A DNA stretch of 64,000 nt, taken from the IMG/VR virus record IMGVR_UViG_3300020187_000015, positions 32,001-96,000 of that record. One strand, given 5' to 3'. The position numbers were made by a program, and so were the translations under genes. The notes under the pieces are model-generated. The model saw only the letters and a list, made by a program, of their open reading frames with translations, was not told the origin of the DNA and did no database searches. The DNA is from a virus. Of this stretch, positions 1 through 64,000 are shown in pieces. Positions within the stretch are counted from its first letter, which is position 1; each line of letters begins with the position of its first letter.

Positions 1-1985
1 ATTAAATTTGACACTGGACTCAAAGAGCCGTTTTTATTTATAAAGTTTGAAAATTCGCCTCCTACTAAAATTTTTCCTAATGAAGCGGGGCTTGTGTTAG
101 TTTGGTAGTAGCCTCTGAATGTTGTGTTGACCTCTATTGTTTCAACTGGTCCGTCTACGCCCTTACCAAAGAAAAGGTCGTTTGAATTAAATGGGTCTTT
201 TAATATTGTATTATTATAAAGATCTAGTGCAAAGAGATTAGAAACATCATAGCTTTCGCCATTTAGTTCTACACCAGTAAATGCTCCACCTATAATCAAT
301 CTTGTTGAATCAAAGGCTCCATATATATAATTTGCATCATTTATCTTTCCGCTAACTTTTAAACTGTAAGGAAGTTGAATTTCATCACCAATCGGAGAAT
401 AAGTATTGGAATATTTTTCACTAAATTCTGATGTTATACCAGTTAGGTTTTCGATTTCTGGTGGCGTATAAGAGTATTTCCAACTATTGTTAATTACCGT
501 TGGGTTTTTTCTATTCGTTCCTGTGTTTATCGGCTTGGAATTGTGAAATTCTCTGATAGAATCAAATATAAGGTTAGCATTATTTTCATACGGATTAATA
601 TTATATATATTGGACTCAGAGGCTAATCCTTGTGAATTTCCACAGGCTATAGATGCTACATGCATCCCATGATTACTTTGTGACGAGTTTTGTGGATTGT
701 AGCTGTATCCTGGCCACCAAGTTCTTTGTGTAACTCTACTGCTCGGTCCGTAAACGAAATTAGAGGTCCCAGAAGCTGATGAGATAAGATCAAAAGCTGC
801 AGTATAAATATCTTCTCTAAAACGGAGAGGACTACTAATAAGGGATGTAGAAGGGTCAGAAGTATGTATAATATCTGGGGCAACGTATTTTCTATAATTT
901 AAGGCCCCTCTAGCGGAATTTAATATGTAACGAAAATCTAATGGCCTATTTTTAACAAAATATCTACCTTCATATTCTTCATTCAAAACAATTTGAACAT
1001 CTGACTGAAGCGAAATTACTTCGTGCTGTGTAGAATCATCTCTATATGGAATAATCTTATATTCATTTGACATGACTCCATCATTAGAGTATTCGCTACT
1101 GTTATAAGAGGGTGACGAATAGAAATATTGCGAGTAATCAATGCAGGAGTACTCAAAATTATATTGATAGCCACTATCAAGTATAGATGGCTTTGGCATA
1201 GTTTTTGTAGCGATATTAGGATAGTATCCGCTTTTGAGAGCCAATGTAATGTCTGTACTAGTCAATCCAAAACAGTATAATCTCACCATATCTTCACGAG
1301 GGGTGCTTTCTACGTCTGAATAGAAATGAGTAAGCGGCGTAGTTTGCGCGAATCGATCAAAATACCTGTTTAAAACTCTACCAGTTGGAAATGAATCACC
1401 ACTTACAATAATTTTTTCGGGCAATCTTTCTACGTCTGATCTTACCCTGGATGTATGTTTTTTAAATTCTATATGGTAGGGGTCAAGATCTCCATCTACT
1501 ATAACAACATCGACATCTTTGCCCTTGTTGGAGTCTATTTCGGATGTCGATATAGAACGCGTTGTAATATAGTTACCTAGTTTTTGTTGGTCTACAAAAA
1601 AATATGCCGTTCGATAGTTAAAGGCCCCATTTGAAGAATAAAATTTGTAGGAATCTGTGTTCGAACCATTAATAGCAGTCCTTAATCCCCAATTTGATTC
1701 GCCAAATATATAAGAAGGGTCAACGTTTGAGGTACTGCTTATTGGTACTACTTTAGCACCTAGCGCTTCTGGAGTTAAAGAAACACTTCTAACCCTTTCG
1801 TCGTTTGCAAGAGCTAATGCTTCCTCGTCATCTAAAAAATAATGCGTATTGCGGCTAATTTCTCTTCTATTTATACATTCTACACATCTGTCTGGCAAGC
1901 AATCACAATTACTAGAGCTTTCCATTTCATGATAGAATGAATTTAAATCCTCATGATTCCATAAAGTTACTATGTACTCTTTCAT
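1..1985 (-). CDS. S8 (subtilisin-like) peptidase, partial (runs off the left edge; absent from ORF track)
   Basis: Hand translation from ATG at 1985: MKEYIVTLWNHEDLNSFYHEME...ISRNTHYFL (prodomain-like); catalytic Asp motif GKDVDVVIVDG (~1496); His motif NHGMHVASIACG (~671); PTVINNSW. Frame open to the window edge; catalytic Ser not in window. Confidence 0.85.
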   Translation of the reverse strand, partial: MKEYIVTLWNHEDLNSFYHEMESSSNCDCLPDRCVECINRREISRNTHYFLDDEEALALANDERVRSVSLTPEALGAKVVPISSTSNVDPSYIFGESNWGLRTAINGSNTDSYKFYSSNGAFNYRTAYFFVDQQKLGNYITTRSISTSEIDSNKGKDVDVVIVDGDLDPYHIEFKKHTSRVRSDVERLPEKIIVSGDSFPTGRVLNRYFDRFAQTTPLTHFYSDVESTPREDMVRLYCFGLTSTDITLALKSGYYPNIATKTMPKPSILDSGYQYNFEYSCIDYSQYFYSSPSYNSSEYSNDGVMSNEYKIIPYRDDSTQHEVISLQSDVQIVLNEEYEGRYFVKNRPLDFRYILNSARGALNYRKYVAPDIIHTSDPSTSLISSPLRFREDIYTAAFDLISSASGTSNFVYGPSSRVTQRTWWPGYSYNPQNSSQSNHGMHVASIACGNSQGLASESNIYNINPYENNANLIFDSIREFHNSKPINTGTNRKNPTVINNSWKYSYTPPEIENLTGITSEFSEKYSNTYSPIGDEIQLPYSLKVSGKINDANYIYGAFDSTRLIIGGAFTGVELNGESYDVSNLFALDLYNNTILKDPFNSNDLFFGKGVDGPVETIEVNTTFRGYYQTNTSPASLGKILVGGEFSNFINKNGSLSPVSNL

Positions 1986-1991
1986 AGCTTA

Positions 1992-2756
1992 CTATAGGAA
2001 TTGTAAAATATCAAAATAACCAGTTAGGGAACTTTCTGTTTGACCAGATGTCGTGCTTATAGCAACCATCATTGATTGACCGCTATTAGTAGTATTGTTT
2101 ACAGACCCAATAAGAGATGGCGTAAACTGCACAGTCTCTCCAGAGGTCAAAATTACCTCAGTAACTAAACCAGCTCCGTTGGCTGGGTCTTGAAAGGATG
2201 GTCTACTTAGATCGCTATAATCTACGCTGTTATATAATCTTACTCTACAATCCCGATTGGCAGATACTGCATTTAAACCAACCACATCAATTCCAGAAAA
2301 GGTCTCAGTATCTATGTAATTGTATTGAGATACCCCAGTACTTATAAGGCTAGAGTTTAGAAAACCAACATTTCTCCTTGGCGTATAAGTGCTGGCTACT
2401 GGAATCGGATTAGCGGAAAGTGCCGTTTCATTTTCTACAATTGTAACTGATCCTTGTAATAGTTTCTCTGAAGTTCCGTCACTTTTATCTACAAATAAAT
2501 CATAAGAGCTTGGGCCAACAGAAAGGGCATCTGTCTGAATTTTTGAAAGTGATAATGTGACTGAGCCATCTGCTGGGTCGCCAATAACATCTATCGTAAA
2601 ATTAGCCTGTAATCCATTACCCGCATTACCTCTTATTTGAGAAGATAGAGAAGTATTAGAAAGGTCATAACTACTTCCGTTTGAGTTTTTTATTGATAAA
2701 TTTATTGAAAAAGTTGCTCTTTTTTCAATTATAAGGTTATAAATTCCTACTGCCAT
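1992..2756 (-). CDS. putative virion structural protein (Ig-like/tail-associated N-terminal domain)
   Basis: N-terminus YNLIIEKRATFSINLSIKNSNGSSYDL...YDLFVD...LLQGSVTI resembles phage tail accessory domains; preceded by the GTGTAA late motif. Confidence 0.5.
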   Translation of the reverse strand: MAVGIYNLIIEKRATFSINLSIKNSNGSSYDLSNTSLSSQIRGNAGNGLQANFTIDVIGDPADGSVTLSLSKIQTDALSVGPSSYDLFVDKSDGTSEKLLQGSVTIVENETALSANPIPVASTYTPRRNVGFLNSSLISTGVSQYNYIDTETFSGIDVVGLNAVSANRDCRVRLYNSVDYSDLSRPSFQDPANGAGLVTEVILTSGETVQFTPSLIGSVNNTTNSGQSMMVAISTTSGQTESSLTGYFDILQFL

Positions 2757-2775
2757 ATAAATATTTACACATTTA

Positions 2776-3261
2776 TCAGCCTCTTCTGCCGCCAGGAGTG
2801 AAATAAAAACCTATTATCGCCCCAAGGGTGGTGATTGCGACCAAAGCGATGTGTCCCGTAGTAATGCTTGTGGTGATTTCTGCTCCACTTGGGAACTTAA
2901 TGAGTCCCCAGATAAGATTGATTTGCTCTTTACTTTCTGGAGGGGTAAAAGTAACGAGGGTTGTATTTGGGTATAAGGTGCAGAGTACTGAGATGACGAA
3001 AAAGTTGAGCATCCCCATAAAAGCAATGAGGCGGCGAGTAGTCCTAGTGAAAATACCAGTGTCTTTATCGGTTTCGCCAACGAGCATTTTTTGAAACTCA
3101 ATATCCATTTCACGAACCTGCATATCTCTAATAAGCTCTCTGCGCTCTTTGGCTGCTTTGGCTTCTGAAATCCCCTGAAAGGCGCCACCAACAATCTTAA
3201 GCATACTGCCCATGCCAGTCGCCCCAAGTGTAGATAGTAACATTGTGATAAGTCCAAACAT
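2776..3261 (-). CDS. membrane protein, possible 3-TM holin
   Basis: Hydrophobic Gly-rich N-terminus, charged coiled segment, two further TM helices, ends IIGFYF...GRRG; late motif upstream. Confidence 0.5.
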   Translation of the reverse strand: MFGLITMLLSTLGATGMGSMLKIVGGAFQGISEAKAAKERRELIRDMQVREMDIEFQKMLVGETDKDTGIFTRTTRRLIAFMGMLNFFVISVLCTLYPNTTLVTFTPPESKEQINLIWGLIKFPSGAEITTSITTGHIALVAITTLGAIIGFYFTPGGRRG

Positions 3262-3354
3262 ATAATGTATTTACACTTATTTGCAGACTTATTGTAATAT
3301 GTCATATATTTATGGGTTTTCTCAGTATTCTTTAAAATATAATTATCAAATATT

Positions 3355-3957
3355 TCACATCGTCTCCAAGAATTCTTTCCAATTCTCTTTGATTAATTCT
3401 TCGTCTTCAAATTTTTCTCTTTTTTCGTGCCACTCTGGATTAATCCATCCAACCTCGGCGTAATAACCTTTTCCCCTCGTATCTACGTATTCATCGTTGA
3501 GTTCTAGTTTTTCACCATTGTAGTAAAGGTCTTGAATAAATTCTCCAAAATCTGTTTCAATAACAGCAGCGGAAATAAGTTTTGAATCGAAATCTTCGGC
3601 TTCTAATTCCCAACTGCAAAAATCACCTTTCTCTGCGCTGTGAAAAATCATTACTGGAACTGAACCATGTTCAGAGTCAGTTATATAAGCTTCGCGGCTC
3701 ATAAGGCAACTTACTGGTATGTCCTCTTCAATCTCTACCTCTTCTCCATCCTTAATTTCGTAAGCGGTCAAATTAGAATCGGAATACATTCCAAAGACGT
3801 GTTCTAAATCAGCATCGTCGTAAAAGGTATCTAAAGCCTCTTCAATTAAGTCTGGATGTTCTTTGTTCGCCCATTTATTTACAAAATCTGCGTCTTTAGT
3901 GCAGAGTGCGTACTCGCCGCCATAACCAGCACCTACAATTTTAAATTTTCTTTTCAT
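3355..3957 (-). CDS. hypothetical acidic phage protein
   Basis: 200-aa ORF in the minus-strand early gene run. Confidence 0.7.
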   Translation of the reverse strand: MKRKFKIVGAGYGGEYALCTKDADFVNKWANKEHPDLIEEALDTFYDDADLEHVFGMYSDSNLTAYEIKDGEEVEIEEDIPVSCLMSREAYITDSEHGSVPVMIFHSAEKGDFCSWELEAEDFDSKLISAAVIETDFGEFIQDLYYNGEKLELNDEYVDTRGKGYYAEVGWINPEWHEKREKFEDEELIKENWKEFLETM

Positions 3958-4107
3958 TTGTTATTTATAAATTTTTTAATATGTTTTTCTTTTATTTGCG
4001 ATTGTTTTATCTGGTTATATGTAGAGATATGTTCTTTAGGTAGCAAATTAACGCGCCCATCTTCAAATTTAATCAGGATATTATTCGCCCCAACAAAGTG
4101 TTTAAAT

Positions 4108-4368
4108 TTAATACTCATCTGGATCGACTTCAAATACTTCTCCGCCAGAGATTACATTTATATGGTATTCATCATGCCAAAACAATGCGTCGATAGCTTG
4201 TTGTACTTCGAGAGGAACATTATCGCGCTCGTCAAACTCGGTGTCAGCGGCATTACAATCTTCCACTCTGTAAGCTGTATATACTACGCCATCAACCTCC
4301 ACTACTAAAGTGTGAACAGTTTTCTGGTATGTTAATTCTGGGGGTTTTACTATTTTTACTTTTTTCAT
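4108..4368 (-). CDS. hypothetical protein
   Basis: 86-aa ORF; TTGACA-N17-TAAATT upstream (4378-4406). Confidence 0.65.
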   Translation of the reverse strand: MKKVKIVKPPELTYQKTVHTLVVEVDGVVYTAYRVEDCNAADTEFDERDNVPLEVQQAIDALFWHDEYHINVISGGEVFEVDPDEY

Positions 4369-4392
4369 AATTTACATAATTTATCTTAGATT

Positions 4393-4587
4393 TTAAAAAT
4401 TGTCAAGTTTTTTTTGTTCTGCATTATTCTTTTTCCAAACTTTATGTTTATTATCAATTTCACTAGATAGGATCATTATTTTATGGTATGGCTTATACAT
4501 GATCCATGCCGTGCAGTCGTATCGCAAAAAGATCTTAGCGATCATGTCACCTGCCCAAAAGAGTATTAATGATGCTATTGTTCTCAT
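4393..4587 (-). CDS. hypothetical protein
   Basis: 64-aa ORF tightly packed with neighbours. Confidence 0.55.
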   Translation of the reverse strand: MRTIASLILFWAGDMIAKIFLRYDCTAWIMYKPYHKIMILSSEIDNKHKVWKKNNAEQKKLDNF

Positions 4588-4588
4588 T

Positions 4589-4855
4589 TTACTCTACTTC
4601 GTATTTTGAACACTTATCGATACACTCCGTGAATGTATCTTCGAATCCGTCTTTATCATTATTCCAACCATTAAAACAATAATCAAATAACCAATCGTGA
4701 ATTTCAGTCTCATCCATACCTTCGATCCATTTCTCTTTCTTGACTTTAGCTACAAGCTTATCCAAATACTGGTCTTGAATCTTACCCAATTCTTGGATAA
4801 AATCTCCAGTCTTAAATGCTTCGTCGTCTAGTTCTGCTTTGATTTTTACTTTCAT
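4589..4855 (-). CDS. hypothetical protein
   Basis: 88-aa ORF, ATGA overlap with the upstream small ORF. Confidence 0.65.
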   Translation of the reverse strand: MKVKIKAELDDEAFKTGDFIQELGKIQDQYLDKLVAKVKKEKWIEGMDETEIHDWLFDYCFNGWNNDKDGFEDTFTECIDKCSKYEVE

Positions 4856-4971
4856 AATTGTTTGTGTATATCTTTTTTCGATTGCTGCCGTTCCTTTTTA
4901 CTTTGATCGCGCTTGCGCCACTTCAGATGTTTCCACCATTCGACCTTTTTTACTATCCAAGAGCGCGGCAT
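4852..4971 (-). CDS. small basic hypothetical protein (39 aa; not in ORF track)
   Basis: MPRSWIVKKVEWWKHLKWRKRDQSKKERQQSKKDIHKQL*; fills the gap, ATGA coupling to next gene. Confidence 0.55.
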   Translation of the reverse strand: MPRSWIVKKVEWWKHLKWRKRDQSKKERQQSKKDIHKQL

Positions 4972-4975
4972 AATT

Positions 4976-5113
4976 TTATAGTAATAGTGTGACAGACGCT
5001 ACGATAGTAATTCCAACTACCATTCCAGTCATAGGACTACCTAAAAAGTATCCAACGCAACCGCAGATCGCGATAAGTGCTAAGGGTTTAATATTCTCTG
5101 ATATATATTTCAT
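4976..5113 (-). CDS. small membrane protein (45 aa; not in ORF track)
   Basis: MKYISENIKPLALIAICGCVGYFLGSPMTGMVVGITIVASVTLLL*; two hydrophobic stretches. Confidence 0.55.
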   Translation of the reverse strand: MKYISENIKPLALIAICGCVGYFLGSPMTGMVVGITIVASVTLLL

Positions 5114-5115
5114 AA

Positions 5116-5340
5116 TTATTTGTGTCTCGGTACTTTCTTATTTGCATCATCCATACCCATCGCTAACTCGAGAACCATACGCTCACTCCATCCAGCAAAC
5201 GGACCTCGCATAAAGACTTGAGTCAGTTCGTCAGGTTCGAATCTATCATACTTCTCAAGAGTCAACTTAACCCAATTGTCAGTCGCTTCTTGCCATGCAT
5301 TTTGTTTTTCTTCGTATTCATTCATACTAATTTCATCCAA
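5116..5340 (-). CDS. hypothetical protein
   Basis: ORF in operon; true start may be the ATG at 5325. Confidence 0.6.
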   Translation of the reverse strand: MDEISMNEYEEKQNAWQEATDNWVKLTLEKYDRFEPDELTQVFMRGPFAGWSERMVLELAMGMDDANKKVPRHK

Positions 5341-5621
5341 TCTGTTTTTTCATCCATTAGTTCAGTGCCATCTATTTCAAGTAATTGTTTAAGGATACCA
5401 TAGTTATTCATTCTAGTACCGTAACCTTCTTTGTGACACTTATAGACACTGCCGCTTTCGCCAATGAATAGCCAATGACCACCATCGTCTTTTACTTCAG
5501 AGATACCGCTATTAAGTTTCCAACTATCACCATCGAGATATCCACCGCTCCAGCCCGCAAGGACTTTATAGATTCCTTCTCCGACTTTTACTACTACCCA
5601 ATTGTCTGGTGTATTTTCCAT
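5322..5621 (-). CDS. conserved phage hypothetical protein
   Basis: PDNWVVVK...YKVLAGWSGGYLDGDSWKLNSGI motif, recognisable from large lytic phages. Confidence 0.75.
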   Translation of the reverse strand: MENTPDNWVVVKVGEGIYKVLAGWSGGYLDGDSWKLNSGISEVKDDGGHWLFIGESGSVYKCHKEGYGTRMNNYGILKQLLEIDGTELMDEKTDWMKLV

Positions 5622-5625
5622 TTTA

Positions 5626-6171
5626 TTACTTTACTGTGAGATAGTAAGTACCCATTCTCGATTTATCGCGTTTGATCTTTATAACAGTTAAGCCTTCTAA
5701 CTCCTTATGAACTTTACTGAGATTTGTACCTACAGCAATATACGGTCCACCACTTGGGTCAACTGAGTCTAAGCTACCATCATCCTTTCGAGAACATCCA
5801 ACATGACCATCATCTTCAAAGGAATACTCAACACAATTCTTAGATATGATAGTGAATTTTCGTTCCTCATTGTATCGGCTTTTAACTACAACATCTGGCC
5901 ATCCAGCCCAACTACCTTGAATTGGATCAGAGACACCCGAAGACACTACATCTTCAGCAGAATCAAAATCAACTTCGATTTTATCATCTGGATAAAGATG
6001 CTCTGTCATTTCTCGACCTTTTTCAAAAAAGGACTCACCTACAGAATCTGGATGATACCCCGCGGCAACGCACAGACTGTACAACTTCTCGGTCAGGACA
6101 GTCATCCCCATTGAATCGTGTTTACTTTCGTATGTAACCTTTTCTTCGTAATGCTCTATTGTAATTTTCAT
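5626..6171 (-). CDS. hypothetical protein (two small domains)
   Basis: 181-aa ORF; C-terminal VDPSGGPYI motif seen in phage proteins. Confidence 0.7.
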   Translation of the reverse strand: MKITIEHYEEKVTYESKHDSMGMTVLTEKLYSLCVAAGYHPDSVGESFFEKGREMTEHLYPDDKIEVDFDSAEDVVSSGVSDPIQGSWAGWPDVVVKSRYNEERKFTIISKNCVEYSFEDDGHVGCSRKDDGSLDSVDPSGGPYIAVGTNLSKVHKELEGLTVIKIKRDKSRMGTYYLTVK

Positions 6172-6174
6172 AAT

Positions 6175-6300
6175 TTATAGACAACTCAACCAGATACAGA
6201 GGCATACAAAAATGCACACTGAAAATACACCAATAGTAATCTTCTCGATTAATTCGAGCGAGCCGTCCTTGGTCCTTTGTTCGTTAAACGACTTTTTCAT
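6175..6300 (-). CDS. small membrane protein (41 aa; not in ORF track)
   Basis: MKKSFNEQRTKDGSLELIEKITIGVFSVCIFVCLCIWLSCL*. Confidence 0.5.
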   Translation of the reverse strand: MKKSFNEQRTKDGSLELIEKITIGVFSVCIFVCLCIWLSCL

Positions 6301-6302
6301 AA

Positions 6303-6404
6303 TTATTTCTTCTTCTCTGGATTAACATTAACTACCCACCACACAAATCTAGAGAATGCAGCAACTGAAACTACTGCGGTAATTATATATATTACTTCAC
6401 TCAT
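6303..6404 (-). CDS. small membrane peptide (33 aa; not in ORF track)
   Basis: MSEVIYIITAVVSVAAFSRFVWWVVNVNPEKKK*; ATGA overlap with upstream gene. Confidence 0.5.
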   Translation of the reverse strand: MSEVIYIITAVVSVAAFSRFVWWVVNVNPEKKK

Positions 6405-6661
6405 AATCTTTCCTCAAATTCAAGTTGTATATTCAAAGATCTCATTGCATATTTAGCAACGTGATTCAATGCTTCCATATCTTCATACTCAACATATCGA
6501 TTCCCGATAGTTCTCATATAGCAACCTTCGTTGTCTTGCATGATCCAACAGAGAGTAATACAAGTTTCCCTGTCTAAGCTCTCGCTATAAGTCCAAGCAA
6601 CAATCTCGGCGCGGCGGTCCACGGTTGCTGGTCTAAATTCAACATCTTTATATCTCATCAT
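6401..6661 (-). CDS. hypothetical protein
   Basis: ORF track gives 6401..6718; likely start at MMRYKDVEFR, since the extension overlaps the 54-aa ORF. Confidence 0.6.
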   Translation of the reverse strand: MMRYKDVEFRPATVDRRAEIVAWTYSESLDRETCITLCWIMQDNEGCYMRTIGNRYVEYEDMEALNHVAKYAMRSLNIQLEFEERL

Positions 6662-6680
6662 GATTGTTTTATATTTACAG

Positions 6681-6845
6681 TCATTTCTTGTCCAGATTTT
6701 TTTTGATGGCCTTGTCAATCTTTGGAGTCACCAAATGACCGACATGATCGTTGTGGACAAGTGCGCCGCTTGAGCGTCCCATGAGTTTTCTCTTTGTTGG
6801 ATTCGGCGCTCTTAAATCAGCACCTGGTTTTGTTTTTTTAGACAT
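6681..6845 (-). CDS. small basic protein (54 aa; not in ORF track)
   Basis: MSKKTKPGADLRAPNPTKRKLMGRSSGALVHNDHVGHLVTPKIDKAIKKNLDKK*; sigma70-type promoter 7 nt upstream. Confidence 0.6.
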   Translation of the reverse strand: MSKKTKPGADLRAPNPTKRKLMGRSSGALVHNDHVGHLVTPKIDKAIKKNLDKK

Positions 6846-6852
6846 ACAACAT

Positions 6853-6880
6853 ATAATGCCTAAAATTTAATCAATGTCAA
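6853..6880 (-). promoter_or_regulatory. sigma70-type promoter, near-leaderless
   Basis: TTGACA-N16-CATTAT-N7-ATG. Confidence 0.55.
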
Positions 6881-7113
6881 CAAAAAAAGTTTGGTTTGCT
6901 GCTTTTTTCTTTATTAAGATAATTTTTTAAAATTAAATAAGCCTCTTGTATTGTTTTGGGCTTCCACTCTGGATTAACTTCACGCATTTCTGGGAGAGCT
7001 ATTTTCTCAAAATATGTTTTGCGCAAATCAGTTATTTCGCCAGATTCAACAAAAGATTCAAGCATACAATAAGTTGATTGAAGGTTTTTATGTGTTTTGT
7101 CCAAAGGTTTCAT
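6877..7113 (-). CDS. hypothetical protein
   Basis: 78-aa ORF. Confidence 0.5.
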   Translation of the reverse strand: MKPLDKTHKNLQSTYCMLESFVESGEITDLRKTYFEKIALPEMREVNPEWKPKTIQEAYLILKNYLNKEKSSKPNFFC

Positions 7114-7279
7114 AGATAATAAACTCTGGTTGGTTATCTTTGGATTTGTACTTATTTGGGAAGACGGTTACTGGCATCTTCTTGCCATCAATAACGACGT
7201 ATCCAGCGAGATACTTGCCGTTTTTCCCATCTTTCTTCCAGAAAGCGCCGCGTTGTTGATCGGTCCATGTAGTATTCAT
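7088..7279 (-). CDS. small DUF736/PC4-like putative ssDNA-binding protein
   Basis: GAFWKKDGKNGKYLAGYV...VFPNKYK...NQPEF pattern. Confidence 0.6.
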   Translation of the reverse strand: MNTTWTDQQRGAFWKKDGKNGKYLAGYVVIDGKKMPVTVFPNKYKSKDNQPEFIIYETFGQNT

Positions 7280-7314
7280 ATGTGCAATTATAGCACATAA
7301 AACAACGTTGTCAA
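7279..7314 (-). promoter_or_regulatory. consensus sigma70 promoter with inverted repeat around -10
   Basis: TTGACA-N16-TATAAT-N7-ATG; TATGTGC/GCACATA arms flank the -10 box. Confidence 0.75.
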
Positions 7315-7556
7315 GTTAAATTCTTCCAAGCATTTTCACAATGCTTTTTATCTCTAAATAAAAAATTAATAAATTTATAAAATTTTCCTCTTACTGGTAA
7401 ATTTAATTGTTGCCAGTAGCCACAGTAGGCAGAAAAAGTTAGATTAGCATTTAAGCCAAAAACCGAGGCTAGTCCTTGCGACACAGCCTCGGCTAAATTC
7501 CAATAGTAAGACTTACCTCTCGATTTCGAGGGGTCAGCTTTTATAGTTATTCTCAT
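7311..7556 (-). CDS. hypothetical protein
   Basis: MRITIKADPSKSRGKSYYWN..., TAATG coupling to the upstream gene. Confidence 0.55.
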   Translation of the reverse strand: MRITIKADPSKSRGKSYYWNLAEAVSQGLASVFGLNANLTFSAYCGYWQQLNLPVRGKFYKFINFLFRDKKHCENAWKNLT

Positions 7557-8134
7557 TACCAAACAATAGCACTTAATTCTGCGAAACTAGTGGCGTTAGC
7601 GATTGCTTCGTTAAGTTCTTTTTCACGAGAAAATGCTGCCGACTTTCTTTGAATACCTTCCGAAATTGCTGTTTGAAACTGAGCCTTTGAAATTGTATTG
7701 TACGAACCATCGGCGTTCTTATAATCTGGGAAAGAGCCGCCGTCTGGCAGGATTTCGATAATTGTTTTTGTGTCGATGATGGTTTCTAGGTCGGCCTTAA
7801 ATTGAAAACCATCACTAGTCGTGAGAATAGAGTTGTATTCCGCATCTCTAGCTCTTTTAATCTCTGCAAACTTTCTAGATTTAAACATATCGGGATATTC
7901 AATAAATCTTTCTTCTCGTCGCTCCAGTCGTTTGATCTCCATCTTTTCTTGAAAAGTAACAACGTTATTGTTAATCAGGAAAAGTGGTTCGTCCGAAGAC
8001 TCAAAAGTTGCAGCCTTCGCATTCGAGATTTGAACGACTTCTTCAGAATTGGTATTATAAGAGCCATCTTCGTATGCATCTTCTTGCACTTCGATGATTC
8101 GTCTTGTTTCGATGTTAATTAGGGCGTTTTTCAT
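7556..8134 (-). CDS. DUF4376-like protein (tail-fibre assembly associated)
   Basis: C-terminal KFAEIKRARDAE...FQFKAD...YKNADGS...AIANATSFAELSAIVW pattern typical of DUF4376. Confidence 0.65.
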   Translation of the reverse strand: MKNALINIETRRIIEVQEDAYEDGSYNTNSEEVVQISNAKAATFESSDEPLFLINNNVVTFQEKMEIKRLERREERFIEYPDMFKSRKFAEIKRARDAEYNSILTTSDGFQFKADLETIIDTKTIIEILPDGGSFPDYKNADGSYNTISKAQFQTAISEGIQRKSAAFSREKELNEAIANATSFAELSAIVW

Positions 8135-8931
8135 AATTCGTTGATCCAGTTAAATTTTTGGTTAAGTTGTTCTGAGAGTTGGCGGCCAAGTGTTTCGTGC
8201 CAATCTTTTTTTAGTGGTTTTACTTCTTGGCGAATAACATGGTCTCCATATGGGAAACCTACATCATTTTCTTTGGTGTATTGTTCTACGTTGGAAGTGT
8301 TGTGAACGAAAGGCTCTTCTCCAAGAAACTCCCATACATTATTCATTACACTTTGTGGGTCTTCTGTTAAGTCTTCAGCATGAATAAACATTAATTTATC
8401 ACCAAATCTTTCGGCAGCTTCATGTAATCTCTCGATTGCAATACCAATTGGAGGGCTTTGTAGCCAACCTTGAGCGCGTTTATCGATAGTTGTCCAGCTT
8501 TGTGGGTTTTGTTGCTCCACTCCGTTAAAAACTTCTGGGTGCTGCTGGCGTTTCTTTTCCATGCTGGAAAGAATGCCGCGTATATCGCGGACTGGCACAA
8601 GAACCTTTGCGTCTGGCCACACCTTAAAAAGTTGATCTAGGTGACCAATCCAAGAGCGGCACTTGTCTACAACTACAGGGCGGTCTGTGATACTATTAAA
8701 TGCGTTCTCACATCCAGCCTTAACGTAATCCAAATACATAGGCTCAAGAACTTTTTCCATATCCACTGCCTTTGCCTCTTCAGTCTGAAAGACTTGGCGA
8801 GCTATGTAGCCAATTTCGTGCAAGGCACTTGTTGGTGTAGCGTGGACCCTTGGGTTCTGCGCTAGAAGATTGCAGAGCAGCGTGGAGCAAGCTCTTGGAA
8901 GACCAGATACGAAGTGTAATTTTTTACTCAT
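8131..8931 (-). CDS. sulfotransferase family protein
   Basis: 5'-PSB loop FVSGLPRACSTLL, VVDKCRSW, 3'-PB motif VRDIRGILSS, IHAEDLTEDP. Confidence 0.85.
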   Translation of the reverse strand: MSKKLHFVSGLPRACSTLLCNLLAQNPRVHATPTSALHEIGYIARQVFQTEEAKAVDMEKVLEPMYLDYVKAGCENAFNSITDRPVVVDKCRSWIGHLDQLFKVWPDAKVLVPVRDIRGILSSMEKKRQQHPEVFNGVEQQNPQSWTTIDKRAQGWLQSPPIGIAIERLHEAAERFGDKLMFIHAEDLTEDPQSVMNNVWEFLGEEPFVHNTSNVEQYTKENDVGFPYGDHVIRQEVKPLKKDWHETLGRQLSEQLNQKFNWINEL

Positions 8932-8937
8932 ATTATT

Positions 8938-8965
8938 ATGGTGTATCTAATCCTTTAAAAGTCAA
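8938..8965 (-). promoter_or_regulatory. putative sigma70-type promoter, near-leaderless
   Basis: TTGACT-N16-CACCAT-N6-ATG. Confidence 0.4.
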
Positions 8966-9982
8966 CTATAAATCAAAGAAAACTGTCAAACCTCCATATG
9001 TAGCTGGGTAAGTTGCTCCTACTGGAACGTGAATTGTTGAAGCCGCTACACCAGAAAACACATCAGAACCCAAGGCAGGAGCAGTTGTAGCTAGGCAGTT
9101 GATTGTAGCCAGGCTAGCGCAGTTATAGAATGCTTGACTCCCGATGCTGGTGACGCTGCTGGGAATGGTGATGCTCGCCAAGCTAGTGTTAATAAATAGT
9201 GTAGCCTCAATGCTTGTAAAGTCAACATTATTTGGGAGGGTAGCGCTTTCTAAGATACTGGAGTAACCGAATGCGTAAGACCCGATACTGGAGACGCTGT
9301 CAGGGATGATAATGCTCGTCAGGACGTTGCATCTACTGAATGCGCTAAAACCGATGCTGGTGAAGTTAACGTTATTTGGGAGGGTGACGCTCGTCAGGCT
9401 AGTGCAGTAATCGAATGCGTAAGACCCGATGCTGGTGACGCTGTCGGGAATCGTGACGTTCGTCAGGCCGCAGTTATAGAATGCTAGAGACCCGATGCTG
9501 GTGACGCTGTCTGGAATGGTGATGCTCGTCAGGGCGCTACAGTAAGCGAATGAGGAAGAATCGATGCTGGTGACGCTGTCGGGAATGGTGATGCTCGTCA
9601 GGCCAGAGCAGCTAACGAATGCGCCAGCCCCGATGCTGATCACGCTGTTGGGGATGGTGACGCTCGTCAGGCTGCTGCAGCTATTGAATGCGGAAGTCCC
9701 GAAGCTGGTGACGTTACTTCCAATGTAGATGCTAGTTAATGTCGTGTTACCATCATAACCATCTAAATCAGTAATAGTTGTAAGATTTCTAGTCTGTGTT
9801 ACGCCAGCCTGAATATCTGTAGTGAATGGCACAATAGATTCCTTTTCCGCATCACTCAGAGGAAGATCTGCCAACTTAATCTTTTTGGTCTGATTTAGGT
9901 CGCTGTCTACTAGTGGTAGCACATCGATTGCTGGATCAGCTGAAGTTAGTTCTGTTAGTTGTGATATTTTTTTGTCTGCCAT
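8966..9982 (-). CDS. BspA-type leucine-rich repeat (LRR_5) protein 1, putative virion adhesin
   Basis: About ten 23-aa LTSxTIPxSVTSIGxxAFxxC repeats; N-terminal MADKKISQLTELTSAD module. Confidence 0.9.
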   Translation of the reverse strand: MADKKISQLTELTSADPAIDVLPLVDSDLNQTKKIKLADLPLSDAEKESIVPFTTDIQAGVTQTRNLTTITDLDGYDGNTTLTSIYIGSNVTSFGTSAFNSCSSLTSVTIPNSVISIGAGAFVSCSGLTSITIPDSVTSIDSSSFAYCSALTSITIPDSVTSIGSLAFYNCGLTNVTIPDSVTSIGSYAFDYCTSLTSVTLPNNVNFTSIGFSAFSRCNVLTSIIIPDSVSSIGSYAFGYSSILESATLPNNVDFTSIEATLFINTSLASITIPSSVTSIGSQAFYNCASLATINCLATTAPALGSDVFSGVAASTIHVPVGATYPATYGGLTVFFDL

Positions 9983-9994
9983 GATTTTTAAAGA

Positions 9995-11827
9995 TTAAAT
10001 TATATTAACGGTTACGTTTGCGTTTCCACCAATATTCAGGCCAGATCCAGCTGTCCAACCAAGTCCAGCTAGTACATTTATAGTAAGAGGAGATGCCGTG
10101 CCGAGGAAAATATTAATTGCGTTGTCTATAACAGTTTTATCTACATTGCAGTTAATTGTATTTAGTAGATTACAACCCTGAAAAGCTCTCTCTCCTATGC
10201 TGCCGACACTAATAGGAATTTCAACAGTTGTCAAAACATCAAGATTGCGGAATGCGTATGAACCGATAGTCGTTACTGTAGTGGGTATGGTCAAACTCAG
10301 TAAAGATCTAAGTTCAGCAAATGTGAATTGCTCAATGGTAGTAAAGCCAGTGTTGCTTGGGAGGGTGAGACTTTCTACCCTGTCACAGCCTTGGAATGCT
10401 CTTAGTTTGATGGTGGAAACGCTGTCTGGGATGGTGATGCTCGTAAAGTCGCAGTTTTGGAATGCGCCTCTACCGATGCTGGTGACGCTGTTGGGAATGG
10501 TGACGCTCGACAGGCTAGTGCAGTTATAGAATAAGTAATCTTCGATGCTGGTGAAGCCAACATTATTTGGAAGAGTGGCGCTCGCGAGGTCAGTGCAGTT
10601 TTGAAATGCGCTATTCCCGATGCTGGTGACACTGTCGGGAATGATAATGCTCGTCAGGCTTTTGCAGTTGTCGAATGCATTCGCCCCGATAGTTTCGACG
10701 CTGTCGGGAATGTTGATGCTCGTCAGGCTGCTGCAGTTATCGAATGTGAACTCCCCGATGCTGGAGACGCTGTTGGGGATGGTGACGCTCGACAGGCTAG
10801 TGCAGCCAAGGAATGCGTAATCCCCGATGGTTTCGACGCTGTCGGGAATGACGATACTTGTAAGAAATACGCAAATGCCGAACGTATCTCCCGCAATCGA
10901 GGTAAACGCAGGATTATTTGGAAGCTTGATACTCGTTAGCGCAGAATAATAAAACGCAAAACTCCCAATGGTGGTGACACTATCAGGAATGGTGACGCTC
11001 GTCAGGCTGCTGCACCGATAGAATGCGCTAAACCCGATGCTGGTGACGCTGTCGGGAATGGTGACGATCGTCAGGCTGCTGCAGACAGAGAATGTGTTAT
11101 TCTCGATACTGGTGAAATTGTTATTATTTGGAAGTGTGACGCTCGCGAGGTCAGTGCAGCGATAGAATGCCGCAGACCCGATAGTTTCGACGCTGTCGGG
11201 AATGACGATACTCGTCAGGCTAGTGCAGAAATCGAATGCGGAATCCGCGATGCTGGTGACGCTATTGCCGATGGTTGCGCTCGCGAGGCTAGTGCAGCCA
11301 CGGATTGCGCGATCCCCGATGGTTTCGACGCTGTCGGGAATGACGATACTTGTAAGAGATATGCAACCGCCGAACGTATCTTGCTCAATCGAGGTAAACG
11401 CAGGATTATTTGGAAGCTTGATACTCGTTAGCGCAGAATAATAAAACGCAAAACTCCCGATAGTGGTGACACTATCAGGAATAAAAACGCTCTGATTTGT
11501 TAAATTAGCTCCTGCAAAATTGCTATTGCTAAACGCCGCCGATCCAATGCTAGTTACATTAGTCCCAATATAAATGCTGTCTGGTTGATACGTATTGTAA
11601 AACCCATCCGAATTACTAATAGTTGTAAGATTTCTAGTTTGCTCCACGCCAGCCTGAATATCTATCGTGTATGGGTATGCGGTATCTTCAGAGGCATCAC
11701 TAAGCGGAAAGTTGGCTAATTTAATTTTTTTAGTTTTACTTTCGCTGGAGTCTACAACTGGTAAAAAATCTACTGCCGAGTCTGCTGAAGTTATTTCTGT
11801 GAGGTCTGATATTTTTTTGTTTGCCAT
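9995..11827 (-). CDS. BspA-type LRR_5 protein 2, putative virion adhesin
   Basis: About twenty LRR_5 repeats; N-terminal MANKKISDLTEITSAD module. Confidence 0.9.
   Translation of the reverse strand: MANKKISDLTEITSADSAVDFLPVVDSSESKTKKIKLANFPLSDASEDTAYPYTIDIQAGVEQTRNLTTISNSDGFYNTYQPDSIYIGTNVTSIGSAAFSNSNFAGANLTNQSVFIPDSVTTIGSFAFYYSALTSIKLPNNPAFTSIEQDTFGGCISLTSIVIPDSVETIGDRAIRGCTSLASATIGNSVTSIADSAFDFCTSLTSIVIPDSVETIGSAAFYRCTDLASVTLPNNNNFTSIENNTFSVCSSLTIVTIPDSVTSIGFSAFYRCSSLTSVTIPDSVTTIGSFAFYYSALTSIKLPNNPAFTSIAGDTFGICVFLTSIVIPDSVETIGDYAFLGCTSLSSVTIPNSVSSIGEFTFDNCSSLTSINIPDSVETIGANAFDNCKSLTSIIIPDSVTSIGNSAFQNCTDLASATLPNNVGFTSIEDYLFYNCTSLSSVTIPNSVTSIGRGAFQNCDFTSITIPDSVSTIKLRAFQGCDRVESLTLPSNTGFTTIEQFTFAELRSLLSLTIPTTVTTIGSYAFRNLDVLTTVEIPISVGSIGERAFQGCNLLNTINCNVDKTVIDNAINIFLGTASPLTINVLAGLGWTAGSGLNIGGNANVTVNII
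10820..11458. repeat. internal direct repeat in LRR gene 2 (offset 492 bp)
   Basis: 10820-10865 = 11312-11357 (46 bp identical) and 10894-10966 = 11386-11458 (73 bp identical). Confidence 0.9.
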
Positions 11828-11839
11828 TGTGGGTTTACT

Positions 11840-12532
11840 TTATATTATGTTAACGGTCACGTTTGTGTTTCCGCCAATTGTTTGGCCAGGTCCAGCTGTC
11901 CAACCCAGTCCAGATGGCGCGTTTATAGTAAGAGGAGATGCCGTGCCATTGAAAACATTATCTAGGCCATTTATAATAGAAAAATCTACATTGCAGTTAA
12001 TTGTCGCTAAGTTAACGCAATTACGAAAAGCGTTATCCCCAATACTAGTCACACTGCTGGGAATGGTTAAGCTGTTCAGGACATTGCAGTTTTGAAGTGC
12101 GCTAACCCCGATGCTGGTAACGCTGTCTGGAATATTGATACTTTGGATAGCGAAGCAGAGCCGAAATGCATTTTGATCGATACTTGTGATACCGTTAGCG
12201 ATGGTTACATCCGTCAGGGCATCGCAACGAATGAATGCGGATTGCCCGATGCTGGGAACATTGCTCCCAATATAGATACTAGTTAAAGTAGTGTCATCGC
12301 CGTAATACTGATTGTAAGTCAACGGAGCAGTAATATTTCGTGTTTGCTCCACAGTGCCGTGAAAGTCTGTAGTATACGTATACACATGGTTTTTAGCCGA
12401 ATCGCTCAGTGGCAAATTACTAAATCTAATCTTTTTGGTCTCATCTGCGCTGGTATCTACAACAGGTAAGAGGTCAGTTGCTGCGTCAGCTGAAGTTAGT
12501 TCCGTAAGTTCTGATATTTTTTTGTCCGCCAT
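11840..12532 (-). CDS. BspA-type LRR_5 protein 3, putative virion adhesin
   Basis: About four to five LRR_5 repeats; same N-terminal module; C-terminus shared with protein 2; GTGTAA late motif upstream. Confidence 0.9.
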   Translation of the reverse strand: MADKKISELTELTSADAATDLLPVVDTSADETKKIRFSNLPLSDSAKNHVYTYTTDFHGTVEQTRNITAPLTYNQYYGDDTTLTSIYIGSNVPSIGQSAFIRCDALTDVTIANGITSIDQNAFRLCFAIQSINIPDSVTSIGVSALQNCNVLNSLTIPSSVTSIGDNAFRNCVNLATINCNVDFSIINGLDNVFNGTASPLTINAPSGLGWTAGPGQTIGGNTNVTVNII

Positions 12533-12546
12533 AGTATTTATTACAC
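12533..12546 (-). promoter_or_regulatory. putative late promoter motif
   Basis: GTGTAA-TAAATACT-ATG; same motif at 2765, 3271, 50493, 52636, 63614. Confidence 0.65.
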
Positions 12547-12559
12547 TATAATTTATAGG

Positions 12560-12940
12560 TTAATCTATAATACTAGCAAAATCATTTTCTAAGTTAGTCT
12601 TTGGCTTATCTTCAACGTGCTTATTACCTACTTCTTTTTCATATTTTTCAAAATATGATTTTTTGACTGGATCATATCCAAGCCTCTCTTCTCTTTCTAT
12701 GCTAAGCTCTTTAGAGTAGTCCAACATATCTCCATATGTGCCTTTCATTTTTCCAGTCTTATCAGTAAAAGCCACTTTGTCGAAGGCATCGATTTTACTA
12801 TGGGTACTGAAGTTTATTGGGGTATAAGATCTATCCCATTTTAAGCCGTCCTCATCATGAAAAACATGTTCATCGTTGACCGATTGAATTAACTCAATAT
12901 ACTCTTCTCTTTCTGGATGTTTGTAAATGTATTCTGGCAT
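12560..12940 (-). CDS. FmdB-like small protein lacking the zinc-ribbon cysteines
   Basis: MPEYIYKHPEREEYIELIQSVNDEH resembles MPxYxYxC...E start of FmdB family. Confidence 0.5.
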   Translation of the reverse strand: MPEYIYKHPEREEYIELIQSVNDEHVFHDEDGLKWDRSYTPINFSTHSKIDAFDKVAFTDKTGKMKGTYGDMLDYSKELSIEREERLGYDPVKKSYFEKYEKEVGNKHVEDKPKTNLENDFASIID

Positions 12941-12978
12941 AATACATTATGCTATAGTTTTAACCTTATTCCAATTAT

Positions 12979-14016
12979 TTAAGATATAATATCCTTAACG
13001 CTTTCTCCAGACTCCCACATTCTGCAGGACCAGTAGCGAGCTTTATATTTTGGACCAGGATTTGTATCGCACTTATGCCTAGCTCTAAATGACTTTCTGC
13101 GATCTGGATCATCTCTCTTTATTTCCATATTAGGATCTCCGAAATTAACCTTTACTACATTCCCCTTTTCGTTTTTAACATAAACCGAAAACTTCTTTGG
13201 ACCCTTTGGTGTTCTGAATGGTTTATTCAATTTGACACCCTTTTTTAATTCAGCCGCAAAAGTAAAAGAGTCAACTTCTTTTCCATCTCTATCCAAATCA
13301 TCGTCACAATCGCTAGACATTATACTCTTTGGTTTATTGTAAGAAGCATCATGAGAATCATTTTCGTTAAACCATTTTTGGAAAACGTCTTCGCTTGATC
13401 CTGGAAAATACATAGGAGTTCCGTCAGCCATTTCGTCTGTGTGAATTTCGCCCTTAAAACCAATTTGAATTGATTTTTTTCTTGCGCCTTCTGGAGTGGA
13501 AAAAATATAATCTTCCATTCCAGCTTTACACTTCGCCGCACCATTATGATCAGAGTCTTTCATTAATTTGCCATCAGGCATATAGTGATAACCTTCAGGA
13601 GCTTCTTTGGAGGCTTTTTTGGGTCTACCATCTTTTCCAGAAGGACCAGACATTGGGTGGCTCTTTGGCAATAAATCAGTGTCGTGTTTTCCACTTTTGT
13701 ATTTTAAATTTCTTAATGCATGCAAGAAGGAATTGACTCGCGCCATAGCCCATTGCTGCGAGCTTTTTACGCTTGGTCTAACACTCTGAGGGTTTGTTCG
13801 ATAGGCTCCAACCCCTCTTTTGTATACCGCTTCTAGTTTAGAGAGGGTAACTCTCTTTCTTTTGTCGTCTCCGAATTTTTCATTGTGTTCTTTTACCTTC
13901 TTTTTCAAGGATTCTGCAAGAGACGCTTCACTCATCTCTATAAAGCATAGCTCATCTTCTGAGAAAGATACTTCCATTATTTGTTTTCCGTTTTTTAAAA
14001 AATTACGAATGTCCAT
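12979..14016 (-). CDS. multi-module basic protein (putative head-associated/internal protein)
   Basis: Modules: AVYKRGVGAY...QWAMARVNSF; PEGYHYMPDGKLM; FSTPEGARKKS...GEIH; KKFSVYVK...VNFGDPNM...RRKSFRARHKC...ARYWSC. Start at ATG 14016 behind a GTGTAT motif. Confidence 0.6.
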   Translation of the reverse strand: MDIRNFLKNGKQIMEVSFSEDELCFIEMSEASLAESLKKKVKEHNEKFGDDKRKRVTLSKLEAVYKRGVGAYRTNPQSVRPSVKSSQQWAMARVNSFLHALRNLKYKSGKHDTDLLPKSHPMSGPSGKDGRPKKASKEAPEGYHYMPDGKLMKDSDHNGAAKCKAGMEDYIFSTPEGARKKSIQIGFKGEIHTDEMADGTPMYFPGSSEDVFQKWFNENDSHDASYNKPKSIMSSDCDDDLDRDGKEVDSFTFAAELKKGVKLNKPFRTPKGPKKFSVYVKNEKGNVVKVNFGDPNMEIKRDDPDRRKSFRARHKCDTNPGPKYKARYWSCRMWESGESVKDIIS

Positions 14017-14043
14017 AGTAGGTATTATACACAATAATATTGC

Positions 14044-14073
14044 AAAAAAGAAAGGCCTTCCCGAAGGAAGGCC
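14044..14073 (-). terminator. rho-independent terminator
   Basis: GGCCTTCC-TTCG-GGAAGGCC followed by TTTCTTTTTT on the minus strand. Confidence 0.9.
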
Positions 14074-14078
14074 ATCAA

Positions 14079-14285
14079 TTATACTACAGCAAGACTCTTG
14101 ATTGAGTTTCGATGGACTTTAATTTCTCCACGCTTTCCAGAGAAGCGATCAAAGATTACGAATGTTTCTCCGATAGATTTAACTTTACCCATAAAGCATT
14201 CGGAAACTTTAGAATTTTGTAGACTTACTCTCATAAATTTACCGCGGGACTTTGTTACTTTTGATTTAATAGTACTTGTATTCAT
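14079..14285 (-). CDS. small basic beta-barrel (SH3/Sm-like) protein
   Basis: 68 aa, beta-rich pattern GKFMRVSL...GKVKSIGETFVIFD...IKVHRNSIKSL. Confidence 0.5.
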   Translation of the reverse strand: MNTSTIKSKVTKSRGKFMRVSLQNSKVSECFMGKVKSIGETFVIFDRFSGKRGEIKVHRNSIKSLAVV

Positions 14286-15397
14286 TATATTTTTATTAGT
14301 TCTAGTATTTCGTCACAGAATTTTGCATCTGTGAACTGAGATGGTAGCTTTTTGCCGCCTTCATTAATTTTCCCATCAAGGACATTTTTAACGGCAGAAT
14401 CTAATGAAGTAGACATATTTTCTATATCTAAATCATAAATATTTCCGCAATTAAATGGAGACCCCTGTTGAAAGAAAAGATTATCGATTGCTGAAATTTT
14501 ACCATTAGGAGCCACTTTAATAGAATTACTATCAGTTGCCCACTCTTTAATTCCAGAATTAAAATTAACTACACATTGCTTGCCGAGTCCAGCCATATGG
14601 AAAGAAGGTAGAGACCAAGATTCTCCACCGCTTCCATCAACAACAATGTCTGCAATATTATATGCTTGATTCAACTCCGTTAACTTTCTAAAGTAGGGCA
14701 TAAAGATCATGTTATGGGGAACATCTCCATCACAAGCCTCGACTACTTTCATTTTGTTTATCTCCATAGATTTATTCGGGTCTTGATGGAAAAAGGGATT
14801 GAATATATGAAGATGTATCTTGAATCTCTTATCATTCCCAAATTTATTTTTTAACAAATTAATGATACTAGCAGTATGCTTTCTTTTTTCAAATTTGCCA
14901 GCTAAAGCAATTACAATTTCATTATTTTCATACTTTTTAACTTCAGTCTCTTTAAAAGCAAGGGAGTTGTAACCCAAGTTAATTGTTTTGTGGTTATCAA
15001 CTCCATATTCTTTGCAGACCTCTTCCGTGAAAGAACAAGGTGATGCAACTTTGTCATAGGAGTTCAAAATATTTTTTTCAGTCGCAGTAAGTTGATCTAG
15101 CTCATGGAAAAAATAAAGGAAGGGGTTTTTACTGATTGAATCTTGAGAGCCATTGATGTGCCAAATTCTCAAGGACGGTTCAGTTCTCTTGAAGTCTTTC
15201 AATGATTTTTGAGTACACAATTGCAACCAAGCCATGAACTGTTCAGGAATGATATCTTCATAAGAAGATAGATCTATTCCAGCTATTGGAAAAATATTAG
15301 GCTCCAGCTTTCTAGAGAATAGCTCATATAGAAGATTGGTAGATACTTGACCTAAGCTAGTGCCATTAATGGGGACCTGCAAACTAAAATTACTCAT
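14285..15397 (-). CDS. glycosyltransferase, GT4-like (GT-B)
   Basis: AGKFEKRKH, YNIADIVV..SGGESWSLPSFH (variant of the EGFGLP motif). Confidence 0.8.
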   Translation of the reverse strand: MSNFSLQVPINGTSLGQVSTNLLYELFSRKLEPNIFPIAGIDLSSYEDIIPEQFMAWLQLCTQKSLKDFKRTEPSLRIWHINGSQDSISKNPFLYFFHELDQLTATEKNILNSYDKVASPCSFTEEVCKEYGVDNHKTINLGYNSLAFKETEVKKYENNEIVIALAGKFEKRKHTASIINLLKNKFGNDKRFKIHLHIFNPFFHQDPNKSMEINKMKVVEACDGDVPHNMIFMPYFRKLTELNQAYNIADIVVDGSGGESWSLPSFHMAGLGKQCVVNFNSGIKEWATDSNSIKVAPNGKISAIDNLFFQQGSPFNCGNIYDLDIENMSTSLDSAVKNVLDGKINEGGKKLPSQFTDAKFCDEILELIKI

Positions 15398-15914
15398 TAT
15401 TTAAAATCTGTTTATATCTATCTAAAATTCTATTGTACTTTTGACGAATCCATTCGCCAGAATATTTGTTATTCATGTCTTTAGCTATCTCTGAAAATGT
15501 CATTCCTGACAACCTTTTTTCTAAAATTTCTCTATTTTCTTTATTTTGAATATCATTTTCAACATAACTCAATAACTCCCTTTTACCGTAATTGGGCATG
15601 TGTACTAAGTGGTTATCCTCTATTTCTACGAAATACTTCTTTGAGCTGCAAAGGCTCTGACATGTCCAAAATGCTTTATTGCCTATCCAGGTTGAGAATT
15701 TGCTCCTACTAACATCAAATTCTTTTGCAGCATCATAAAAAAAACTTAAAGGATTTTCTTTTAAATCTTCAATCTCCATTATTCCAGAGTAAGCATTGGC
15801 CTTTTTATAAAAGATTCCGCTGTGCCGCTCTTGTAACTCTTTCAAACAGTTATTTACGTCAATACCATTTTTTATATTTTCAGTAAGCTCTAAATCAGAT
15901 AAATCATCAATCAT
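15390..15914 (-). CDS. phage RNA polymerase sigma factor (sigma70/ECF-like)
   Basis: Region-2-like AAKEFDVSRSKFSTWI and region-4 HTH MTFSEIAKDMNNKYSGEWIRQ; likely start ATG 15914. Confidence 0.75.
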   Translation of the reverse strand: MIDDLSDLELTENIKNGIDVNNCLKELQERHSGIFYKKANAYSGIMEIEDLKENPLSFFYDAAKEFDVSRSKFSTWIGNKAFWTCQSLCSSKKYFVEIEDNHLVHMPNYGKRELLSYVENDIQNKENREILEKRLSGMTFSEIAKDMNNKYSGEWIRQKYNRILDRYKQILNNE

Positions 15915-15921
15915 TCCTCCT

Positions 15922-15949
15922 AATATACTACAAATAAAACAAATGTCAA
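15922..15949 (-). promoter_or_regulatory. sigma70-type promoter of the sigma gene (divergent region)
   Basis: TTGACA-N16-TATATT-N7-ATG; a divergent TTGACT lies at 15957 on the plus strand. Confidence 0.6.
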
Positions 15950-15992
15950 TAAAAAGTTGACTTTTTTGCAAGATATTTTATATGTTTGATAA

Positions 15993-16286
15993 ATGGAAGA
16001 TATAAAACAACCTAAACGTGCGTGGAAAGGGACTTGGATACCTAAAAATATCTGGGAGAACGAACAACTAACTTGGATGGAAAAATGCATCTGGGCAGAA
16101 ATCTTCAATCTGGATGATGATGATCGAGGTGGATGCTGGGCATCGAATGCTTTTTTGGCGAAAAAATTTAACACCAGTCCTCAAACCATAACCAATACAA
16201 TATGCAAACTAAAAAAGCTTAAATTACTTAAGCAAGTAGCCTTTGATGGGAGGCAAAGAGTGCTAAAATCTACCTATTTAGACTAA
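15993..16286 (+). CDS. winged-HTH protein, replication-initiator N-terminal-like
   Basis: KGTWIPKNIWENEQLTWMEKCIWAEI...GCWASNAFLAKKFNTSPQTITNTICKLKK (HTH_36-like). Confidence 0.75.
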   Translation: MEDIKQPKRAWKGTWIPKNIWENEQLTWMEKCIWAEIFNLDDDDRGGCWASNAFLAKKFNTSPQTITNTICKLKKLKLLKQVAFDGRQRVLKSTYLD

Positions 16287-16328
16287 ACCTATAGGTTTAC
16301 TCTGACCAAACCCTATGGTTTACCATAG
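16281..16328. repeat. palindrome/iteron-like cluster, candidate replication origin
   Basis: Perfect palindrome TAAACCTATAGGTTTA (16284-16299), a 15/20 repeat 23 bp later, and CTATGGT-TT-ACCATAG; followed by about 100 bp of very AT-rich DNA. Confidence 0.5.
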
Positions 16329-16429
16329 AATAAAGGATAAAATAAAGATTTATTTCTAAAGAAATAAATAAGAAAACGAGTTTTCTAAAAAAGAATTGTT
16401 TTTAAATCATAATATGACTATAAAAGTTT

Positions 16430-17272
16430 ATGGAAGATTTTACAGATAAGATAACGATTGGGATTCTTGACTTTTTTCAAGAGAAAGAGTCAAAGGAACT
16501 GCTAATGTCCTTAGCTGAAAATCTTTTGATAGATGTTAACATTCTTTTTATCGACAACGGAACTCCAAAAAGTTATAGTAAACAGTTCCTGAATGATGGA
16601 CTAATTGATGAGTTAATTATAAACGATAGTAATCTTGGCTGTGGCCCAGCTACCGTTCAAATGTATGATTATTGCAAAACTCCATATTTGATATACGTCC
16701 AAAGCGATCAAAGGCTAAATCAAAAGATTGACGCAGATTCAATGAATGGGATGATTAGAGCTTTGGACGAATACCACTGCATTGACTTGGCTGGAAATCA
16801 AGGGAATGGAAAATTCTCAGAAAGAGCTAATATGATGAAAACGGAATTCTATAAAAGAATTCCAAAACCTACTTTAGGTGGACCAGGAATCACAAATGAT
16901 CAAAAGTATGTAGAGGAATGGGTTCAAGATTTTTTTGCAGACAATAATTGCGTTATAGCTCATGTTAGGCCAACAGTATTTTCTGACGAAGGTTATTACT
17001 CAGTAAGAGAATTGTCACAAGAAGACCCTTGCATTTTAAAACATTCTTGCTGGACCAAGGAGATGTGGATTCTTACTGACCCCCCGAAGAATAGGCATGA
17101 GGTTTATCCACCTCTTAACGAAGAGGAGTGGGATAGATTGATAAAAGGAGATTTTCCTAGGTGGAAAAACAACGAAAGGGGCTATGTACCAGAGGCTTGG
17201 AGAGACAACATTATTACCAATGAAATCGTGGAATCAAAAATTAGAGAAGACATAAAAAATGACACCGATTAA
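16430..17272 (+). CDS. glycosyltransferase, GT-A/GT2-like
   Basis: ILFIDNGT, NLGCG, LIYVQSDQ (DxD-equivalent). Confidence 0.7.
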   Translation: MEDFTDKITIGILDFFQEKESKELLMSLAENLLIDVNILFIDNGTPKSYSKQFLNDGLIDELIINDSNLGCGPATVQMYDYCKTPYLIYVQSDQRLNQKIDADSMNGMIRALDEYHCIDLAGNQGNGKFSERANMMKTEFYKRIPKPTLGGPGITNDQKYVEEWVQDFFADNNCVIAHVRPTVFSDEGYYSVRELSQEDPCILKHSCWTKEMWILTDPPKNRHEVYPPLNEEEWDRLIKGDFPRWKNNERGYVPEAWRDNIITNEIVESKIREDIKNDTD

Positions 17273-18128
17273 AAATAAAATTTGGCTATGCGGACTTACT
17301 TATGGCCCAGCTATTGAAGCCGTAAAAAATAACATTATCCCTATTGCTAAGCATTTCGATGGATTGAATATTGTTCTCCATAAGAGTGGACCAATCCTAA
17401 CTGAACAGGAAAGCCAGTTATTTAGCATACTAAATGAAAATAGGGGACAAGGTAAAATTCATATTTTCGATTGGATTAGAAGATATGATTTTTCTAGGAA
17501 TAGATATTTGTTTGACCCATTAATGAATTCTGGAGACTTCTTTGTAGTTTTAGACTCGTTGGAAAATATGACAGAAAATTTCTGTACAACAGATCTTCCG
17601 AAGATTAGAAAATCAATGGTAGACAATGACCTTGAGGGAGTCTTTCTTCATGGCAAGGGTTTTATTTTTAGAAAAAACGAATGGATGAAATATGAAAACG
17701 GAACTCATGAATGCATCAGACCCATGAATAGAGCTGCTGAGCTTACGCAGATTGCGGGCTATGAAGACAGTTCAAAATACTTCACAAACACTAGGCCAAA
17801 CAAGAGAGAAAAACTTCATTTTGTAGAACACTTTTTTAGATATTATCTAATCGATAACACTATGCAGTGCTATTTAGGCACTGAGAAAGATGAAGGACTT
17901 ACTAGAATTAGGTTAGAGAATAGACATGATTTTAGAAATCATCTGTTAAGCAAAGGAGTTGAATTCAATTACGAATCAGTCCTTGAGTTCTTTGAGCAGG
18001 ACATAGATCAAGATACTAAAGATCTTATCAATAAAGAAAAAATTCTTAATGACTTCTATAGAAATAAAATACTAGGTGAAGTAGACATTTTAGATAATCA
18101 CGATTACGAAAACATAAAGCCTATATGA
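17259..18128 (+). CDS. glycosyltransferase, GT-A-like
   Basis: WIRRYDFSRN, VVLDSLE, YENGTHE pattern of SpsA/GT2-like enzymes. Confidence 0.6.
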   Translation: MTPIKNKIWLCGLTYGPAIEAVKNNIIPIAKHFDGLNIVLHKSGPILTEQESQLFSILNENRGQGKIHIFDWIRRYDFSRNRYLFDPLMNSGDFFVVLDSLENMTENFCTTDLPKIRKSMVDNDLEGVFLHGKGFIFRKNEWMKYENGTHECIRPMNRAAELTQIAGYEDSSKYFTNTRPNKREKLHFVEHFFRYYLIDNTMQCYLGTEKDEGLTRIRLENRHDFRNHLLSKGVEFNYESVLEFFEQDIDQDTKDLINKEKILNDFYRNKILGEVDILDNHDYENIKPI

Positions 18129-18907
18129 TATCTCTAGCAACTAGTGCATTTAACATAGAGTCTAATGACTTTGACATTCATTCTGCAATTAAAAACTGGG
18201 AATTGTACGTAGATGAGATTGTTATAAGTACTATACCCTCTAGAGACAACTCTCTGCAAATCCTAAAGGAACTCGAAAGTTCTAAACCTATAAAGATAAT
18301 TGAGGAAGATTTTTCACTGGAAGATCCTGAGTTTGATGGTAAGCTTAAAAATAGCTCGCATCAAAACTCTTCTAACGAAATTGTCGTTCAGTGTGATTTA
18401 GATGAAAGAATGGGCGGAAAGCCAGAAGCCTGGAAAAGCTTTGCAGAAACTCTTTTATCAAATGAGAGTGTAAAATCCTTGTTCATTCCAGTTATTGATC
18501 TTTATGGATCTTATTATGAATATTCCTCTATCAATAAAAAATGGTATATATGCAAGAAAGAGGGTACTAAGAGGGGAGTAGTCTCTTTTGCTAGAAAGCA
18601 AGATGGTAAAATTGATATAGAAAAATCAGATACTTGCGAACTTCTCGATGAAGATGATAATTTAGTTCCATATATTGACATATGCCATCATTATCAAATA
18701 GATCCTCTAAGATATTGCCAGCTACATAATCCCTTCATTTGGCACTTAGGTTATATAGATATGGATAGAAGATCGAAAATTAATTCTTGGTGGAAACCCC
18801 ATTGGGAAAACCGTAAAGGAGAAAGTATTGAAGAGGTTGGAATATCTAAAAAAGATTTAGAATCAAGAGAAACTTTTAAACATAATATTGAAATAGATTT
18901 CTTATAA
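18125..18907 (+). CDS. glycosyltransferase, GT2-like
   Basis: VDEIVI...SRDNS, QCDLDE DxD motif, IWHLGY. Confidence 0.7.
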   Translation: MISLATSAFNIESNDFDIHSAIKNWELYVDEIVISTIPSRDNSLQILKELESSKPIKIIEEDFSLEDPEFDGKLKNSSHQNSSNEIVVQCDLDERMGGKPEAWKSFAETLLSNESVKSLFIPVIDLYGSYYEYSSINKKWYICKKEGTKRGVVSFARKQDGKIDIEKSDTCELLDEDDNLVPYIDICHHYQIDPLRYCQLHNPFIWHLGYIDMDRRSKINSWWKPHWENRKGESIEEVGISKKDLESRETFKHNIEIDFL

Positions 18908-18912
18908 GAATC

Positions 18913-19545
18913 ATGAATAAAAATAATAAAATAAAACAAATTCAAGAAGAGTATGATAAACTAGGGCTAAATTCTTGTTCCGTACCAGAAGAGGATGGCT
19001 GGATATTTGAATCTGCTATGAATATAACGGAATCAAATAATATTCTAGAAATTGGATTTTATAAGGGTGGTAGTGCATTTATTATGCTTTCTTTAGATGA
19101 AGGTGTGAATTTAACTTCAGTTGACCCTATAGATGGATTGGCTTCCGAAGCATATCAAGCTGCTGAACAAAAGCAGTATGATGAAAAACTCAAAGCAACA
19201 GAAAAAGTTAAAGAAAAGTTTGATGATCGATTTACTTTCATTAGAAAGTATTCTCAAGATGTCAGACCAGATTTAGAAGGGCAGTCTTTTGATATGATAT
19301 TTATTGACGGTGATCATTGGGAAAGTGGCATAAGAAATGACTTTCAATTAATGCTAGATTTGAAAATTCCATATGCTCTAGTAGATGATTGGATACAGCC
19401 AAATAATTGCCACAAATCAGTTCCAACAGTATGGGCAGAAAGTTTTCAAGATAAATTGAAAATGAAAACAGTTTTTTTTAGACATGCTATTTCTTGCAAT
19501 GGTGGTCCGATACCAGTTGTATTGCTGGAAAACTTGACCCTTTAG
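18913..19545 (+). CDS. class I SAM-dependent methyltransferase (Methyltransf_24-like)
   Basis: ILEIGFYKGGS, SVDP, FDMIFIDGDH, VDD. Confidence 0.85.
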   Translation: MNKNNKIKQIQEEYDKLGLNSCSVPEEDGWIFESAMNITESNNILEIGFYKGGSAFIMLSLDEGVNLTSVDPIDGLASEAYQAAEQKQYDEKLKATEKVKEKFDDRFTFIRKYSQDVRPDLEGQSFDMIFIDGDHWESGIRNDFQLMLDLKIPYALVDDWIQPNNCHKSVPTVWAESFQDKLKMKTVFFRHAISCNGGPIPVVLLENLTL

Positions 19546-19550
19546 AAAGC

Positions 19551-20306
19551 ATGAAGAACTTACCCATATCATTAACGTTGTATACAACAACCAAAGGACA
19601 TTTTGGCTACAAGGATTGTGCTAAAGATACAATTAATCATCTTTCTAAGATTGACGAAGGTTGTTTTTCTAACAAGTCTGCCCACATAAAGGTATGTGAT
19701 AGCCAGGAAGGTGAAGACAAGTGCGAGGATTTAAAGTCTTTCTTTAAATCAAAAGGTTTTGATGTATTCACGACAAAGGGTAATTGGAACAGAAAAAACA
19801 ATAATCATGCAATAGAGTATTTCAAAGACATGGAAACTCTAATGAATGAAAATGTTGTTCACGATAATGAATTTATCCTATTCCACGAAGATGACTGGTT
19901 AATAAACACTGAAAAGCCTTTGATATATCTTTTGCAGGAGGGCATAAAATTGATGAAAGCAAATAAGGATATTCTTTGTGTAAGAGTTAATGCAGATATA
20001 AATACAGATGTTTCAAAAGCCACAAAAATCACAAATGAAATATACTTACAAAATTTTGATTATACTGAATATGGGCCAACAATAACATTTCAGCCTACTC
20101 TAATGAGAACTAGAGATTGGTATGCAGCAGTAAGACAAATAAACCGAAATGATTTGAGATTCAAATCCCATTGCGAATTACTTAGCGGCATGTTTATGAA
20201 GGGGCTTTTTGCAACAGTGAGTACGCCATTTGCTTTCTTTGATCCTAATACGATTAATGCTACCCACATTGGCTCAGAAGAGTTTGCAAAGGAGAATACT
20301 AAATGA
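19551..20306 (+). CDS. glycosyltransferase, GT-A-like
   Basis: ILFHEDDW motif, TFQPTL, C-terminal HIG; start at ATG 19551. Confidence 0.65.
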   Translation: MKNLPISLTLYTTTKGHFGYKDCAKDTINHLSKIDEGCFSNKSAHIKVCDSQEGEDKCEDLKSFFKSKGFDVFTTKGNWNRKNNNHAIEYFKDMETLMNENVVHDNEFILFHEDDWLINTEKPLIYLLQEGIKLMKANKDILCVRVNADINTDVSKATKITNEIYLQNFDYTEYGPTITFQPTLMRTRDWYAAVRQINRNDLRFKSHCELLSGMFMKGLFATVSTPFAFFDPNTINATHIGSEEFAKENTK

Positions 20307-20356
20307 TTTACTTTGATGAAGGCAGATCAGATTATATTTTAGATTGGTGGCTATGA
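20303..20356 (+). CDS. 17-aa micro-ORF coupling two glycosyltransferase genes
   Basis: MIYFDEGRSDYILDWWL*; ATGA overlaps with both the upstream stop and the downstream start. Confidence 0.4.
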   Translation: MIYFDEGRSDYILDWWL

Positions 20357-21108
20357 AAATAGGTTTTATGCTTTGTGCTTTCAATCAAGAAGAGTTTCTT
20401 GATGGCTGCTTACAGGACCTTGTTCCTTTTTGTAAGGAGTATGGTCATATTATTAGTGCTGTTTCAGTACCTTTTCTCGAATATAAAGATAAAGGTATAA
20501 AGTACGATGGCACTACTAGTATTTTAAAAGGTAAGTTAAAAAATGGTGATATTGATTATTTGATTAGTGATCCCAAATACATAACAGATGCTGAAGCGAG
20601 AAACTTCGCCCTGAAGCCTCTTCTCGAAAATGATTGCGACTTAATATTCTTGATTGATTCTGATGAAAAATTCAGCAAATTGGATTTAGAAAACATTATT
20701 AATTATGTAGAGAATTCTGAATTTATTGATTGGTGGGCTATAAGCTACAAAAATTACGTTGGTAATGGTTACTTGATAGAGCCTTTTACTCCACCAAGAA
20801 TATTCAAAGTAAACGCAAGGGGTTTAAAAGCCTCTCATTTTTATTTTGATAACGACTTACTTTACATCTCTAAAGATGGAAGTGAGTTGAATTACAAATC
20901 CCTGTCCAATAAAGTTATTCCACAGTCCATCGCATGGGTTCCACATTTTACTTGGACTAATACAGAAAGAAATAAGCTCAAAATAGAATATCAAAACATT
21001 CATAATCATGGCTGCTCATACAAATGGGAAGATGGAGAGGTTAAGTTGAATGATGATTTTTATCATCGAAACAATCTTATCAAACCAAATATAATCTATG
21101 AAGATTAG
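20353..21108 (+). CDS. glycosyltransferase, GT2-like
   Basis: CAFNQEEFL, EARNFAL, FLIDSDE DxD motif, PRIF. Confidence 0.75.
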   Translation: MKIGFMLCAFNQEEFLDGCLQDLVPFCKEYGHIISAVSVPFLEYKDKGIKYDGTTSILKGKLKNGDIDYLISDPKYITDAEARNFALKPLLENDCDLIFLIDSDEKFSKLDLENIINYVENSEFIDWWAISYKNYVGNGYLIEPFTPPRIFKVNARGLKASHFYFDNDLLYISKDGSELNYKSLSNKVIPQSIAWVPHFTWTNTERNKLKIEYQNIHNHGCSYKWEDGEVKLNDDFYHRNNLIKPNIIYED

Positions 21109-21255
21109 ATATTTAAAATTTAAGTTAAAATTGTATTTGACAACTCCAATATTTTCATCATACATAAGGGCTGCAACAATTGCAGCAGTTGGATAAAATA
21201 TCCAAAATAAAAAACACCACCAAATAAAAATGAAAGAAAAAAAAGAAATGCAAGT
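21082..21255 (+). repeat. 174-bp direct repeat, copy 1
   Basis: Matches 21954-22127 with about 4 mismatches (offset 872 bp); contains end of upstream gene, TTGACA, two hairpins and first codons MKEKKEMQV. Confidence 0.95.
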
Positions 21256-21949
21256 TAACGTTGATGGAGAAGTTATGGATGAATTAAAAAAAAATAGAGA
21301 GAGCTTATTAAAAAGTATGCATAGTAGTTTTTTTGGTTGTTTTACGCAACAAAGGCATGAAGCTTTTGCGGCAATTAATGATCTTTTAAATTATTATAAT
21401 TTTACAAATATTATTGAAATCGGAACCCATGACTGTGGATTATCTATACCTCTTGCTCTTTATTGCTTGAATTCAAAAATTCCAGTTGAAGCAGAAAATC
21501 CCTCAGAGCCATCTACCCATAAAGCCAGAACTCATCATAAACAACCAAAACAATTTTACACTATGGATATAACTGTAAGAGATATTCATTCTATAAAATT
21601 AATTATTGGGATGGGAGCAAAGTTTTTTAAAGAAGATTGCTTTTTAAAAGAAGCTGAAATTGGAAATTTAATCCAACAAAATGGACGAAGTCTGTTATTA
21701 TGTGACGGAGGGGACAAACCAAAGGAAGTAAATACTTTTGCCAAATATCTTAAAAAGGGCGACATTATCATGGGTCACGATTATTTTCATAGTGAAGAGG
21801 AGGAAGAAAAATATCTTAATAAAATTTGGTATGGCAAGGAATTATGTTATAAAGATGTAGAAAAAACTTTGGAGAAAGAAAATATTTCTGTAATTTACAG
21901 AGAAACTTTTGATCCAGTAGTTTGGATGTGCGCTATAAAAAACGAATAA
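21230..21949 (+). CDS. SAM-dependent methyltransferase (CmcI/Methyltransf_24-like)
   Basis: IIEIGTHDCG, LLCDGGDKPKE, LKKGDIIMGHDY. Confidence 0.75.
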   Translation: MKEKKEMQVNVDGEVMDELKKNRESLLKSMHSSFFGCFTQQRHEAFAAINDLLNYYNFTNIIEIGTHDCGLSIPLALYCLNSKIPVEAENPSEPSTHKARTHHKQPKQFYTMDITVRDIHSIKLIIGMGAKFFKEDCFLKEAEIGNLIQQNGRSLLLCDGGDKPKEVNTFAKYLKKGDIIMGHDYFHSEEEEEKYLNKIWYGKELCYKDVEKTLEKENISVIYRETFDPVVWMCAIKNE

Positions 21950-21953
21950 AATA

Positions 21954-22127
21954 AAACCAAATATAATCTATGAAGATTAGATATTTAAAATTTAAGTTAA
22001 AATTATCTTTGACAACTCCAATATTTTCATCATACATAAGGGCTGCAACAATTGCAGCAGTTGGATAAAATATCCAAAATAAAAAACAACACCAAATAAA
22101 AATGAAAGAAAAGAAAGAAATGCAAGT
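21954..22127 (+). repeat. 174-bp direct repeat, copy 2
   Basis: See copy 1. Confidence 0.95.
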
Positions 22128-22275
22128 AGAGGTCGATGGGAAATTTGAGACCAGGGAAGTGGACTTTATTGTCCATAGAGATGGTTCCCCTTTTAGATAT
22201 CCAAAGATTAATGACTTCGAACATATTTACGAAAATGAAAAAAGAATATTTGTTTTTACTAGTACGGTAAAGTAG
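22102..22275 (+). CDS. small hypothetical protein (57 aa; not in ORF track)
   Basis: MKEKKEMQVEVDGKFETREVDFIVHRDGSPFRYPKINDFEHIYENEKRIFVFTSTVK*; shares its N-terminus with the 21230 methyltransferase. Confidence 0.6.
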   Translation: MKEKKEMQVEVDGKFETREVDFIVHRDGSPFRYPKINDFEHIYENEKRIFVFTSTVK

Positions 22276-22385
22276 ATTCCGTTACACAATTTAGAGCTAT
22301 AATTTTATTTCTTTTAAACTTCTTGCAAAAGTTTTTTGAAAGATGTAATTACCTATTGCCCTAACATACAAAACAAAAAAAACAA

Positions 22386-23354
22386 ATGATATTCGAAGAA
22401 CAAATCGCAAGAAAACCAGATCACTATCCTTGGACAGAGGAATTCATGAGAGCAATGTGGGAAGGACATTGGACAGATAAAGAATTTAGCTTTACGTCCG
22501 ATGTTCAAGACTACAAAATTAACATGACTGACCAAGAAAGGGAGATTATTATTAGAGCCTTATCGGCCATCGGGCAGATAGAGATAGCTGTTAAGACGTT
22601 CTGGGCTAAGATTGGAGACAATCTTCCTCATCCATCTATTAGAGATATGGGTTACGTCATGGGCAATATCGAAGTAATTCACAACAACGCATATGAGCGC
22701 CTGATTGAAGTGCTTGGTTTGGATGACGTATTCGAGCAAAATCTTAAACTGGATTGGATCGATGGTCGAGTTAAGTACCTAAAGAAGTATACTCATAGAT
22801 ATTATAAAGACTCTAAAAAACAGTTCGTTTATGCTTTGATACTATTTACTCTTTTTGTAGAAAATGTGAGCCTATTCTCTCAATTTTATATCATAAACTG
22901 GTTTGGCAAAAAGAACTTGTTGAAGGATACTAATCAGCAAACAGCATATACTGCTAGAGAAGAAGATATCCACGCAAAGATAGGTATCAAGCTAGTCAAC
23001 GTTATTCGTAAAGAGCATCCAGAACTTTTTGATAAAGATCTAGAAGACAAAATCCTACATGAAGCAGAAGAGGCTTTTAAGGCAGAGTCTCAAATTATTG
23101 AATGGATGATCAATGGGATTAAAGAAGAGGGGCTGTCTTCAGATCTGCTCAAAGAGTTCGTAAAAAGTAGGTTAAATGATTCTCTTGAACAAATTGGCTA
23201 CAAAAAGATTTTTGAAGTTGACAGTGAACAATTGGAGAGTACGCTTTGGTTTGATGAAGAGGTATTAGGTAATTCAGCTACGGATTTCTTTAACTCTCGT
23301 CCAGTGGAATACAGCAAAGGAAACAAGTCTTTTGATGAAGACGATTTATTTTAA
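22386..23354 (+). CDS. nrdB: ribonucleotide reductase class Ia beta subunit
   Basis: EVIHNNAY (Fe ligands + radical Tyr), FVENVSLFSQF, REEDIH, DFFNSRPVEYSK. Confidence 0.95.
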   Translation: MIFEEQIARKPDHYPWTEEFMRAMWEGHWTDKEFSFTSDVQDYKINMTDQEREIIIRALSAIGQIEIAVKTFWAKIGDNLPHPSIRDMGYVMGNIEVIHNNAYERLIEVLGLDDVFEQNLKLDWIDGRVKYLKKYTHRYYKDSKKQFVYALILFTLFVENVSLFSQFYIINWFGKKNLLKDTNQQTAYTAREEDIHAKIGIKLVNVIRKEHPELFDKDLEDKILHEAEEAFKAESQIIEWMINGIKEEGLSSDLLKEFVKSRLNDSLEQIGYKKIFEVDSEQLESTLWFDEEVLGNSATDFFNSRPVEYSKGNKSFDEDDLF

Positions 23355-23359
23355 AATTA

Positions 23360-25006
23360 ATGGAAAAATATTATTGGTTAAACGAAGACTCTAGAACATT
23401 TCTTTCTAGAGGTTATTTAAAAAAGGGTCAAAGCCCAGAAGGTAGAATTTCTGAGATTGCCGAAAATGCTGAGAAGATTCTTGGTGTAGATGGGTTTGCA
23501 GAAAAATTCTTAGACTATATGTCTAAAGGTTTTTACTCTCTATCTACCCCTGTATGGGTCAACTTTGGTAACAAGAGAGGTCTTCCAGTGTCATGCTTTA
23601 ATTCTCACGTATCGGATACTATGGAGTCGATCTTAGATAAAGCTTCCGAGGTGGGCATTATGTCTAAAATGGGAGGTGGTACTTCTGGATTTTTCGGAGA
23701 GCTTAGGGCTAGAGGTAAAAATATTTCTGTTGGTGGCGAGTCGTCGGGACCAATCCATTTCATGGAAATTTTTGACAAAATCGCTGAAGTCGTTAGTCAA
23801 GGTTCTGCAAGGCGAGGATCTTTTGCTGCTTACCTTCCCGTTGAGCATCCTGACATTGAAGAGTTTTTGCAGATTAGAGAGGATGGGCATCCTATTCAAA
23901 AAATGAGTATTGGGGTTACGATCACCGATGACTGGATGGAGTCAATGACCGCAGGGGATAAAGATAAAAGAAAGGTTTGGGGTAAGATTATAAAGAAGCG
24001 TTTTGAGAGCGGTTACCCTTATATCTTTTTCTCTGACACGGTCAACAACAACTCGCCTAAGATATATCAAGATCTTGACAGAAAGATAAACAGTTCTAAC
24101 CTTTGTTCTGAAATTTGCCTTAGCTCTAATGAAAACGAGTCTTTTGTCTGTGTATTATCTTCTTTAAATTTACTACACTGGGACAAAATTAAAGAAACTG
24201 ATGCAGTAGAAACTCTAACATATTTTCTTGATGCAGTTAATCAGGAGTTTGTTGATAAGACTGAGAATATCAAGCACATGGAATCTTCGCACAAGTTCGC
24301 TAAATCTCAAAGAGCTTTGGGTATGGGAGCTTTGGGCTGGCATTCTCTACTTCAATCTAAAGGCATTTCCTTTGAAGGTCTAGAGGCAAATATACTTAAC
24401 AGTTCAATTTGGAGTGAAATAGAAAGTAGATCACTAAAAGCATCAAAAGAGATGGCTGATAAGTTTGGTGAACCAGAAATGCTAAAGGGTAAAGGAATAA
24501 GAAATGTTACTAGACTAGCAATAGCCCCAACAACATCATCCTCTTTCATTCTGGGTCAAGTATCTCCGTCTATTGAGCCGTTGAATAGTAATTACTTTGT
24601 AAAAAAACTGGCTAAAGGAAATTTTACTTATAAAAACCCTTTCTTGAAGTCACTTTTAGAATCTAAAGGTGAGAATAGTCCAGAATCTTGGAGATCAATC
24701 TTACTGCATGGTGGATCAGTGCAACACCTAGACTTCTTAAGTCAAGAGGAGAAGAATGTATTTAAAACATTTGGGGAGATATCTCAAAAAGACATTGTTA
24801 TTCAAGCATCTTCTAGGCAAAAGTTTATAGACCAATCCCAGTCCCTCAATTTAATGATTGGACCAGAGGTAAAACCCAAAGATGTTAGCGACTTGTTGAT
24901 TTTTGGCTGGAAGTCTGGAATTAAAACGTTCTATTATCAAAGAAGTGCTAATCCCTCTCAAGAATTAAGTCGGAAGATTAATAACTGTACTTCCTGTGAA
25001 GGATGA
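23360..25006 (+). CDS. nrdA: ribonucleotide reductase class I alpha subunit (short, no ATP cone)
   Basis: PVSCF, SNLCSEI, AIAPTTSSS, KTFYY, C-terminal CTSCEG. Confidence 0.95.
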   Translation: MEKYYWLNEDSRTFLSRGYLKKGQSPEGRISEIAENAEKILGVDGFAEKFLDYMSKGFYSLSTPVWVNFGNKRGLPVSCFNSHVSDTMESILDKASEVGIMSKMGGGTSGFFGELRARGKNISVGGESSGPIHFMEIFDKIAEVVSQGSARRGSFAAYLPVEHPDIEEFLQIREDGHPIQKMSIGVTITDDWMESMTAGDKDKRKVWGKIIKKRFESGYPYIFFSDTVNNNSPKIYQDLDRKINSSNLCSEICLSSNENESFVCVLSSLNLLHWDKIKETDAVETLTYFLDAVNQEFVDKTENIKHMESSHKFAKSQRALGMGALGWHSLLQSKGISFEGLEANILNSSIWSEIESRSLKASKEMADKFGEPEMLKGKGIRNVTRLAIAPTTSSSFILGQVSPSIEPLNSNYFVKKLAKGNFTYKNPFLKSLLESKGENSPESWRSILLHGGSVQHLDFLSQEEKNVFKTFGEISQKDIVIQASSRQKFIDQSQSLNLMIGPEVKPKDVSDLLIFGWKSGIKTFYYQRSANPSQELSRKINNCTSCEG

Positions 25007-25325
25007 TATACTAAATAAGGAGGAGATGGATCTACTCAAGGAAGATTCCCTACCTTCCATAAATCGGTGTCTCGATGTTATAATTAAATCGCGAGACATC
25101 GTTATGGATACGCATAAGTGGAGCGTAGATCGCAGAACGGACGATAGAGTTCTGGATTTATACTCCGCTCTATGTATTTCCTACAAAGGTATGGTTAAAT
25201 ATAAGAATAAGTTTGCTAGAAGTCAAAAACTTGAATCCATGATAAACAATAAGGAGGATTTTACATCCTCTTACTTAGTATGCACAAGAATTATAGAAAG
25301 AATGCTAAAAGAATACAAAGAATAG
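24996..25325 (+). CDS. hypothetical protein
   Basis: 109-aa ORF between nrdA and gmd. Confidence 0.55.
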   Translation: MKDDILNKEEMDLLKEDSLPSINRCLDVIIKSRDIVMDTHKWSVDRRTDDRVLDLYSALCISYKGMVKYKNKFARSQKLESMINNKEDFTSSYLVCTRIIERMLKEYKE

Positions 25326-25361
25326 TTGCTCAATTGCTCTAATCTCAATATCATCTTCCGT

Positions 25362-26390
25362 ATGAAGAAAGTAATTATTACTGGTGTTACGGGGCAAGTT
25401 GGATCTTATATGGTAGATTTTCTGTTGAAAAATACAGACTACAAGATTTTTGGAGCAATCAGAAGATTGAGCGTACCAAATCATCGGAATATTAGCCATA
25501 TCGACAACCCGCGCTTTGAATTGATCGAAATGGATCTGACGGATGAACCAAGCATCTCATCATGTATCCATGAAATTAACCCAGATTATTTTATTAATTT
25601 TGCTGCGAACTCTTTCGTAGGAAATAGCTGGAAAATGCCAATAAATCATTTTGATGTTAATGCCGTAGGTGTTATGCGTCAACTTGAGGCGATAAGAAAG
25701 TTTTGCCCTAACTGTAGATATTATAATGCTGGATCTTCGGAAGAATTTGGCGATGTTGCGTATAGCCCACAAGACCTCAAGCATCCATCCAGACCAAGAA
25801 GTCCGTATGGTGCGGCTAAAGTTGCAGCTAGACAAATAGTAAAGGTATGGAGAGACTCATACGACCTGTATGCGGTTCAGGGCTATTTGTTTAATCATGA
25901 GTCGGAGCGCCGTGGCGAAGAGTTCGTAACAAGAAAGATTACTAAGGCTGTAGCTAGAATCAAGAAGTCTATTGAAAGTGAAGAAGATTTTAAGCCGCTA
26001 GAGCTTGGGAACATGAACGCCAAGAGAGACTGGAGTCATGCAGAGGATTTCGTTGAAGCAGTTTGGCTAATGATGAATCAGGAAAATCCCAAAGACTATC
26101 TTCTTGCTTCTGGCGAAACTCACACAGTAAGAGAGTTTGTTGATTTGGCATTTAAAAATGCTGATATTAATAACAGCTATTTTGAATGGGTTGGCTCAGA
26201 AGAGAGCGAAATTTTATATTGTAATGGTAAAGCTGTTGTTAGGGTTAATCCTGAGTTTTATCGGCCAGCAGAGGTTGACTTATTGCTAGGTGATCCATCA
26301 GAAGCTGTAAATGAATTGGGTTGGATCAAGAGAGTAGATTTTGAGACTTTAGTCAAAAGAATGGTTAATAATGATTTAATCATTGACTAA
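25362..26390 (+). CDS. gmd: GDP-mannose 4,6-dehydratase
   Basis: ITGVTGQVGSY, PRSPYGAAK, FNHESERRGEEFVTRKIT, LGNMNAKRDWSHA, FYRPAEVDLLLGD; start at ATG 25362. Confidence 0.93.
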   Translation: MKKVIITGVTGQVGSYMVDFLLKNTDYKIFGAIRRLSVPNHRNISHIDNPRFELIEMDLTDEPSISSCIHEINPDYFINFAANSFVGNSWKMPINHFDVNAVGVMRQLEAIRKFCPNCRYYNAGSSEEFGDVAYSPQDLKHPSRPRSPYGAAKVAARQIVKVWRDSYDLYAVQGYLFNHESERRGEEFVTRKITKAVARIKKSIESEEDFKPLELGNMNAKRDWSHAEDFVEAVWLMMNQENPKDYLLASGETHTVREFVDLAFKNADINNSYFEWVGSEESEILYCNGKAVVRVNPEFYRPAEVDLLLGDPSEAVNELGWIKRVDFETLVKRMVNNDLIID

Positions 26391-26410
26391 TACTCTACTA
26401 TTAGCATAGT
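26383..26410 (+). promoter_or_regulatory. putative sigma70-type promoter
   Basis: TTGACT-N16-CATAGT-N8-ATG. Confidence 0.4.
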
Positions 26411-26418
26411 CATAATTT

Positions 26419-27024
26419 ATGATTAAAAGAATTAGGGGAATATACAAAGGAAACATATGCAAAAAGGGAGAATATGGAATAGCGCCAAAAATGCTTTTTA
26501 TAGATCTTTATGCAGACGACCAGTTCCTATGTAGCTCTTACGACTTTTCTTTATTAAAATCTTTTAAAAATTTAAACATTAAGCCAAGCAATCTTATTGA
26601 GTTTGATGCTACTGTAGAAACGGAAGACGGATTAAAGATAAAGAGACCCAAAAATGTAAAAAAGATTGACCTGTCCTTCTTGAAAGATTCTTTTGAATAC
26701 TGTTCAAGTAAATTTATCAAGAAAAAGAAGGCCTTGTCTCGTGAAGAAATGAAGTCAGAGAAAATTGCATTCATAAGGATGTATAATAACTATGGAGATG
26801 ATTTTAACTTTTGGAAATTTCTAACACTTGGCTTCGAGTTGAATTCACTGCACTGGTTTTTAACTGACAAGGGGGAGAAATTTGTTAGAGAAAACCTAAA
26901 AAAGTATTATTATAATAATGTTGACATTCCAGAAATAAAGCCTAACTATATTCTTGAAGATGAGTTCGTCGCAGAAAAGATTGAACTAAAAAAACCTAAA
27001 ACAATTATGAATTTTTTAAAATAA
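26419..27024 (+). CDS. hypothetical protein
   Basis: 201-aa ORF, TAATG coupling to the recombinase gene. Confidence 0.7.
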   Translation: MIKRIRGIYKGNICKKGEYGIAPKMLFIDLYADDQFLCSSYDFSLLKSFKNLNIKPSNLIEFDATVETEDGLKIKRPKNVKKIDLSFLKDSFEYCSSKFIKKKKALSREEMKSEKIAFIRMYNNYGDDFNFWKFLTLGFELNSLHWFLTDKGEKFVRENLKKYYYNNVDIPEIKPNYILEDEFVAEKIELKKPKTIMNFLK

Positions 27025-28127
27025 TGGCCAAGCAAAAAATAAAAGAGGGTATGGACCCCACATCTCAGTTAACTTCGTTCTTAAAGCAGAACAAGGATGA
27101 TCACTTTAATTTCGAAGAGTCTGTTGACTTTAGCGTTACCCAAGGAAGTCTACTACTTGACTTACATGTTGGGAAGATTACCCCAGGAATCATTCGTCAT
27201 ACTGGAGTTAGTAGGGGTGGAAAAACTTCTCAAATGCTGGAAGATGTTAAGAACTTTCTACAGGGAGTAGAAAACGCAAGATGTATTTGGGTGTTGGCTG
27301 AAGGTAGGCTAGGCAAAGAAACTAAGAAGCGTTCTGGTTTAAAGTTTACTCATGATCCAGAGACATGGGAAGATGGGAGTGTTTTTGTTTTCGAGTGCCA
27401 AGTATACGAAGCTGTATTTGATCTAGTGAGAAGCTTAATTCGTAACAACCCAGAAAATAAGAGATACTTTTTTGTCATTGATTCTACCAATGGCCTTAAG
27501 CGTAGGGAAGATCTAGAGAAGGCCTCTGGAGCCGTTGAGAAGGTCGCAGGAGCCGCCCTGATAACTTCTGACTTCCTTAGTCGTGTATCACTCGCTATGT
27601 CCAAATTCGGCCATGTATGTGGCCTTATAGGTCAAGTTCGTTCAACTATTAGAATTAACCCGTATGAAAAGGGTTCTCCGCAACTTTCCAGCGCATCTGG
27701 TGGTGCAGCGCAAGATCACTATCCAACAATCTTCCTTGAGTTTCAGCCAAAGTATAAATCAGACTTGATTGGAGATCCAAACGATCCTTCTGGTCACTGG
27801 TGTAAAGTGAACGTTATTAAAACTGATAAAGAGAGGACCTTATCCGTTAAATATCCTATTAAATACAATTCTACTGGGACATCTGGAAGTGTTTGGCTTG
27901 AGTATGAAATTGCCAGCCTTATGATGGAATGGGGATTTGTTAAGAAGGCTGGGGCTTGGCTATCTTTTAGCAGTGAATTCCTTGAAGAGGCAAAATTAAA
28001 TTCTCTAATCCCAGAAAACTCTGAAGATTTCAAGCTTCAAGGCGAACAGAAGCTTAGAGACTGGCTAGAAGAGAATGAGATTGCTAAAAAGTATTTATTT
28101 GAAAAATTTCAATCCCTGCTCTCTTGA
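27024..28127 (+). CDS. RecA/UvsX-like recombinase
   Basis: Walker A GVSRGGKTS, AEGR, Walker B FVIDS, GQVR, SGG, KAGAW. Confidence 0.85.
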   Translation: MAKQKIKEGMDPTSQLTSFLKQNKDDHFNFEESVDFSVTQGSLLLDLHVGKITPGIIRHTGVSRGGKTSQMLEDVKNFLQGVENARCIWVLAEGRLGKETKKRSGLKFTHDPETWEDGSVFVFECQVYEAVFDLVRSLIRNNPENKRYFFVIDSTNGLKRREDLEKASGAVEKVAGAALITSDFLSRVSLAMSKFGHVCGLIGQVRSTIRINPYEKGSPQLSSASGGAAQDHYPTIFLEFQPKYKSDLIGDPNDPSGHWCKVNVIKTDKERTLSVKYPIKYNSTGTSGSVWLEYEIASLMMEWGFVKKAGAWLSFSSEFLEEAKLNSLIPENSEDFKLQGEQKLRDWLEENEIAKKYLFEKFQSLLS

Positions 28128-28540
28128 AGATAAAGAATATATTCGGCAAAGATGTAAACAAGTCTTTTGCAAAGAGTAAAATTGATTGGGATAGGTCCGT
28201 ATCAAAACCTCAAAAACGAATAAAGGATATCGTTAAACCTCTTTGGTGCTTCCAAGATGTTCACGAAGAACTTTATATACCAAGTAGTAAGCTTAGGGTC
28301 GATCTAATTAACTTTACAACTTCAACAGTAATTGAAGTTTCCCCAAAACAGCATGATACATACAATGAGTTTTTCCACAAGGATAGGCAAAAATTTTTAC
28401 GATCCCTAGAAAGGGACTTTAAAAAGATTGAATGGTGCGAAATGAATGGTTTTCAATATATCGAAATCGATGAGAAAACACTAAAACTAACAAATGAACA
28501 GATCTTTAATTTTATTAAGGATTCAATAGAAAGTGTATAA
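28124..28540 (+). CDS. PD-(D/E)XK / Vsr-like endonuclease
   Basis: EELYIP..LRVDLIN....VIEV.PKQH...FFH...RDFKKIEWCEMNG. Confidence 0.7.
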   Translation: MKIKNIFGKDVNKSFAKSKIDWDRSVSKPQKRIKDIVKPLWCFQDVHEELYIPSSKLRVDLINFTTSTVIEVSPKQHDTYNEFFHKDRQKFLRSLERDFKKIEWCEMNGFQYIEIDEKTLKLTNEQIFNFIKDSIESV

Positions 28541-28547
28541 TATGAGT

Positions 28548-29822
28548 ATGGAAGACAAAAAGTTGACAAAGGATTGCATCGATCTTTACAAGGATGGTTG
28601 CAGTAGAATGGAAGTGGCTAGACATATCATGTCTGAAACAGGATTAAAAGAAACTGCTTCAAAGGTTAGAGCTAAAAATATATGGGATGAAAATTTTGAC
28701 GCGGATTACTCTCCGCAACAAAGTAAAAACGAAGAGTCTATTAATCCTGAAAAGGCTACTTTTGACGAAAAGAAAGATTCGGCCACGGCAGAGTCTAAAT
28801 CTTCCAACATTAGAACTCTTGAGGATCTTATCGAAGTGTGCAAGATTGACCTAGATATTTGGGAGATTGAGAGATACATAGTAAATAAATGGGAGGTCGC
28901 AGCTAAAGGCAATGACGGAGAGATGAGACACTCTCCGCTCTATCAAGTAAAGGCATGGCTAAAGAAGAAGGAAACAGTAAATGCCAAAGAAGTAATCAAA
29001 CTCTTCAAGGAGGAGCTTAATAACATCTCCAGACCAGTACAAAAAAGAAACTCTGCTGGTCAACATATCTATGAAATATCTATTCCAGATCTGCATTTAA
29101 GCAAATTATGTTGGGGCAAAGAAACTGGCTATGAAGATTATGACATTAAGATTGCCAGCAACCTCTTCAGAGAAGCCATGCATTATCTGGTTTCTAAGGT
29201 CGATCTAAAATCTGTTGATAGAATTGTGCTTCCCATTGGAAATGACTTCTTTAATTCAGAGGGTCTATCTGGGATGACTACAAAGGGTACTAGGCAGGAT
29301 GATGACTCAAGATGGCCGAAGTCTTTTCAAGTTGGTTGTAATTTGATTGCAGAAGTGGTTGATGAACTATCGAAAAAGGTAAATGTAGATATAGTTATTG
29401 TTCCAGGAAATCATGATTTCGAGAGATGTTTTTATCTTGGAGAATTCTTAAGCGCTTGGTATCGAAACAATGATGCTGTCAAAATTGACAACTCCCCTAC
29501 TTCTAGAAAGTATGTTACCTTTGGCAAAAATCTAATTCTATTTACTCATGGCAACGAAGAAAAGGCAGCTAACCTACCTCTTCTCATGGCTACAGAGAAC
29601 GCAAACTTCTCTAAGTGTAAGTTTAGAACTGCTCACCTTGGTCACTTTCATGGCACAGAAATGAAAGAATATAATGGAGTTAAAGTCAGGATACTTCCAT
29701 CTCTATGCGCCCCAGATGCTTGGCACTCCAATAAAGGGTATGTGGGGAATGTTCGCTCAGCTACAGCTTTTCTCTATGAAGAGTCGCTTGGAGAAGTAGC
29801 TAACTTTTACTATAACGTCTAG
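28548..29822 (+). CDS. calcineurin-like metallophosphoesterase / exonuclease
   Basis: PDLH, GND, PGNHD, THG, GHFH motifs; start probably ATG 28548, 9 nt after GTGTAT. Confidence 0.85.
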   Translation: MEDKKLTKDCIDLYKDGCSRMEVARHIMSETGLKETASKVRAKNIWDENFDADYSPQQSKNEESINPEKATFDEKKDSATAESKSSNIRTLEDLIEVCKIDLDIWEIERYIVNKWEVAAKGNDGEMRHSPLYQVKAWLKKKETVNAKEVIKLFKEELNNISRPVQKRNSAGQHIYEISIPDLHLSKLCWGKETGYEDYDIKIASNLFREAMHYLVSKVDLKSVDRIVLPIGNDFFNSEGLSGMTTKGTRQDDDSRWPKSFQVGCNLIAEVVDELSKKVNVDIVIVPGNHDFERCFYLGEFLSAWYRNNDAVKIDNSPTSRKYVTFGKNLILFTHGNEEKAANLPLLMATENANFSKCKFRTAHLGHFHGTEMKEYNGVKVRILPSLCAPDAWHSNKGYVGNVRSATAFLYEESLGEVANFYYNV

Positions 29823-29841
29823 AACATATTGATCAACTTTG

Positions 29842-29881
29842 CTCCCGATTACTGACTTTCAGTTTTCGGGAGTTTTTGTTT
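29842..29881 (+). terminator. rho-independent terminator
   Basis: CTCCCGA...TCGGGAG stem followed by TTTTTGTTT. Confidence 0.7.
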
Positions 29882-29907
29882 GACATGCTAAAGAAATTGC
29901 CCATATT
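29880..29907 (+). promoter_or_regulatory. sigma70-type promoter of the helicase operon
   Basis: TTGACA-N16-CATATT-N8-ATG. Confidence 0.55.
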
Positions 29908-29915
29908 CAACTCCA

Positions 29916-31403
29916 ATGACAAACGTAGAACTTCCCAAGAACAAAGCACTAGAACGCAAGTTTATATCTGGATTGATATATAACTCAGATAAAGTATGGG
30001 ATGAGTTTTCTGAATTTATTAGTGAGGAAGACTTTAAAGACACTGACTCAAGGTCGCTATTCCGTATTTGCAAAAGTCTATTAGAAGAAGGTCTCTCTCT
30101 TGATGCAGCCATAATTTCTGCTAGATGCAAAAGTAGTGGCATAAGTTTAATGTCGGGTAACGTAGAGGACTTTATCGACAATATGTTGCTAACTCCCCTG
30201 TCTGAAAAGGCGACTGTGGATGCTGCAAAAGAGCTAGTAATTTTACGGATAAAGAGAAATGTAATTGTAAACTCTAATGAGATTGCAGAGATTGCTTCTC
30301 AATATAGTGGCAGCAATCTATCTGACTTCATGGCATCTATTGAGAGCAAGTTCTCTGAAAATGGCGAAAATATCATAAGTAGGAATGAACCAATAAATAT
30401 TGCTTCAGTTGCATACGACCTTGTTGAGGCAACACTTCATGACGATAAGGCTAACTATATAATTAAAACTCCTTGGCCAACCTTCAATGAGGCTTTTAGT
30501 GGGTTTCGCCCAAAGGACAGCTATTGCTTTGCTGGTAGGCCTTCTCATGGCAAATCTGGCGCTTTACTTAGTTTAGCGCAACAATGTGCAAATCAAATTA
30601 AAGAGAATTTTATTGACGGTAAAAAGCTTCCAGTTTTATATCTTGATACAGAAATGGAGCATAAAGAGCAAGCATTGCGGTGGGCCGCTTTGGTTGCAGA
30701 TGTAGACCCCTATCTCATTGAAAGTGGTCAATGGGCTAAGAATAAAGATTCCGTTAATAAAATTAGAACGGTTCTTAAAAGTAGCTCCTCTACTGACAAC
30801 TTCCACCACGTTTATATTCCAGGAATGAATGCGATTGAAATTCGATCTATCTTTCGAAGATGGATACGTAAGCATGTTGGCAAAGAGAATCCAGCCATCG
30901 TTGTCTTTGATTATCTTAAGATTACTGGAGATGGTTTAGCTAACCCTAAGCATGCTCGATTTGATATAGCTAGAACTCTAGATATTTTAAAAGATGAGAT
31001 TAAGCAAAACTCCAATGCAACATTTCTTTTCGGCGCTCAACGAAACAGACATGGAGAAGATGACGATTCATCTTTAGCAGAAAGTGACTACATTCAGCAA
31101 CTCTCGACCTTCGTTGGACTAATCAAGAAAAAGACTATGGATGAAAAAGCTGAGCAACCAGTAGAGCGATTTGGAACCCATGCTTTGATACCAGTTAAAT
31201 TCAGAAAGCTAGGAAAAGATGGATGGAAGTTTGAAAATCCAGTTAAGATCAATAATAAGTATTGCTCTAATTGGATAAATTTAAATTTCCACAACTTTAG
31301 ATTCGAAGATGGCGGAGATGGTAGAGCTGTTCAAGAGTACCTCGAACTACTTGCTGATGGTAATCCAAGAGACAACAATTCAACTAGAGAGGCAATACTT
31401 TGA
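29916..31403 (+). CDS. dnaB: replicative DNA helicase (DnaB-like)
   Basis: N-terminal DnaB domain, Walker A AGRPSHGKS, YLDTEM, VVFDYL, AQRNR. Confidence 0.9.
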   Translation: MTNVELPKNKALERKFISGLIYNSDKVWDEFSEFISEEDFKDTDSRSLFRICKSLLEEGLSLDAAIISARCKSSGISLMSGNVEDFIDNMLLTPLSEKATVDAAKELVILRIKRNVIVNSNEIAEIASQYSGSNLSDFMASIESKFSENGENIISRNEPINIASVAYDLVEATLHDDKANYIIKTPWPTFNEAFSGFRPKDSYCFAGRPSHGKSGALLSLAQQCANQIKENFIDGKKLPVLYLDTEMEHKEQALRWAALVADVDPYLIESGQWAKNKDSVNKIRTVLKSSSSTDNFHHVYIPGMNAIEIRSIFRRWIRKHVGKENPAIVVFDYLKITGDGLANPKHARFDIARTLDILKDEIKQNSNATFLFGAQRNRHGEDDDSSLAESDYIQQLSTFVGLIKKKTMDEKAEQPVERFGTHALIPVKFRKLGKDGWKFENPVKINNKYCSNWINLNFHNFRFEDGGDGRAVQEYLELLADGNPRDNNSTREAIL

Positions 31404-32407
31404 ACTCAGTAAAAGACATTTTAGACGAAATAGGTGTAAAAGTCATCAGCGTTAATGACTCTGGCTTTGCTCAATTCTGCCCAACTTATAGAAATAGTGA
31501 TAACCCTTCTGGGGCTTCTATAAATCTAAAGAATGGTTGGACTACAGATTGGTCAATAAACGAGAATTTCCCTATTGAGATTTTGATTGAAAAGATGACT
31601 GGCAAAAAGCCAGACAAGGCGGTTATAAATAAAATTGCTTCCTTAGATCTAGACATCATCAATGACGAAAATGAAGTAAAGTTTTGGTCAAAGGATTCCT
31701 TACTCCACCTCTTGCCAGAACACTCTTACTGGATGAATAGAGGAGTATCCAAAGAAACGCTGGACTTCTTTCAAGGTGGTGTTTCTCATAGCGGAAAGCT
31801 TTACCAGCGATACGTATGGCCAGTCTTCGACAGACATCAAAGAATTGTAGGTTTTACAGGAAGAGATCTTACTGAAAAACACAGTGTAAAGTATAAGCAC
31901 GAAGGCAAGTCTACAAATTTCTTATTTGGGCTTTACAATAAAAAGAATGACGAGTTTCCTATTTTAAAATCTATTTTAAAGAATTCTCATTTGATTCTTG
32001 TAGAAGGTCCAAGTGATAGCGTTGCTTGCTATGATGAGGGCATCACCAACGTACTTCCAACTATGGGTTTAAATATTAGCAAGCCTATGATGTCCTTTAT
32101 ATTGGGAGTCAATCCTAGCCTAATAACTATCTGCTATAATAAGGATAGTAAGTTTAATGGTCAAAATGCAGCAGTAAAAAATTATACAAAGTTATTTGAG
32201 TATTTCGAACCTCATAACTTAGAGATAAAAACTCCTTCATGCAATGATCTTTCAGATGATAAAAGTAATGTAAAAAACTTTTTCAAATCAGATCCAGATG
32301 ATATAATAACTTTATTCAGAGAAAAATATATTAGAGCAAAATCAGATACTAAACAAAAGATGAGTCAAAAAGAGATAAACGTAGGAAGGGTTTTATCTAA
32401 TGGATAA
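31400..32407 (+). CDS. dnaG: DNA primase (DnaG-like, Toprim)
   Basis: YWMNRG, RYVWPV...IVGFTGR...KY, LVEGPSD; TTG start. Confidence 0.85.
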   Translation: MNSVKDILDEIGVKVISVNDSGFAQFCPTYRNSDNPSGASINLKNGWTTDWSINENFPIEILIEKMTGKKPDKAVINKIASLDLDIINDENEVKFWSKDSLLHLLPEHSYWMNRGVSKETLDFFQGGVSHSGKLYQRYVWPVFDRHQRIVGFTGRDLTEKHSVKYKHEGKSTNFLFGLYNKKNDEFPILKSILKNSHLILVEGPSDSVACYDEGITNVLPTMGLNISKPMMSFILGVNPSLITICYNKDSKFNGQNAAVKNYTKLFEYFEPHNLEIKTPSCNDLSDDKSNVKNFFKSDPDDIITLFREKYIRAKSDTKQKMSQKEINVGRVLSNG

Positions 32408-33455
32408 GCCAACAAAACATGTACTAAGTGCCTCCAAGATTGAAACATATCAGAAGTGCAGTTTAGTTTATTATGCAAAGTATTTGAACAAGACTCCAGA
32501 TAAAGAAAATTATGGAGCTTTAAGAGGCACGATATGTCATGACATTTTCGAAATGCTTATCGAAGAAAAGCATAAGGACAGAGTTGACCAAATTCTAGAA
32601 GAGGGGTCTATCCTAAAAGATAAGAAGCTTATTGATTTAATCAATTCTATGATGTCTGGCTTCAACATGGAGGAGCTAGATGATAAGGGTCAGAATAATT
32701 TTGAGATGATTTGCGAAATGATTTTCGTAGGTTTGAATTATGACTTTTACTGCAAAGGCTATAAGGTTGACTATGAAAACCTAGAAACCATGTTTTACTT
32801 AAAGGGTACTGAAGATCAGCCTTATGAGTTGAGAGGCAAGATTGATAAGCCTTCTAGCCGTGGCAAAAAATATAGAATTGTTGATTATAAATCTTCTGCT
32901 CAGAAAAAACAAGATGTAGAGTTGGAGTTCAGTGTTCAGGCTCTGTCCTATATTCTCTGGGCTAAGAAAGCTAAGGATATGACTGCCTTTGTTGAGTTTG
33001 TTTTTCTTAGATTTCCAGATAAGCCAGACCAAAGAGTAGAAGTCACCGATGAAGTTTTAGAAGGGTTTGAATCTTGGCTCTCTGATCTTTACGTATACCT
33101 AAGAAACTTTGACGAGCTAAACATGTATGACAATATGGCAGCAGACAAAGGCTATCCAAAGGATGGTACATTCTCTGGTTCTATTGTATGCGGTTATGGA
33201 AAATATCCTGGACACTCCTATTCAGACACTCATAAGAATGTAGAAAAGAGAGGCAAGCCATATTACGTATGTTCTGAAAAATGGCCATACGATTACTGGA
33301 TACTTAAAGATGAAGATGGCAATATTATAAAAAGTACAAGGGATGAAGAAGATTTTAAAGATAAGGATCAAAGCCTTGTAGAAAAGAAATCATGGCAAGG
33401 ATGTCCAAAATTCACAAATTCCGTTGATTTCTTGGAATGGAAAGGCTCTAAATGA
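32400..33455 (+). CDS. PD-(D/E)XK exonuclease (RecB/Cas4/AddB-like)
   Basis: LSASKI..YQKC, RGTICH, RGKIDK, IVDYKSS, QALSY, C-terminal cysteines. Confidence 0.85.
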   Translation: MDKPTKHVLSASKIETYQKCSLVYYAKYLNKTPDKENYGALRGTICHDIFEMLIEEKHKDRVDQILEEGSILKDKKLIDLINSMMSGFNMEELDDKGQNNFEMICEMIFVGLNYDFYCKGYKVDYENLETMFYLKGTEDQPYELRGKIDKPSSRGKKYRIVDYKSSAQKKQDVELEFSVQALSYILWAKKAKDMTAFVEFVFLRFPDKPDQRVEVTDEVLEGFESWLSDLYVYLRNFDELNMYDNMAADKGYPKDGTFSGSIVCGYGKYPGHSYSDTHKNVEKRGKPYYVCSEKWPYDYWILKDEDGNIIKSTRDEEDFKDKDQSLVEKKSWQGCPKFTNSVDFLEWKGSK

Positions 33456-34249
33456 TTTTAGTTATTGGAGAATTTATAAAGGACGAGTTCATTTACTGTT
33501 CTTCCGACAGGCTTTCTCCAGAAGCTTGCTGCCCAGTAATAAAAGAAATTTTCAGAGAAAAGAATGATGGAGGAGCTGCTAACGTAGTAAGCAACTTAAA
33601 GTCATTGGGATGTGATAAAATTTTATTCGTCCATCAAGACAACGAAATCATTAAAACCAGATACGTGCATAAAAGTTCTGGGCAACATATTGCAAGATTA
33701 GACAAAGAAAGTCCCTGTAAACCCCTTAGTCTTGAGAGCTTGATTCAATCAACATCTTCGAGCAAATGCAGTGACCCTATAGATATGATTGTAATTTCAG
33801 ACTACTGCAAGGGATTTATTACTGAAAGTCTTATACATGATATTCGTAAAAAATTCTCATGCAAAATTATTATAGATACAAAAAAGAAAGCTGGAAACTG
33901 GATCAAGTATGTAGATTTTATAAAAATTAATAAAAAAGAATTTGATGAAAACTTTCTTCCTTATGACCCTGGGAAACAAGTTAGCACCCTGCTCAAGAAA
34001 ACTAACTTATTTGTCACGTTGGGCGAGAAGGGGGTTTATCACTTCAATACTGACTCTACCATTAAAACAAAAGAAGTCGAAGCTAACTGCGTGTCTGGAG
34101 CTGGTGACAGCTATTTAGCTGGCTTTGTAGCAGAATACTTGCGCTCTGCCAATATTAATAAAAGCCTTTCATTCGCAAATCAAGTCGCATCAATAGCTGT
34201 ATCAAAGAGAGGAGTTGTTTCTGTTTCAGAAACAGAGCTTAATGACTAA
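33452..34249 (+). CDS. HldE/RfaE-like heptose-7-phosphate kinase domain (PfkB family)
   Basis: LVIGEFIKDEFIY..SDRLSPEA..PV, GGAANV, KTRY, ISDYCKG, GAGDS. Confidence 0.85.
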   Translation: MILVIGEFIKDEFIYCSSDRLSPEACCPVIKEIFREKNDGGAANVVSNLKSLGCDKILFVHQDNEIIKTRYVHKSSGQHIARLDKESPCKPLSLESLIQSTSSSKCSDPIDMIVISDYCKGFITESLIHDIRKKFSCKIIIDTKKKAGNWIKYVDFIKINKKEFDENFLPYDPGKQVSTLLKKTNLFVTLGEKGVYHFNTDSTIKTKEVEANCVSGAGDSYLAGFVAEYLRSANINKSLSFANQVASIAVSKRGVVSVSETELND

Positions 34250-34646
34250 TAACCCCATCGAAGGTTTTATAGCTGGATGCTTTGATGGATTCCATGAAGG
34301 TCATCAATATATTTTAAAGACAGCTATGGAGCAATGCGATATTCTCCATGTTGCTCTTAACTCAGATAGGTATATTATAAAAAACAAAAGACTTTTGCTC
34401 TCTTGCATTGATGAAAGAAAAAAGAAGATTAGAAATTTTGGAGTAAATGAAATTCATTCGTTCATAGAAGACAGCCCCATAGACCTGATTAATAAAATTA
34501 AACCCAAAATAATATTTGTTGGCGATGACTATCCACTAGAAAAAATAGTTGGTCACAAAGAGTGTAAATACTGGGGAGGAGAGGTAAGAATCATAAAACG
34601 AATTCCAGGATTTTCTAGCACAAATATAAGACAAAAAAATACTTGA
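34242..34646 (+). CDS. HldE/RfaE-like heptose-1-phosphate nucleotidyltransferase domain
   Basis: GCFDGFHEGH, ALNSD, IKPKIIFVGDDY, GFSSTNI; start at ATG 34242. Confidence 0.85.
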   Translation: MTNNPIEGFIAGCFDGFHEGHQYILKTAMEQCDILHVALNSDRYIIKNKRLLLSCIDERKKKIRNFGVNEIHSFIEDSPIDLINKIKPKIIFVGDDYPLEKIVGHKECKYWGGEVRIIKRIPGFSSTNIRQKNT

Positions 34647-34676
34647 CATTATATAACTTTGCCCTAACATAGGGCA
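34643..34676 (+). promoter_or_regulatory. sigma70-type promoter with inverted repeat over -10
   Basis: TTGACA-N16-TAACAT; TGCCCTA-ACA-TAGGGCA (34660-34676). Confidence 0.6.
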
Positions 34677-34723
34677 TCTAAACAACAAACAATAAATAAT
34701 AATACAAAAAATAATACAAAATT

Positions 34724-35368
34724 ATGGCACTAAACAAACAAACTAAATCATCTACCTACTTGACAGTAGTCGGTGGGAAGATTTCACAACGTGTCCCAGA
34801 AGGCACAGAGGGGGCAGTATCTCGCACCCTTAAAAATGGACCTAACGAAGGCTCTGAAGTATATGAGCTTCAGTACGGTAGCGTTACTGGTAAGATCTCT
34901 GGAGGCTCTGTCGAAAGCGGAGACTATGGTGATCAAATCTCTATTAATCTTGAAGATGGGAAAGAATCGTATATCGTCAAGCTTCCTTGGAATTCCAAAC
35001 TCCGAGATGCTTTCGTAAAACGAATTCCAAATATTGAAGTCTCTCAGGAAATAGAATTAGTATGCTTTCCAGATAAGCAAGATAAGAGTCCTGTAATGCT
35101 AATCAAACAAAATGGAGGTTTTGTGAAGTTTGCATATACGAAAGATAATCCAAATGGCCTTCCCGCTCCGAAAAAAAAGGTTGTTCGTGGCAAGGAAGAG
35201 TGGGATTGGTCCGAACCAGAGACTTTCCTGTGGGACGTAGCCTCTTCATTCTTTGAGCAGTTCGAAGGGAATAGTAAACCAGCTTTTCAAGAGGAAGAGA
35301 AGGAAGCTCCAGATCAATTCGTTGAATCAAGCAATCCGCTTAGTTCCGACGACGATCTGCCGTTTTAA
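34724..35368 (+). CDS. putative single-stranded DNA-binding protein
   Basis: OB-like beta pattern, acidic tail ending SSDDDLPF, own promoter and terminator, next to replication genes. Confidence 0.7.
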   Translation: MALNKQTKSSTYLTVVGGKISQRVPEGTEGAVSRTLKNGPNEGSEVYELQYGSVTGKISGGSVESGDYGDQISINLEDGKESYIVKLPWNSKLRDAFVKRIPNIEVSQEIELVCFPDKQDKSPVMLIKQNGGFVKFAYTKDNPNGLPAPKKKVVRGKEEWDWSEPETFLWDVASSFFEQFEGNSKPAFQEEEKEAPDQFVESSNPLSSDDDLPF

Positions 35369-35397
35369 TAAGGTCAAGGTGGGTTAATATAAAAACT

Positions 35398-35428
35398 AGC
35401 CAGCTATCGAAAGATGGCTGGCTTTTTT
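35398..35428 (+). terminator. rho-independent terminator
   Basis: AGCCAGCTATC-GAAA-GATGGCTGGCT-TTTTT. Confidence 0.9.
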
Positions 35429-35463
35429 ATTGTTAAATTAAAGTTTAAATCTATAATTTGAAA

Positions 35464-37383
35464 ATGAAGAAAAAGAAAATCATATTCCTCACCAACGCTC
35501 TTTTTATTAAAACTGGTTTGTCTCGAAACTTGAAAGCTATTCTAAAGGAGATTTATCCTTTAGACAAGTACGAGATAGTACATTACTGCTCTGGAGTTAG
35601 CGAGAATGATCATAACTTAGATAAGTATCCCTGGAAAACTCTTGGTTCTATTCCCAGTAATCCAGCAGATATTCAAAAAATACAGTCTGACCCACATCTT
35701 TCTCGCATGGCTACATATGGAGGATATAGAGTCGAGCAGATAGTTAAGGATGAAAAGCCTGATATTTTATGGTGTTCTGATGATATTTGGGCTTTTCCCC
35801 CAGATAAGTTTTGCGATACTAAGTGGGCAAAACATCTTAATCTAATTAGTCACGTTACTATAGATTCGGTTCCAATCTTGCCCGAAGCTATACAGCAAGC
35901 AAAGAACTCTAACTTTTATTCTTGGGCAAGCTTTGGTGAAAAAGAAATTAAAAAGGTTTTTGATAAAGAGAATTTTTCCTCTAGATATAATCTAGGTACT
36001 GTTAATGGAGCTGTAGATGGAGAGTGCTACAAGCCAATTTCTAAGTTACAAAAGTCAGAGTTAAGAAAGAAATTTGGGATCGAAAAAGACTGTACTTTAT
36101 TCTTTTACCTTGGACGTAATCAACTTAGAAAAAAATATGACTCTATCCTAAGGGCTTTTAAAAGTCATAAGCTACAGAATCCAAAAAGCAAATCCAAGCT
36201 ACTATTCCATTGTAGCTGGACAGAAGGCTGGCCGCTAACTCGTATCATCGAGTCTCTGGAAATTGATCCAGAAGACATTTTAACCACTTATGTTTGCAAT
36301 AAATGTAAGGAGTTTAAAATTAATAGGTACGTTGGAGAGCAGAAAGACTGCGAATTTTGCGGGAATAAGAAATGCGTAGACTCTTCTTCTGTTGGGAATG
36401 GGGTCACGGATGAGGACATGTGTAAGATTTATGGAGTGGCAGATGCGTGTATTTCAGTTTTTACTAGCGGTGGGTTTGAATTTTGTAACGCAGAGTCTAT
36501 GATGTGTGGGCTTCCGCTTGCTACTGTTTCTTATTCTTGCGGGTCAGAGTATACTGCCTGTGATTCAGTTTTCGAAATAAGACATATTGAAAGTGGAGAG
36601 TGTCAAACTGGCTTCGTAAAAGCAGAGCCAAACATTAATGATATTATTAAATTTATTAAAAAGATCGAAACAATCTCAGAAAAGGATAAGGATGAAATAA
36701 AAATCAAATCCATCAAATGGGCTAAGGAAAGATATGATAGCAAAGTTATTGCCGCTAAATGGATGGAAATCTTCGACTCTTTACCTGAAGTAGATTATAC
36801 TGACTTTTCTTTTGACGACGAAGATAGGTCAAATCCAAGCTTTGAACCAAATTTTAATTTAACTGGAGAGAACTTCATACGCAGTCTCTACTTAGGGTAT
36901 CTTGGAGCAGAGTATCCAGATGAGGCTGGAATGAGGCATTGGATGCAAAGGGTTGAGCAGGGAGAGGACTATAGTAGTATCGCTTCCCTATTTCGTAATA
37001 TTTCTCAGCAAAATGTTGAAAAACAAGAAGATTCCAAGAATCGTGACATAGAAGATATCTTGCCTAAAAATGGCAAAAAGAACGTGCTGTTCGTAATCAA
37101 GGAGAGCTTGGGTGATACCATTATCTCACTTAGCCTTTTAGAGGGTGTTAGAAAACAATATCCAGAGCATAACATTATTGTTTGCACTGACCCAAAATAC
37201 TTTGAAGTGTTTGTTGGCTGCGACTTTGTCGATAAAATGATACCATTTTATCCACAATTAGAGCAAGAGCTTTTTGTAATTGGAGCAGGTAGCGAAAAGA
37301 ATATAGCTGATGTATTCATCATGCCAACAGTATCAACTCAAAAGCACTTAAACTACCTTTCAAACAACAACCCAGAACTATAA
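35464..37383 (+). CDS. GT4 glycosyltransferase with CxxC-CxxC insert + DUF4214-like + GT9 N-terminal domain
   Basis: GRNQLRKKY, CNKC...CEFC, SGGFEFCNAESM; FIRSLYLGYLG..PDEAGMRHW; IKESLGDTIISLSLL. Confidence 0.8.
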   Translation: MKKKKIIFLTNALFIKTGLSRNLKAILKEIYPLDKYEIVHYCSGVSENDHNLDKYPWKTLGSIPSNPADIQKIQSDPHLSRMATYGGYRVEQIVKDEKPDILWCSDDIWAFPPDKFCDTKWAKHLNLISHVTIDSVPILPEAIQQAKNSNFYSWASFGEKEIKKVFDKENFSSRYNLGTVNGAVDGECYKPISKLQKSELRKKFGIEKDCTLFFYLGRNQLRKKYDSILRAFKSHKLQNPKSKSKLLFHCSWTEGWPLTRIIESLEIDPEDILTTYVCNKCKEFKINRYVGEQKDCEFCGNKKCVDSSSVGNGVTDEDMCKIYGVADACISVFTSGGFEFCNAESMMCGLPLATVSYSCGSEYTACDSVFEIRHIESGECQTGFVKAEPNINDIIKFIKKIETISEKDKDEIKIKSIKWAKERYDSKVIAAKWMEIFDSLPEVDYTDFSFDDEDRSNPSFEPNFNLTGENFIRSLYLGYLGAEYPDEAGMRHWMQRVEQGEDYSSIASLFRNISQQNVEKQEDSKNRDIEDILPKNGKKNVLFVIKESLGDTIISLSLLEGVRKQYPEHNIIVCTDPKYFEVFVGCDFVDKMIPFYPQLEQELFVIGAGSEKNIADVFIMPTVSTQKHLNYLSNNNPEL

Positions 37384-38549
37384 TGCCCTCATTGTTAAAA
37401 ACCTACTCTTTAAATTCTGGCTTTAAAATCAGAAAATGCAAGCCGCTAGAATTCTTCTATCCAACACCTAAAAAGTATATTACTATACAGACCTCATCTG
37501 GGATGAGTAGTAAGAATTATGATTACTGGATTGATGTATTAAAATACATTAAAAAGGATCTGCATGATGCTGGATATGAAATATTGCACATAGGAACAGA
37601 GGGGTTAAATATCCCTTTCGTGAAATCTCTTATTGGCAAAACTAGCTTGCATCAAACCAATTACATACTAAGAAACAGCAGCCTTCATTTGGGCAATGAT
37701 TCCTTTGCTGTACATTTGTCTGGACTTCACGAAACTCCCGTAGTCTCCGTATATGGCCCAACTACTCCAGAGAATCATGGACCTTATTTTAAATCTGAAA
37801 ATACGCATTTAATCTCTTCACATAGAAATGGGAACAACCCCTCGTTCGCTTCTAATGAGCCTGATAAGACGATTAACATGATAAAGGTAGAGGACATTGT
37901 AAATAAAGTCTACGAAGCTCTTAGAATTAAAAAGAGTAGTGACGAAGAAACTATCTTTACTGGTAAATTTTATCCGCAACAAATAATAGAAATTGTCCCA
38001 AATTTAGACGTAGACGCAAACATTCTTAATAATGTTGAGCCAACAATTAGATGCGACTATGAATGTAATGATAACGTTTTATTTAGTTTATTAAAAAAGG
38101 TCAAATGCTCTGTCATTACTTCCAAAGAAAGCGAAATAAGGCTGTACAAAATTTGTAGAGACAATATCTCAAATATTAATTTCAAAGTATCGCTTGATGC
38201 TAATAAAGATTACGTCAAAAGTCTTTTGAATATCGGTATAGATTGTAAGTTATGGTCAGATGATGCAGAAAATATAGACAAAATAAGATTCATGTTTTTA
38301 GACATAGGCCAGGTCCACCTAAAGAAGATTGATTCAGTTAATATAGATGGTCTTAATTCTGACTGCTTTTACATTTCGAATAAATTCATTTTAAGTAACG
38401 GCAAGGTCTTTACATCTAAACAAGCGATGATTGCCGATGAAAGCATTAAATCTCTAGAAGATAATTGTATTAAATTCAAAGAGATGGATGAAGATTTCAT
38501 GGAAGAGGTCCAATTTTTTAGAATCATCAAAAAAAACTTGACAAAATAA
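37383..38549 (+). CDS. GT9 (heptosyltransferase-like) C-terminal domain protein
   Basis: KNYDYW, LIGKTSLHQ, HLGNDSFAVHL....TPVVSVYGPT. Confidence 0.8.
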   Translation: MPSLLKTYSLNSGFKIRKCKPLEFFYPTPKKYITIQTSSGMSSKNYDYWIDVLKYIKKDLHDAGYEILHIGTEGLNIPFVKSLIGKTSLHQTNYILRNSSLHLGNDSFAVHLSGLHETPVVSVYGPTTPENHGPYFKSENTHLISSHRNGNNPSFASNEPDKTINMIKVEDIVNKVYEALRIKKSSDEETIFTGKFYPQQIIEIVPNLDVDANILNNVEPTIRCDYECNDNVLFSLLKKVKCSVITSKESEIRLYKICRDNISNINFKVSLDANKDYVKSLLNIGIDCKLWSDDAENIDKIRFMFLDIGQVHLKKIDSVNIDGLNSDCFYISNKFILSNGKVFTSKQAMIADESIKSLEDNCIKFKEMDEDFMEEVQFFRIIKKNLTK

Positions 38550-38565
38550 CAATCCCAAATAATAT
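38538..38565 (+). promoter_or_regulatory. sigma70-type promoter, near-leaderless
   Basis: TTGACA-N16-TAATAT-N6-ATG. Confidence 0.6.
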
Positions 38566-38571
38566 ATAGAT

Positions 38572-38919
38572 ATGATTAAAAATAGCACAGTAGTTAAAAA
38601 TAAAGAGGAGTTCGAAGATATGAAGCTTATGATGGCAGAAGATTGCCAAATAAATAACAAAGAAGTATTCTTCTCTGAGGATGTCCCAGAAGATTTTCCA
38701 TGTTTAGTTAAAATTGTTGAAATGGAGGATGTTGGCCTTGAATTTAATTTCGATGAAAACGAGGATGAGCCAGAAGATATTTTTAATTCAACTGTTCCTT
38801 TCTCATCAAATTTCGATTCTTCTATTGAAGAAGATGATATCACCCAAGAGGCTTTTGGCATTTTTTATGACTTTTGGTTCCTTAGCAAAAAAGAAGTGCA
38901 GAAACTATTAGAAAGTTAA
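38572..38919 (+). CDS. highly acidic hypothetical protein
   Basis: 115 aa, D/E-rich. Confidence 0.65.
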   Translation: MIKNSTVVKNKEEFEDMKLMMAEDCQINNKEVFFSEDVPEDFPCLVKIVEMEDVGLEFNFDENEDEPEDIFNSTVPFSSNFDSSIEEDDITQEAFGIFYDFWFLSKKEVQKLLES

Positions 38920-38920
38920 T

Positions 38921-39622
38921 ATGATTGATTGGAAAAAACACTTAGAAGATAATCCAGAGTTTTTGGTTCTGAATAAACAGATGGCCAAGAGTTATGGTAA
39001 AATAGACAGCGAAAAAATTTCCAAGAAAAAGGAAAAGGAAGTTTTAGAGTCTGTTGACGAAAAGTTTAAAATTATTCTGCTACAATTCTTCAAAGACATT
39101 TTGCACGAAGAAGGTTTCGAGTCAATTGACTATGAACCCATTGGTCAATCTCATGAATCCTACACTGGACTATGCTGTAAGATTAAGTGGGCAAATGGAA
39201 AAGTTACTAGCGGAATTGGTGATGCTCACTATTGCAATACAAATTCTTTTGCAAAATATTACTTAGGTCCTATTGCAGAAAATCGTTCTTTTGTCAGAGC
39301 CGTAAAAGCATATTTTAATATCTCGATGCTTGGAGCTGATGAAATTGGGGAAATTCCAAAAGAGAATGATACATCGACTCTTTCTATTGGCGCTCCTACT
39401 GGCCCGATCTTCACCCTGAGAAAGGCCTCCAAGGACAAGCTGTCCATTACATCCTTCGATGAATTCAAGCAGTTTCTTAGGGATAGAGTTAAGTCTCATC
39501 CAAAAGAAGCCTGGATTAAGCCAAGCGAATATGACGAATGGGCTGAGTATGGAGATTGGGAAAGTGTAAAGAAAGTGAAAGCAACTGAGCTTATTTCTAA
39601 AATTAAAAGACTAAATCAATAA
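38921..39622 (+). CDS. putative Rad52/Sak-like ssDNA annealing protein
   Basis: SGIGDA...IAENRSFVRAV...ISMLGADEI resembles annealase motifs. Confidence 0.45.
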   Translation: MIDWKKHLEDNPEFLVLNKQMAKSYGKIDSEKISKKKEKEVLESVDEKFKIILLQFFKDILHEEGFESIDYEPIGQSHESYTGLCCKIKWANGKVTSGIGDAHYCNTNSFAKYYLGPIAENRSFVRAVKAYFNISMLGADEIGEIPKENDTSTLSIGAPTGPIFTLRKASKDKLSITSFDEFKQFLRDRVKSHPKEAWIKPSEYDEWAEYGDWESVKKVKATELISKIKRLNQ

Positions 39623-39625
39623 AAT

Positions 39626-39967
39626 ATGAATACTATTTGTAATTTCCCCCTAATTGTCTACTTGTCCGTATCAGGATGCCTAGTTCTTACTGTTTGGTTT
39701 TTAAGCGACTTTAAAATCCATTTTATTAATACTTTATTTAAAACAGATCTGGATAGCTCAAACATCAATGAGTTTATAGCAATGAAGTTTGATTTTAAGA
39801 TCCTTAAGACGGATTTCAGTGTTGCCTCATTACTAATGTGTCCCATCTGCATAGGCTTCTGGATATCAGTAGTACTCACCCTTATAGGAGGAAGTGTAAT
39901 GTACTTGCCCTATATCTACTTCTTGCAAATATTGTTATTTGCAACACTTAAAAAGTTGATGCAATAA
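39626..39967 (+). CDS. DUF1360-like membrane protein
   Basis: TM helices around LLMCPICIGFW. Confidence 0.6.
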   Translation: MNTICNFPLIVYLSVSGCLVLTVWFLSDFKIHFINTLFKTDLDSSNINEFIAMKFDFKILKTDFSVASLLMCPICIGFWISVVLTLIGGSVMYLPYIYFLQILLFATLKKLMQ

Positions 39968-40004
39968 TTTTAAAAAAATATAAAAATAACCAAAAGATAG
40001 CAAG

Positions 40005-40367
40005 CTAAATACTTGCTATCTTTTTTTTGTATTGGCTTATCAATCCGTTAAGCTTGCACTGTGAGCAGCCTTTACCCAAATTATTTTTATCGTTAAGATA
40101 TGATATTTTTAAATCTTTGTACTTATTAGGAAGTTTTCCTTTTTTTATTCCAAAGAATATATCTTCTAAATTCGCTGGAGCTTTCTCAACTTCAATCTTC
40201 CGCACGGGTTTTATCGACCAGTTCACTAGCCTTCCTATGGCACTTTTATCCTCAAATGCATTTATTGGACACCTCATACCCACACAAACCTTAGCCCACT
40301 TAATGCAAACTTTATTAGCTTTTAACGGGCAGGTATTACAAATAGCTTCTTTTTCTTCGCAAATCAT
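40005..40367 (-). CDS. Cys-rich hypothetical protein
   Basis: ICNTCP...C...C....CP and GCSQC; ATGA coupling with upstream gene at 40367. Confidence 0.6.
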   Translation of the reverse strand: MICEEKEAICNTCPLKANKVCIKWAKVCVGMRCPINAFEDKSAIGRLVNWSIKPVRKIEVEKAPANLEDIFFGIKKGKLPNKYKDLKISYLNDKNNLGKGCSQCKLNGLISQYKKKIASI

Positions 40368-42691
40368 TGTATTACTATTACTGAATTTGGTATTGGGGGC
40401 TGTGCTTCTGGGCAATCATCCACACATTTTCCATCTACACATATCTGTCCATCTGGACACGGTCCGTCACAGTTACGAGGATCGTCAGGATCGTCAGGAT
40501 CGTCAGGAGGTTCGACTGGCGGTGGCTTGTCTGGACCATCTGGACCATCTGGACCATCTGGACCATCTGGACCATCTGGATCACTTGTATTGCATTTTCC
40601 ATCTACGCACTGGCTTCCTGCAGGGCAGAGCGAAGGATCATCACCACAGTCTATGTCAAGAGATCCCCTACATTTTCCGTCGTTATCGCAACTCTGACCT
40701 TCTGGGCATTCGGAATTGTTACTACATGGTTGCGTTAAAGTTGCAACGCACTTATTATTTCTACAGTCCTGACCTGAATTGCAGTCTTCGTAAGTCTCAC
40801 AGTAACCTTCTACATCAGGTGGGTTCTGGTCAAATATAGCATCAGGCGTCTCGAATGTTGCTATGATGCCAGGACCACTTATGTATACGTCGGTTGCATC
40901 ATCATACAAACTAGTTGTATACACATTAGTCACGACTATCTTCTGTTGAATTTGAATAGGGTATTTAGTTCCATTAGGACTCACTCCGTTTACATCTACA
41001 ATTCTAGTATCATAGGGTACGCTAGACCAAGGTATAGTTGTGTCAGAGGGCGTAGTACTAATAAAATTTTCATTTGAAGTTCTTCCATCTACATAAGTAT
41101 CTTTTTCAGATACAGTGATTTGATCAGTCTGAGTGGTTCGACTAATTTCAATATCTTCACCCCTTTCCTCTGTGGTTACAAAACTCGGTGAACTAGCAGT
41201 ACTAGTTTCTATAACCTTTACAAAATAGTATTGAATCTTCTCTATAAAACCATTTGTCCCATAGCTAGAGCCTGCGTCAGAATTTACATTTTGCCCTCTT
41301 TTAACGTCAGTCGAGCGACTCCCATCTTCATTAAAAGTTATTGTCTTTAAAACCCCATTTTTTGGAAAACCTTTATAGTTGTCAAATGAAGACTGAAGAA
41401 TTGCGGTTTTCATAATAGTCCTTAAACGGGCGCTCCTATAAGGAGTATCGAAAATACCCTGGTCGTATATTAAGTCATCTGGAGGATTATAATTAGTACC
41501 CTCAAGCTGTACATATGCCCTCGTAAATGATCCATCTCCATTTCTTGGTTCTCCATCGTCGGAGTTATTATCAATTGTACAGGGTCCTTTATTGCCTATC
41601 TGTTTTCCGTACTCACTATACTCATATCCGTTAAAATTTGTACAACCCTCATCAACGTCAACGGTTCTGTATCGCCTAAACACAATAGTCTGATCTGTAA
41701 AATTCTTATAAAAAACTTCACTTGCAACCTGTCCTATTTGATCCCAACCATATTTAACCTTGTTAAGCTCTACCCTTACCTTTTGAACCATCATGTATAC
41801 CTGTCCAATACTAGGAGGATCAGGATCATCTGTTTCCACGCACTCCCCATTTATGCATTCAAAACCAGTGGGACATGGTCTGTCATCACCACAATCACGA
41901 CCATCAGGATCATCTGGATCATCTGGATCATCCTCACACTTTTTATCTACACATCTTTGCCCTTCTGGGCATGGGCATTCGGTAGCTATTTGGCATTCCC
42001 CATCTACGCACCTAAAATCATTTTCGTCATCCGTACAGCAATCGTCATTAGTTTCACAGCCTTGGGTACACTCCCCTTCTCCATTTGTATAAGCGTCATT
42101 TTGCCATATAGGGGCAGATGAATCACAAAAACTATTGCAATCGCATTCTACATCGTTGTCGCATTGAGCAGGTAGTGGACATTCGCAATAAACGGTGCAA
42201 CCTCTATAATCTATATGCGGAAGAAGAGCGCAATCACAACACTGATCATAAGTATAAAAATCATACCCAGCGTTAAGAATTTCTACAGTTCCTTTAAATT
42301 GGATTGTTACCTCTACTGGTAGAAAATTTGAACTACCTTCAGTATCTCTGACCAACAAAATTTTATTTTCATAATAACCTAGAGGCTCATCAAATTCATT
42401 TTGTACAGTAGGCTCCTTTGGAAGTTTAAAGCTGGTTATTACTTCATCTTCTTCTATGTCGTAAAATTCAATTCCACTTCTAGCAAATAATTGAAAAGTT
42501 CCCTGAAGTCCATTGTTGGCAACACTATCAAGCGTATTGAAAGTGAAAGACATGGTGTCTCCAACAGAAACGCTCACTTTAACCGTTCTAGATTTTTCCT
42601 CTCTGCCATCTCTGTCACCACCTGAGTTAGTGGACTGCCCAAGGATTATTGGGTTTCCATAAATTTTAAAGTATACGTCTTCGTCGCCCAT
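40364..42691 (-). CDS. Cys-rich repeat protein with DP/GPD linkers, putative virion surface protein
   Basis: Repeated C-x3/4-C-x2-G-x2-C-x2-G-x-C modules, low-complexity PDD/GPD tracts; in tail operon. Confidence 0.7.
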   Translation of the reverse strand: MGDEDVYFKIYGNPIILGQSTNSGGDRDGREEKSRTVKVSVSVGDTMSFTFNTLDSVANNGLQGTFQLFARSGIEFYDIEEDEVITSFKLPKEPTVQNEFDEPLGYYENKILLVRDTEGSSNFLPVEVTIQFKGTVEILNAGYDFYTYDQCCDCALLPHIDYRGCTVYCECPLPAQCDNDVECDCNSFCDSSAPIWQNDAYTNGEGECTQGCETNDDCCTDDENDFRCVDGECQIATECPCPEGQRCVDKKCEDDPDDPDDPDGRDCGDDRPCPTGFECINGECVETDDPDPPSIGQVYMMVQKVRVELNKVKYGWDQIGQVASEVFYKNFTDQTIVFRRYRTVDVDEGCTNFNGYEYSEYGKQIGNKGPCTIDNNSDDGEPRNGDGSFTRAYVQLEGTNYNPPDDLIYDQGIFDTPYRSARLRTIMKTAILQSSFDNYKGFPKNGVLKTITFNEDGSRSTDVKRGQNVNSDAGSSYGTNGFIEKIQYYFVKVIETSTASSPSFVTTEERGEDIEISRTTQTDQITVSEKDTYVDGRTSNENFISTTPSDTTIPWSSVPYDTRIVDVNGVSPNGTKYPIQIQQKIVVTNVYTTSLYDDATDVYISGPGIIATFETPDAIFDQNPPDVEGYCETYEDCNSGQDCRNNKCVATLTQPCSNNSECPEGQSCDNDGKCRGSLDIDCGDDPSLCPAGSQCVDGKCNTSDPDGPDGPDGPDGPDGPDKPPPVEPPDDPDDPDDPRNCDGPCPDGQICVDGKCVDDCPEAQPPIPNSVIVIQ
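40530..40580. repeat. 9-bp tandem repeat (TCTGGACCA x5.7) encoding (DGP)n
   Basis: Direct reading; a second 9-bp array (GGATCGTCA x3) lies near 40479-40508. Confidence 0.9.
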
Positions 42692-42699
42692 ATTGTATA

Positions 42700-43047
42700 C
42701 TAGGGGTCTACTCTAAAAGCTTGGCTGCAAAGGACCACTATGTTAGCCTCTAACCCATTATTGCATACTTTCAATGTTCTAAATTTCATCTCTATATCCT
42801 TATCCGCCGCATCTGCAATAGCTTTTAAATCTTCTAGATTCATGTCTATATTAAACATCTTTGATCCATTGTCCGAACCTGCTTGAATTCTAAACGTATT
42901 GAACTTCTTCTCGTCCTCCATATTAAGACTTGGTTTGTCGCTAGATGTTAATGGGGAAATCGAGTAGCTTAAATGTCCATCTTGGTTTTCTCCATCTACG
43001 TCGTATTCTATAAACGATGCTGCTAAACTTGTATTATTTATTGCCAT
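42700..43047 (-). CDS. hypothetical tail-module protein
   Basis: 115-aa ORF in late operon. Confidence 0.65.
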   Translation of the reverse strand: MAINNTSLAASFIEYDVDGENQDGHLSYSISPLTSSDKPSLNMEDEKKFNTFRIQAGSDNGSKMFNIDMNLEDLKAIADAADKDIEMKFRTLKVCNNGLEANIVVLCSQAFRVDP

Positions 43048-43049
43048 AA

Positions 43050-46000
43050 TTATCCTATAAAAGTTAAAGATCCTGTGTTATCGTATGATGCGTCTAAAGT
43101 ACCGATGCCACTATATTTAATTATATTTAAATCTACAGAATCAGCAAAGTATTTTTTCTTTACCATTTGGATATTTAAGTCATCATCTCCAGTAAGAACA
43201 ACATAACCCGAATAGCCAGTTAGATTAATAGAAGGTATATTAAAGAAGCCAGTGCATTTAGCAAATCCAGTATTGTTAATACCAGTAAGAATCTCATACT
43301 CTCCAGTAAAGGTCTTTATATAGTTTGGAATAGGGAAGCTATAACTCAAAGATTCTAAGTCAGCAGGATTAACAAAATCAGTATAAAATCCAGTTCCAAT
43401 AAAAGAGCTATTTAAGTTTCCAGTGAATGGAGTTATAGGAACATTTCCAGAAGATAGTAAAAATACCTCCTGTCCTGTTGGTACTACTGAATTTATAAAC
43501 TGCGGCAGTCCAGTTTGAATTCCAGAGAAATTAAACTCTCCGCTTCCTGGGTATACTATTCCAGTAATGTTTCCAGATATTACTCCAATTCCAATCTTGA
43601 CTCCCGTTTTTTGTAAGTTTCTTTGAGTGAAGTTTAATATTCCAGTGTAATCAAACGATCCAGTTAATATCCCAGTTGCAAAGTTGAATCCCTTTCTAAC
43701 TCCCGAATATATAAAATTATCTGCATAAGAATCCTCAAACCCTCCTACTGGTTGGTCAAAGGTTATTGTCTGCAAATTCACTCCACTAAATGGAAGCATA
43801 TTGAGAATGGCTTGGTCGAATTCGCCAGACTGCTGTCCAGCAAGGATCGTAATAGGGTCTATTCCAGTTCCACTTGCTATGGTTGGCACATAGCCAGTGA
43901 CTGTAGCATCTAGGTCTAGAATATTGCCACTGAAGTCTAAATTATCTATATACCATTTGGCAGGCCCAGTTTGGATTCCCGTATAACCTATAGCATATAA
44001 AGAACCAGTACTGTCATCCCCAGTAGCAAATGATATTCCAGTAGGAACGCCCGAAAATATATAGTTATCCGCATAAAGGTCATTATCCCCACCCAATGGG
44101 GGGCTATTGGATAATGCCCTTACTCCAGTTCCAGAAAAAGGAAACATATTTAAAAGGGTCTGGGCTAATTCGCCAGACTTCTCTCCAGCAAGTACCGTAA
44201 TTTGGTCTATTCCAGTTCCAAGTCCAGTAGAGGGTATTATTCCGCTAGAAGCAAAGGGATCTATATAAATATCTCCTTCATTTAATGAACTTATAAAGTA
44301 TTTGGAAGTAGTATTTTCAATACCAGTAAAAGTTATAGAATAAATATTTCCACTAACTCCAGAATTGAAAGGAACGTATCCAGTAGCAAAGGTAGTTGGA
44401 ATTGCAGTAGTTATTTTTCCAGACATTATACCTGAATATGGAAGATTTGATCCTTGGGTAGCAACCTCTATACCAGTTTCGATTAAAGTATAAAGTCCTC
44501 CACTTTGCCTGGTTGCATATTTTGCATCTTTACTCCAAGGACCATAAGCAGTACTTGTGGTAGTGCCAAGACCAAAACCTAATGCACCTCCGATTGGGTA
44601 AGTTAATCCAGGATCAGAAGTAAATCCAATTCTGCCACTTCCAAAATATACATTATACCCAATTTTATCACAATATGCTTTCATGATACCGCTAATCTCT
44701 TCCATACTACTTTGATAATTAGATATTCCTAATCGCTCTATTAGTTCATAATTACCCAATGAATAACCGTCGATTTTTTCGTTGGTGGAGTCTACTCTTT
44801 TTCTTAAAAAGCCAACCACATTATTCATAAAAATTCCAGTAGGAATCTCAAAATTATTTATACTTTTCTCGCCATTAAAATTTCCAGTCATTTGAGTGAA
44901 TATTTCGTTGGGTATGTTACTATTAGGAAAAAGACTTTCATCTTGAAGGGCATATAAAAATCCAGCATTTTCACCAGTTACTTCAATAGTACCGCCAACT
45001 CCAGACATTCCAGTACCCTCAAAGCTGACATTTTCAGCATATCCAGTCATATTAAACCCAGTTTGAAATACATTCAAGCCACTTGTAACGCTAATGGTGT
45101 TTGGTAAAGCTATGGCGATCCTATTAGTTGTAGACCCAGTTGGATATTTGGTATCGGCAGATAGTAGATATCCACTAGCATCAGTCGGTGAAGAGTAATT
45201 TGTTAAAAATCTGCGAAATCCCTGCCCAGAGCTATCTAAGAACGTATTAAACTGGCGAGGGCCGAACTCAGGTGGATTCTTGCTGTTGTCGGTGTCCTGA
45301 AAATAGAAGTAATTAAACCCACTAGGTTCCAAATCTTCGGTGTCTGAAGTTATTAGAAAGTAGACATTAAACACACCATATTGGTCTGCGTTTATATTTC
45401 TATCGTTAAATCTCTCATTGAAATCAGTAGTTGAATTAACGCTTATGGTTTCTCTCTCTTTATAGATCATATCTGCAAGGTTATTCCCAGTATAAACAGT
45501 AATTCTGTAGCTTCTACTTTTTCGGCTTTTGTAAACTCCAGTTCCAGATAAAAAGTACTTAGGACTTACGCCAACTGTCATGTCTGACGGATCGAGATCG
45601 AAAAAACCACTCAGCAATCTTCTATTGAGCCATACTGGGTTATGAATATATGAACCCCTGTCTGCATCGTTAGTAGAAAATGATAATATAGGGGCCTTTT
45701 CGTTGGTGTGATCAGAATATAGAAGTATTCCACTGTTGCCACTAAAAATAAAGGGATTAAATCTTGTATAAACGCTGGAAACGGGGATTCCGTAGGAATT
45801 TCCATTCAAAGAAATGCTATCGTCAATAAGCGCTCCAGTGTTTGTTAGATACCGACCAGTTACCCCACTTTCCCCATTGAAAATTATATCTTTTACTGGT
45901 TCAGAAATTGAGCCTATGAGGCCAAGTCCAGTATATCCTATACCAGTAATTTCTTGAGGATGCACATATGCGCCAGTTCCTGAATAATGAAACTGACCAG

Positions 46001-48287
46001 TAAAATCAACATATCCAGAAGAAATGTCTTGTGCTTGAACAGTAAAATTCTTGCTGAAAGTGTTGCCCAATCGAATAGATCTGAACAAATAATCATAATT
46101 TCCTAGCATTGACAAATCAGTAGCAACATATCTGTCGTCCGTAACTTCATGAACAGTTTCATTAGTCATTCCACTCAAAAGTTTACCTTTTGCAATGTAA
46201 TTATAAGTAAAATCTATTCCAGTAAATCCACTTGCTAATGCAGAAGCTTGCCCAGTAATTATTCCGCTACCCGTCAAAACTCCAGTAGTAAATTTAGATT
46301 CGATTCCAGTTATTCCAGTTCCACTAAATATAAATCCAGTTAAATTTGGATCTTCTGGCAATAACCCAGTTGCTAGTCCAGTAAGCTCTGTACTAACATA
46401 CAAACTGTAATCGGGTATTGGAAACTTCATATCAATTCTATTGATTCCAGTAACATTAAAAGCCCCAGTTCCAGTCCCTATGAATGCCCCTGGAGTTCCA
46501 GAAACCTTAAATCCGCTAATAATATTCGTTCCAATTAAACCAATTTGGTCGGCAGGAATTCTCATTTCTCCATCAAAAATTCCACTAGAAAACCCGCTAA
46601 ATATATTAGAATAATAAACATTAGAAGTTTGATTAGATCCAGCGCCAGTTACTCCAGTACCAAATGAGAGCAATCCAGTAAGATTTGGATCTTCTGGCAA
46701 TAAGCCAGTTGCTAGTCCAGTTAAAATTCTGTCAGATAGATCTATCGTCCAGCCATTATTAACAAAACCTCCTTGGGAATCTCTAGTGTCCATCGGAAAG
46801 GTTCCAATGAGGTCAAAAACCCCAGTTCCAGTCCCTATGAATGCCCCTGGAGTTCCAGAAACCTTAGATCCACTAATGGTAGTGGTTATATCTAAGCCAG
46901 CCTGATCTCCTGGGTAATACGCAATCCCATCAAATGCGCCAGTTGCAAATCCGCTAAATCTACTGGCATATTCCTTATTTCTTGTTTGATTTGATGTAGC
47001 GGTAAACGACTGAACGTCGAAGGAAAAGCAAAGAGAGTCATTTTTCGATGTTACTATCGGTTCTCCGTCAGTATTATTTCCACTAAGTATTATTCCAGTC
47101 GTAAAGCTTGGAAATAGAGACTGTTGACCAGTAAATCTAATAGCGCCAGTTTCAGTGAAGTTATATCCTCCACTAACATTCCTTATGAATCCAACATCTA
47201 ATCCAGTTACAATCCCACTAGAGGACGTTAAAAATGGATACGACATTTCTCCAGTAGCAAATACTGTTTCTCCAGTATAAATCTGAGATGGTATATTTCC
47301 AGTATAATTAATTTCAAGACCAGTGCTATAGCCAGAGAGTGTTAAATACCCGCCGCCCAAGCTGGACTCAATCATTCCAGTTAAATTGCCAGTGCCTATT
47401 ATATTTCTAGAAATATCAAATCCTGGAATTGACCCAGTTATTTTACCAGTTTTAATATCATAGTCAGCGTAACCACCATAGCCACTAATATTACCAAATG
47501 TAAAATGAAGTCCGAATGGATCATCTGTAAGATTTGGACCGTATCTTTCAGAAAATAAAACATTATAATTAAATATTCCAGTAGAATCCAAAAAGTCTGA
47601 CCCCAATAAACTCAACAGGTACTCGTATTCCCTCGTAAAACTAATTAAGCCGCTTTTTGTAAAAGTTCCAAAGTCTGAAACAAAAGATATTGGTATCAGT
47701 ACTCCAGTTCCAGTAGTGACATTTGAAATTTGATTAATTAAAAAGTCTCTACTAGATTGACCCTCTATTATTCCAGTATTTTGTCCAGTATTGAAATTGA
47801 AAAAGTTAGATAATTCTTCAAATTTTCCAGAAAATATATTAAATGATATTCCCTCACTAGAATTATTGCTAACCTTTAAACTTCCAGTTAAATTACTATT
47901 TTCGAATATTCCACTAATACTAATTACTGGCTCTACTCCCATTAAACTAAGTTCCGAAACTACTCCATTTTCAGTAAAGTTATTTATGTAGCCAGTGCCA
48001 TTTTCATGGTAAGAATTTATAAGTACATTATTAACGAAATAATTATTATAATTCCCAATTTTATTCCCAGAAACGGAGAAAGTATCTTGATTCTTGTAAG
48101 AGTAGAAAAAGTTATTATCAGAATCATAAAGCTTTCCGCTTTCGCCACTAAAAACAATCCTATCTTCAATAGAGCCATCTCCAGTATTTATAAATGAAAA
48201 CCCAAATGAAATATGATCGTCCCTTTGAGGCCGTATAAAGGCTTGATAAGAAAAGTTTCCTGACTGGGTTCCAATTGAGAATGACAT
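43050..48287 (-). CDS. very large Thr-Gly/Ser-Gly-rich virion protein (tail fibre/baseplate-like)
   Basis: 1745 aa, dense TG/SG dipeptides, internal duplications, located in tail operon. Confidence 0.75.
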   Translation of the reverse strand: MSFSIGTQSGNFSYQAFIRPQRDDHISFGFSFINTGDGSIEDRIVFSGESGKLYDSDNNFFYSYKNQDTFSVSGNKIGNYNNYFVNNVLINSYHENGTGYINNFTENGVVSELSLMGVEPVISISGIFENSNLTGSLKVSNNSSEGISFNIFSGKFEELSNFFNFNTGQNTGIIEGQSSRDFLINQISNVTTGTGVLIPISFVSDFGTFTKSGLISFTREYEYLLSLLGSDFLDSTGIFNYNVLFSERYGPNLTDDPFGLHFTFGNISGYGGYADYDIKTGKITGSIPGFDISRNIIGTGNLTGMIESSLGGGYLTLSGYSTGLEINYTGNIPSQIYTGETVFATGEMSYPFLTSSSGIVTGLDVGFIRNVSGGYNFTETGAIRFTGQQSLFPSFTTGIILSGNNTDGEPIVTSKNDSLCFSFDVQSFTATSNQTRNKEYASRFSGFATGAFDGIAYYPGDQAGLDITTTISGSKVSGTPGAFIGTGTGVFDLIGTFPMDTRDSQGGFVNNGWTIDLSDRILTGLATGLLPEDPNLTGLLSFGTGVTGAGSNQTSNVYYSNIFSGFSSGIFDGEMRIPADQIGLIGTNIISGFKVSGTPGAFIGTGTGAFNVTGINRIDMKFPIPDYSLYVSTELTGLATGLLPEDPNLTGFIFSGTGITGIESKFTTGVLTGSGIITGQASALASGFTGIDFTYNYIAKGKLLSGMTNETVHEVTDDRYVATDLSMLGNYDYLFRSIRLGNTFSKNFTVQAQDISSGYVDFTGQFHYSGTGAYVHPQEITGIGYTGLGLIGSISEPVKDIIFNGESGVTGRYLTNTGALIDDSISLNGNSYGIPVSSVYTRFNPFIFSGNSGILLYSDHTNEKAPILSFSTNDADRGSYIHNPVWLNRRLLSGFFDLDPSDMTVGVSPKYFLSGTGVYKSRKSRSYRITVYTGNNLADMIYKERETISVNSTTDFNERFNDRNINADQYGVFNVYFLITSDTEDLEPSGFNYFYFQDTDNSKNPPEFGPRQFNTFLDSSGQGFRRFLTNYSSPTDASGYLLSADTKYPTGSTTNRIAIALPNTISVTSGLNVFQTGFNMTGYAENVSFEGTGMSGVGGTIEVTGENAGFLYALQDESLFPNSNIPNEIFTQMTGNFNGEKSINNFEIPTGIFMNNVVGFLRKRVDSTNEKIDGYSLGNYELIERLGISNYQSSMEEISGIMKAYCDKIGYNVYFGSGRIGFTSDPGLTYPIGGALGFGLGTTTSTAYGPWSKDAKYATRQSGGLYTLIETGIEVATQGSNLPYSGIMSGKITTAIPTTFATGYVPFNSGVSGNIYSITFTGIENTTSKYFISSLNEGDIYIDPFASSGIIPSTGLGTGIDQITVLAGEKSGELAQTLLNMFPFSGTGVRALSNSPPLGGDNDLYADNYIFSGVPTGISFATGDDSTGSLYAIGYTGIQTGPAKWYIDNLDFSGNILDLDATVTGYVPTIASGTGIDPITILAGQQSGEFDQAILNMLPFSGVNLQTITFDQPVGGFEDSYADNFIYSGVRKGFNFATGILTGSFDYTGILNFTQRNLQKTGVKIGIGVISGNITGIVYPGSGEFNFSGIQTGLPQFINSVVPTGQEVFLLSSGNVPITPFTGNLNSSFIGTGFYTDFVNPADLESLSYSFPIPNYIKTFTGEYEILTGINNTGFAKCTGFFNIPSINLTGYSGYVVLTGDDDLNIQMVKKKYFADSVDLNIIKYSGIGTLDASYDNTGSLTFIG

Positions 48288-48293
48288 GTCTTT

Positions 48294-50480
48294 TTATTTT
48301 TTGATGAATTTTAAAAGCTTTTCCCGATTCGAAGGTAGCACCTCTATATTTCGGGTATTTAAAGAACTTTTTACTGAATACACATTCTTCTTTGGAGGTA
48401 ATGAATTTGGATTGCCGACAATAACTGCACCCCTTGGCTGAGTTATTAATTCTTTACTAGGTAAAGTAAAGTTTCTATTGCCAATCGTATAAGTAGTTTT
48501 TACGCCATTACTACTAATACTTATATCTACGTTTTGCAGCCCCTTTTCTATAGAAGCGGTATAATTTGGTATATCTATATTATTAATTGTAAAAGTTTTT
48601 TGGACTTTTTTCTGCGTTATAGTATATCCCAAGTTTGGGTAATTAGTTAATGATCCTCCTATTCTAGGACTATTACCAAGCCTTATATTATTACCGTCTA
48701 CTTGAATTATATCCGATAAGGCCGCTACTTGATTTGGTGATGTATCCAAATCGACGTCAGTCCTAATTGTATTAGAATTATAACTTGGCTGAGTAAAAGC
48801 TATTGACTCTAAAGCAGCTGTAAAATTCTCTTCTCCTCCTTGATCTCCTCCTCCTCCTCCATCATCAATGCTGCCCCTTATATCGATTCTTTGACCCTCC
48901 ACTCTCAGAGTCTGCTTTAACTCGTATTTAAAGTTTATTCTTTCAAATATATTAGTGAAGTTTATATTCTTAAGAACTGCTGCAAACTTCAAATTTGGAT
49001 TATATCCGTCACTTCTAGCCTTGTATCTAGCGGAACTACTTACTTCTAAAAATATTACAGACTTATTTAAATTTAATGATTTAACACTATCATAAACGTC
49101 GAAAGACAAATCCCACGGAATGGTTGCATATATTCTATGATTACTTTCAGCTGCACTCTTCCTATCTGGATTGACATATTCAGTTATATCCTCTCTGTCA
49201 TACTTTAAATCCGCACCAATAGCCCAATTGTATCTAAAATATTGGGCTTCAGCTAGATTATTCTCGTAGGTCAAGAATTGCGCAAATTTTTGCTTTACAG
49301 TTTCCACTGTGACTGTATCGGAAATATCTGACTCAATATATGAGATTATGTTATAATCCTCATATAAATCATCCTTTGGATCAAAAGCCTTTTTTTGCTT
49401 AGGGTTCAAAGTATAGACCTGTTCATATCCAAATACACTTGAATATGAATTTGGATCTTTCTTGCACAAGTACAAAGCAGCGTAAGCAAAAAAAGACTCT
49501 CCTACCGCAGCAGCTTTGCCTAGATTTATAGCAAATCCTGGATTAGCCCAATACTGATCTGGCCTGTCAGTAGGCCTATAAAGATATATCTGTGTATCTG
49601 ATTTCTCTTCAAATTCTCCATACTTAGTTTCTCCGCCTCCACCAGTGCTTGTTGTATTTCCGCCTCCTCCACCAGCATCTATATTTTTACCAGGCTTTCC
49701 GTAATAAACGGAGTGACCTTTTGATATAGTATCTCTCAATGAGAATGAGTTTTTTTCAGATATGAAGTTAACTTCGTTAGGGAAAACTGGAGAAATACTT
49801 TCAGTAAGATCTATAAACTGTATCTTACCAGACTCATTAAAAAAAAAGGTAAATCCATATATTGAACCCCAAGAACTTAATACGTTTCTTAAAGTACCAG
49901 TAGTTTCCTTCAATAGGCTATTATCGTGTCTGGCTAAAGCAACATCTATATTTTCAATTTTCCCTCGAATTTTTCCCAACAGCTCCTCAAGGTTATATAA
50001 ATAATCTGGGAGCTGCCTGACATCCTGAGAGGAGGTTGATCTAGTTAGTGGAATCGAATCTCCACCTAATTCCGACGATTCTTCTAATGTAAAGTATCCT
50101 CTGCCAACTAGTATTAAAGACTCGTCCGTTGCTGTTGCGTTAAAATTTCTCCCCAATAAAGCAACAAACTTTTTGTCTAAAAGAAGAATCGACTTGTCGT
50201 TATAAGTGACGGTCAAAATTCTTCCACTAACACTATCGTCTATGGAGTACTCTATCGCAACCATATTTAGTTCTCTTGATCCTAGATTTATCTTATCACT
50301 ATCAAAAACATTCAAACTATCTTCGCTTATAGTGTAAGCTCCATTCTCGCTCGAAATAGTTAATGTTAACTGCGTGACTTGCGTCCCAAAGCCAATAGAA
50401 TAAGATGCACTAATTATTAGTCCACCGTACGCTGAAGTACTCCCATTCAAAGTAACCTTATCTGTTTTTCTTATCGCCAT
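48294..50480 (-). CDS. putative tail tip/baseplate hub protein
   Basis: 728 aa, beta-rich; GTLRNVLSSWGS.YGFTFF...GKIQFIDL hub-like pattern; GTGTAA late motif upstream. Confidence 0.55.
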   Translation of the reverse strand: MAIRKTDKVTLNGSTSAYGGLIISASYSIGFGTQVTQLTLTISSENGAYTISEDSLNVFDSDKINLGSRELNMVAIEYSIDDSVSGRILTVTYNDKSILLLDKKFVALLGRNFNATATDESLILVGRGYFTLEESSELGGDSIPLTRSTSSQDVRQLPDYLYNLEELLGKIRGKIENIDVALARHDNSLLKETTGTLRNVLSSWGSIYGFTFFFNESGKIQFIDLTESISPVFPNEVNFISEKNSFSLRDTISKGHSVYYGKPGKNIDAGGGGGNTTSTGGGGETKYGEFEEKSDTQIYLYRPTDRPDQYWANPGFAINLGKAAAVGESFFAYAALYLCKKDPNSYSSVFGYEQVYTLNPKQKKAFDPKDDLYEDYNIISYIESDISDTVTVETVKQKFAQFLTYENNLAEAQYFRYNWAIGADLKYDREDITEYVNPDRKSAAESNHRIYATIPWDLSFDVYDSVKSLNLNKSVIFLEVSSSARYKARSDGYNPNLKFAAVLKNINFTNIFERINFKYELKQTLRVEGQRIDIRGSIDDGGGGGDQGGEENFTAALESIAFTQPSYNSNTIRTDVDLDTSPNQVAALSDIIQVDGNNIRLGNSPRIGGSLTNYPNLGYTITQKKVQKTFTINNIDIPNYTASIEKGLQNVDISISSNGVKTTYTIGNRNFTLPSKELITQPRGAVIVGNPNSLPPKKNVYSVKSSLNTRNIEVLPSNREKLLKFIKK

Positions 50481-50492
50481 TCCTTTATTTTA

Positions 50493-50498
50493 TTACAC
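50493..50498 (-). promoter_or_regulatory. putative late promoter motif
   Basis: GTGTAA-N12-ATG. Confidence 0.6.
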
Positions 50499-50529
50499 TT
50501 AATTATAGTCCATTTTAAACTTAATCAAA

Positions 50530-52626
50530 CTAAAGATCGAAAAAGCCACTGGCTCCAGTTAGATAAGATCTATATACTGATCCAGTTGATAGCTCGCTCT
50601 GATAATTTCTATTAACAAATAGAGATTTTACTCCGCTTGGAATAAGCTGCTTTTTATTAGATATTAGATCTGAAGATTCACTAGTCTCTAAATATAGATC
50701 ACGGCGCAGCCTCAGCCTTCCAAAATAATTGGTAGAGGAGCCTCTAAAGAATTTCCCCGAAGATGGTATGATATTAGACTGGTGTTGACCACTCTGAACT
50801 CTAAAGCCAATAGCTAAAATTTCTTTAGTTGAGTCAGATGTTTTTATTGCGGTGAACGAGTTGTTAATTGCGTCTCCAGTATAATCCAATCCAGACGCTA
50901 ACTTATACCCTTTTTTGAAAAACAAGTTATCGTGTACGCTTATATTGTTGTTGCCACTAAAGACACTTTTTACTGCAAAGTCATTAGCATCGTAAAATAC
51001 TTTTGAGTCAGTATTATTACCGCTTAATATTACCTTACCTGGTTCTATTGAACCAGATTTATAAAAATTTTCTAGACCAGCTGATGTTATGGTAGAGTTT
51101 GAAAATCTCAAAAGACCATTAGAAAAGACTCTAAATTCGGACCCATCATACTCTTGATTAATTGAAAATCCAGTCCCATCTAAGCTTGCAAGAGATGTCT
51201 TGTTTAAGAAATTGAAATTTCTAAATTCATTAGAATAATCGTCTTCTTTTTCATATAAAGCTAAAGAGTTAAAGCTATTTATTCCAGTCTCTTCTTGACC
51301 AAACGATTGATCAAAATACTCGCCAAGATAAATAGTTTCACTCATTCCATACTCAGAAAGCTGTCTTCTGTCGCCACTCATAATATTCTTAAGTCCAGAA
51401 ATGTCATTGTTGCCAGTATTGAAAATAGTAGTAGCTCTTAACCCACTAGACAAGAACCCAGTGATGTTAACGTTTTGATATATATCCGTTCCATTGATAA
51501 CTTCATCGGTTCCAGAGAATTGACGAATCAACCCAATTACGCCAGTTGAATCTAATGTAACAACCTTTCTATATATTGGAACTTCTTCGTTTCCTATGCA
51601 ATACTGCGGTAAGTTTTGTAAGAACTCTATCTTTTCCTCTCCAGGTGCTATAACTCCCGTTTCAACAACATATTGATAAATGTCAGAGTAACCAGTAGTA
51701 TATCCAGTGCCAGTCAAAATGCTGTTTGTAGAAAGTATGCCAGTTACTCCAGTTAAATTATATTCATAGCCACTAACTCCTCCAGTAATTCCAGACTCTA
51801 TCAAGAAAGGAATCCCACTCTTGGTGTCCGACCAAAAGCCCGAAGCCAGTATGTTTGCATCTACAGTTGAAATGTTTTGATTTAAGTATACAAAATCGTC
51901 CATAAAGCCAGAATAGCTTTTTTGATTTTGCCCACTACCAATTAAAAATTTATTACAAGGAAGAATTTGGTCGGATATAACGCTTTTTATTTCACTCTCA
52001 AAAGATTTCGTACTATTATTATAAGCTAAAAAGTAAATTGAGTCATCGAATTTTCTTAATCCTATTAAGTTTTTATCTGATAGCTGCAACAAGCTAGTTT
52101 GTATATCGTATCTTTGGTTTTGATTATCAAAATATTCAAAATACATTTTATTTGCAGAATTTATCCCAAAAGAATATCCACTTTTTATAACGTTGTCGTC
52201 AAAACAAGAAAATAAAACTCCATCTCCAGTATAACGCTTATCTTGAGATAAGAGTACGGTAAAATCTCTAGAGAATAAATCTTTTTGATTATTTATTTCT
52301 AAATATCCGTAATTAAAATTTCCAGAATTTCCATTTCCAGTAAAGCTATCAACGTTTCCTATTATAGAAGCAGAGTTTGAGCTTAAAATATTTATATCTT
52401 GCCCAATAAAAAAAGAAGCAAAGTTTACAGAATTGTATCCTGAAACATCGACGTCCTCTAATATTATAAAAGAAGAGTCTTGCGTAATTAAGGGGCTTCC
52501 TGACTGTGTGACTAGCTGAGTATAAAATTCATCACTAAAATTATTAAAGTCATAGTATACTGGCATGTTGCCTGTATCTAGTTTTAATATTCCAGAATAA
52601 ATGTAGTTTATGCCCCTTAAGCCCAT
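50530..52626 (-). CDS. LamG/concanavalin-A-like domain virion protein, TG/SG-rich
   Basis: YYDFN, FLIGSG...YSGFMDDF LamG-like motif; N-terminal LVTQSGSPLITQDSSFIILE motif. Confidence 0.6.
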   Translation of the reverse strand: MGLRGINYIYSGILKLDTGNMPVYYDFNNFSDEFYTQLVTQSGSPLITQDSSFIILEDVDVSGYNSVNFASFFIGQDINILSSNSASIIGNVDSFTGNGNSGNFNYGYLEINNQKDLFSRDFTVLLSQDKRYTGDGVLFSCFDDNVIKSGYSFGINSANKMYFEYFDNQNQRYDIQTSLLQLSDKNLIGLRKFDDSIYFLAYNNSTKSFESEIKSVISDQILPCNKFLIGSGQNQKSYSGFMDDFVYLNQNISTVDANILASGFWSDTKSGIPFLIESGITGGVSGYEYNLTGVTGILSTNSILTGTGYTTGYSDIYQYVVETGVIAPGEEKIEFLQNLPQYCIGNEEVPIYRKVVTLDSTGVIGLIRQFSGTDEVINGTDIYQNVNITGFLSSGLRATTIFNTGNNDISGLKNIMSGDRRQLSEYGMSETIYLGEYFDQSFGQEETGINSFNSLALYEKEDDYSNEFRNFNFLNKTSLASLDGTGFSINQEYDGSEFRVFSNGLLRFSNSTITSAGLENFYKSGSIEPGKVILSGNNTDSKVFYDANDFAVKSVFSGNNNISVHDNLFFKKGYKLASGLDYTGDAINNSFTAIKTSDSTKEILAIGFRVQSGQHQSNIIPSSGKFFRGSSTNYFGRLRLRRDLYLETSESSDLISNKKQLIPSGVKSLFVNRNYQSELSTGSVYRSYLTGASGFFDL

Positions 52627-52635
52627 ATATTTATA

Positions 52636-52641
52636 TTACAC
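52636..52641 (-). promoter_or_regulatory. putative late promoter motif
   Basis: GTGTAA-N9-ATG. Confidence 0.6.
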
Positions 52642-52644
52642 CTT

Positions 52645-53547
52645 TTATTCTGCATCCTGCGAAAATTGCCTAGACCTGTCTTTAATCTTTATACCCATCT
52701 TATCGGCTTCTTCATGCGTCATGCCAACCACATCTACATCTTTTCCGCCAGACACTTCTTCTAGCTTGGACCTGGAATTTGCTAATCTAATAATTTCGTC
52801 AGGATCTTCGCTTTTTATATTTGGATACCTCTCAAAGATTGTTGTAAAAGTTTTTGCGTAATTAGCTAAATTAGTTTGATGGAAAGAGAGTTTGCAAATA
52901 GGTTTTCCAAAATACTCAAAAGCATTATTACATATTCTCCAACTAGAAGTAAAAAACTCTTTAGTAGATACCGTTTTTATACTTTGCATAGAAATATTTT
53001 TAAGACATTCCGAATGTATTCTAAAGTATTTTTGCACATCTAAAGATGGGTCCTGCTTATCGTCTTCGCTAAGCAAAGGTTCTTCAAATTTTTTATCTTT
53101 AAAAAGACTATTTAATAAATAATATTCATTCAGCCTCCTATCGGCGATACTCTCACAAGAATGGGCTAGAAAAGAATTTTTTTTATTAATTAAAATAAAC
53201 AGCTTTTGCTCAAGCTCATCAATATAATCTAATTGAACCTTCTTCTGAGAATGGAGAAGAAGTTTCTGAGAGCTTTGCCTAGTATGATCTATTAGTCGTT
53301 CTAAATCTTCAATTTCATAATCTTCCTGCTTAGACCATAGATCCTTGGACTTGGCTTGATCTAACAGCTCTTCATTATTCAATACCTTCTTTTTCCTGAG
53401 ATTTTCGTAGAAAGCATCATATTCACATTCAAAATCTACATAGTCGTCTAGAGTCAAATGCTTAATATAAAAATTTTCATCTTTATAATAAGAGAAGCCT
53501 TTTAATATGTCAGAAAGAGCTGAACGAAGCTTCGACTCTTCTTTCAA
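52645..53547 (-). CDS. hypothetical helical protein (possible tail assembly chaperone)
   Basis: 300 aa; TTG start with AAGGAGG 5 nt upstream. Confidence 0.6.
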   Translation of the reverse strand: MKEESKLRSALSDILKGFSYYKDENFYIKHLTLDDYVDFECEYDAFYENLRKKKVLNNEELLDQAKSKDLWSKQEDYEIEDLERLIDHTRQSSQKLLLHSQKKVQLDYIDELEQKLFILINKKNSFLAHSCESIADRRLNEYYLLNSLFKDKKFEEPLLSEDDKQDPSLDVQKYFRIHSECLKNISMQSIKTVSTKEFFTSSWRICNNAFEYFGKPICKLSFHQTNLANYAKTFTTIFERYPNIKSEDPDEIIRLANSRSKLEEVSGGKDVDVVGMTHEEADKMGIKIKDRSRQFSQDAE

Positions 53548-54300
53548 TTAGCCCTCCTTTTTTTTCGAAACTTCTTCTAAAGGTTCCTCTTCAGCTTCTT
53601 CTGCAGGTTCTTCTACAGTTTCCTCCTCAGCTTCTTCCGAAGGCTCTTGCTCTTCTTCAAAGTAGGAGTCATAATAGGATTGAAACTCCGCCTCCGTCTG
53701 AGCGAGATCTAGATACCATATTGTAAACAAGAATACAAACCTATCGATAACTGAACTCCAGAATTCCGATTCATCTCCACCCCTTAGATCGTCAACTTTC
53801 TCATATTGTAATATAGCTCTTTTTTGGAAATCTTCTTCATCGACATCAAAAATTGGATCTCCATCCAAACAAGAGTAATTTAACATACAGAAGTCAACAG
53901 TCTTATCTCTGGCTTTAATCTCTGCCGTATTATCATATATTGCAGAATAATAAGATGTGAATTTACGCATATCCTCTTGTATTTGTACAATTTTAGCGTA
54001 AAGCTCAAACTTCTTTTCGGAGTTTGATTTTTCTCTGATCAACTTTTCTTGATTTTGCGCTAATTCCTTTTGCAGATTAAAATAATAAGCCTGATCTTTC
54101 TTTGGTAGGGCGGTATCGCTATTATCAGCATAATACTTGTCTACGGAAGCTTTTGTCTGAACTCCCATGTTCATTAACTTTGAGAGCATGGCTGCGTAGT
54201 AAATCTCTATTTCCTCTCTCTCGGTTCTATTAGGTTGCTTGAGCGTGAACTCGTAATCCTTGTCCTTATTTTTTTCCTTAAAACTAAATAATTTTTTCAT
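53548..54300 (-). CDS. coiled-coil protein with acidic tail (possible tail assembly chaperone)
   Basis: 250 aa; FTLKQPNR...E pattern; E-rich C-terminus. Confidence 0.6.
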   Translation of the reverse strand: MKKLFSFKEKNKDKDYEFTLKQPNRTEREEIEIYYAAMLSKLMNMGVQTKASVDKYYADNSDTALPKKDQAYYFNLQKELAQNQEKLIREKSNSEKKFELYAKIVQIQEDMRKFTSYYSAIYDNTAEIKARDKTVDFCMLNYSCLDGDPIFDVDEEDFQKRAILQYEKVDDLRGGDESEFWSSVIDRFVFLFTIWYLDLAQTEAEFQSYYDSYFEEEQEPSEEAEEETVEEPAEEAEEEPLEEVSKKKEG

Positions 54301-54525
54301 TTATTCTCCTGAGTTTAATTTTGTATAATTCTCTCCCTGATCCCTAAAGAAACGAATAGTATCATTACCCTTATCTAAAACTCGATTTCTTATTTTTTCG
54401 AAATCGTCGTCCTCTATAGAGTATTTTTCCTGTATATCCTCTAATTGATAAAGGAAGTCCTTGAACAAATGCTTGATACACCTTTCGCCCAAAAACTCAA
54501 AATAATAAAAATCCTTTTCTTCCAT
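54301..54525 (-). CDS. hypothetical protein
   Basis: 74 aa, KIRNRVLDKGNDTIR. Confidence 0.65.
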   Translation of the reverse strand: MEEKDFYYFEFLGERCIKHLFKDFLYQLEDIQEKYSIEDDDFEKIRNRVLDKGNDTIRFFRDQGENYTKLNSGE

Positions 54526-54567
54526 TCCTATATCTATATACAGACATTTAACTAGTATGTGAAATAG

Positions 54568-56217
54568 TTAAACCCTAAAATCATTTACAACTGAATAGTT
54601 GGGAGCCGTAAAAAGATTCTTATTACTTTCAAAAGAGTATTTTGAATTTAGAGTTATCGATAGTGGGTCCCCAGTACCAATCGATACTCCTTCTAAATTT
54701 AAAGATTGAAGCTTCCCGTATTCGCTAAGCATATCATTCGACTTCACTTTCAATGAGGATACCAATTGATCCATAGACAGAGAACTTCCAGTTTCAAGTA
54801 TAGCATTTAAGGATATGTCTAAATATGCTCTGTTTTTAATTTCCAAATCAATTGTATCATATTTTCCACCCTTGCCTGGAAGTGCGCTTGACGCTATAGA
54901 AATCTTAGACGGAGTAAATGATAGAGACGTCTTTACTTCCTTAAAAAAGTCTTCCTCTGGAGCGTCTTTATTATCAAATGACTGATCGAAATTTATAGCG
55001 AATGTATCAGAGTCCCTTGAAAATGAGTCAGCAGTAACTCTATTGCTTAAAGACTTTGGTGCATTTCCTCCGAAAAAAGCATTAAACTCTCCATTAGCTA
55101 TATCGAATATATTTATATCCTCAAAAGCGCTTTGTATAAGTCCAGACCTTATAGACTTATCGGCAGATGATGTTATAGACCCTCCTACAGAAACGGAGAC
55201 TAAAGAGGTTCCACTATTGATCGAAATGTTTGTATCAACTCTAACCTGATCCCGTATAGATTCATCATCACCAAATGAGTATGAGAAGTTTATATAGTTA
55301 TTAAATAGGTCTTCAGTAATATCCTTCTGCAGTGGCTCTTGTCCAATAGATGTTGAACCAAATTGATTTGTCAGAAATTCACTAGCCGTAGAGAACCAAT
55401 CATAAGTTAAAAATCTATTCCTAATTATAGATATTGGATCACCTATGCTTCCCTCTAATCTACCTTTTATTGAGATAGAATTTGGAGCGTCAATAGATGA
55501 GTCTATATCTGCCGAATATCTTAATATACCAGAGTTTCCATACAAATCAGAAGAGTAACTTTCAGTTACACTATAAGTTCCTTGAACTCTATCTATACTT
55601 TCTTGCAAAGAATTTAAATTTAAAGAGTAGTCCGAATCCTTGCATATAAAGTGAGGAGAAATGAAAGTTTGAGTAGATCCAGTCCTTTGCCTAACGTAGT
55701 CTATTGCATTCTGTAATGAAGATGATTTGTCATATGAATCGGCTTGAGGAGTTTCTATGCCCTTTGCGCTTATAAGGTGAGAAATTGAAACTATTCCATC
55801 ATTACCTTCTTCAAACGACCAACTCTCCTGTGGATCTATAACTCCATAATTATCACCAAAATAATCTACTGGGTAAGCAGTAAAGCTAATATTATAATCA
55901 ATAATTTTATTATATTTGCTTTGCCCAAAGTCGATAGAATCAATCTTTACTCCGCTCCTTACCATTACCTCTGCTTCATAAGGCTTAAAATCCTTAACTA
56001 TAAAAATTCCAAAGTCTTTTGAAAACCCGCTAATCAGCTTCAATTGCTCTGACCTAAGATCATTGAAGTCCCTTCCAGTAAGCTGACCATTTAGAGAGTA
56101 CGATTCCTCACTCCCAAAGTTTTCCCCATACTTTAAAAAATTCTCCTGACTACTCAAGAATGGTGTTGGTTGATCACCAAAGTCAAAGCTATCGTAAATT
56201 ATTTTAGTTGGAGTCAT
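54568..56217 (-). CDS. putative tail/baseplate structural protein
   Basis: 549 aa, beta-rich, apparent paralog of the adjacent gene, downstream of tape measure. Confidence 0.6.
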   Translation of the reverse strand: MTPTKIIYDSFDFGDQPTPFLSSQENFLKYGENFGSEESYSLNGQLTGRDFNDLRSEQLKLISGFSKDFGIFIVKDFKPYEAEVMVRSGVKIDSIDFGQSKYNKIIDYNISFTAYPVDYFGDNYGVIDPQESWSFEEGNDGIVSISHLISAKGIETPQADSYDKSSSLQNAIDYVRQRTGSTQTFISPHFICKDSDYSLNLNSLQESIDRVQGTYSVTESYSSDLYGNSGILRYSADIDSSIDAPNSISIKGRLEGSIGDPISIIRNRFLTYDWFSTASEFLTNQFGSTSIGQEPLQKDITEDLFNNYINFSYSFGDDESIRDQVRVDTNISINSGTSLVSVSVGGSITSSADKSIRSGLIQSAFEDINIFDIANGEFNAFFGGNAPKSLSNRVTADSFSRDSDTFAINFDQSFDNKDAPEEDFFKEVKTSLSFTPSKISIASSALPGKGGKYDTIDLEIKNRAYLDISLNAILETGSSLSMDQLVSSLKVKSNDMLSEYGKLQSLNLEGVSIGTGDPLSITLNSKYSFESNKNLFTAPNYSVVNDFRV

Positions 56218-57824
56218 AATGTAGCTCTATTCCTAACCAGTTTGTTGAATTTATATTTTACAGATACTTCTAATGCATTTTCCTCTAAATTGTATTGGTA
56301 AGTTGCGCCATCAATATAAGTATCATTATAGTTCTTTACATGCTCATTAGCTACACCCTTTGCCTGGTCAAGAAGATCATAAAGCGTATCTTCCTCTTGT
56401 CCATTTATAGATATTTTTAAGTCTCTAGATCCCTGATTTGTAGTATCGATTTTTTGTACAAATTGTTTCTCACCTAAGGCGGAGAAATTGGCAAATGTAT
56501 TAATTGAATCGTCATCGTTAACCGAAATAGAAACTCTTCTTCCGCTTATTAGAGAAGAGTCATCGGAAAAGTTATATTTATAGTCTATAGAACTTCCATT
56601 CGTTTTTTTATTATAAGAACAATCCTCTAGGCTCAAATCTTTAATACCGCCCCGCTCCTGATAAAAACTATAACATCTTCCATAGATATTTTCTTTTTCT
56701 ATATTGTAGCCATTCACAGAGTTTTGCATTTTTTCTGCCTCAGATTCACCTCTTCCCAATATACTTGCTTCCTCAGAAATCTCCATAATGTCTCCTAGTC
56801 TTTGCATGGAGAGTGTTGAATTTAAAATATAATTTTCTCCATAATTAGAATCAGCATCGTTAAAGGATATTGTGTAGTTAGCCTCGCCAGCAAAATTATC
56901 AATAGTTTGAGAATTAGAAATGGCTCCAGAAGGTAGAGCTGAGGAATTACCATATGCTAGATAAGTTTCACTACATCTACCATAAGATCCGCTTATTTCA
57001 CTTTTTATAGCTTCGGATAGATCGACTTCTATAGAAAAGGATTTTGCCTTTATTGAGCCATTTTCAGAAACAGAGATTATTCCGTCTGCTTGTTTTGTGA
57101 AGTTATGAGAGCGCTTTACTGAATATTTTTCAAATTCAGAAGTATATGTAGAAAATTTTCTAGAAATACTAACCGAGTTGTTTACTAAATCGTAGGATTC
57201 ATTAAATTTCTCGTCTACTGCCCCAGTAAAAAAATTCTGTCCAGGAAAGCTATCTAAAAGTTCAAAGGGCGGTTCTACTGTTTGAAAAATTTCCGTAGCT
57301 AAACCTTTTGCTCTTTGAATAGGGGTGATTATCACTCCATCGCCACTAGCATATTTAATATTTATACTATGCGTATAAGAAAATTGATCACCATCCCTGT
57401 TAATATTAAAATCTTCAGAAAAATCCTCAAGCAGGTATGGAGATTCTAAAATGGTGTTTCCAGTTACTAAGGGAGCTAATCCGCTATAATATTTACCAGA
57501 AAGATTGCTTAAATTTCCAGATTGGAAGCCTTCGATTGATAGATTGTAAGTAGAGTACTGTAAAGAGTTTGCATCGTTATTACTAAAACTTAATACCCTA
57601 CCTTTTCCGAAGTCATTTCCATTTAGTATTATCGGCTGATAATCTTGAAGACCAGTTCTAAAAAACTCAGAAGCGCTAACTAATCCGCTTACACCAATAT
57701 CATTTTGAAGATCTATGAAATATCCCTCTATCTCATACTCAACTCTTGAACCGAATCTAAAATTGGAATTTAAGAATTGATTTGTTTTTTTAAAACCTAA
57801 TAAACTAGCATTATTAAAATTCAC
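56214..57824 (-). CDS. putative distal tail/baseplate structural protein
   Basis: 536 aa, GTG start, immediately downstream of tape measure. Confidence 0.6.
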   Translation of the reverse strand: MNFNNASLLGFKKTNQFLNSNFRFGSRVEYEIEGYFIDLQNDIGVSGLVSASEFFRTGLQDYQPIILNGNDFGKGRVLSFSNNDANSLQYSTYNLSIEGFQSGNLSNLSGKYYSGLAPLVTGNTILESPYLLEDFSEDFNINRDGDQFSYTHSINIKYASGDGVIITPIQRAKGLATEIFQTVEPPFELLDSFPGQNFFTGAVDEKFNESYDLVNNSVSISRKFSTYTSEFEKYSVKRSHNFTKQADGIISVSENGSIKAKSFSIEVDLSEAIKSEISGSYGRCSETYLAYGNSSALPSGAISNSQTIDNFAGEANYTISFNDADSNYGENYILNSTLSMQRLGDIMEISEEASILGRGESEAEKMQNSVNGYNIEKENIYGRCYSFYQERGGIKDLSLEDCSYNKKTNGSSIDYKYNFSDDSSLISGRRVSISVNDDDSINTFANFSALGEKQFVQKIDTTNQGSRDLKISINGQEEDTLYDLLDQAKGVANEHVKNYNDTYIDGATYQYNLEENALEVSVKYKFNKLVRNRATL

Positions 57825-57832
57825 TTTTATAA

Positions 57833-60800
57833 TTATTCACTGATCGTGTCTACAATTGATTCTAAATTTCTCCTAAACTCTTCAACCGCTTCTTCTACTG
57901 AACCCAACCTAGCTATGCTGCCTTCTGGAAGCTTTATATCTATATTAGTAACAACATCAGTGGTTTTGATTACTCCCTCTGCAATCTTTTGACTTAGATT
58001 ATTAGATGCTTCAATAAATTGCTGTTGAGTAAGAGTATTTGCATTTAATTTTTCTACTAGAGTGGCTATAGCATCTCTATTTATCACCGCTTCGGCCTCC
58101 TGTATCTTGAGTGCAGCTAATACATTTGCTGCAGAGTCTGCTGCGGTGGCAGATTCGTTGCCTCCTTCTACAACTGGTGGCGCTCCAGGAAGCCTACCTT
58201 CGGTTGGAGTAACCTTACTTAATAGTGAGCCTAATGTTGGGCTGACCTCCCTAAGGGATTCGACAATATCACCTAAACCTTGGTTAATTACTTCAAAGCC
58301 ACCAATCTCTTCACCTGTATTAGTTTCAATCTTAACTAGTTCGTCTAAGTCCAGTCTAACACCCTGATCAGACAAACGGTCAAATACACGTTCTAATCTT
58401 CCAGGTAAATCCGCAAGCCCTTCAGGAGTTCTATCCCCTTTACTCAACTCTCGTTCAAAAATGCTCCTAGCTCTTTTACTCTGTTCATCGGTTAGTTGAC
58501 CCCCTTCAGCTTTTGATCTAGTAACAAGATTAAACTGCTCTCTAATTACATCAGCCGCCCCCTTTAATGCTTGAGCCTCTGGAGAATTCTTATCAGCCAG
58601 CACTTCTCTAACTGGATTTGCTCCATTATCTCCACCATATTGACCCAATCCTAAGAAAGTTTTTCTCATTCCCGTTCTAATTTCTTCAGTGAGGCTATTA
58701 GCTGCCCTATCTTCACCAAATAATTGTGAAAGGTTCTGACCTCCCGTCTTTGACCCTAAATCGTTTAATGCTGCTTGAGCAACTCTCTGATTTTCAGCCT
58801 GTTGATTGAGAGCTACTGTATCTGCAAGTGACTGATTTGTATTTGCGACAAGAGCATCTCTATTTCCTGCTAGTTCAATTGCCAATTTTGCAAGCTCTTG
58901 TTTCAAATCCTTATCATCTGTCTTTCCTATTAGAGAGTTTATATCGCTAATTGAGGCTCCTTCATTCGCAACCCTTTCCAAGATTGGGGAAACCTCAGCT
59001 CTTTGTTCTGGTGTGAATGTGGACAATCTATCTTTAAAAGCAGATTGGACACCCCCTGAAGCACCCAAGTTAAGATCCTTTAACCCATCTGTAAGAGCTG
59101 TTTTCAGATTACTTATCTGAAGGTCCTGCTTTTTACGTGTCTGGTCAAATCCCTGCCTAGAAAGAAACTCCAATTTATTTTGCGCGAGGTTGGACGCTCT
59201 ACTAACTTCACCCCTTTGCGTTATTCTATCAGCAGCAGACTGTCCAGCCTGAGCTTGGAACAAATTAGATGAAGCAGCGTCAGAGTCTCTGTTAGCTCCT
59301 GCGACTTTAAAGTTCGCATCTGTTATCGCAGCGGCAGCTTGCTGTTCAATTATATTGGTCTTAATGGAGCCATCTCCAATCACTTTCTTGAATAGGTTTG
59401 ATAGAAGCTTATTTGTGTCGAACTGAAGAGCAAAAGCTTTTGCAGTTTCCTTTTCAAGGCCCAGCGCAATTAGCCTCTGGAGATTACTTCCAGACTTCTC
59501 TAAAGTGGAAAAGTCAACATTGTCAAGATCTATATCCGCTAGAAGACCTCCAATAAAAAGAGATACCTCATCTTCTGTAATCTTACTAAGATCAAGTTGA
59601 TCTTGGTTTGTTACTCTTGTTATTGGCGCTCCAAAGGCAAATTGACCAACACCCCTAATAGTTTCTGTCTCCTTCTCTATAGTAGCTCGCCTATCTTTAG
59701 ATTTTGTAGCGAAATCGTCGAAAGCCTTCTGTGTTGACGCTGTCCTTATTTTTGACTGCCCTTCCCTTTGGAGTTCATCCAATATCCCTCTTCTTTCCTC
59801 TGGAGTTGCAGTAACAAAGTCTTGCTTAAGCTTCCTCCCTCTTTCTGATTTCCCAAGATTTGGATCGTTCTGAAAATCATTAAAAGTTCTTTGTATATCA
59901 GAGAACAGGGCCGCTATCTGTTTTCCTGATGCAGTTCCACTTTCAAATGCATCATTTAGTCTAAACTGCGCATTTACATATGCCTGTGCAGAAGCTATAT
60001 TCTTTTTATAAAAATCTTGCTGCTCGCCCAGAGACTTGGAATACTTGCTGGCATCATCAGTGGCTGTAGAAAGCGCAGCACTAACTCCACCCAGTAGACC
60101 CCCAACTCCAGCACCTATTGCAATACCAAGCGGATTCCCAGAAAATGCACCCACACTTGCTCCAGTCGCAGCTCCACCTAAAGCACCAGATGCAATTGAC
60201 CCAGCTCTTTCATTTCCACTTACCTTTGCAATCCCCTGACCAATTACTGGCGCTGCCAAAGCACCAGCAAAGCTAAGTCCAAATCCAGCCCCCTGTAGTC
60301 TTTGTCCTCTAGCTATTTTTCTAGATTGAACCGATTCGTTAAATTTAGCTCTAGACTCTGGTGTAAGTTTTTTACCAGTTGACGAGTTTAATATTCCTTT
60401 TGCCTTTTTTTCTAGGCCGCTGTCGAAACCAAACCTACCCGTTCCAGACTTCTCTAGTTGTGTTTGTGCATCAGCCAAAAGAGACTGTTGAACTGCATTT
60501 CTTGTTCCCTTTTCAATTTGTTTGAAGTTTACCAGTCCAGCATTTTTAATTTTATTTGCTAACTCCCTACCCTCCTTGGATCTATTGAGTTCCTCGAAGC
60601 TCAATGATTTCCCTTGTGATTTAGACTCCTTTTTTAATTCGGCCTCTATAAGCTCAAGTCTTAACCTTCTCTTAAATTCTGCAAATGGAGCTGCATCTCC
60701 CCTAAACCCACTAGGCACAGCGCCAGCCGCAAATTGTTTTTTAAAATCCTTATAGTTGTACTCTTTTAACTCTTTGCTAAAGTTTTTTGGCGCATTTCTT

Positions 60801-63601
60801 GCCTGCTCGGCTAAACTTGGCTGTATTATTGCTGGTGGACCAGCGACTTCAGGGACAAGCCTTGTTTTTCCCTTTAAGTCCGTTTGTCCAGTAAAAGTAA
60901 ATCTGCTATTTCTAAGGTCCCCAGTAAATCCAGTTGATCCAGGATTATAAATTGGATCACCTACTGGTCTAAATTTCCCTTTATCATTTTTAACAAAAGG
61001 TTTTTGTGTCGGAGATACTCTAGTCCTTTCATCAGCACCGCTTGGTGGTGTTTTTGGTGTATCTCTACCAAAACCTCTAGTAGCCTGTTGTGCAGCCATA
61101 GAAGTTTGTTCAGCAGCAGCCTGTCTCAATAGTGTTGGAATTTTAAAGCCTTGACCAGAGGCTAAACCAGCTTCAATTCTTGAAATTTGTCTTGGAGTTA
61201 AAGGCTGTCCTGCTCTCAGCCTTCTTTCCATTTGTTTAATTTCTGTATCGCCTAAGTTGACCCTGCCTGAGGATTGACCAAAAGGAAAAGGATCGGTTAC
61301 ATCAAGATTGACCCTGCCTTCTGCAAAATTAGGTATATAGGTAGCTCCCCCAGCTCTAACCCTTCTTATATCAGAGAGTTTTATATTTTTAGTTACTTGT
61401 TCGCCACCCTGCATACCTCTAAGAGTAACCATCTGATTCTCCCTTTGGTATTGCTTCCAGCTAGAATACCCCTTAGGAGGCGGCTTTCCAGCCTTAGATG
61501 ACTGAGCAACCATAGATGAATGCTGAACCCCTGAAAGCTGTCTAACTGAGTCATATTTCTTACTGTAGTAGCTTACAGACTGAAACTTGGTGTTACCCAT
61601 CAGAAGCTTGCTAATGCCATCCCTAGAGGCCTTGTAGGTCAATCCCTTAACCATAGGGATCTTACCTCTGGCAAAGTTTCCACCCATAGAGCTAATAGCA
61701 GAAGATCCTGCCATATCTCTATTCAATACAATGTCGCCATTTTTATTAGGTATTAAAATCTCATCACTATTCAATACGGCTGGCCCAATCTTGCCCTTTC
61801 CATAATTGAATGAATTTACTACTTTTACTTGCGCGTTTGAACTAGCTCCACCAACGCCATTACTGATCGCCCTTTTTTCATTTTCTATTGCTCCCCCCAA
61901 AGTTCCTCCAGCAAAACCTTTTGCTCTTCCTCCTTTCCTACTTACGTCTCCAGTAAAAACAGATCCACCAAGAGATACACCCTGTCTCGACAAGCTTTGC
62001 GCAGTTCTAATCGAACTAGCTTCTAAGGCTTTTTGCGCAGCAAGTTGTTTAGTCAGCAAGCCTAATATAATTTGTTCTTTTTGTGCCTGCGAAGTTGCTA
62101 ATTCTAGTTGTTTTAACTCGGAAGAGGTAGCTTGAGCTAACAAGCTTTGAATAACTCTCTGATTTGCTATTCGTTTTTCTGAAACTTTGTTTATACCACT
62201 GAGTTGAAGCAAACTTGCGCCACCCTGAGTGAATACATTTTTTAAAGTATTGGCAATAATTGCCAAGCCAGTTACAAATGCAGGACCAGTCAAGACTTTC
62301 ACAAACCCTTCAGCAAGTGGCGCTAAAAGCTTAAGATCATTAGCTAGTAAAATTACGTCCTTGGTAATATTCGCCAAAAAGGACCCACCTCCAATATCAT
62401 TGCCTTGAAGAGCTTCTAGCAATACATTTATATCCGTTACAATAGACTTGAAGAAGTCTTGAAGCCCAGCCTTTCCAAGGCCTGCAAAAATTTGACCTAT
62501 ATTGTTAGATATTTGATTACTAATACCCTCAATAGTTTGATTGTAAGCTAAGTTGGCTATAATAGCTTCATTAGTTGCCTTAGTCGCAGCGTCTGTCGCT
62601 CCTCCAGCAATACTTTGTTGGGATGCTAAATCTCTAAATAGGGCCGACAATTTTGAAACCTGGAACTGGCCAGCAACAACTGTAGATATTTGAGTGGCAA
62701 GACTTCTTTCCCCGTCCTTTTGAGCTTGACTAATGGCTACAGATGCTGCTACTAAGTTATCAAAGGTCGAGGCACTTTCATCAACAGCGACCCCAAGTTC
62801 TTTCAACTGTGCAATTCTAGTAGGTAAATTAAGTCTAGTTAAAGCAGTCTTCAGACCTTGACCAATAGTAGCGCCACCCAAACCAGTTCTTTGTTTTATC
62901 GCAGTAATGAAACCCAGCAATTCTTCAAACGATATGCCAGCATCCTGAGCAACGGATGCCGATCTAGAAACCGCATCAATTAGATCTGTAGAAGAAACCG
63001 CAAAAGCAGTTTCAACTGCTCTTAACTTATTTATGACTTCAGTAGTCGTTATAGCAGAGGATGCAAAACCATTAACAACCGCAGTTAAACCAGAAATTGC
63101 TTTTTCTGTGTTTAAAGTTGTTAGTCGAGTTAATATCAGAGCGTCACTTGTTCTCTTTAGAGTTTGCTCTACGCTCAAGCCCTGTCTGGCAAATTCCTGT
63201 GCAGTTTCAGCTACTCTTTGAAATCCCTGACCAGTATTCTTAGCAACCTTAAACAGCTCGTCACCAAACTTCGATATCGTATCGCTACTTCTTCCGAAGA
63301 TGGAGTTAATAGCATTCAAGCTACTTTCCACCTGTACTACGGTGGTAGCCAATTCTAGGAAGGCTCTTCTTACCCCTTCAATGACGGCCACAGAAGCACC
63401 GAAAGCGATGACACGGGCATTAGAAGCTTCAAGTGATTTAGTAAACTCATTTGCCTTGCCTGTAATTCTGCCTAAAGCCTGCTCACTTCGCTTTGTGTCA
63501 ATTATAACTTTACGTTTTTCAAGACCACGCAACTGAGCATTAAACTCTCTTGTGTTTGAGAGTTTTACTTCCGCTAATATTTCTAAATCAGATCTAGCCA
63601 T
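57833..63601 (-). CDS. tail tape measure protein
   Basis: 1922 aa, helical Ala/Gly-rich; TP901-like core (AQEFARQG, AFAVSSTDL, GQGLKT); hydrophobic Gly-rich segments; follows the major tail gene. Confidence 0.9.
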   Translation of the reverse strand: MARSDLEILAEVKLSNTREFNAQLRGLEKRKVIIDTKRSEQALGRITGKANEFTKSLEASNARVIAFGASVAVIEGVRRAFLELATTVVQVESSLNAINSIFGRSSDTISKFGDELFKVAKNTGQGFQRVAETAQEFARQGLSVEQTLKRTSDALILTRLTTLNTEKAISGLTAVVNGFASSAITTTEVINKLRAVETAFAVSSTDLIDAVSRSASVAQDAGISFEELLGFITAIKQRTGLGGATIGQGLKTALTRLNLPTRIAQLKELGVAVDESASTFDNLVAASVAISQAQKDGERSLATQISTVVAGQFQVSKLSALFRDLASQQSIAGGATDAATKATNEAIIANLAYNQTIEGISNQISNNIGQIFAGLGKAGLQDFFKSIVTDINVLLEALQGNDIGGGSFLANITKDVILLANDLKLLAPLAEGFVKVLTGPAFVTGLAIIANTLKNVFTQGGASLLQLSGINKVSEKRIANQRVIQSLLAQATSSELKQLELATSQAQKEQIILGLLTKQLAAQKALEASSIRTAQSLSRQGVSLGGSVFTGDVSRKGGRAKGFAGGTLGGAIENEKRAISNGVGGASSNAQVKVVNSFNYGKGKIGPAVLNSDEILIPNKNGDIVLNRDMAGSSAISSMGGNFARGKIPMVKGLTYKASRDGISKLLMGNTKFQSVSYYSKKYDSVRQLSGVQHSSMVAQSSKAGKPPPKGYSSWKQYQRENQMVTLRGMQGGEQVTKNIKLSDIRRVRAGGATYIPNFAEGRVNLDVTDPFPFGQSSGRVNLGDTEIKQMERRLRAGQPLTPRQISRIEAGLASGQGFKIPTLLRQAAAEQTSMAAQQATRGFGRDTPKTPPSGADERTRVSPTQKPFVKNDKGKFRPVGDPIYNPGSTGFTGDLRNSRFTFTGQTDLKGKTRLVPEVAGPPAIIQPSLAEQARNAPKNFSKELKEYNYKDFKKQFAAGAVPSGFRGDAAPFAEFKRRLRLELIEAELKKESKSQGKSLSFEELNRSKEGRELANKIKNAGLVNFKQIEKGTRNAVQQSLLADAQTQLEKSGTGRFGFDSGLEKKAKGILNSSTGKKLTPESRAKFNESVQSRKIARGQRLQGAGFGLSFAGALAAPVIGQGIAKVSGNERAGSIASGALGGAATGASVGAFSGNPLGIAIGAGVGGLLGGVSAALSTATDDASKYSKSLGEQQDFYKKNIASAQAYVNAQFRLNDAFESGTASGKQIAALFSDIQRTFNDFQNDPNLGKSERGRKLKQDFVTATPEERRGILDELQREGQSKIRTASTQKAFDDFATKSKDRRATIEKETETIRGVGQFAFGAPITRVTNQDQLDLSKITEDEVSLFIGGLLADIDLDNVDFSTLEKSGSNLQRLIALGLEKETAKAFALQFDTNKLLSNLFKKVIGDGSIKTNIIEQQAAAAITDANFKVAGANRDSDAASSNLFQAQAGQSAADRITQRGEVSRASNLAQNKLEFLSRQGFDQTRKKQDLQISNLKTALTDGLKDLNLGASGGVQSAFKDRLSTFTPEQRAEVSPILERVANEGASISDINSLIGKTDDKDLKQELAKLAIELAGNRDALVANTNQSLADTVALNQQAENQRVAQAALNDLGSKTGGQNLSQLFGEDRAANSLTEEIRTGMRKTFLGLGQYGGDNGANPVREVLADKNSPEAQALKGAADVIREQFNLVTRSKAEGGQLTDEQSKRARSIFERELSKGDRTPEGLADLPGRLERVFDRLSDQGVRLDLDELVKIETNTGEEIGGFEVINQGLGDIVESLREVSPTLGSLLSKVTPTEGRLPGAPPVVEGGNESATAADSAANVLAALKIQEAEAVINRDAIATLVEKLNANTLTQQQFIEASNNLSQKIAEGVIKTTDVVTNIDIKLPEGSIARLGSVEEAVEEFRRNLESIVDTISE

Positions 63602-63613
63602 GCCTATATACTA

Positions 63614-63619
63614 TTACAC
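63614..63619 (-). promoter_or_regulatory. putative late promoter motif
   Basis: GTGTAA-N12-ATG, directly after a terminator. Confidence 0.6.
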
Positions 63620-63620
63620 T

Positions 63621-63664
63621 AAAAAAAAGCCCACTGATAAAAAAATCAATGGGCTTTGTTTTTT
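63621..63664 (-). terminator. rho-independent terminator (possibly bidirectional)
   Basis: AAAGCCCA...TGGGCTTT stem with A8 on one side and a T-rich tract on the other. Confidence 0.8.
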
Positions 63665-63681
63665 AAATGAATATTTAAAAT

Positions 63682-64000
63682 TTATGAACGACCTGCGTAT
63701 CTCGCAGCAAGTTCTGCTGTTTTGACGGCTCCACTGAAGAATATGCCTTTTCCAGTTTCATCAACAGTACCAAGTGGGACTTGGAATGTTACAGAACCGT
63801 TTCTTGCAGATCCGATATCAAGAGATGTATTTTCCGATTCGAAGGTAGCACCTCTAACAAAAATAGCGAATTGATCTGTATCTACCGAATTACCAGTACT
63901 TCCAGCAGTTACAATACTAAAGTCAAACTCAGTGTTCGATGTGCCGTTGAATAGATCAACAAGAGAACCTGTTGACATATCAGTGACATTAAAATCGAAG
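63682..64000 (-). CDS. probable major tail (tube) protein, C-terminal part (5' end outside window)
   Basis: Open frame to window edge; beta-rich RGATFESENTSLDIG...SVTFQV; upstream of tape measure and followed by a terminator. Confidence 0.65.
   Translation of the reverse strand, partial: FDFNVTDMSTGSLVDLFNGTSNTEFDFSIVTAGSTGNSVDTDQFAIFVRGATFESENTSLDIGSARNGSVTFQVPLGTVDETGKGIFFSGAVKTAELAARYAGRS

What the first reader, a model, noticed from the sequence alone, without database searches (positions are those of the whole stretch)
8131..52626. Candidate phage 'proteoglycan-like' virion glycosylation system: glycan-building enzymes plus [ST]G-rich structural proteins
Seen: the phage encodes five GT-A-like enzymes (16430-21108), two GT4 (14285, 35464), a split GT9, two methyltransferases interleaved with the GTs, a sulfotransferase (8131), Gmd and both HldE-like halves. 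Seen: structural proteins, especially 43050-48287 and 50530-52626 and more weakly 56214, 1992 and the tail-tube end, are saturated with Thr-Gly/Ser-Gly dipeptides, usually after a hydrophobic residue (ITG, FSG, LTG, YTG); the replication enzymes are not. Known: Ser-Gly is the glycosaminoglycan attachment site in proteoglycans, AAH/TibC heptosyltransferases O-heptosylate Ser in repeat proteins, and virion glycosylation occurs in chloroviruses and some mycobacteriophages. Inference: [ST]G is an O-glycosylation sequon and the phage builds a methylated/sulfated heptose- or deoxyhexose-containing coat on its tail. Alternatives are DNA hypermodification or host-surface remodelling.
Basis: partly seen in the sequence, partly recalled or inferred. 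Interest (0 to 1): 0.9.

Follow-up and report, generated by a model that had tools for sequence, protein, structure and literature searches.

The report
Ser/Thr-Gly-rich phage tail proteins
Two outer tail proteins of an uncultured marine phage place a serine or threonine before about 60% of their glycines; this conserved pattern may mark sugar-attachment sites for the phage's many sugar enzymes, but nothing here links the two.

Summary
The window is part of a 105.8-kb contig of an uncultured marine phage; relatives come from TARA and GOS samples and none is cultured.

The core observation holds, but more narrowly than stated. [ST]G is strongly enriched in only two tail proteins:
- 43050-48287: 141 observed against 47 expected, z 16.6.
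- 50530-52626: 41 against 13, z 9.2.

It is not enriched in 56214, 1992 or the tail-tube end (z 1.5 or less). The bias runs one way (G[ST] is not enriched) and is strictly in frame. The sites are the best-conserved positions in homologues. T4, T5, lambda, P-SSP7 and P-SS2 fibres lack the bias.

Most of the glycan toolkit is real: sulfotransferase, Gmd, both HldE-like halves, two GT4-like genes, a GT9 C-half and one methyltransferase. Only two of the five 'GT-A' ORFs have any support.

The link between motif and enzymes is unproven. The split GT4-GT9 pair is conserved in 43 of 43 related loci and often lies beside [ST]G-rich ORFs. However, one complete relative, G004, keeps all three core GTs and has no [ST]G-rich protein. 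The heptose, deoxyhexose and sulfotransferase genes vary independently of the motif.

My best reading (0.4) is an O-linked modification site. A structural or stability motif is the main rival.

This scan has noted the same signature in at least 8 other aquatic phage genomes.

The parts
43050..48287 (-). P0001, a 1745-aa outer tail (fibre-like) protein with 141 [ST]G dipeptides. Its N-terminal ~260 aa are predicted to be a galectin/ConA-like beta-sandwich.
   Evidence: Shuffle statistics. Motif in frame only. Site conservation in homologues. Mosaic divergence, 64% identity against 94-99% in the flanking genes. AF2 model and Foldseek. Lies downstream of the tape measure gene.
50530..52626 (-). 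P0002, a 698-aa tail protein with 41 [ST]G dipeptides. It is preceded by the late-type GTGTAA motif.
   Evidence: homologues down to 34% identity keep z 8-11. (upstream motif). AF2 model poor, pLDDT 37.
57833..63601 (-). Tape measure protein. It anchors the tail module and is not [ST]G-enriched (z 0.9).
   Evidence: PF10145 E 1.5e-18.
48294..50480 (-). 728-aa tail-module protein lying between the two [ST]G-rich genes. It is itself depleted in [ST]G (z -2.2).
35458..37383 (+). P0020: GT4-like glycosyltransferase with a CxxC...CxxC insert, a DUF4214-like segment and a C-terminal ~110 aa that look like the N-lobe of a GT9 enzyme.
   Evidence: phrog_2170 E 4.8e-16. Weak PF00534 and PF13946. Sequence inspected. 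The N-lobe is not confirmed by Pfam or PDB searches. A homologue is present in 43 of 43 related loci.
37383..38549 (+). P0021: GT9 C-lobe (donor-binding half) plus an unknown ~215-aa C-terminal domain. Its start overlaps the stop of P0020 (TAATG).
   Evidence: PF01075 E 1.1e-10. Nearest PDB entry is WaaF, 1PSW. NCBIfam LPS heptosyltransferase models, all below cut-off. 62 full-length homologues of about 390 aa. 44 IMG/VR loci.
14285..15397 (-). Second GT4-like glycosyltransferase. It is a core gene of the lineage, and in G002 and G005 it lies next to [ST]G-rich ORFs.
   Evidence: phrog_2170 E 2e-10. Homologues in G002-G005. Neighbourhoods.
33452..34249 (+). PfkB-family sugar kinase, HldE domain I-like.
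   Evidence: PF00294. TIGR02198 E 3.5e-43, 148 bits, below the 345-bit cut-off.
34215..34646 (+). Nucleotidyltransferase, HldE domain II-like.
   Evidence: PF01467. TIGR02199 E 1.5e-25, 90 bits, below the 181-bit cut-off.
25326..26390 (+). GDP-mannose 4,6-dehydratase (Gmd).
   Evidence: PF16363 E 8e-105.
8131..8931 (-). Sulfotransferase with its own TTGAC-type upstream box. It lies between the LRR genes and a DUF4376 tail-fibre-like gene.
   Evidence: PF13469 E 1.8e-16. phrog_27463. Upstream sequence. 91% identical copy in G003.
16430..21108 (+). Block of six ORFs. 16430-17272 and 20344-21108 are GT2-like (leads only). 18913-19545 is a SAM methyltransferase. 17259, 18125 and 19494 have no detectable family.

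Best explanation
P0001 and P0002 are outer tail proteins (fibre or baseplate periphery) of an uncultured marine long-tailed phage. I read their phi-[ST]-G dipeptides as acceptor sites for a covalent O-linked modification of the Ser/Thr hydroxyl, with glycosylation the leading candidate.

Proposed mechanism: soluble phage glycosyltransferases write the modification in the host cytoplasm, before or during tail assembly. The early-expressed sugar-nucleotide genes would supply the donors.

Shown: the motif statistics, its direction, its conservation, its restriction to a few unrelated tail proteins, and the presence and conservation of the GT genes.

Inferred: that the sites are modified at all, that the modification is a glycan, and which enzyme writes it.

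The accessory heptose, deoxyhexose and sulfotransferase genes are probably not tied to the motif.
For: 1. The excess is extreme and runs one way. P0001 has [ST]G z 16.4 against G[ST] z -1.1. [ND]G and GG are depleted. Only 14% of Gly follow S/T in the rest of the proteome.
2. The motif is strictly in frame, so it is a protein-level feature.
3. Sites are conserved. In the 44%-identical homologue P0007, 88% of the S/T stay S/T and 92% of the Gly stay Gly, against 46% and 60% at other S/T and Gly positions. S and T interchange.
4. All distant relatives found by profile search keep z 7-16.
5. Unrelated proteins share the bias: P0001, P0002, and ORFs in G002, G003 and G005. The modelled part of P0001 is a galectin-like sandwich, a fold that does not generally need the motif.
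6. An orthologue pair differs. The G002 631-aa protein has 16 sites (z 5.4). Its 42%-identical G004 orthologue keeps 4 of them.
7. Fibres of T4, T5, lambda, P-SSP7 and P-SS2 reach z 3.3 at most.
8. The lineage keeps the GT4::GT9N + GT9C pair in 43 of 43 loci. About 20 of 44 loci have an ORF with z of 6 or more within 10 kb. In G002 and G005 the [ST]G-rich ORFs lie next to the other core GT4.
Against: - No chemistry exists.
- G004, a complete 211-kb genome, keeps all three core GTs yet has no ORF with z above 2.7.
- No gene family is shared by all four [ST]G-positive genomes and absent from G004.
- The GT9 piece matches LPS heptosyltransferases, not protein heptosyltransferases.
- Gly is conserved even more than S/T, and 6 of 15 sites in the confident part of the model lie within strands, as a conformational motif would.
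- One site per 12 residues is denser than in most folded glycoproteins.
- The GT genes sit in the TTGACA-type early/replication block, while the tail genes carry the late motif.
Confidence: 0.4

Rival explanations
1. [ST]G is a structural, assembly or stability motif with no covalent modification, for example a beta-bulge or turn stitch in which the hydroxyl caps the backbone and Gly takes a positive phi angle. On this reading the sugar genes act elsewhere, most plausibly remodelling host LPS or other surface glycans during infection.
For: - Gly after S/T is the most conserved class, 92-95%.
- phi-[ST]-G-phi fits a bulge or tight turn. 6 of 15 sites in the confident model region are mid-strand and 9 are in loops.
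- N and D are the commonest replacements of the S/T.
- G004 shows that the core GTs exist without the motif.
- The GT9 half is nearest WaaF/RfaF, and the HldE-like halves make an LPS-core precursor.
- The glycan genes lie in the early block.
Against: - Unrelated folds in the same virion share the bias, while neighbouring tail proteins are depleted: 48294 has z -2.2.
- Classical fibres lack it.
- An orthologue lost 12 of 16 sites at 42% identity.
- NG and DG, the usual tight-turn pairs, are depleted only in P0001 and not in the other virion proteins, so a general avoidance of deamidation is not the driver.
Confidence: 0.33
2. [ST]G marks a different trans-acting process, such as a non-glycan modification (for example phosphorylation or acylation) or recognition by an assembly chaperone or protease.
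For: The same evidence for a trans-dependent selected site as in the best explanation. No GT could be tied to the motif. A subtilase-domain protein lies at 3-1985.
Against: No kinase, acyltransferase or chaperone candidate correlates with the motif either. The lineage's conspicuous enzymatic investment is in glycosyltransferases.
Confidence: 0.1
3. The glycosyltransferases hypermodify the phage DNA, and the [ST]G bias is unrelated.
For: The GT, Gmd and HldE-like genes are interleaved with ribonucleotide reductase, DnaB, primase and a nuclease in the early block. Virus GTs that glycosylate DNA are known (Pyle et al. 2024, as cited in PMC12619734).
Against: - No thymidylate-synthase-like hydroxymethylase on the contig, although the contig is only 62% complete.
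- The genome avoids CCGG completely, 0 against ~68 expected, and several 6-bp palindromes. That is the strategy of a phage whose bases are not broadly protected.
Confidence: 0.07

Closest known systems
Virion glycosylation of mycobacteriophages (Che8, Corndog, Myrna; Freeman et al. 2023, as described in PMC12619734)
   Same: Phage-encoded glycosyltransferases are proposed to decorate structural proteins of the virion in the host cytoplasm.
   Different: In those phages the glycans sit at the C-termini of capsid and tail-tube subunits and were shown chemically. Here the candidate sites are about 140 dipeptides spread along fibre-like tail proteins, the capsid and tube are not enriched, and nothing is shown chemically.
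Bacterial autotransporter heptosyltransferases (TibC/AAH) acting on TibA and AIDA-I (PMC4358343)
   Same: A GT9-related enzyme using ADP-heptose hyper-glycosylates many Ser residues of a beta-rich surface adhesin in the cytoplasm. This phage has a GT9-like enzyme and both HldE-like halves.
   Different: - The phage GT9 is split over two ORFs.
- It matches LPS heptosyltransferase models only.
- It has no Cys4 iron finger in the GT9 lobe.
- Thr outnumbers Ser at the sites.
- Relatives with [ST]G-rich proteins (G002) lack the HldE-like genes.
LPS core heptosyltransferases WaaC/WaaF/WaaQ with HldE (ADP-heptose pathway)
   Same: PF01075 C-lobe, nearest PDB entry 1PSW (WaaF). rfaE_dom_I and rfaE_dom_II are the best models for the kinase and the nucleotidyltransferase.
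   Different: All equivalog scores are far below cut-off. The N-lobe is fused behind a GT4 enzyme on another polypeptide, and an extra 215-aa domain follows the C-lobe.
Proteoglycan Ser-Gly glycosaminoglycan attachment sites
   Same: A hydroxy amino acid followed by Gly.
   Different: Those sites are Ser only, with acidic flanks, and are written by a eukaryotic xylosyltransferase. Here Thr exceeds Ser, the flanks are hydrophobic, and no such enzyme is present.
Short structural motifs of beta-helical adhesins (for example GGA[ILV]/FxxN of chlamydial Pmp proteins; from my own knowledge)
   Same: A very short motif recurs many times in a beta-rich surface protein without being a modification site.
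   Different: Those motifs belong to one fold family. Here unrelated tail proteins share the dipeptide and an orthologue has lost it.

Membership tests
Bacterial autotransporter heptosyltransferases (BAHT: TibC/AAH) | Sequence membership: best match to BAHT rather than to LPS heptosyltransferase models | tested here: not met
   NCBIfam lists only LPS heptosyltransferase II, RfaF, RfaQ, I and III, all below cut-off. The PDB search finds WaaF 1PSW and 3TOV, not TibC.
Bacterial autotransporter heptosyltransferases (BAHT: TibC/AAH) | Cys4 iron-finger insertion in the catalytic C-lobe (PMC4358343) | tested here: not met
   No CxxC pairs in the GT9 part of P0021. A CxxC...CxxC insert exists, but in the GT4 part of P0020.
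Bacterial autotransporter heptosyltransferases (BAHT: TibC/AAH) | Single polypeptide with an N-terminal beta-barrel that forms dodecamers | not testable with these tools
   The GT9-like domain is split over two ORFs. Oligomeric state is unknown.
Bacterial autotransporter heptosyltransferases (BAHT: TibC/AAH) | Transfers heptose to Ser of a protein acceptor | not testable with these tools
   Needs biochemistry.
GT9 (Pfam PF01075, heptosyltransferase family) | Pfam domain match above the gathering score | tested here: met
   P0021 residues 64-156 match profile positions 150-238, 41.7 bits against a cut-off of 22. C-lobe only.
GT9 (Pfam PF01075, heptosyltransferase family) | N-terminal acceptor lobe | tested here: inconclusive
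   A GDT-type motif is visible at the end of P0020. There was no PDB hit and only a 0.19 E-value match to a Kdo-transferase N domain. The two ORFs co-occur in 43 of 43 loci.
HldE (ADP-heptose synthesis, both domains) | Equivalog-level match to rfaE_dom_I and rfaE_dom_II | tested here: not met
   These are the best models by a wide margin, but at 148 against 345 bits and 90 against 181 bits. The genes are HldE-like, and orthology is not shown.
GDP-mannose 4,6-dehydratase | Full-length PF16363 match | tested here: met
   E 8.3e-105, profile positions 1-332 of 332. A partner epimerase/reductase lies outside the window at G000 27669-28445.
Mycobacteriophage-type virion glycosylation | Glycans on C-termini of capsid and tail-tube subunits | tested here: not met
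   The putative capsid/tube region is not [ST]G-enriched. Candidate sites are spread along two fibre-like proteins.
Mycobacteriophage-type virion glycosylation | Chemically demonstrated glycan on virion proteins | not testable with these tools
   No cultured representative: nothing in INPHARED matches the putative terminase, the putative capsid protein, P0001 or P0021.
Proteoglycan Ser-Gly attachment | Ser-Gly with acidic flanks | tested here: not met
   84 TG against 57 SG in P0001. The -1 and +2 positions are mostly hydrophobic.

The most novel reading that the evidence does not exclude
Uncultured aquatic tailed phages use phi-[ST]-G as a dense O-glycosylation code on their outermost tail proteins. 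The code would be written by conserved phage glycosyltransferases (here the split GT4::GT9 pair and a second GT4), giving the host-recognition apparatus a phage-made glycan coat. G004-like lineages would have lost the code.
Probability: 0.3. Interest if true: 0.85.

Novelty: new variant of a known kind. Interest (0 to 1): 0.6.

Why it matters
If the [ST]G sites are modified, this would be a sequence-readable mark of virion glycosylation in abundant uncultured ocean and lake phages. Tail fibres are where host range, adsorption and resistance to proteases or grazing are decided. The mark could then be mapped across viromes without culturing anything.

If the sites are not modified, the motif is still an unexplained, strongly selected design rule. 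It covers about 60% of all glycines in a family of very large, fast-evolving receptor-binding proteins.

Either way, the split GT4::GT9 enzyme pair, conserved in 43 of 43 loci, is a new and testable architecture.

Tried and rejected
- DNA-level motif. Rejected: ACTGGA and its kin occur only in frame 0 of the two genes. The ACT-before-GGN preference is a sharper form of a genome-wide codon-pair bias caused by total CCGG avoidance.
- Internal repeats as the source. A few duplicated modules are visible by eye, but [ST]G spacing is broad (2-41 residues) and density is even along the protein.
- N-x-S/T sequon. Not enriched, z 1.7 and 0.05.
- Extended [ST]-G-x-[ST] or [ST]-G-S motifs reported elsewhere by this scan. 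Not seen here.
- Virion-wide deamidation avoidance. Rejected: [ND]G is at expectation in the other late proteins.
- A motif-specific gene present in all [ST]G-positive genomes and absent from G004. The only candidate, the 12979-14034 modules, fell apart: DUF5824 is missing in G002 and the second module gave no BLAST hit in G003.
- Structure of P0002. AF2 failed, pLDDT 37. P0001 beyond residue 265 was also poor.
- Pairwise hhalign among the five GT-A-like ORFs found nothing.
- Relatives in cultured phages: none.
- Scans that found nothing or could not run: genome contigs with P0026 found no relative, and alignment A4 gave no usable pattern. The viral-contig scans with distant P0001-like proteins also found nothing.
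The long contigs that carry the distant homologues P0007, P0030 and P0043 could therefore not be read.


Full report
WHAT THE WINDOW IS
The window is bases 32001-96000 of a single 105,788-bp virus contig. CheckV rates the contig about 62% complete. GC is about 36% and no tRNA genes were found. Neither megablast nor tblastn finds a relative among 50,697 deposited phage genomes; I tried the putative terminase, the putative capsid protein, P0001 and P0021. Relatives come from TARA Oceans and GOS assemblies and from IMG/VR, so this is an uncultured marine phage.

The minus-strand block from 63601 down to 40364 starts with a 1922-aa tape measure protein (PF10145) and continues with large ORFs that have no family hits. 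Late-type GTGTAA boxes sit 14-18 nt before several of these genes. I take this block to be the distal tail and fibre module; that is inferred from position.

THE [ST]G OBSERVATION
I tested 56 ORFs against 1000 composition-preserving shuffles each. Only two stand out:
- 43050-48287 (P0001): 141 [ST]G against 47.3 expected, z 16.6, 8.1 per 100 aa.
- 50530-52626 (P0002): 41 against 12.9, z 9.2.

The 728-aa protein between the two genes is depleted, z -2.2. Nothing outside the window exceeds z 3.9.

In P0001, TG and SG are the two most enriched dipeptides in an unbiased list. 61% of all glycines follow S or T, and 48% of all Thr precede Gly. GG, NG and DG are depleted. The bias runs one way, with G[ST] at z -1.1. 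In the rest of the proteome 14% of glycines follow S/T. The residue before the dipeptide is hydrophobic far more often than chance (70 against 16.3, z 14). The residue after Gly is also mostly hydrophobic, 75 of 141.

The signal is at the protein level, not the DNA level. ACTGGA and related words occur only in frame 0 of these genes. The strong use of ACT before GGN (79 of 84) is an exaggeration of a genome-wide codon-pair bias: ACT is 72% before Gly and 42% elsewhere, and NNC-GGN is absent. The absence of NNC-GGN follows from total avoidance of CCGG, 0 sites against about 68 expected.

CONSERVATION
- Six homologues of P0001 (44-93% identity) and eleven of P0002 (34-96%) keep the enrichment, z 13-17 and 8-11.
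- In the 44%-identical P0007, the S/T of [ST]G stays S/T at 88% of sites and the Gly stays at 92%. Other S/T are kept at 46%, other Gly at 60% and all other residues at 39%. S and T interchange. D and N are the commonest other replacements, at a few percent.
- A profile of the N-terminal 700 aa finds 62 proteins among 1.84 billion representatives. Every long one keeps z 7-16.
- P0001 is also the mosaic, fast-evolving gene of the module. In L007 it is 64% identical while the flanking genes are 94-99% identical. That is typical of a receptor-binding protein.

IS IT JUST WHAT FIBRES LOOK LIKE?
No. The following controls reach at most z 3.3:
- T4 gp34 and gp37
- T5 pb1, pb2, pb3 and pb5
- lambda J and stf
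- the P-SSP7 fibre
- the P-SS2 fibres

P0001 and P0002 share no significant similarity with each other.

AF2 gave a usable model only for P0001 residues 1-260. This region is a galectin/ConA/SPRY-type beta-sandwich by Foldseek. Of its 15 [ST]G, nine lie in loops and six lie inside strands. The P0002 model was too poor to use. Surface exposure therefore could not be settled.

THE GLYCAN GENES
Supported:
- sulfotransferase 8131-8931
- Gmd 25326-26390
- a PfkB kinase and a nucleotidyltransferase whose best models are the two HldE domains, although both fall below the curated cut-offs
- two GT4-like genes
- a GT9 C-lobe
- one methyltransferase

These rest. A Gmd-partner epimerase/reductase lies outside the window, beside the DNA polymerase III alpha gene.

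Of the five 'GT-A-like' ORFs, only 16430 and 20344 have any support, and that is at the level of a lead. ORFs 17259, 18125 and 19494, and the second 'methyltransferase' 21230, match nothing at the thresholds used. 8966-12532 are BspA-type LRR proteins.

The GT9 domain appears to be split. P0021 starts with the donor-binding lobe. The last ~110 aa of P0020 carry an N-lobe-like motif, which I could see but could not confirm by search. This arrangement is not a sequencing error:
- P0021 has 62 full-length homologues of about 390 aa, down to 29% identity.
- 44 IMG/VR loci encode one.
- A P0020 homologue sits beside it in 43 of 43 loci.

DO MOTIF AND ENZYMES GO TOGETHER?
Partly. In about 20 of the 44 loci an ORF with [ST]G z of 6 or more lies within 10 kb of the GT pair. 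I read four whole relatives:

| Genome | Size and completeness | Highest [ST]G z values |
|---|---|---|
| G003 | 142 kb, 77% complete, close relative | 11.4, 7.1, 5.1 |
| G002 | 205 kb, complete | 7.6, 5.1 |
| G005 | 184 kb, complete | 7.8, 6.2 |
| G004 | 211 kb, complete, GC 0.43 | none above 2.7 |

All four keep the GT4::GT9 pair and the 14285-type GT4. In G002 and G005 the [ST]G-rich ORFs lie directly beside that GT4. The G004 637-aa protein is a full-length, 42%-identical orthologue of the [ST]G-rich G002 631-aa protein but keeps only 4 of its 16 sites.

Two things follow:
- That fold does not need the dipeptides, so whatever selects them is absent in G004.
- The three core GTs are not sufficient for the motif.

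No gene family is present in all four positive genomes and absent from G004 at BLAST sensitivity. The one candidate dissolved on inspection. The HldE-like, Gmd, sulfotransferase and GT-A-like genes are found in G003, partly in G005 and not in G002. The 'heptose or deoxyhexose, methylated and sulfated' part of the hypothesis is therefore not coupled to the motif.

All these genomes belong to one lineage, so the co-occurrence counts are not independent events.

ALTERNATIVES
- DNA hypermodification is weakened. No hydroxymethylase-like gene was found, although the contig is incomplete. The phage also relies on palindrome avoidance: CCGG, CCATGG, GAGCTC and GTCGAC are all absent.
- Host-surface remodelling remains a good explanation for the sugar genes themselves. 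The LPS-type GT9 and the HldE-like genes fit it, as do the early-type promoters.
- A purely structural role for [ST]G fits the very high conservation of Gly and the mid-strand sites. It does not fit the convergence in unrelated proteins or the G004 orthologue.

COMPARISON WITH KNOWN SYSTEMS
The closest functional analogues are two:
- Mycobacteriophage virion glycosylation. There the glycans sit on capsid and tube C-termini (PMC12619734).
- TibC/AAH heptosylation of autotransporters (PMC4358343).

The phage enzymes fail the testable membership features of the TibC/AAH family, and the site pattern differs from both systems. Full-text searches found no description of an [ST]G bias in phage tail proteins.

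This scan's own notes report the same signature in at least eight other uncultured aquatic phage genomes. Those notes are unchecked leads, not evidence. They do mean that this is not the first sighting within the scan.

VERDICT
- Observation: partly confirmed. It is strong, but confined to two proteins, and the GT-A count is overstated.
- Interpretation: partly supported. A selected, trans-dependent, hydroxyl-specific site on outer tail proteins in a GT-rich lineage is compatible with a glycosylation sequon. The specific proteoglycan-like heptose/sulfate model and the enzyme assignment are not supported.

Noticed in passing
whole contig (window 1-64000 and G000): Complete avoidance of CCGG: 0 sites in 105.8 kb against about 68 expected. 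CCATGG, GAGCTC and GTCGAC are also absent and GGATCC occurs once. This points to strong restriction pressure, and it explains the missing NNC-GGN codon pairs.
   Followed up: partly
35458-38549: The GT9-like enzyme is split over two overlapping ORFs (TAATG). The N-lobe is fused behind a GT4 domain with a CxxC...CxxC insert and a DUF4214-like segment; the C-lobe carries an unknown 215-aa domain. The pair is conserved in 43 of 43 related IMG/VR loci, down to about 30% identity.
   Followed up: partly
8966-12532: Three tandem BspA-type LRR_5 genes in a stretch of higher GC (0.45 against about 0.36). They are S/T-rich yet depleted in [ST]G (z -1.5 to -2.9). Homologues occur in L017-L020 and G003.
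   Followed up: no
12979-14034: 351-aa protein made of two modules (DUF5824 and phrog_7595). These modules are 67-79% identical in genomes that otherwise share only 25-40% identity, and they appear there in different architectures, which suggests a mobile or shuffled domain.
   Followed up: partly
G000 27669-28445 (outside the window, L002:9670-10446): An NAD-dependent epimerase/dehydratase, a likely partner of Gmd for a 6-deoxyhexose. It sits beside the phage DNA polymerase III alpha and an epsilon-like exonuclease.
   Followed up: no
3-1985 (full gene G000 30224-33985): 1253-aa protein with a subtilase (Peptidase_S8) domain, at the end of the minus-strand block.
   Followed up: no
7556-8134: DUF4376 protein with weak PHROG matches to tail fibre proteins, directly downstream of the sulfotransferase.
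   Followed up: no
upstream regions across the window: There are two promoter styles. GTGTAA lies 14-18 nt before the starts of tail genes and the first LRR gene. TTGACA/TTGACT boxes precede the replication and glycan block and the sulfotransferase.
   Followed up: partly
L006:151-5419: The GOS copy of the P0001 homologue is broken into two frames near base 1000. This is probably an assembly or sequencing error.
   Followed up: no
G004 109068-120500; G002 105540-115796; L036, L041, L042, L046: In relatives, the GT pair is followed on the opposite strand by giant ORFs of 2,770-3,810 aa that are not [ST]G-enriched.
   Followed up: no

Follow-up and report, generated by a model that had tools for sequence, protein, structure and literature searches.

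Three tandem LRR genes of an AT-rich, uncultured marine phage encode, at a probability of roughly 70%, paralogous tail fiber-like proteins that would bind host receptors, and the repeated DNA of their locus appears to evolve through ordinary germline mechanisms. Repeat number and gene number are polymorphic among related phages, a deletion junction between alleles lies within the repeat scaffold, and C-terminal caps have been swapped between paralogs. The genome analyzed is a 105.8 kb contig with 37% GC, and the window is the 64,000-nt stretch of it to which all positions below refer. The features of the locus are as follows:

7556..8134, minus strand: DUF4376 gene (PF14301 E 2.5e-9; weak match to phrog_1348, tail fiber protein, E 3.8e-5)
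8131..8931, minus strand: sulfotransferase gene (Pfam Sulfotransfer_3 E 1.8e-16)
8966..9982, minus strand: g1, ORF of 338 aa (LRR_5 E 5e-83, 275.7 bits) with anchor (9725-9982), nine LRR_5 units (9098-9724) and type-B C-cap (8969-9097, ending YGGLTVFFDL)
9995..11827, minus strand: g2, ORF of 610 aa (LRR_5 E 8e-128, 420.5 bits) with anchor (11570-11827), ~20 LRR_5 units (10151-11569) and type-A C-cap (9998-10150)
10781..10990, minus strand: copy B of the duplication in g2 (aa 280-349)
11273..11482, minus strand: copy A of the duplication in g2 (aa 116-185)
11840..12532, minus strand: g3, ORF of 230 aa (LRR_5 E 9e-28, 97.2 bits) with anchor (12272-12532, aa 1-87), four LRR_5 units (11996-12271) and type-A C-cap (11843-11995, ending NVTVNII)
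12533..12548, minus strand: 16-nt element TAGTGTAATAAATACT, directly before the g3 start codon

Each of the three proteins joins an N-terminal module of ~86 aa to an LRR_5 array and one of two C-caps, and all three genes are complete from start codon through anchor, array and cap to stop codon. All of them score above the curated cut-off of Pfam LRR_5 (PF13306; 27.7 bits), and in a profile search of the whole contig the LRR_5 matches were confined to g1, g2 and g3. An earlier note on this DNA had described three LRR_5 genes of different repeat number, which is borne out with ~9, 20 and 4 units, beside a DUF4376-like gene, which is present but not adjacent, as the sulfotransferase gene intervenes. 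The cluster is immediately flanked by this sulfotransferase gene and by genes without assigned function. As the downstream neighbor of the LRR genes, the sulfotransferase gene is kept in synteny in all related phages and has a dN/dS of 0.03-0.07 between strains. Among the neighbors, a 661-aa protein has a tail fiber PHROG match, while that of the DUF4376 protein is weak. The suggestion that late promoters drive each of the three genes was not confirmed: g2 and g1 are preceded by spacers of just 12 nt, and CTATAAAT shows no enrichment across the window (9 occurrences vs 6.3 expected). By-eye comparison of relatives left the 16-nt element before g3 as the sole conserved upstream piece, even where the upstream gene differs; it could serve all three genes as a leader or promoter.

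The 33 repeat units measure 22-25 residues each, except for one irregular unit of 29, and follow the consensus LxxIxIPxxVxxIgxxAFxxCxx (~23 residues); at the DNA level, the measured period of 69 bp agrees with the ~69 bp noted earlier. By sequence, the arrays of g1, g2 and g3 belong to the BspA/TpLRR-type LRR_5 family, and g3 does so also by predicted fold: its AF2 model (pLDDT 85 overall and >90 from residue 51 onward) has 4fs7, 6mlx, 4gt6 and 4cp6 as top Foldseek matches (E 8e-7 to 1.6e-4). The anchor region (residues 1-50) is modeled at low confidence, with pLDDT 41-61. The 40-residue N-terminus of this module (MADKKISELT..VDTS..TKK) recurs at the head of proteins ranging from 141 to 1152 aa in many further viral contigs; of ten such proteins scanned, the majority match tail fiber, tail spike or tail protein PHROGs, and Peptidase_S74 is present in 4/10. 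Relatives also join the LRR-plus-cap module to other phage N-terminal modules at the same site beside the sulfotransferase gene. From these sequence features, we infer that g1-g3 are located in the virion and bind receptors: the anchor module would attach the protein and be followed by a BspA/TpLRR-type solenoid of 23-residue units and a small C-terminal cap. LRR solenoids are usually monomeric and fibers trimeric, and this mismatch, together with the low-confidence anchor fold, counts against the fiber reading.

Along the arrays, variable blocks of 27 nt sit between conserved scaffold blocks of 42 nt. Synonymous codon choice varies with position inside the repeat, and the association between codon and column within Thr, Ile, Ser, Ala, Leu and Gly goes beyond chance (permutation p <= 0.0008), so the earlier impression that the scaffold is kept even at synonymous sites was right; the 31-nt scaffold string quoted for it occurs once exactly, five times at <=1 mismatch and eight times at <=3. 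The arrays are, as had also been seen, richer in GC than the flanks (0.50-0.53 vs 0.33-0.40). Their GC3 is 0.50-0.68, highest in g1 (0.68), compared with 0.21-0.37 elsewhere in g1-g3 and a genome median of 0.34. Scaffold GC3 rises as units approach the consensus (rho 0.64, p 9e-5): near-consensus units keep a GC3 of 0.8-0.94, and stable terminal units have 0.24-0.53. The variable codons have a column-specific third base (T, C, T, C, T, C), and AAC is frequent at one of these columns. Their diversity (pi) is near saturation at codon positions 1 and 2 (0.67 and 0.70) and amounts to 0.53 at position 3, similar to the third-base diversity of scaffold codons (0.47).

Six codons per unit, the three xx pairs of G-xx-AF-xx-C-xx-L, are hypervariable. 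The earlier note had proposed computing dN/dS per position over the aligned repeats, and this check found that the six variable codons outpace synonymous sites in recently related units. Unit comparisons yield a dN/dS of 0.23 for the scaffold and, for the variable columns, ~1.1 over all unit pairs, 2.25 among nearest neighbors and 4.6 in 12 recent pairs (bootstrap 3.1-6.8), the last value being biased because a small scaffold distance was the criterion for picking these pairs and one unit recurs in several of them. Five g3 orthologs give 1.62 for variable columns and 0.42 for the scaffold, and in g2 orthologs the variable columns reach 1.04 in the last units and lie below 1, on very few sites, in the first units. 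True orthologs thus have a variable-column dN/dS of ~1 overall, which leaves room for relaxed constraint. Taken together, the ratios suggest that the six outward-facing positions of each unit are under selection or, at a minimum, under strongly relaxed constraint; of the two, positive selection may be at work.

Traces of past rearrangement are found within and between the genes. The duplication in g2 comprises three units (70 codons) with copies A and B offset by 492 bp. The identical blocks of 46 and 73 bp and the intervening 28 bp with seven nonsynonymous substitutions that were pointed out earlier do exist but had been quoted selectively, as the 70-codon core holds 4 synonymous and 13 nonsynonymous differences, with 9/13 of the latter within the 17 variable codons. 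These differences include C/G, G/T and C/T pairs and are hence not adenine-specific. The shared segments described earlier for g2 were confirmed, with N-terminal DNA in common with g1 (9772-9818 vs 11617-11663, 42/47) and C-terminal DNA in common with g3 (10081-10102 vs 11926-11947, 22/22). One g1 unit and one g2 unit are the same at 51/51 scaffold nucleotides and differ at 9/18 variable nucleotides; since the variable codons are parted by invariant GCA TTC and TGC, the differences seen in them are point substitutions and not swapped tracts.

Related phages vary at this locus far beyond its surroundings: flanks are 94-96% identical vs just 65-90% for the LRR genes, which show unit indels and number one to five per genome. 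Orthologs of g1 have 3 (198 aa), 9 or ~45 units (1187 aa, all LRR_5), and the one of relative L009 is missing exactly six units with a junction within a ~50-nt scaffold overlap. Three g2 orthologs, measuring 354, 556 and at least 400 aa, differ in the number and content of their middle units but share the first three and last four, and the g2 of L009 bears a g1-type cap. Those of g3 share 83-96% aa identity, and mosaic g3 alleles exist. Across samples, arrays of 1.4-3.6 kb are 100% identical (L011/L012, L016/17/18 and L021/22/23), with one mismatch in one pair, and nucleotide identity in independent metagenome assemblies argues against rapid programmed variation. The proposal that recombination between scaffolds diversifies the arrays is therefore supported over evolutionary time, by the L009 junction, the g2 middle and the cap exchange, but not as a programmed mechanism. 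We envisage that whole units would be gained or lost by replication slippage or unequal homologous recombination whose breakpoints fall in the 42-nt scaffold block, while exchange among paralogs and co-infecting strains would swap N-terminal pieces, caps and whole arrays. Selection or strongly relaxed constraint would then drive amino acid change at the six outward-facing positions of each unit.

A stronger version of this idea, put forward in the earlier note, holds that the three genes form a cassette library diversified by frequent gene conversion within the population, in the manner of VLRs or of pilin/vlsE systems, for host-range switching. The alternation of conserved 42-nt and variable 27-nt blocks, the 28-bp variable patch enclosed by identical blocks in g2, the g1/g2 unit pair with its fully matching scaffold and the variation of array content between strains would all fit, but the completeness of g1-g3 leaves neither silent or truncated donors nor an incomplete expression gene for silent cassettes to feed. 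Profile searches of the 105.8-kb, possibly incomplete contig returned no match to dCMP_cyt_deam_1, RecA, RecT, ERF, Rad52, Resolvase or Phage_integrase, family profiles that divergent enzymes could escape, and the recombinase search suggested earlier thus came back empty for these families. The stability of the arrays between metagenomes and the point substitutions between invariant GCA TTC and TGC speak against cassette conversion as well, and mapping of the variable residues placed them in the xxAFxxCxx segment, off the LxxIxI beta-sheet face that VLRs use. Consequently, nothing at the locus points to a programmed, immune-system-like diversity generator, and we regard such a mechanism as very improbable. 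Template-directed, adenine-specific hypermutation of NNC/NNT codons as in DGRs is more doubtful still, to the point of being barely credible. While a column-specific third base beside nearly saturated positions 1 and 2 and the frequent AAC at one column are reminiscent of it, no RVT_1 match was obtained in the possibly incomplete contig at E <= 1, in agreement with the earlier claim that a reverse transcriptase is absent, and the contig has no LRR-like template copy outside g1-g3. Furthermore, the substitutions in the g2 duplication are not adenine-specific, the similar third-base diversity of variable and scaffold codons is expected from shared ancestry and fast nonsynonymous change, and the target, a multi-repeat LRR, is neither a C-type lectin nor an Ig-like variable region.

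The scaffold itself resembles bacterial DNA. An exact 24-mer taken from the phage scaffold, by which the bacterial loci were found, occurs in >120 bacterial stretches, mostly of the PVC group. Among longer matches, genes of marine Opitutia rank first (78-83% over 315-451 nt) and exceed the match between the paralogs g1 and g2. One Opitutia unit is identical to the phage at 51/51 scaffold nucleotides, exact phage-Opitutia runs reach 42-56 nt with variable codons included, and Fram Strait Opitutales loci agree with the phage consensus at 0.91-0.94 outside the search 24-mer, against a median of 0.77. The matching Opitutia genes are genuine secreted bacterial genes beside housekeeping genes, and their resemblance to the phage scaffold suggests capture from bacteria. 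Because the search string was phage-derived and strong codon bias raises the DNA identity of a conserved motif, these matches do not prove transfer, its direction or the host. Most likely, judging from this similarity, marine Opitutia (Verrucomicrobiota) supplied the phage scaffold through their secreted LRR_5 genes, and the GC-rich DNA would decay to phage composition in older, stable terminal units. Opitutia may accordingly be regarded as a candidate host group. A phage of 37% GC on a host of 50-55% GC would be unusual, which we counted against an Opitutia host; T4 on E. coli spans a similar GC gap. To our knowledge, very few phages of Opitutia have been described.

The same resemblance gives rise to a further scenario in which the scaffold serves as a recombination handle and the phage, during infection, imports units from a secreted host LRR_5 family into the middle of its fiber arrays, so that homologous recombination keeps refreshing them and the GC-rich scaffold persists through re-import. 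The exact runs across variable codons, the g1 array being nearer to Opitutia genes than to g2 and the high GC3 of near-consensus units beside decayed terminal ones would be in line with such exchange. However, no near-identical bacterial counterpart over scaffold and variable codons was found (best whole-unit matches 63/69 and 60/69), high identity can come from a constrained scaffold with codon bias, and GC-biased gene conversion in the arrays or one old transfer followed by amplification explains the same pattern. We thus consider ongoing import unlikely, though less so than the other alternatives; if true, the host genome would be a cassette library and Opitutia would be linked to an abundant type of marine phage of 105-140 kb. 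The arrays' likeness to the bacterium's own secreted proteins and the common role of LRR domains in protein binding could alternatively indicate non-virion proteins, i.e., LRR effectors or decoys that are injected or secreted and bind a host protein or defense component. Yet their N-terminal module is common to proteins with tail fiber or tail spike PHROG matches or Peptidase_S74, the LRR-plus-cap part sits on other phage N-terminal modules at the same genomic site, and neighboring genes have tail fiber family matches, which makes this possibility improbable.

Tail fiber-like proteins evolving by ordinary processes thus remain our preferred reading, and the locus would illustrate how LRR fiber heads, which are common among uncultured phages, evolve, i.e., by gain and loss of units within a scaffold, exchange of caps and arrays and change focused on six positions. 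This removes a more exciting claim, as nothing resembling the assembly of adaptive immune receptors is seen here. The scaffold match to Opitutia provides a lead to the host of a widespread group of marine phages that can be put to the test, and it raises the possibility that phage receptor-binding diversity is drawn from host adhesin families.

Compared with known systems, the locus is like lamprey VLR, pilE/pilS and vlsE in that its LRR modules vary in the middle, are conserved at the ends and have border identity that could guide recombination, but it has no incomplete expression site or silent cassettes, the contig yielded no deaminase match, and the arrays vary between strains and not within a lineage. 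With the DGR of Bordetella phage BPP-1 that targets Mtd, it shares variability in few codons of a phage receptor-binding protein, here a probable one, and a kept third base, but the contig yielded no reverse transcriptase match or template repeat, adenine specificity is lacking, and the fold differs. BspA/TpLRR proteins such as BACOVA_04585 (4fs7), Treponema pallidum TpLRR (6mlx) and pneumococcal PcpA (4cp6) have the same 23-residue unit (LxxIxIPxSVxxIGxxAFxxCxx), and this family provides the best fold match to the g3 prediction and, for g1-g3, HMM matches far over the Pfam cut-off. Unlike these proteins with their signal peptide and cell-surface anchor, the phage solenoid follows a tail fiber-type N-terminal module and ends in phage-specific C-caps. 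The LRR genes of plant R-gene clusters change through unequal crossing-over, with diversifying selection acting at exposed x residues. Tandem paralogs, in-register gain and loss of units, a structural scaffold and fast exposed positions are shared with the phage locus, whose fastest positions, however, lie in xxAFxxCxx and not the LxxLxL strand, and which resides in a virus genome. The lgr genes of Protochlamydia, which are GC-rich within an AT-rich genome and for which LRR concatenation has been described (PMC2216083), parallel the GC-rich phage arrays but consist of 28-residue RI-like units. Finally, modular phage receptor-binding proteins resemble g1-g3 in combining a conserved anchor with a variable head, in occurring as tandem paralogs and in exchanging heads and caps between lineages, as exemplified by the DUF7941 proteins of phage Goslar, in which the N-terminal anchor is conserved and the head is either an LRR or a carbohydrate-binding one (bioRxiv 10.64898/2026.04.21.720040). 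Compared to these, g1-g3 have a different anchor, and their heads are long arrays that range from 3 to ~45 units in close strains and are built on a bacterial-like DNA scaffold.

Three co-oriented paralogous genes fill positions 8966-12532 of the minus strand, and every coordinate and identity given for them in an earlier sequence-only note was reproduced:

8966-9982, minus strand: g1, 338 aa, LRR_5 array of 9 units, C-terminal cap YGGLTVFFDL (type B)
9995-11827, minus strand: g2, 610 aa, LRR_5 array of 20 units, the first one irregular, C-terminal cap NVTVNII (type A)
11840-12532, minus strand: g3, 230 aa, LRR_5 array of 4 units, C-terminal cap NVTVNII (type A)

Their products score well above the Pfam threshold for LRR_5, and no other LRR_5 match occurs in the contig. 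The encoded proteins are tripartite, with an N-terminal module of ca. 86 aa (56-62% identical between paralogs), an array of units of 22-25 residues, and one of the two caps. Confidence in the AlphaFold model of g3 is high from residue 51 on, and the best fold matches of this model are solved BspA/TpLRR-type solenoids (4fs7, 6mlx, and 4cp6). Downstream of the LRR genes lie genes for a sulfotransferase and a DUF4376 protein. The window covers 32001-96000 of an IMG/VR viral contig (105,788 bp; GC 37%; median GC3 0.34) that also codes for a ribonucleotide reductase, a DnaB-type helicase, and glycosyltransferases. Relatives of g3 (P0009, P0010, P0011, and P0018) are carried by contigs of 104-106 kb, i.e., close to the 105.8 kb seen here; the closest relatives of g3 (P0001-P0003) have 94-96% amino-acid identity. 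The genome may be nearly complete despite a CheckV completeness estimate of 62%, or all these assemblies may end at a common breakpoint.

The first 40 residues of these proteins (MADKKISELT..VDTS..TKK) also form the N-terminus of proteins from many other viral contigs, 141-1152 aa in length. In a scan of ten such proteins, most hit PHROGs with the annotation tail fibre, tail spike, or tail protein, and 4 of the 10 contain a Peptidase_S74 chaperone domain. Conversely, other phage lineages carry the LRR-plus-cap module behind different N-terminal modules, in tandem and next to a sulfotransferase gene, with three such tandem genes in one locus (L303). Such an arrangement is typical of exchangeable receptor-binding proteins, and g1-g3 probably encode fibre-like adhesins.

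Within the arrays, the DNA of the repeat scaffold is more conserved than the protein would require, as the earlier note had proposed: the codon chosen for a given amino acid depends on the repeat column (permutation p <= 0.0008 for six amino acids), with threonine, e.g., encoded by ACC in column 8, ACT in column 19, ACG in column 22, and ACC in column 25. The genome's main outliers in GC3 are these arrays, at 0.68, 0.56, and 0.50 in g1, g2, and g3 vs 0.21-0.37 in the N- and C-terminal regions flanking them. In a more distantly related clade of viral contigs (L016-L019), 84-100% of units have a different synonymous scaffold (Ser TCG for AGC, Gly GGA for GGG, Val GTG for GTC, Ile ATT for ATC), which could reflect either homogenisation inside a lineage or a separate origin of the array. 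In the same clade, a gene for an additional 733-aa protein separates the LRR genes from the sulfotransferase gene.

Variation is concentrated in six codons per unit, the three xx pairs of G-xx-AF-xx-C-xx-L, with an amino-acid entropy of 2.6-3.2 bits compared to 0.2-1.2 bits in the most conserved scaffold columns and up to 2.0 bits in the remaining ones. Between paralogous units, dN/dS is 0.23 in the scaffold, and in the variable columns it is ca. 1.1 when all pairs are counted and 2.25 when only nearest neighbours are; among 12 pairs of units whose scaffolds are almost identical, variable-column dN is 4.6 times dS (bootstrap 3.1-6.8), a figure subject to ascertainment through the choice of such pairs. 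The first and second positions of variable codons are near saturation, and diversity at the third is no higher than in scaffold codons. The earlier note had highlighted a patch of seven substitutions between duplicated parts of g2, all of them amino-acid-changing; this patch exists but is a selective quotation from a 70-codon duplicated core with 4 synonymous and 13 nonsynonymous differences, 9 of the latter in its 17 variable codons. The six variable positions per unit, judged to be exposed by repeat register and DSSP string, change fast and probably adaptively. Relaxed constraint is a possible explanation as well, and the signal is weaker between orthologs, where variable-column dN/dS is 1.62 in g3 and ca. 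1.0 in the last units of g2, next to 0.3-0.4 in the scaffold and 0.03-0.07 in the sulfotransferase gene. A generally low synonymous divergence of LRR scaffolds between strains held in g3 (pS 0.021 in the scaffold vs 0.11-0.12 in the termini) but failed in g2 (0.22-0.24 vs 0.10 in the N-terminus), and the low value in g3 is probably due to a recent local sweep or exchange.

Comparison with related IMG/VR contigs revealed how strongly this locus changes between otherwise close strains. Flanking DNA is conserved at 96.2% identity over 6.4 kb upstream (L013) and 94.3% over 2.9 kb downstream (L009), while identity inside the LRR genes falls to 65-90%, the number of LRR genes per locus ranges from one to five, and orthologs of g1 have about 3, 9, or 45 units. 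The g1 of L009 equals ours minus exactly 420 bp (six units), and its left- and right-side matches to our sequence overlap by ca. 50 nt at the junction, which places the crossover inside the scaffold. Orthologs of g2 share the N-terminus, the first three units, and the last four units around a middle that varies in number and content; the g2 of L009 ends in the g1-type cap, and alleles of g3 are mosaics with g2-like N- or C-terminal pieces. Two contigs from different samples, L011 and L012 (8001-13346), have 100% identical g1 and g2 next to differing g3 (pS 0.075) and upstream genes, which looks like a recent transfer of a g1-g2 module between phage strains.

The earlier note had proposed diversification by recombination or gene conversion between scaffolds, analogous to the assembly of lamprey VLRs. 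A programmed mechanism of this kind is unlikely: all three genes are complete, there are no silent cassettes, and the arrays are stable between samples. The 45-unit g1 of L011 and L012 is identical at 3564 of 3564 nt in independent assemblies, and the arrays of L016/17/18 and L021/22/23 show similar cross-sample identity; the arrays are therefore not assembly artefacts. Searches of the contig gave no match to RVT_1, in agreement with the earlier view of diversification without a reverse transcriptase, nor to cytidine deaminase, RecA, RecT, ERF, Rad52, resolvase, or integrase families. We also rejected a DGR as the cause of the fixed third base, given this lack of RVT_1, differences between duplicated units that are not adenine-specific, and the ordinary diversity at position 3.

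Close DNA matches to the arrays came from bacteria. An exact 24-nt core of the scaffold occurs in >120 bacterial genome stretches, mostly of Verrucomicrobiota, Kiritimatiellia, and Lentisphaerota, and the longer matches that score best lie in secreted LRR_5 genes from MAGs of marine Opitutia (78% over 451 nt and 83% over 315 nt), which outscore the match of g1 to its own paralog g2. Exact phage-Opitutia runs reach 42-56 nt, and one Opitutia unit has 51/51 scaffold nucleotides in common with two phage units. Bacterial loci were retrieved via the 24-mer core and their match to the phage consensus was scored outside of it, giving 0.91-0.94 for Opitutales loci from the Fram Strait and a median of 0.77 across 107 loci. 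The Opitutia genes encode a signal peptide and a C-terminal domain of their own, sit next to housekeeping genes, and have the same GC (0.50-0.55) as the phage arrays. Scaffold GC3 in the phage is 0.8-0.94 in near-consensus units and 0.24-0.53 in conserved terminal units. The simplest reading of these sequence comparisons is that bacterial LRR_5 DNA would have been captured by a phage and then amplified, and that the amplified arrays would then slowly decay to phage composition. Ongoing exchange with an LRR_5 family of the host, or GC-biased conversion, would also fit these comparisons. Compared by tblastx with the Opitutia/PVC loci, the whole contig gave 21 HSPs outside the LRR genes, mostly short and one longer. 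Separately, a contig classed as viral (L299, IMGVR_UViG_3300022923_002484, 1-1312) encodes an LRR_5 protein with an Opitutia-type signal peptide (MRLLTIFLSIALLGNAGAA...); this contig could be bacterial DNA that was misclassified, or else it comes from a phage or prophage with the bacterial form of the gene.

Similarity to cultured phages gave no host assignment, be it by blastn, megablast, tblastn with g2, or the upstream neighbour of the LRR genes. A set of 50,697 phage records gave no match in nucleotide searches (blastn and megablast), and tblastn with g2 found LRR proteins only, at <45% identity and mostly in gut phage records. The neighbour, a 351-aa protein with DUF5824 and DUF5754 (12979-14034, minus strand), has at least 592 IMG/VR relatives at ca. 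40% identity and only partial matches in Salinibacter, Roseobacter, and Pelagibacter phages, some annotated as major capsid protein. The late promoters that the earlier note had credited with driving the three LRR genes are not supported: the T4-type motif shows no enrichment, and only 12 nt separate g2 and g1 from the genes ahead of them. No Shine-Dalgarno sequence is visible ahead of g1, g2, or g3. Immediately ahead of the g3 start codon lies a 16-nt element, TAGTGTAATAAATACT (12533-12548), that is found at the matching position in L009-L012, L014, and L021 and is retained where the upstream gene has been replaced. Just upstream of the fibre region, a 193-aa ORF (15390-15971, minus strand) resembles by eye a small sigma-70/ECF-type sigma factor with features of regions 2 and 4.

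Tandem LRR_5 fibre genes of phages did not come up in our search of the open-access literature. The novelty of the locus lies in how widely unit numbers differ between close strains, in a documented scaffold crossover, and in the DNA-level link to marine Opitutia. The arrays evolve like LRR gene clusters elsewhere, e.g., in Protochlamydia, where GC-rich concatenated LRR genes sit within an AT-rich genome (PMC2216083). Like the modular receptor-binding loci of phages, the g1-g3 locus is modular and recombining, and Goslar has been predicted to carry LRR heads attached to a virion anchor (bioRxiv 10.64898/2026.04.21.720040). The variable columns of g1-g3 fall outside the LxxIxI strand of the concave sheet according to repeat register and DSSP string, and the variable surface therefore differs from that of VLRs.
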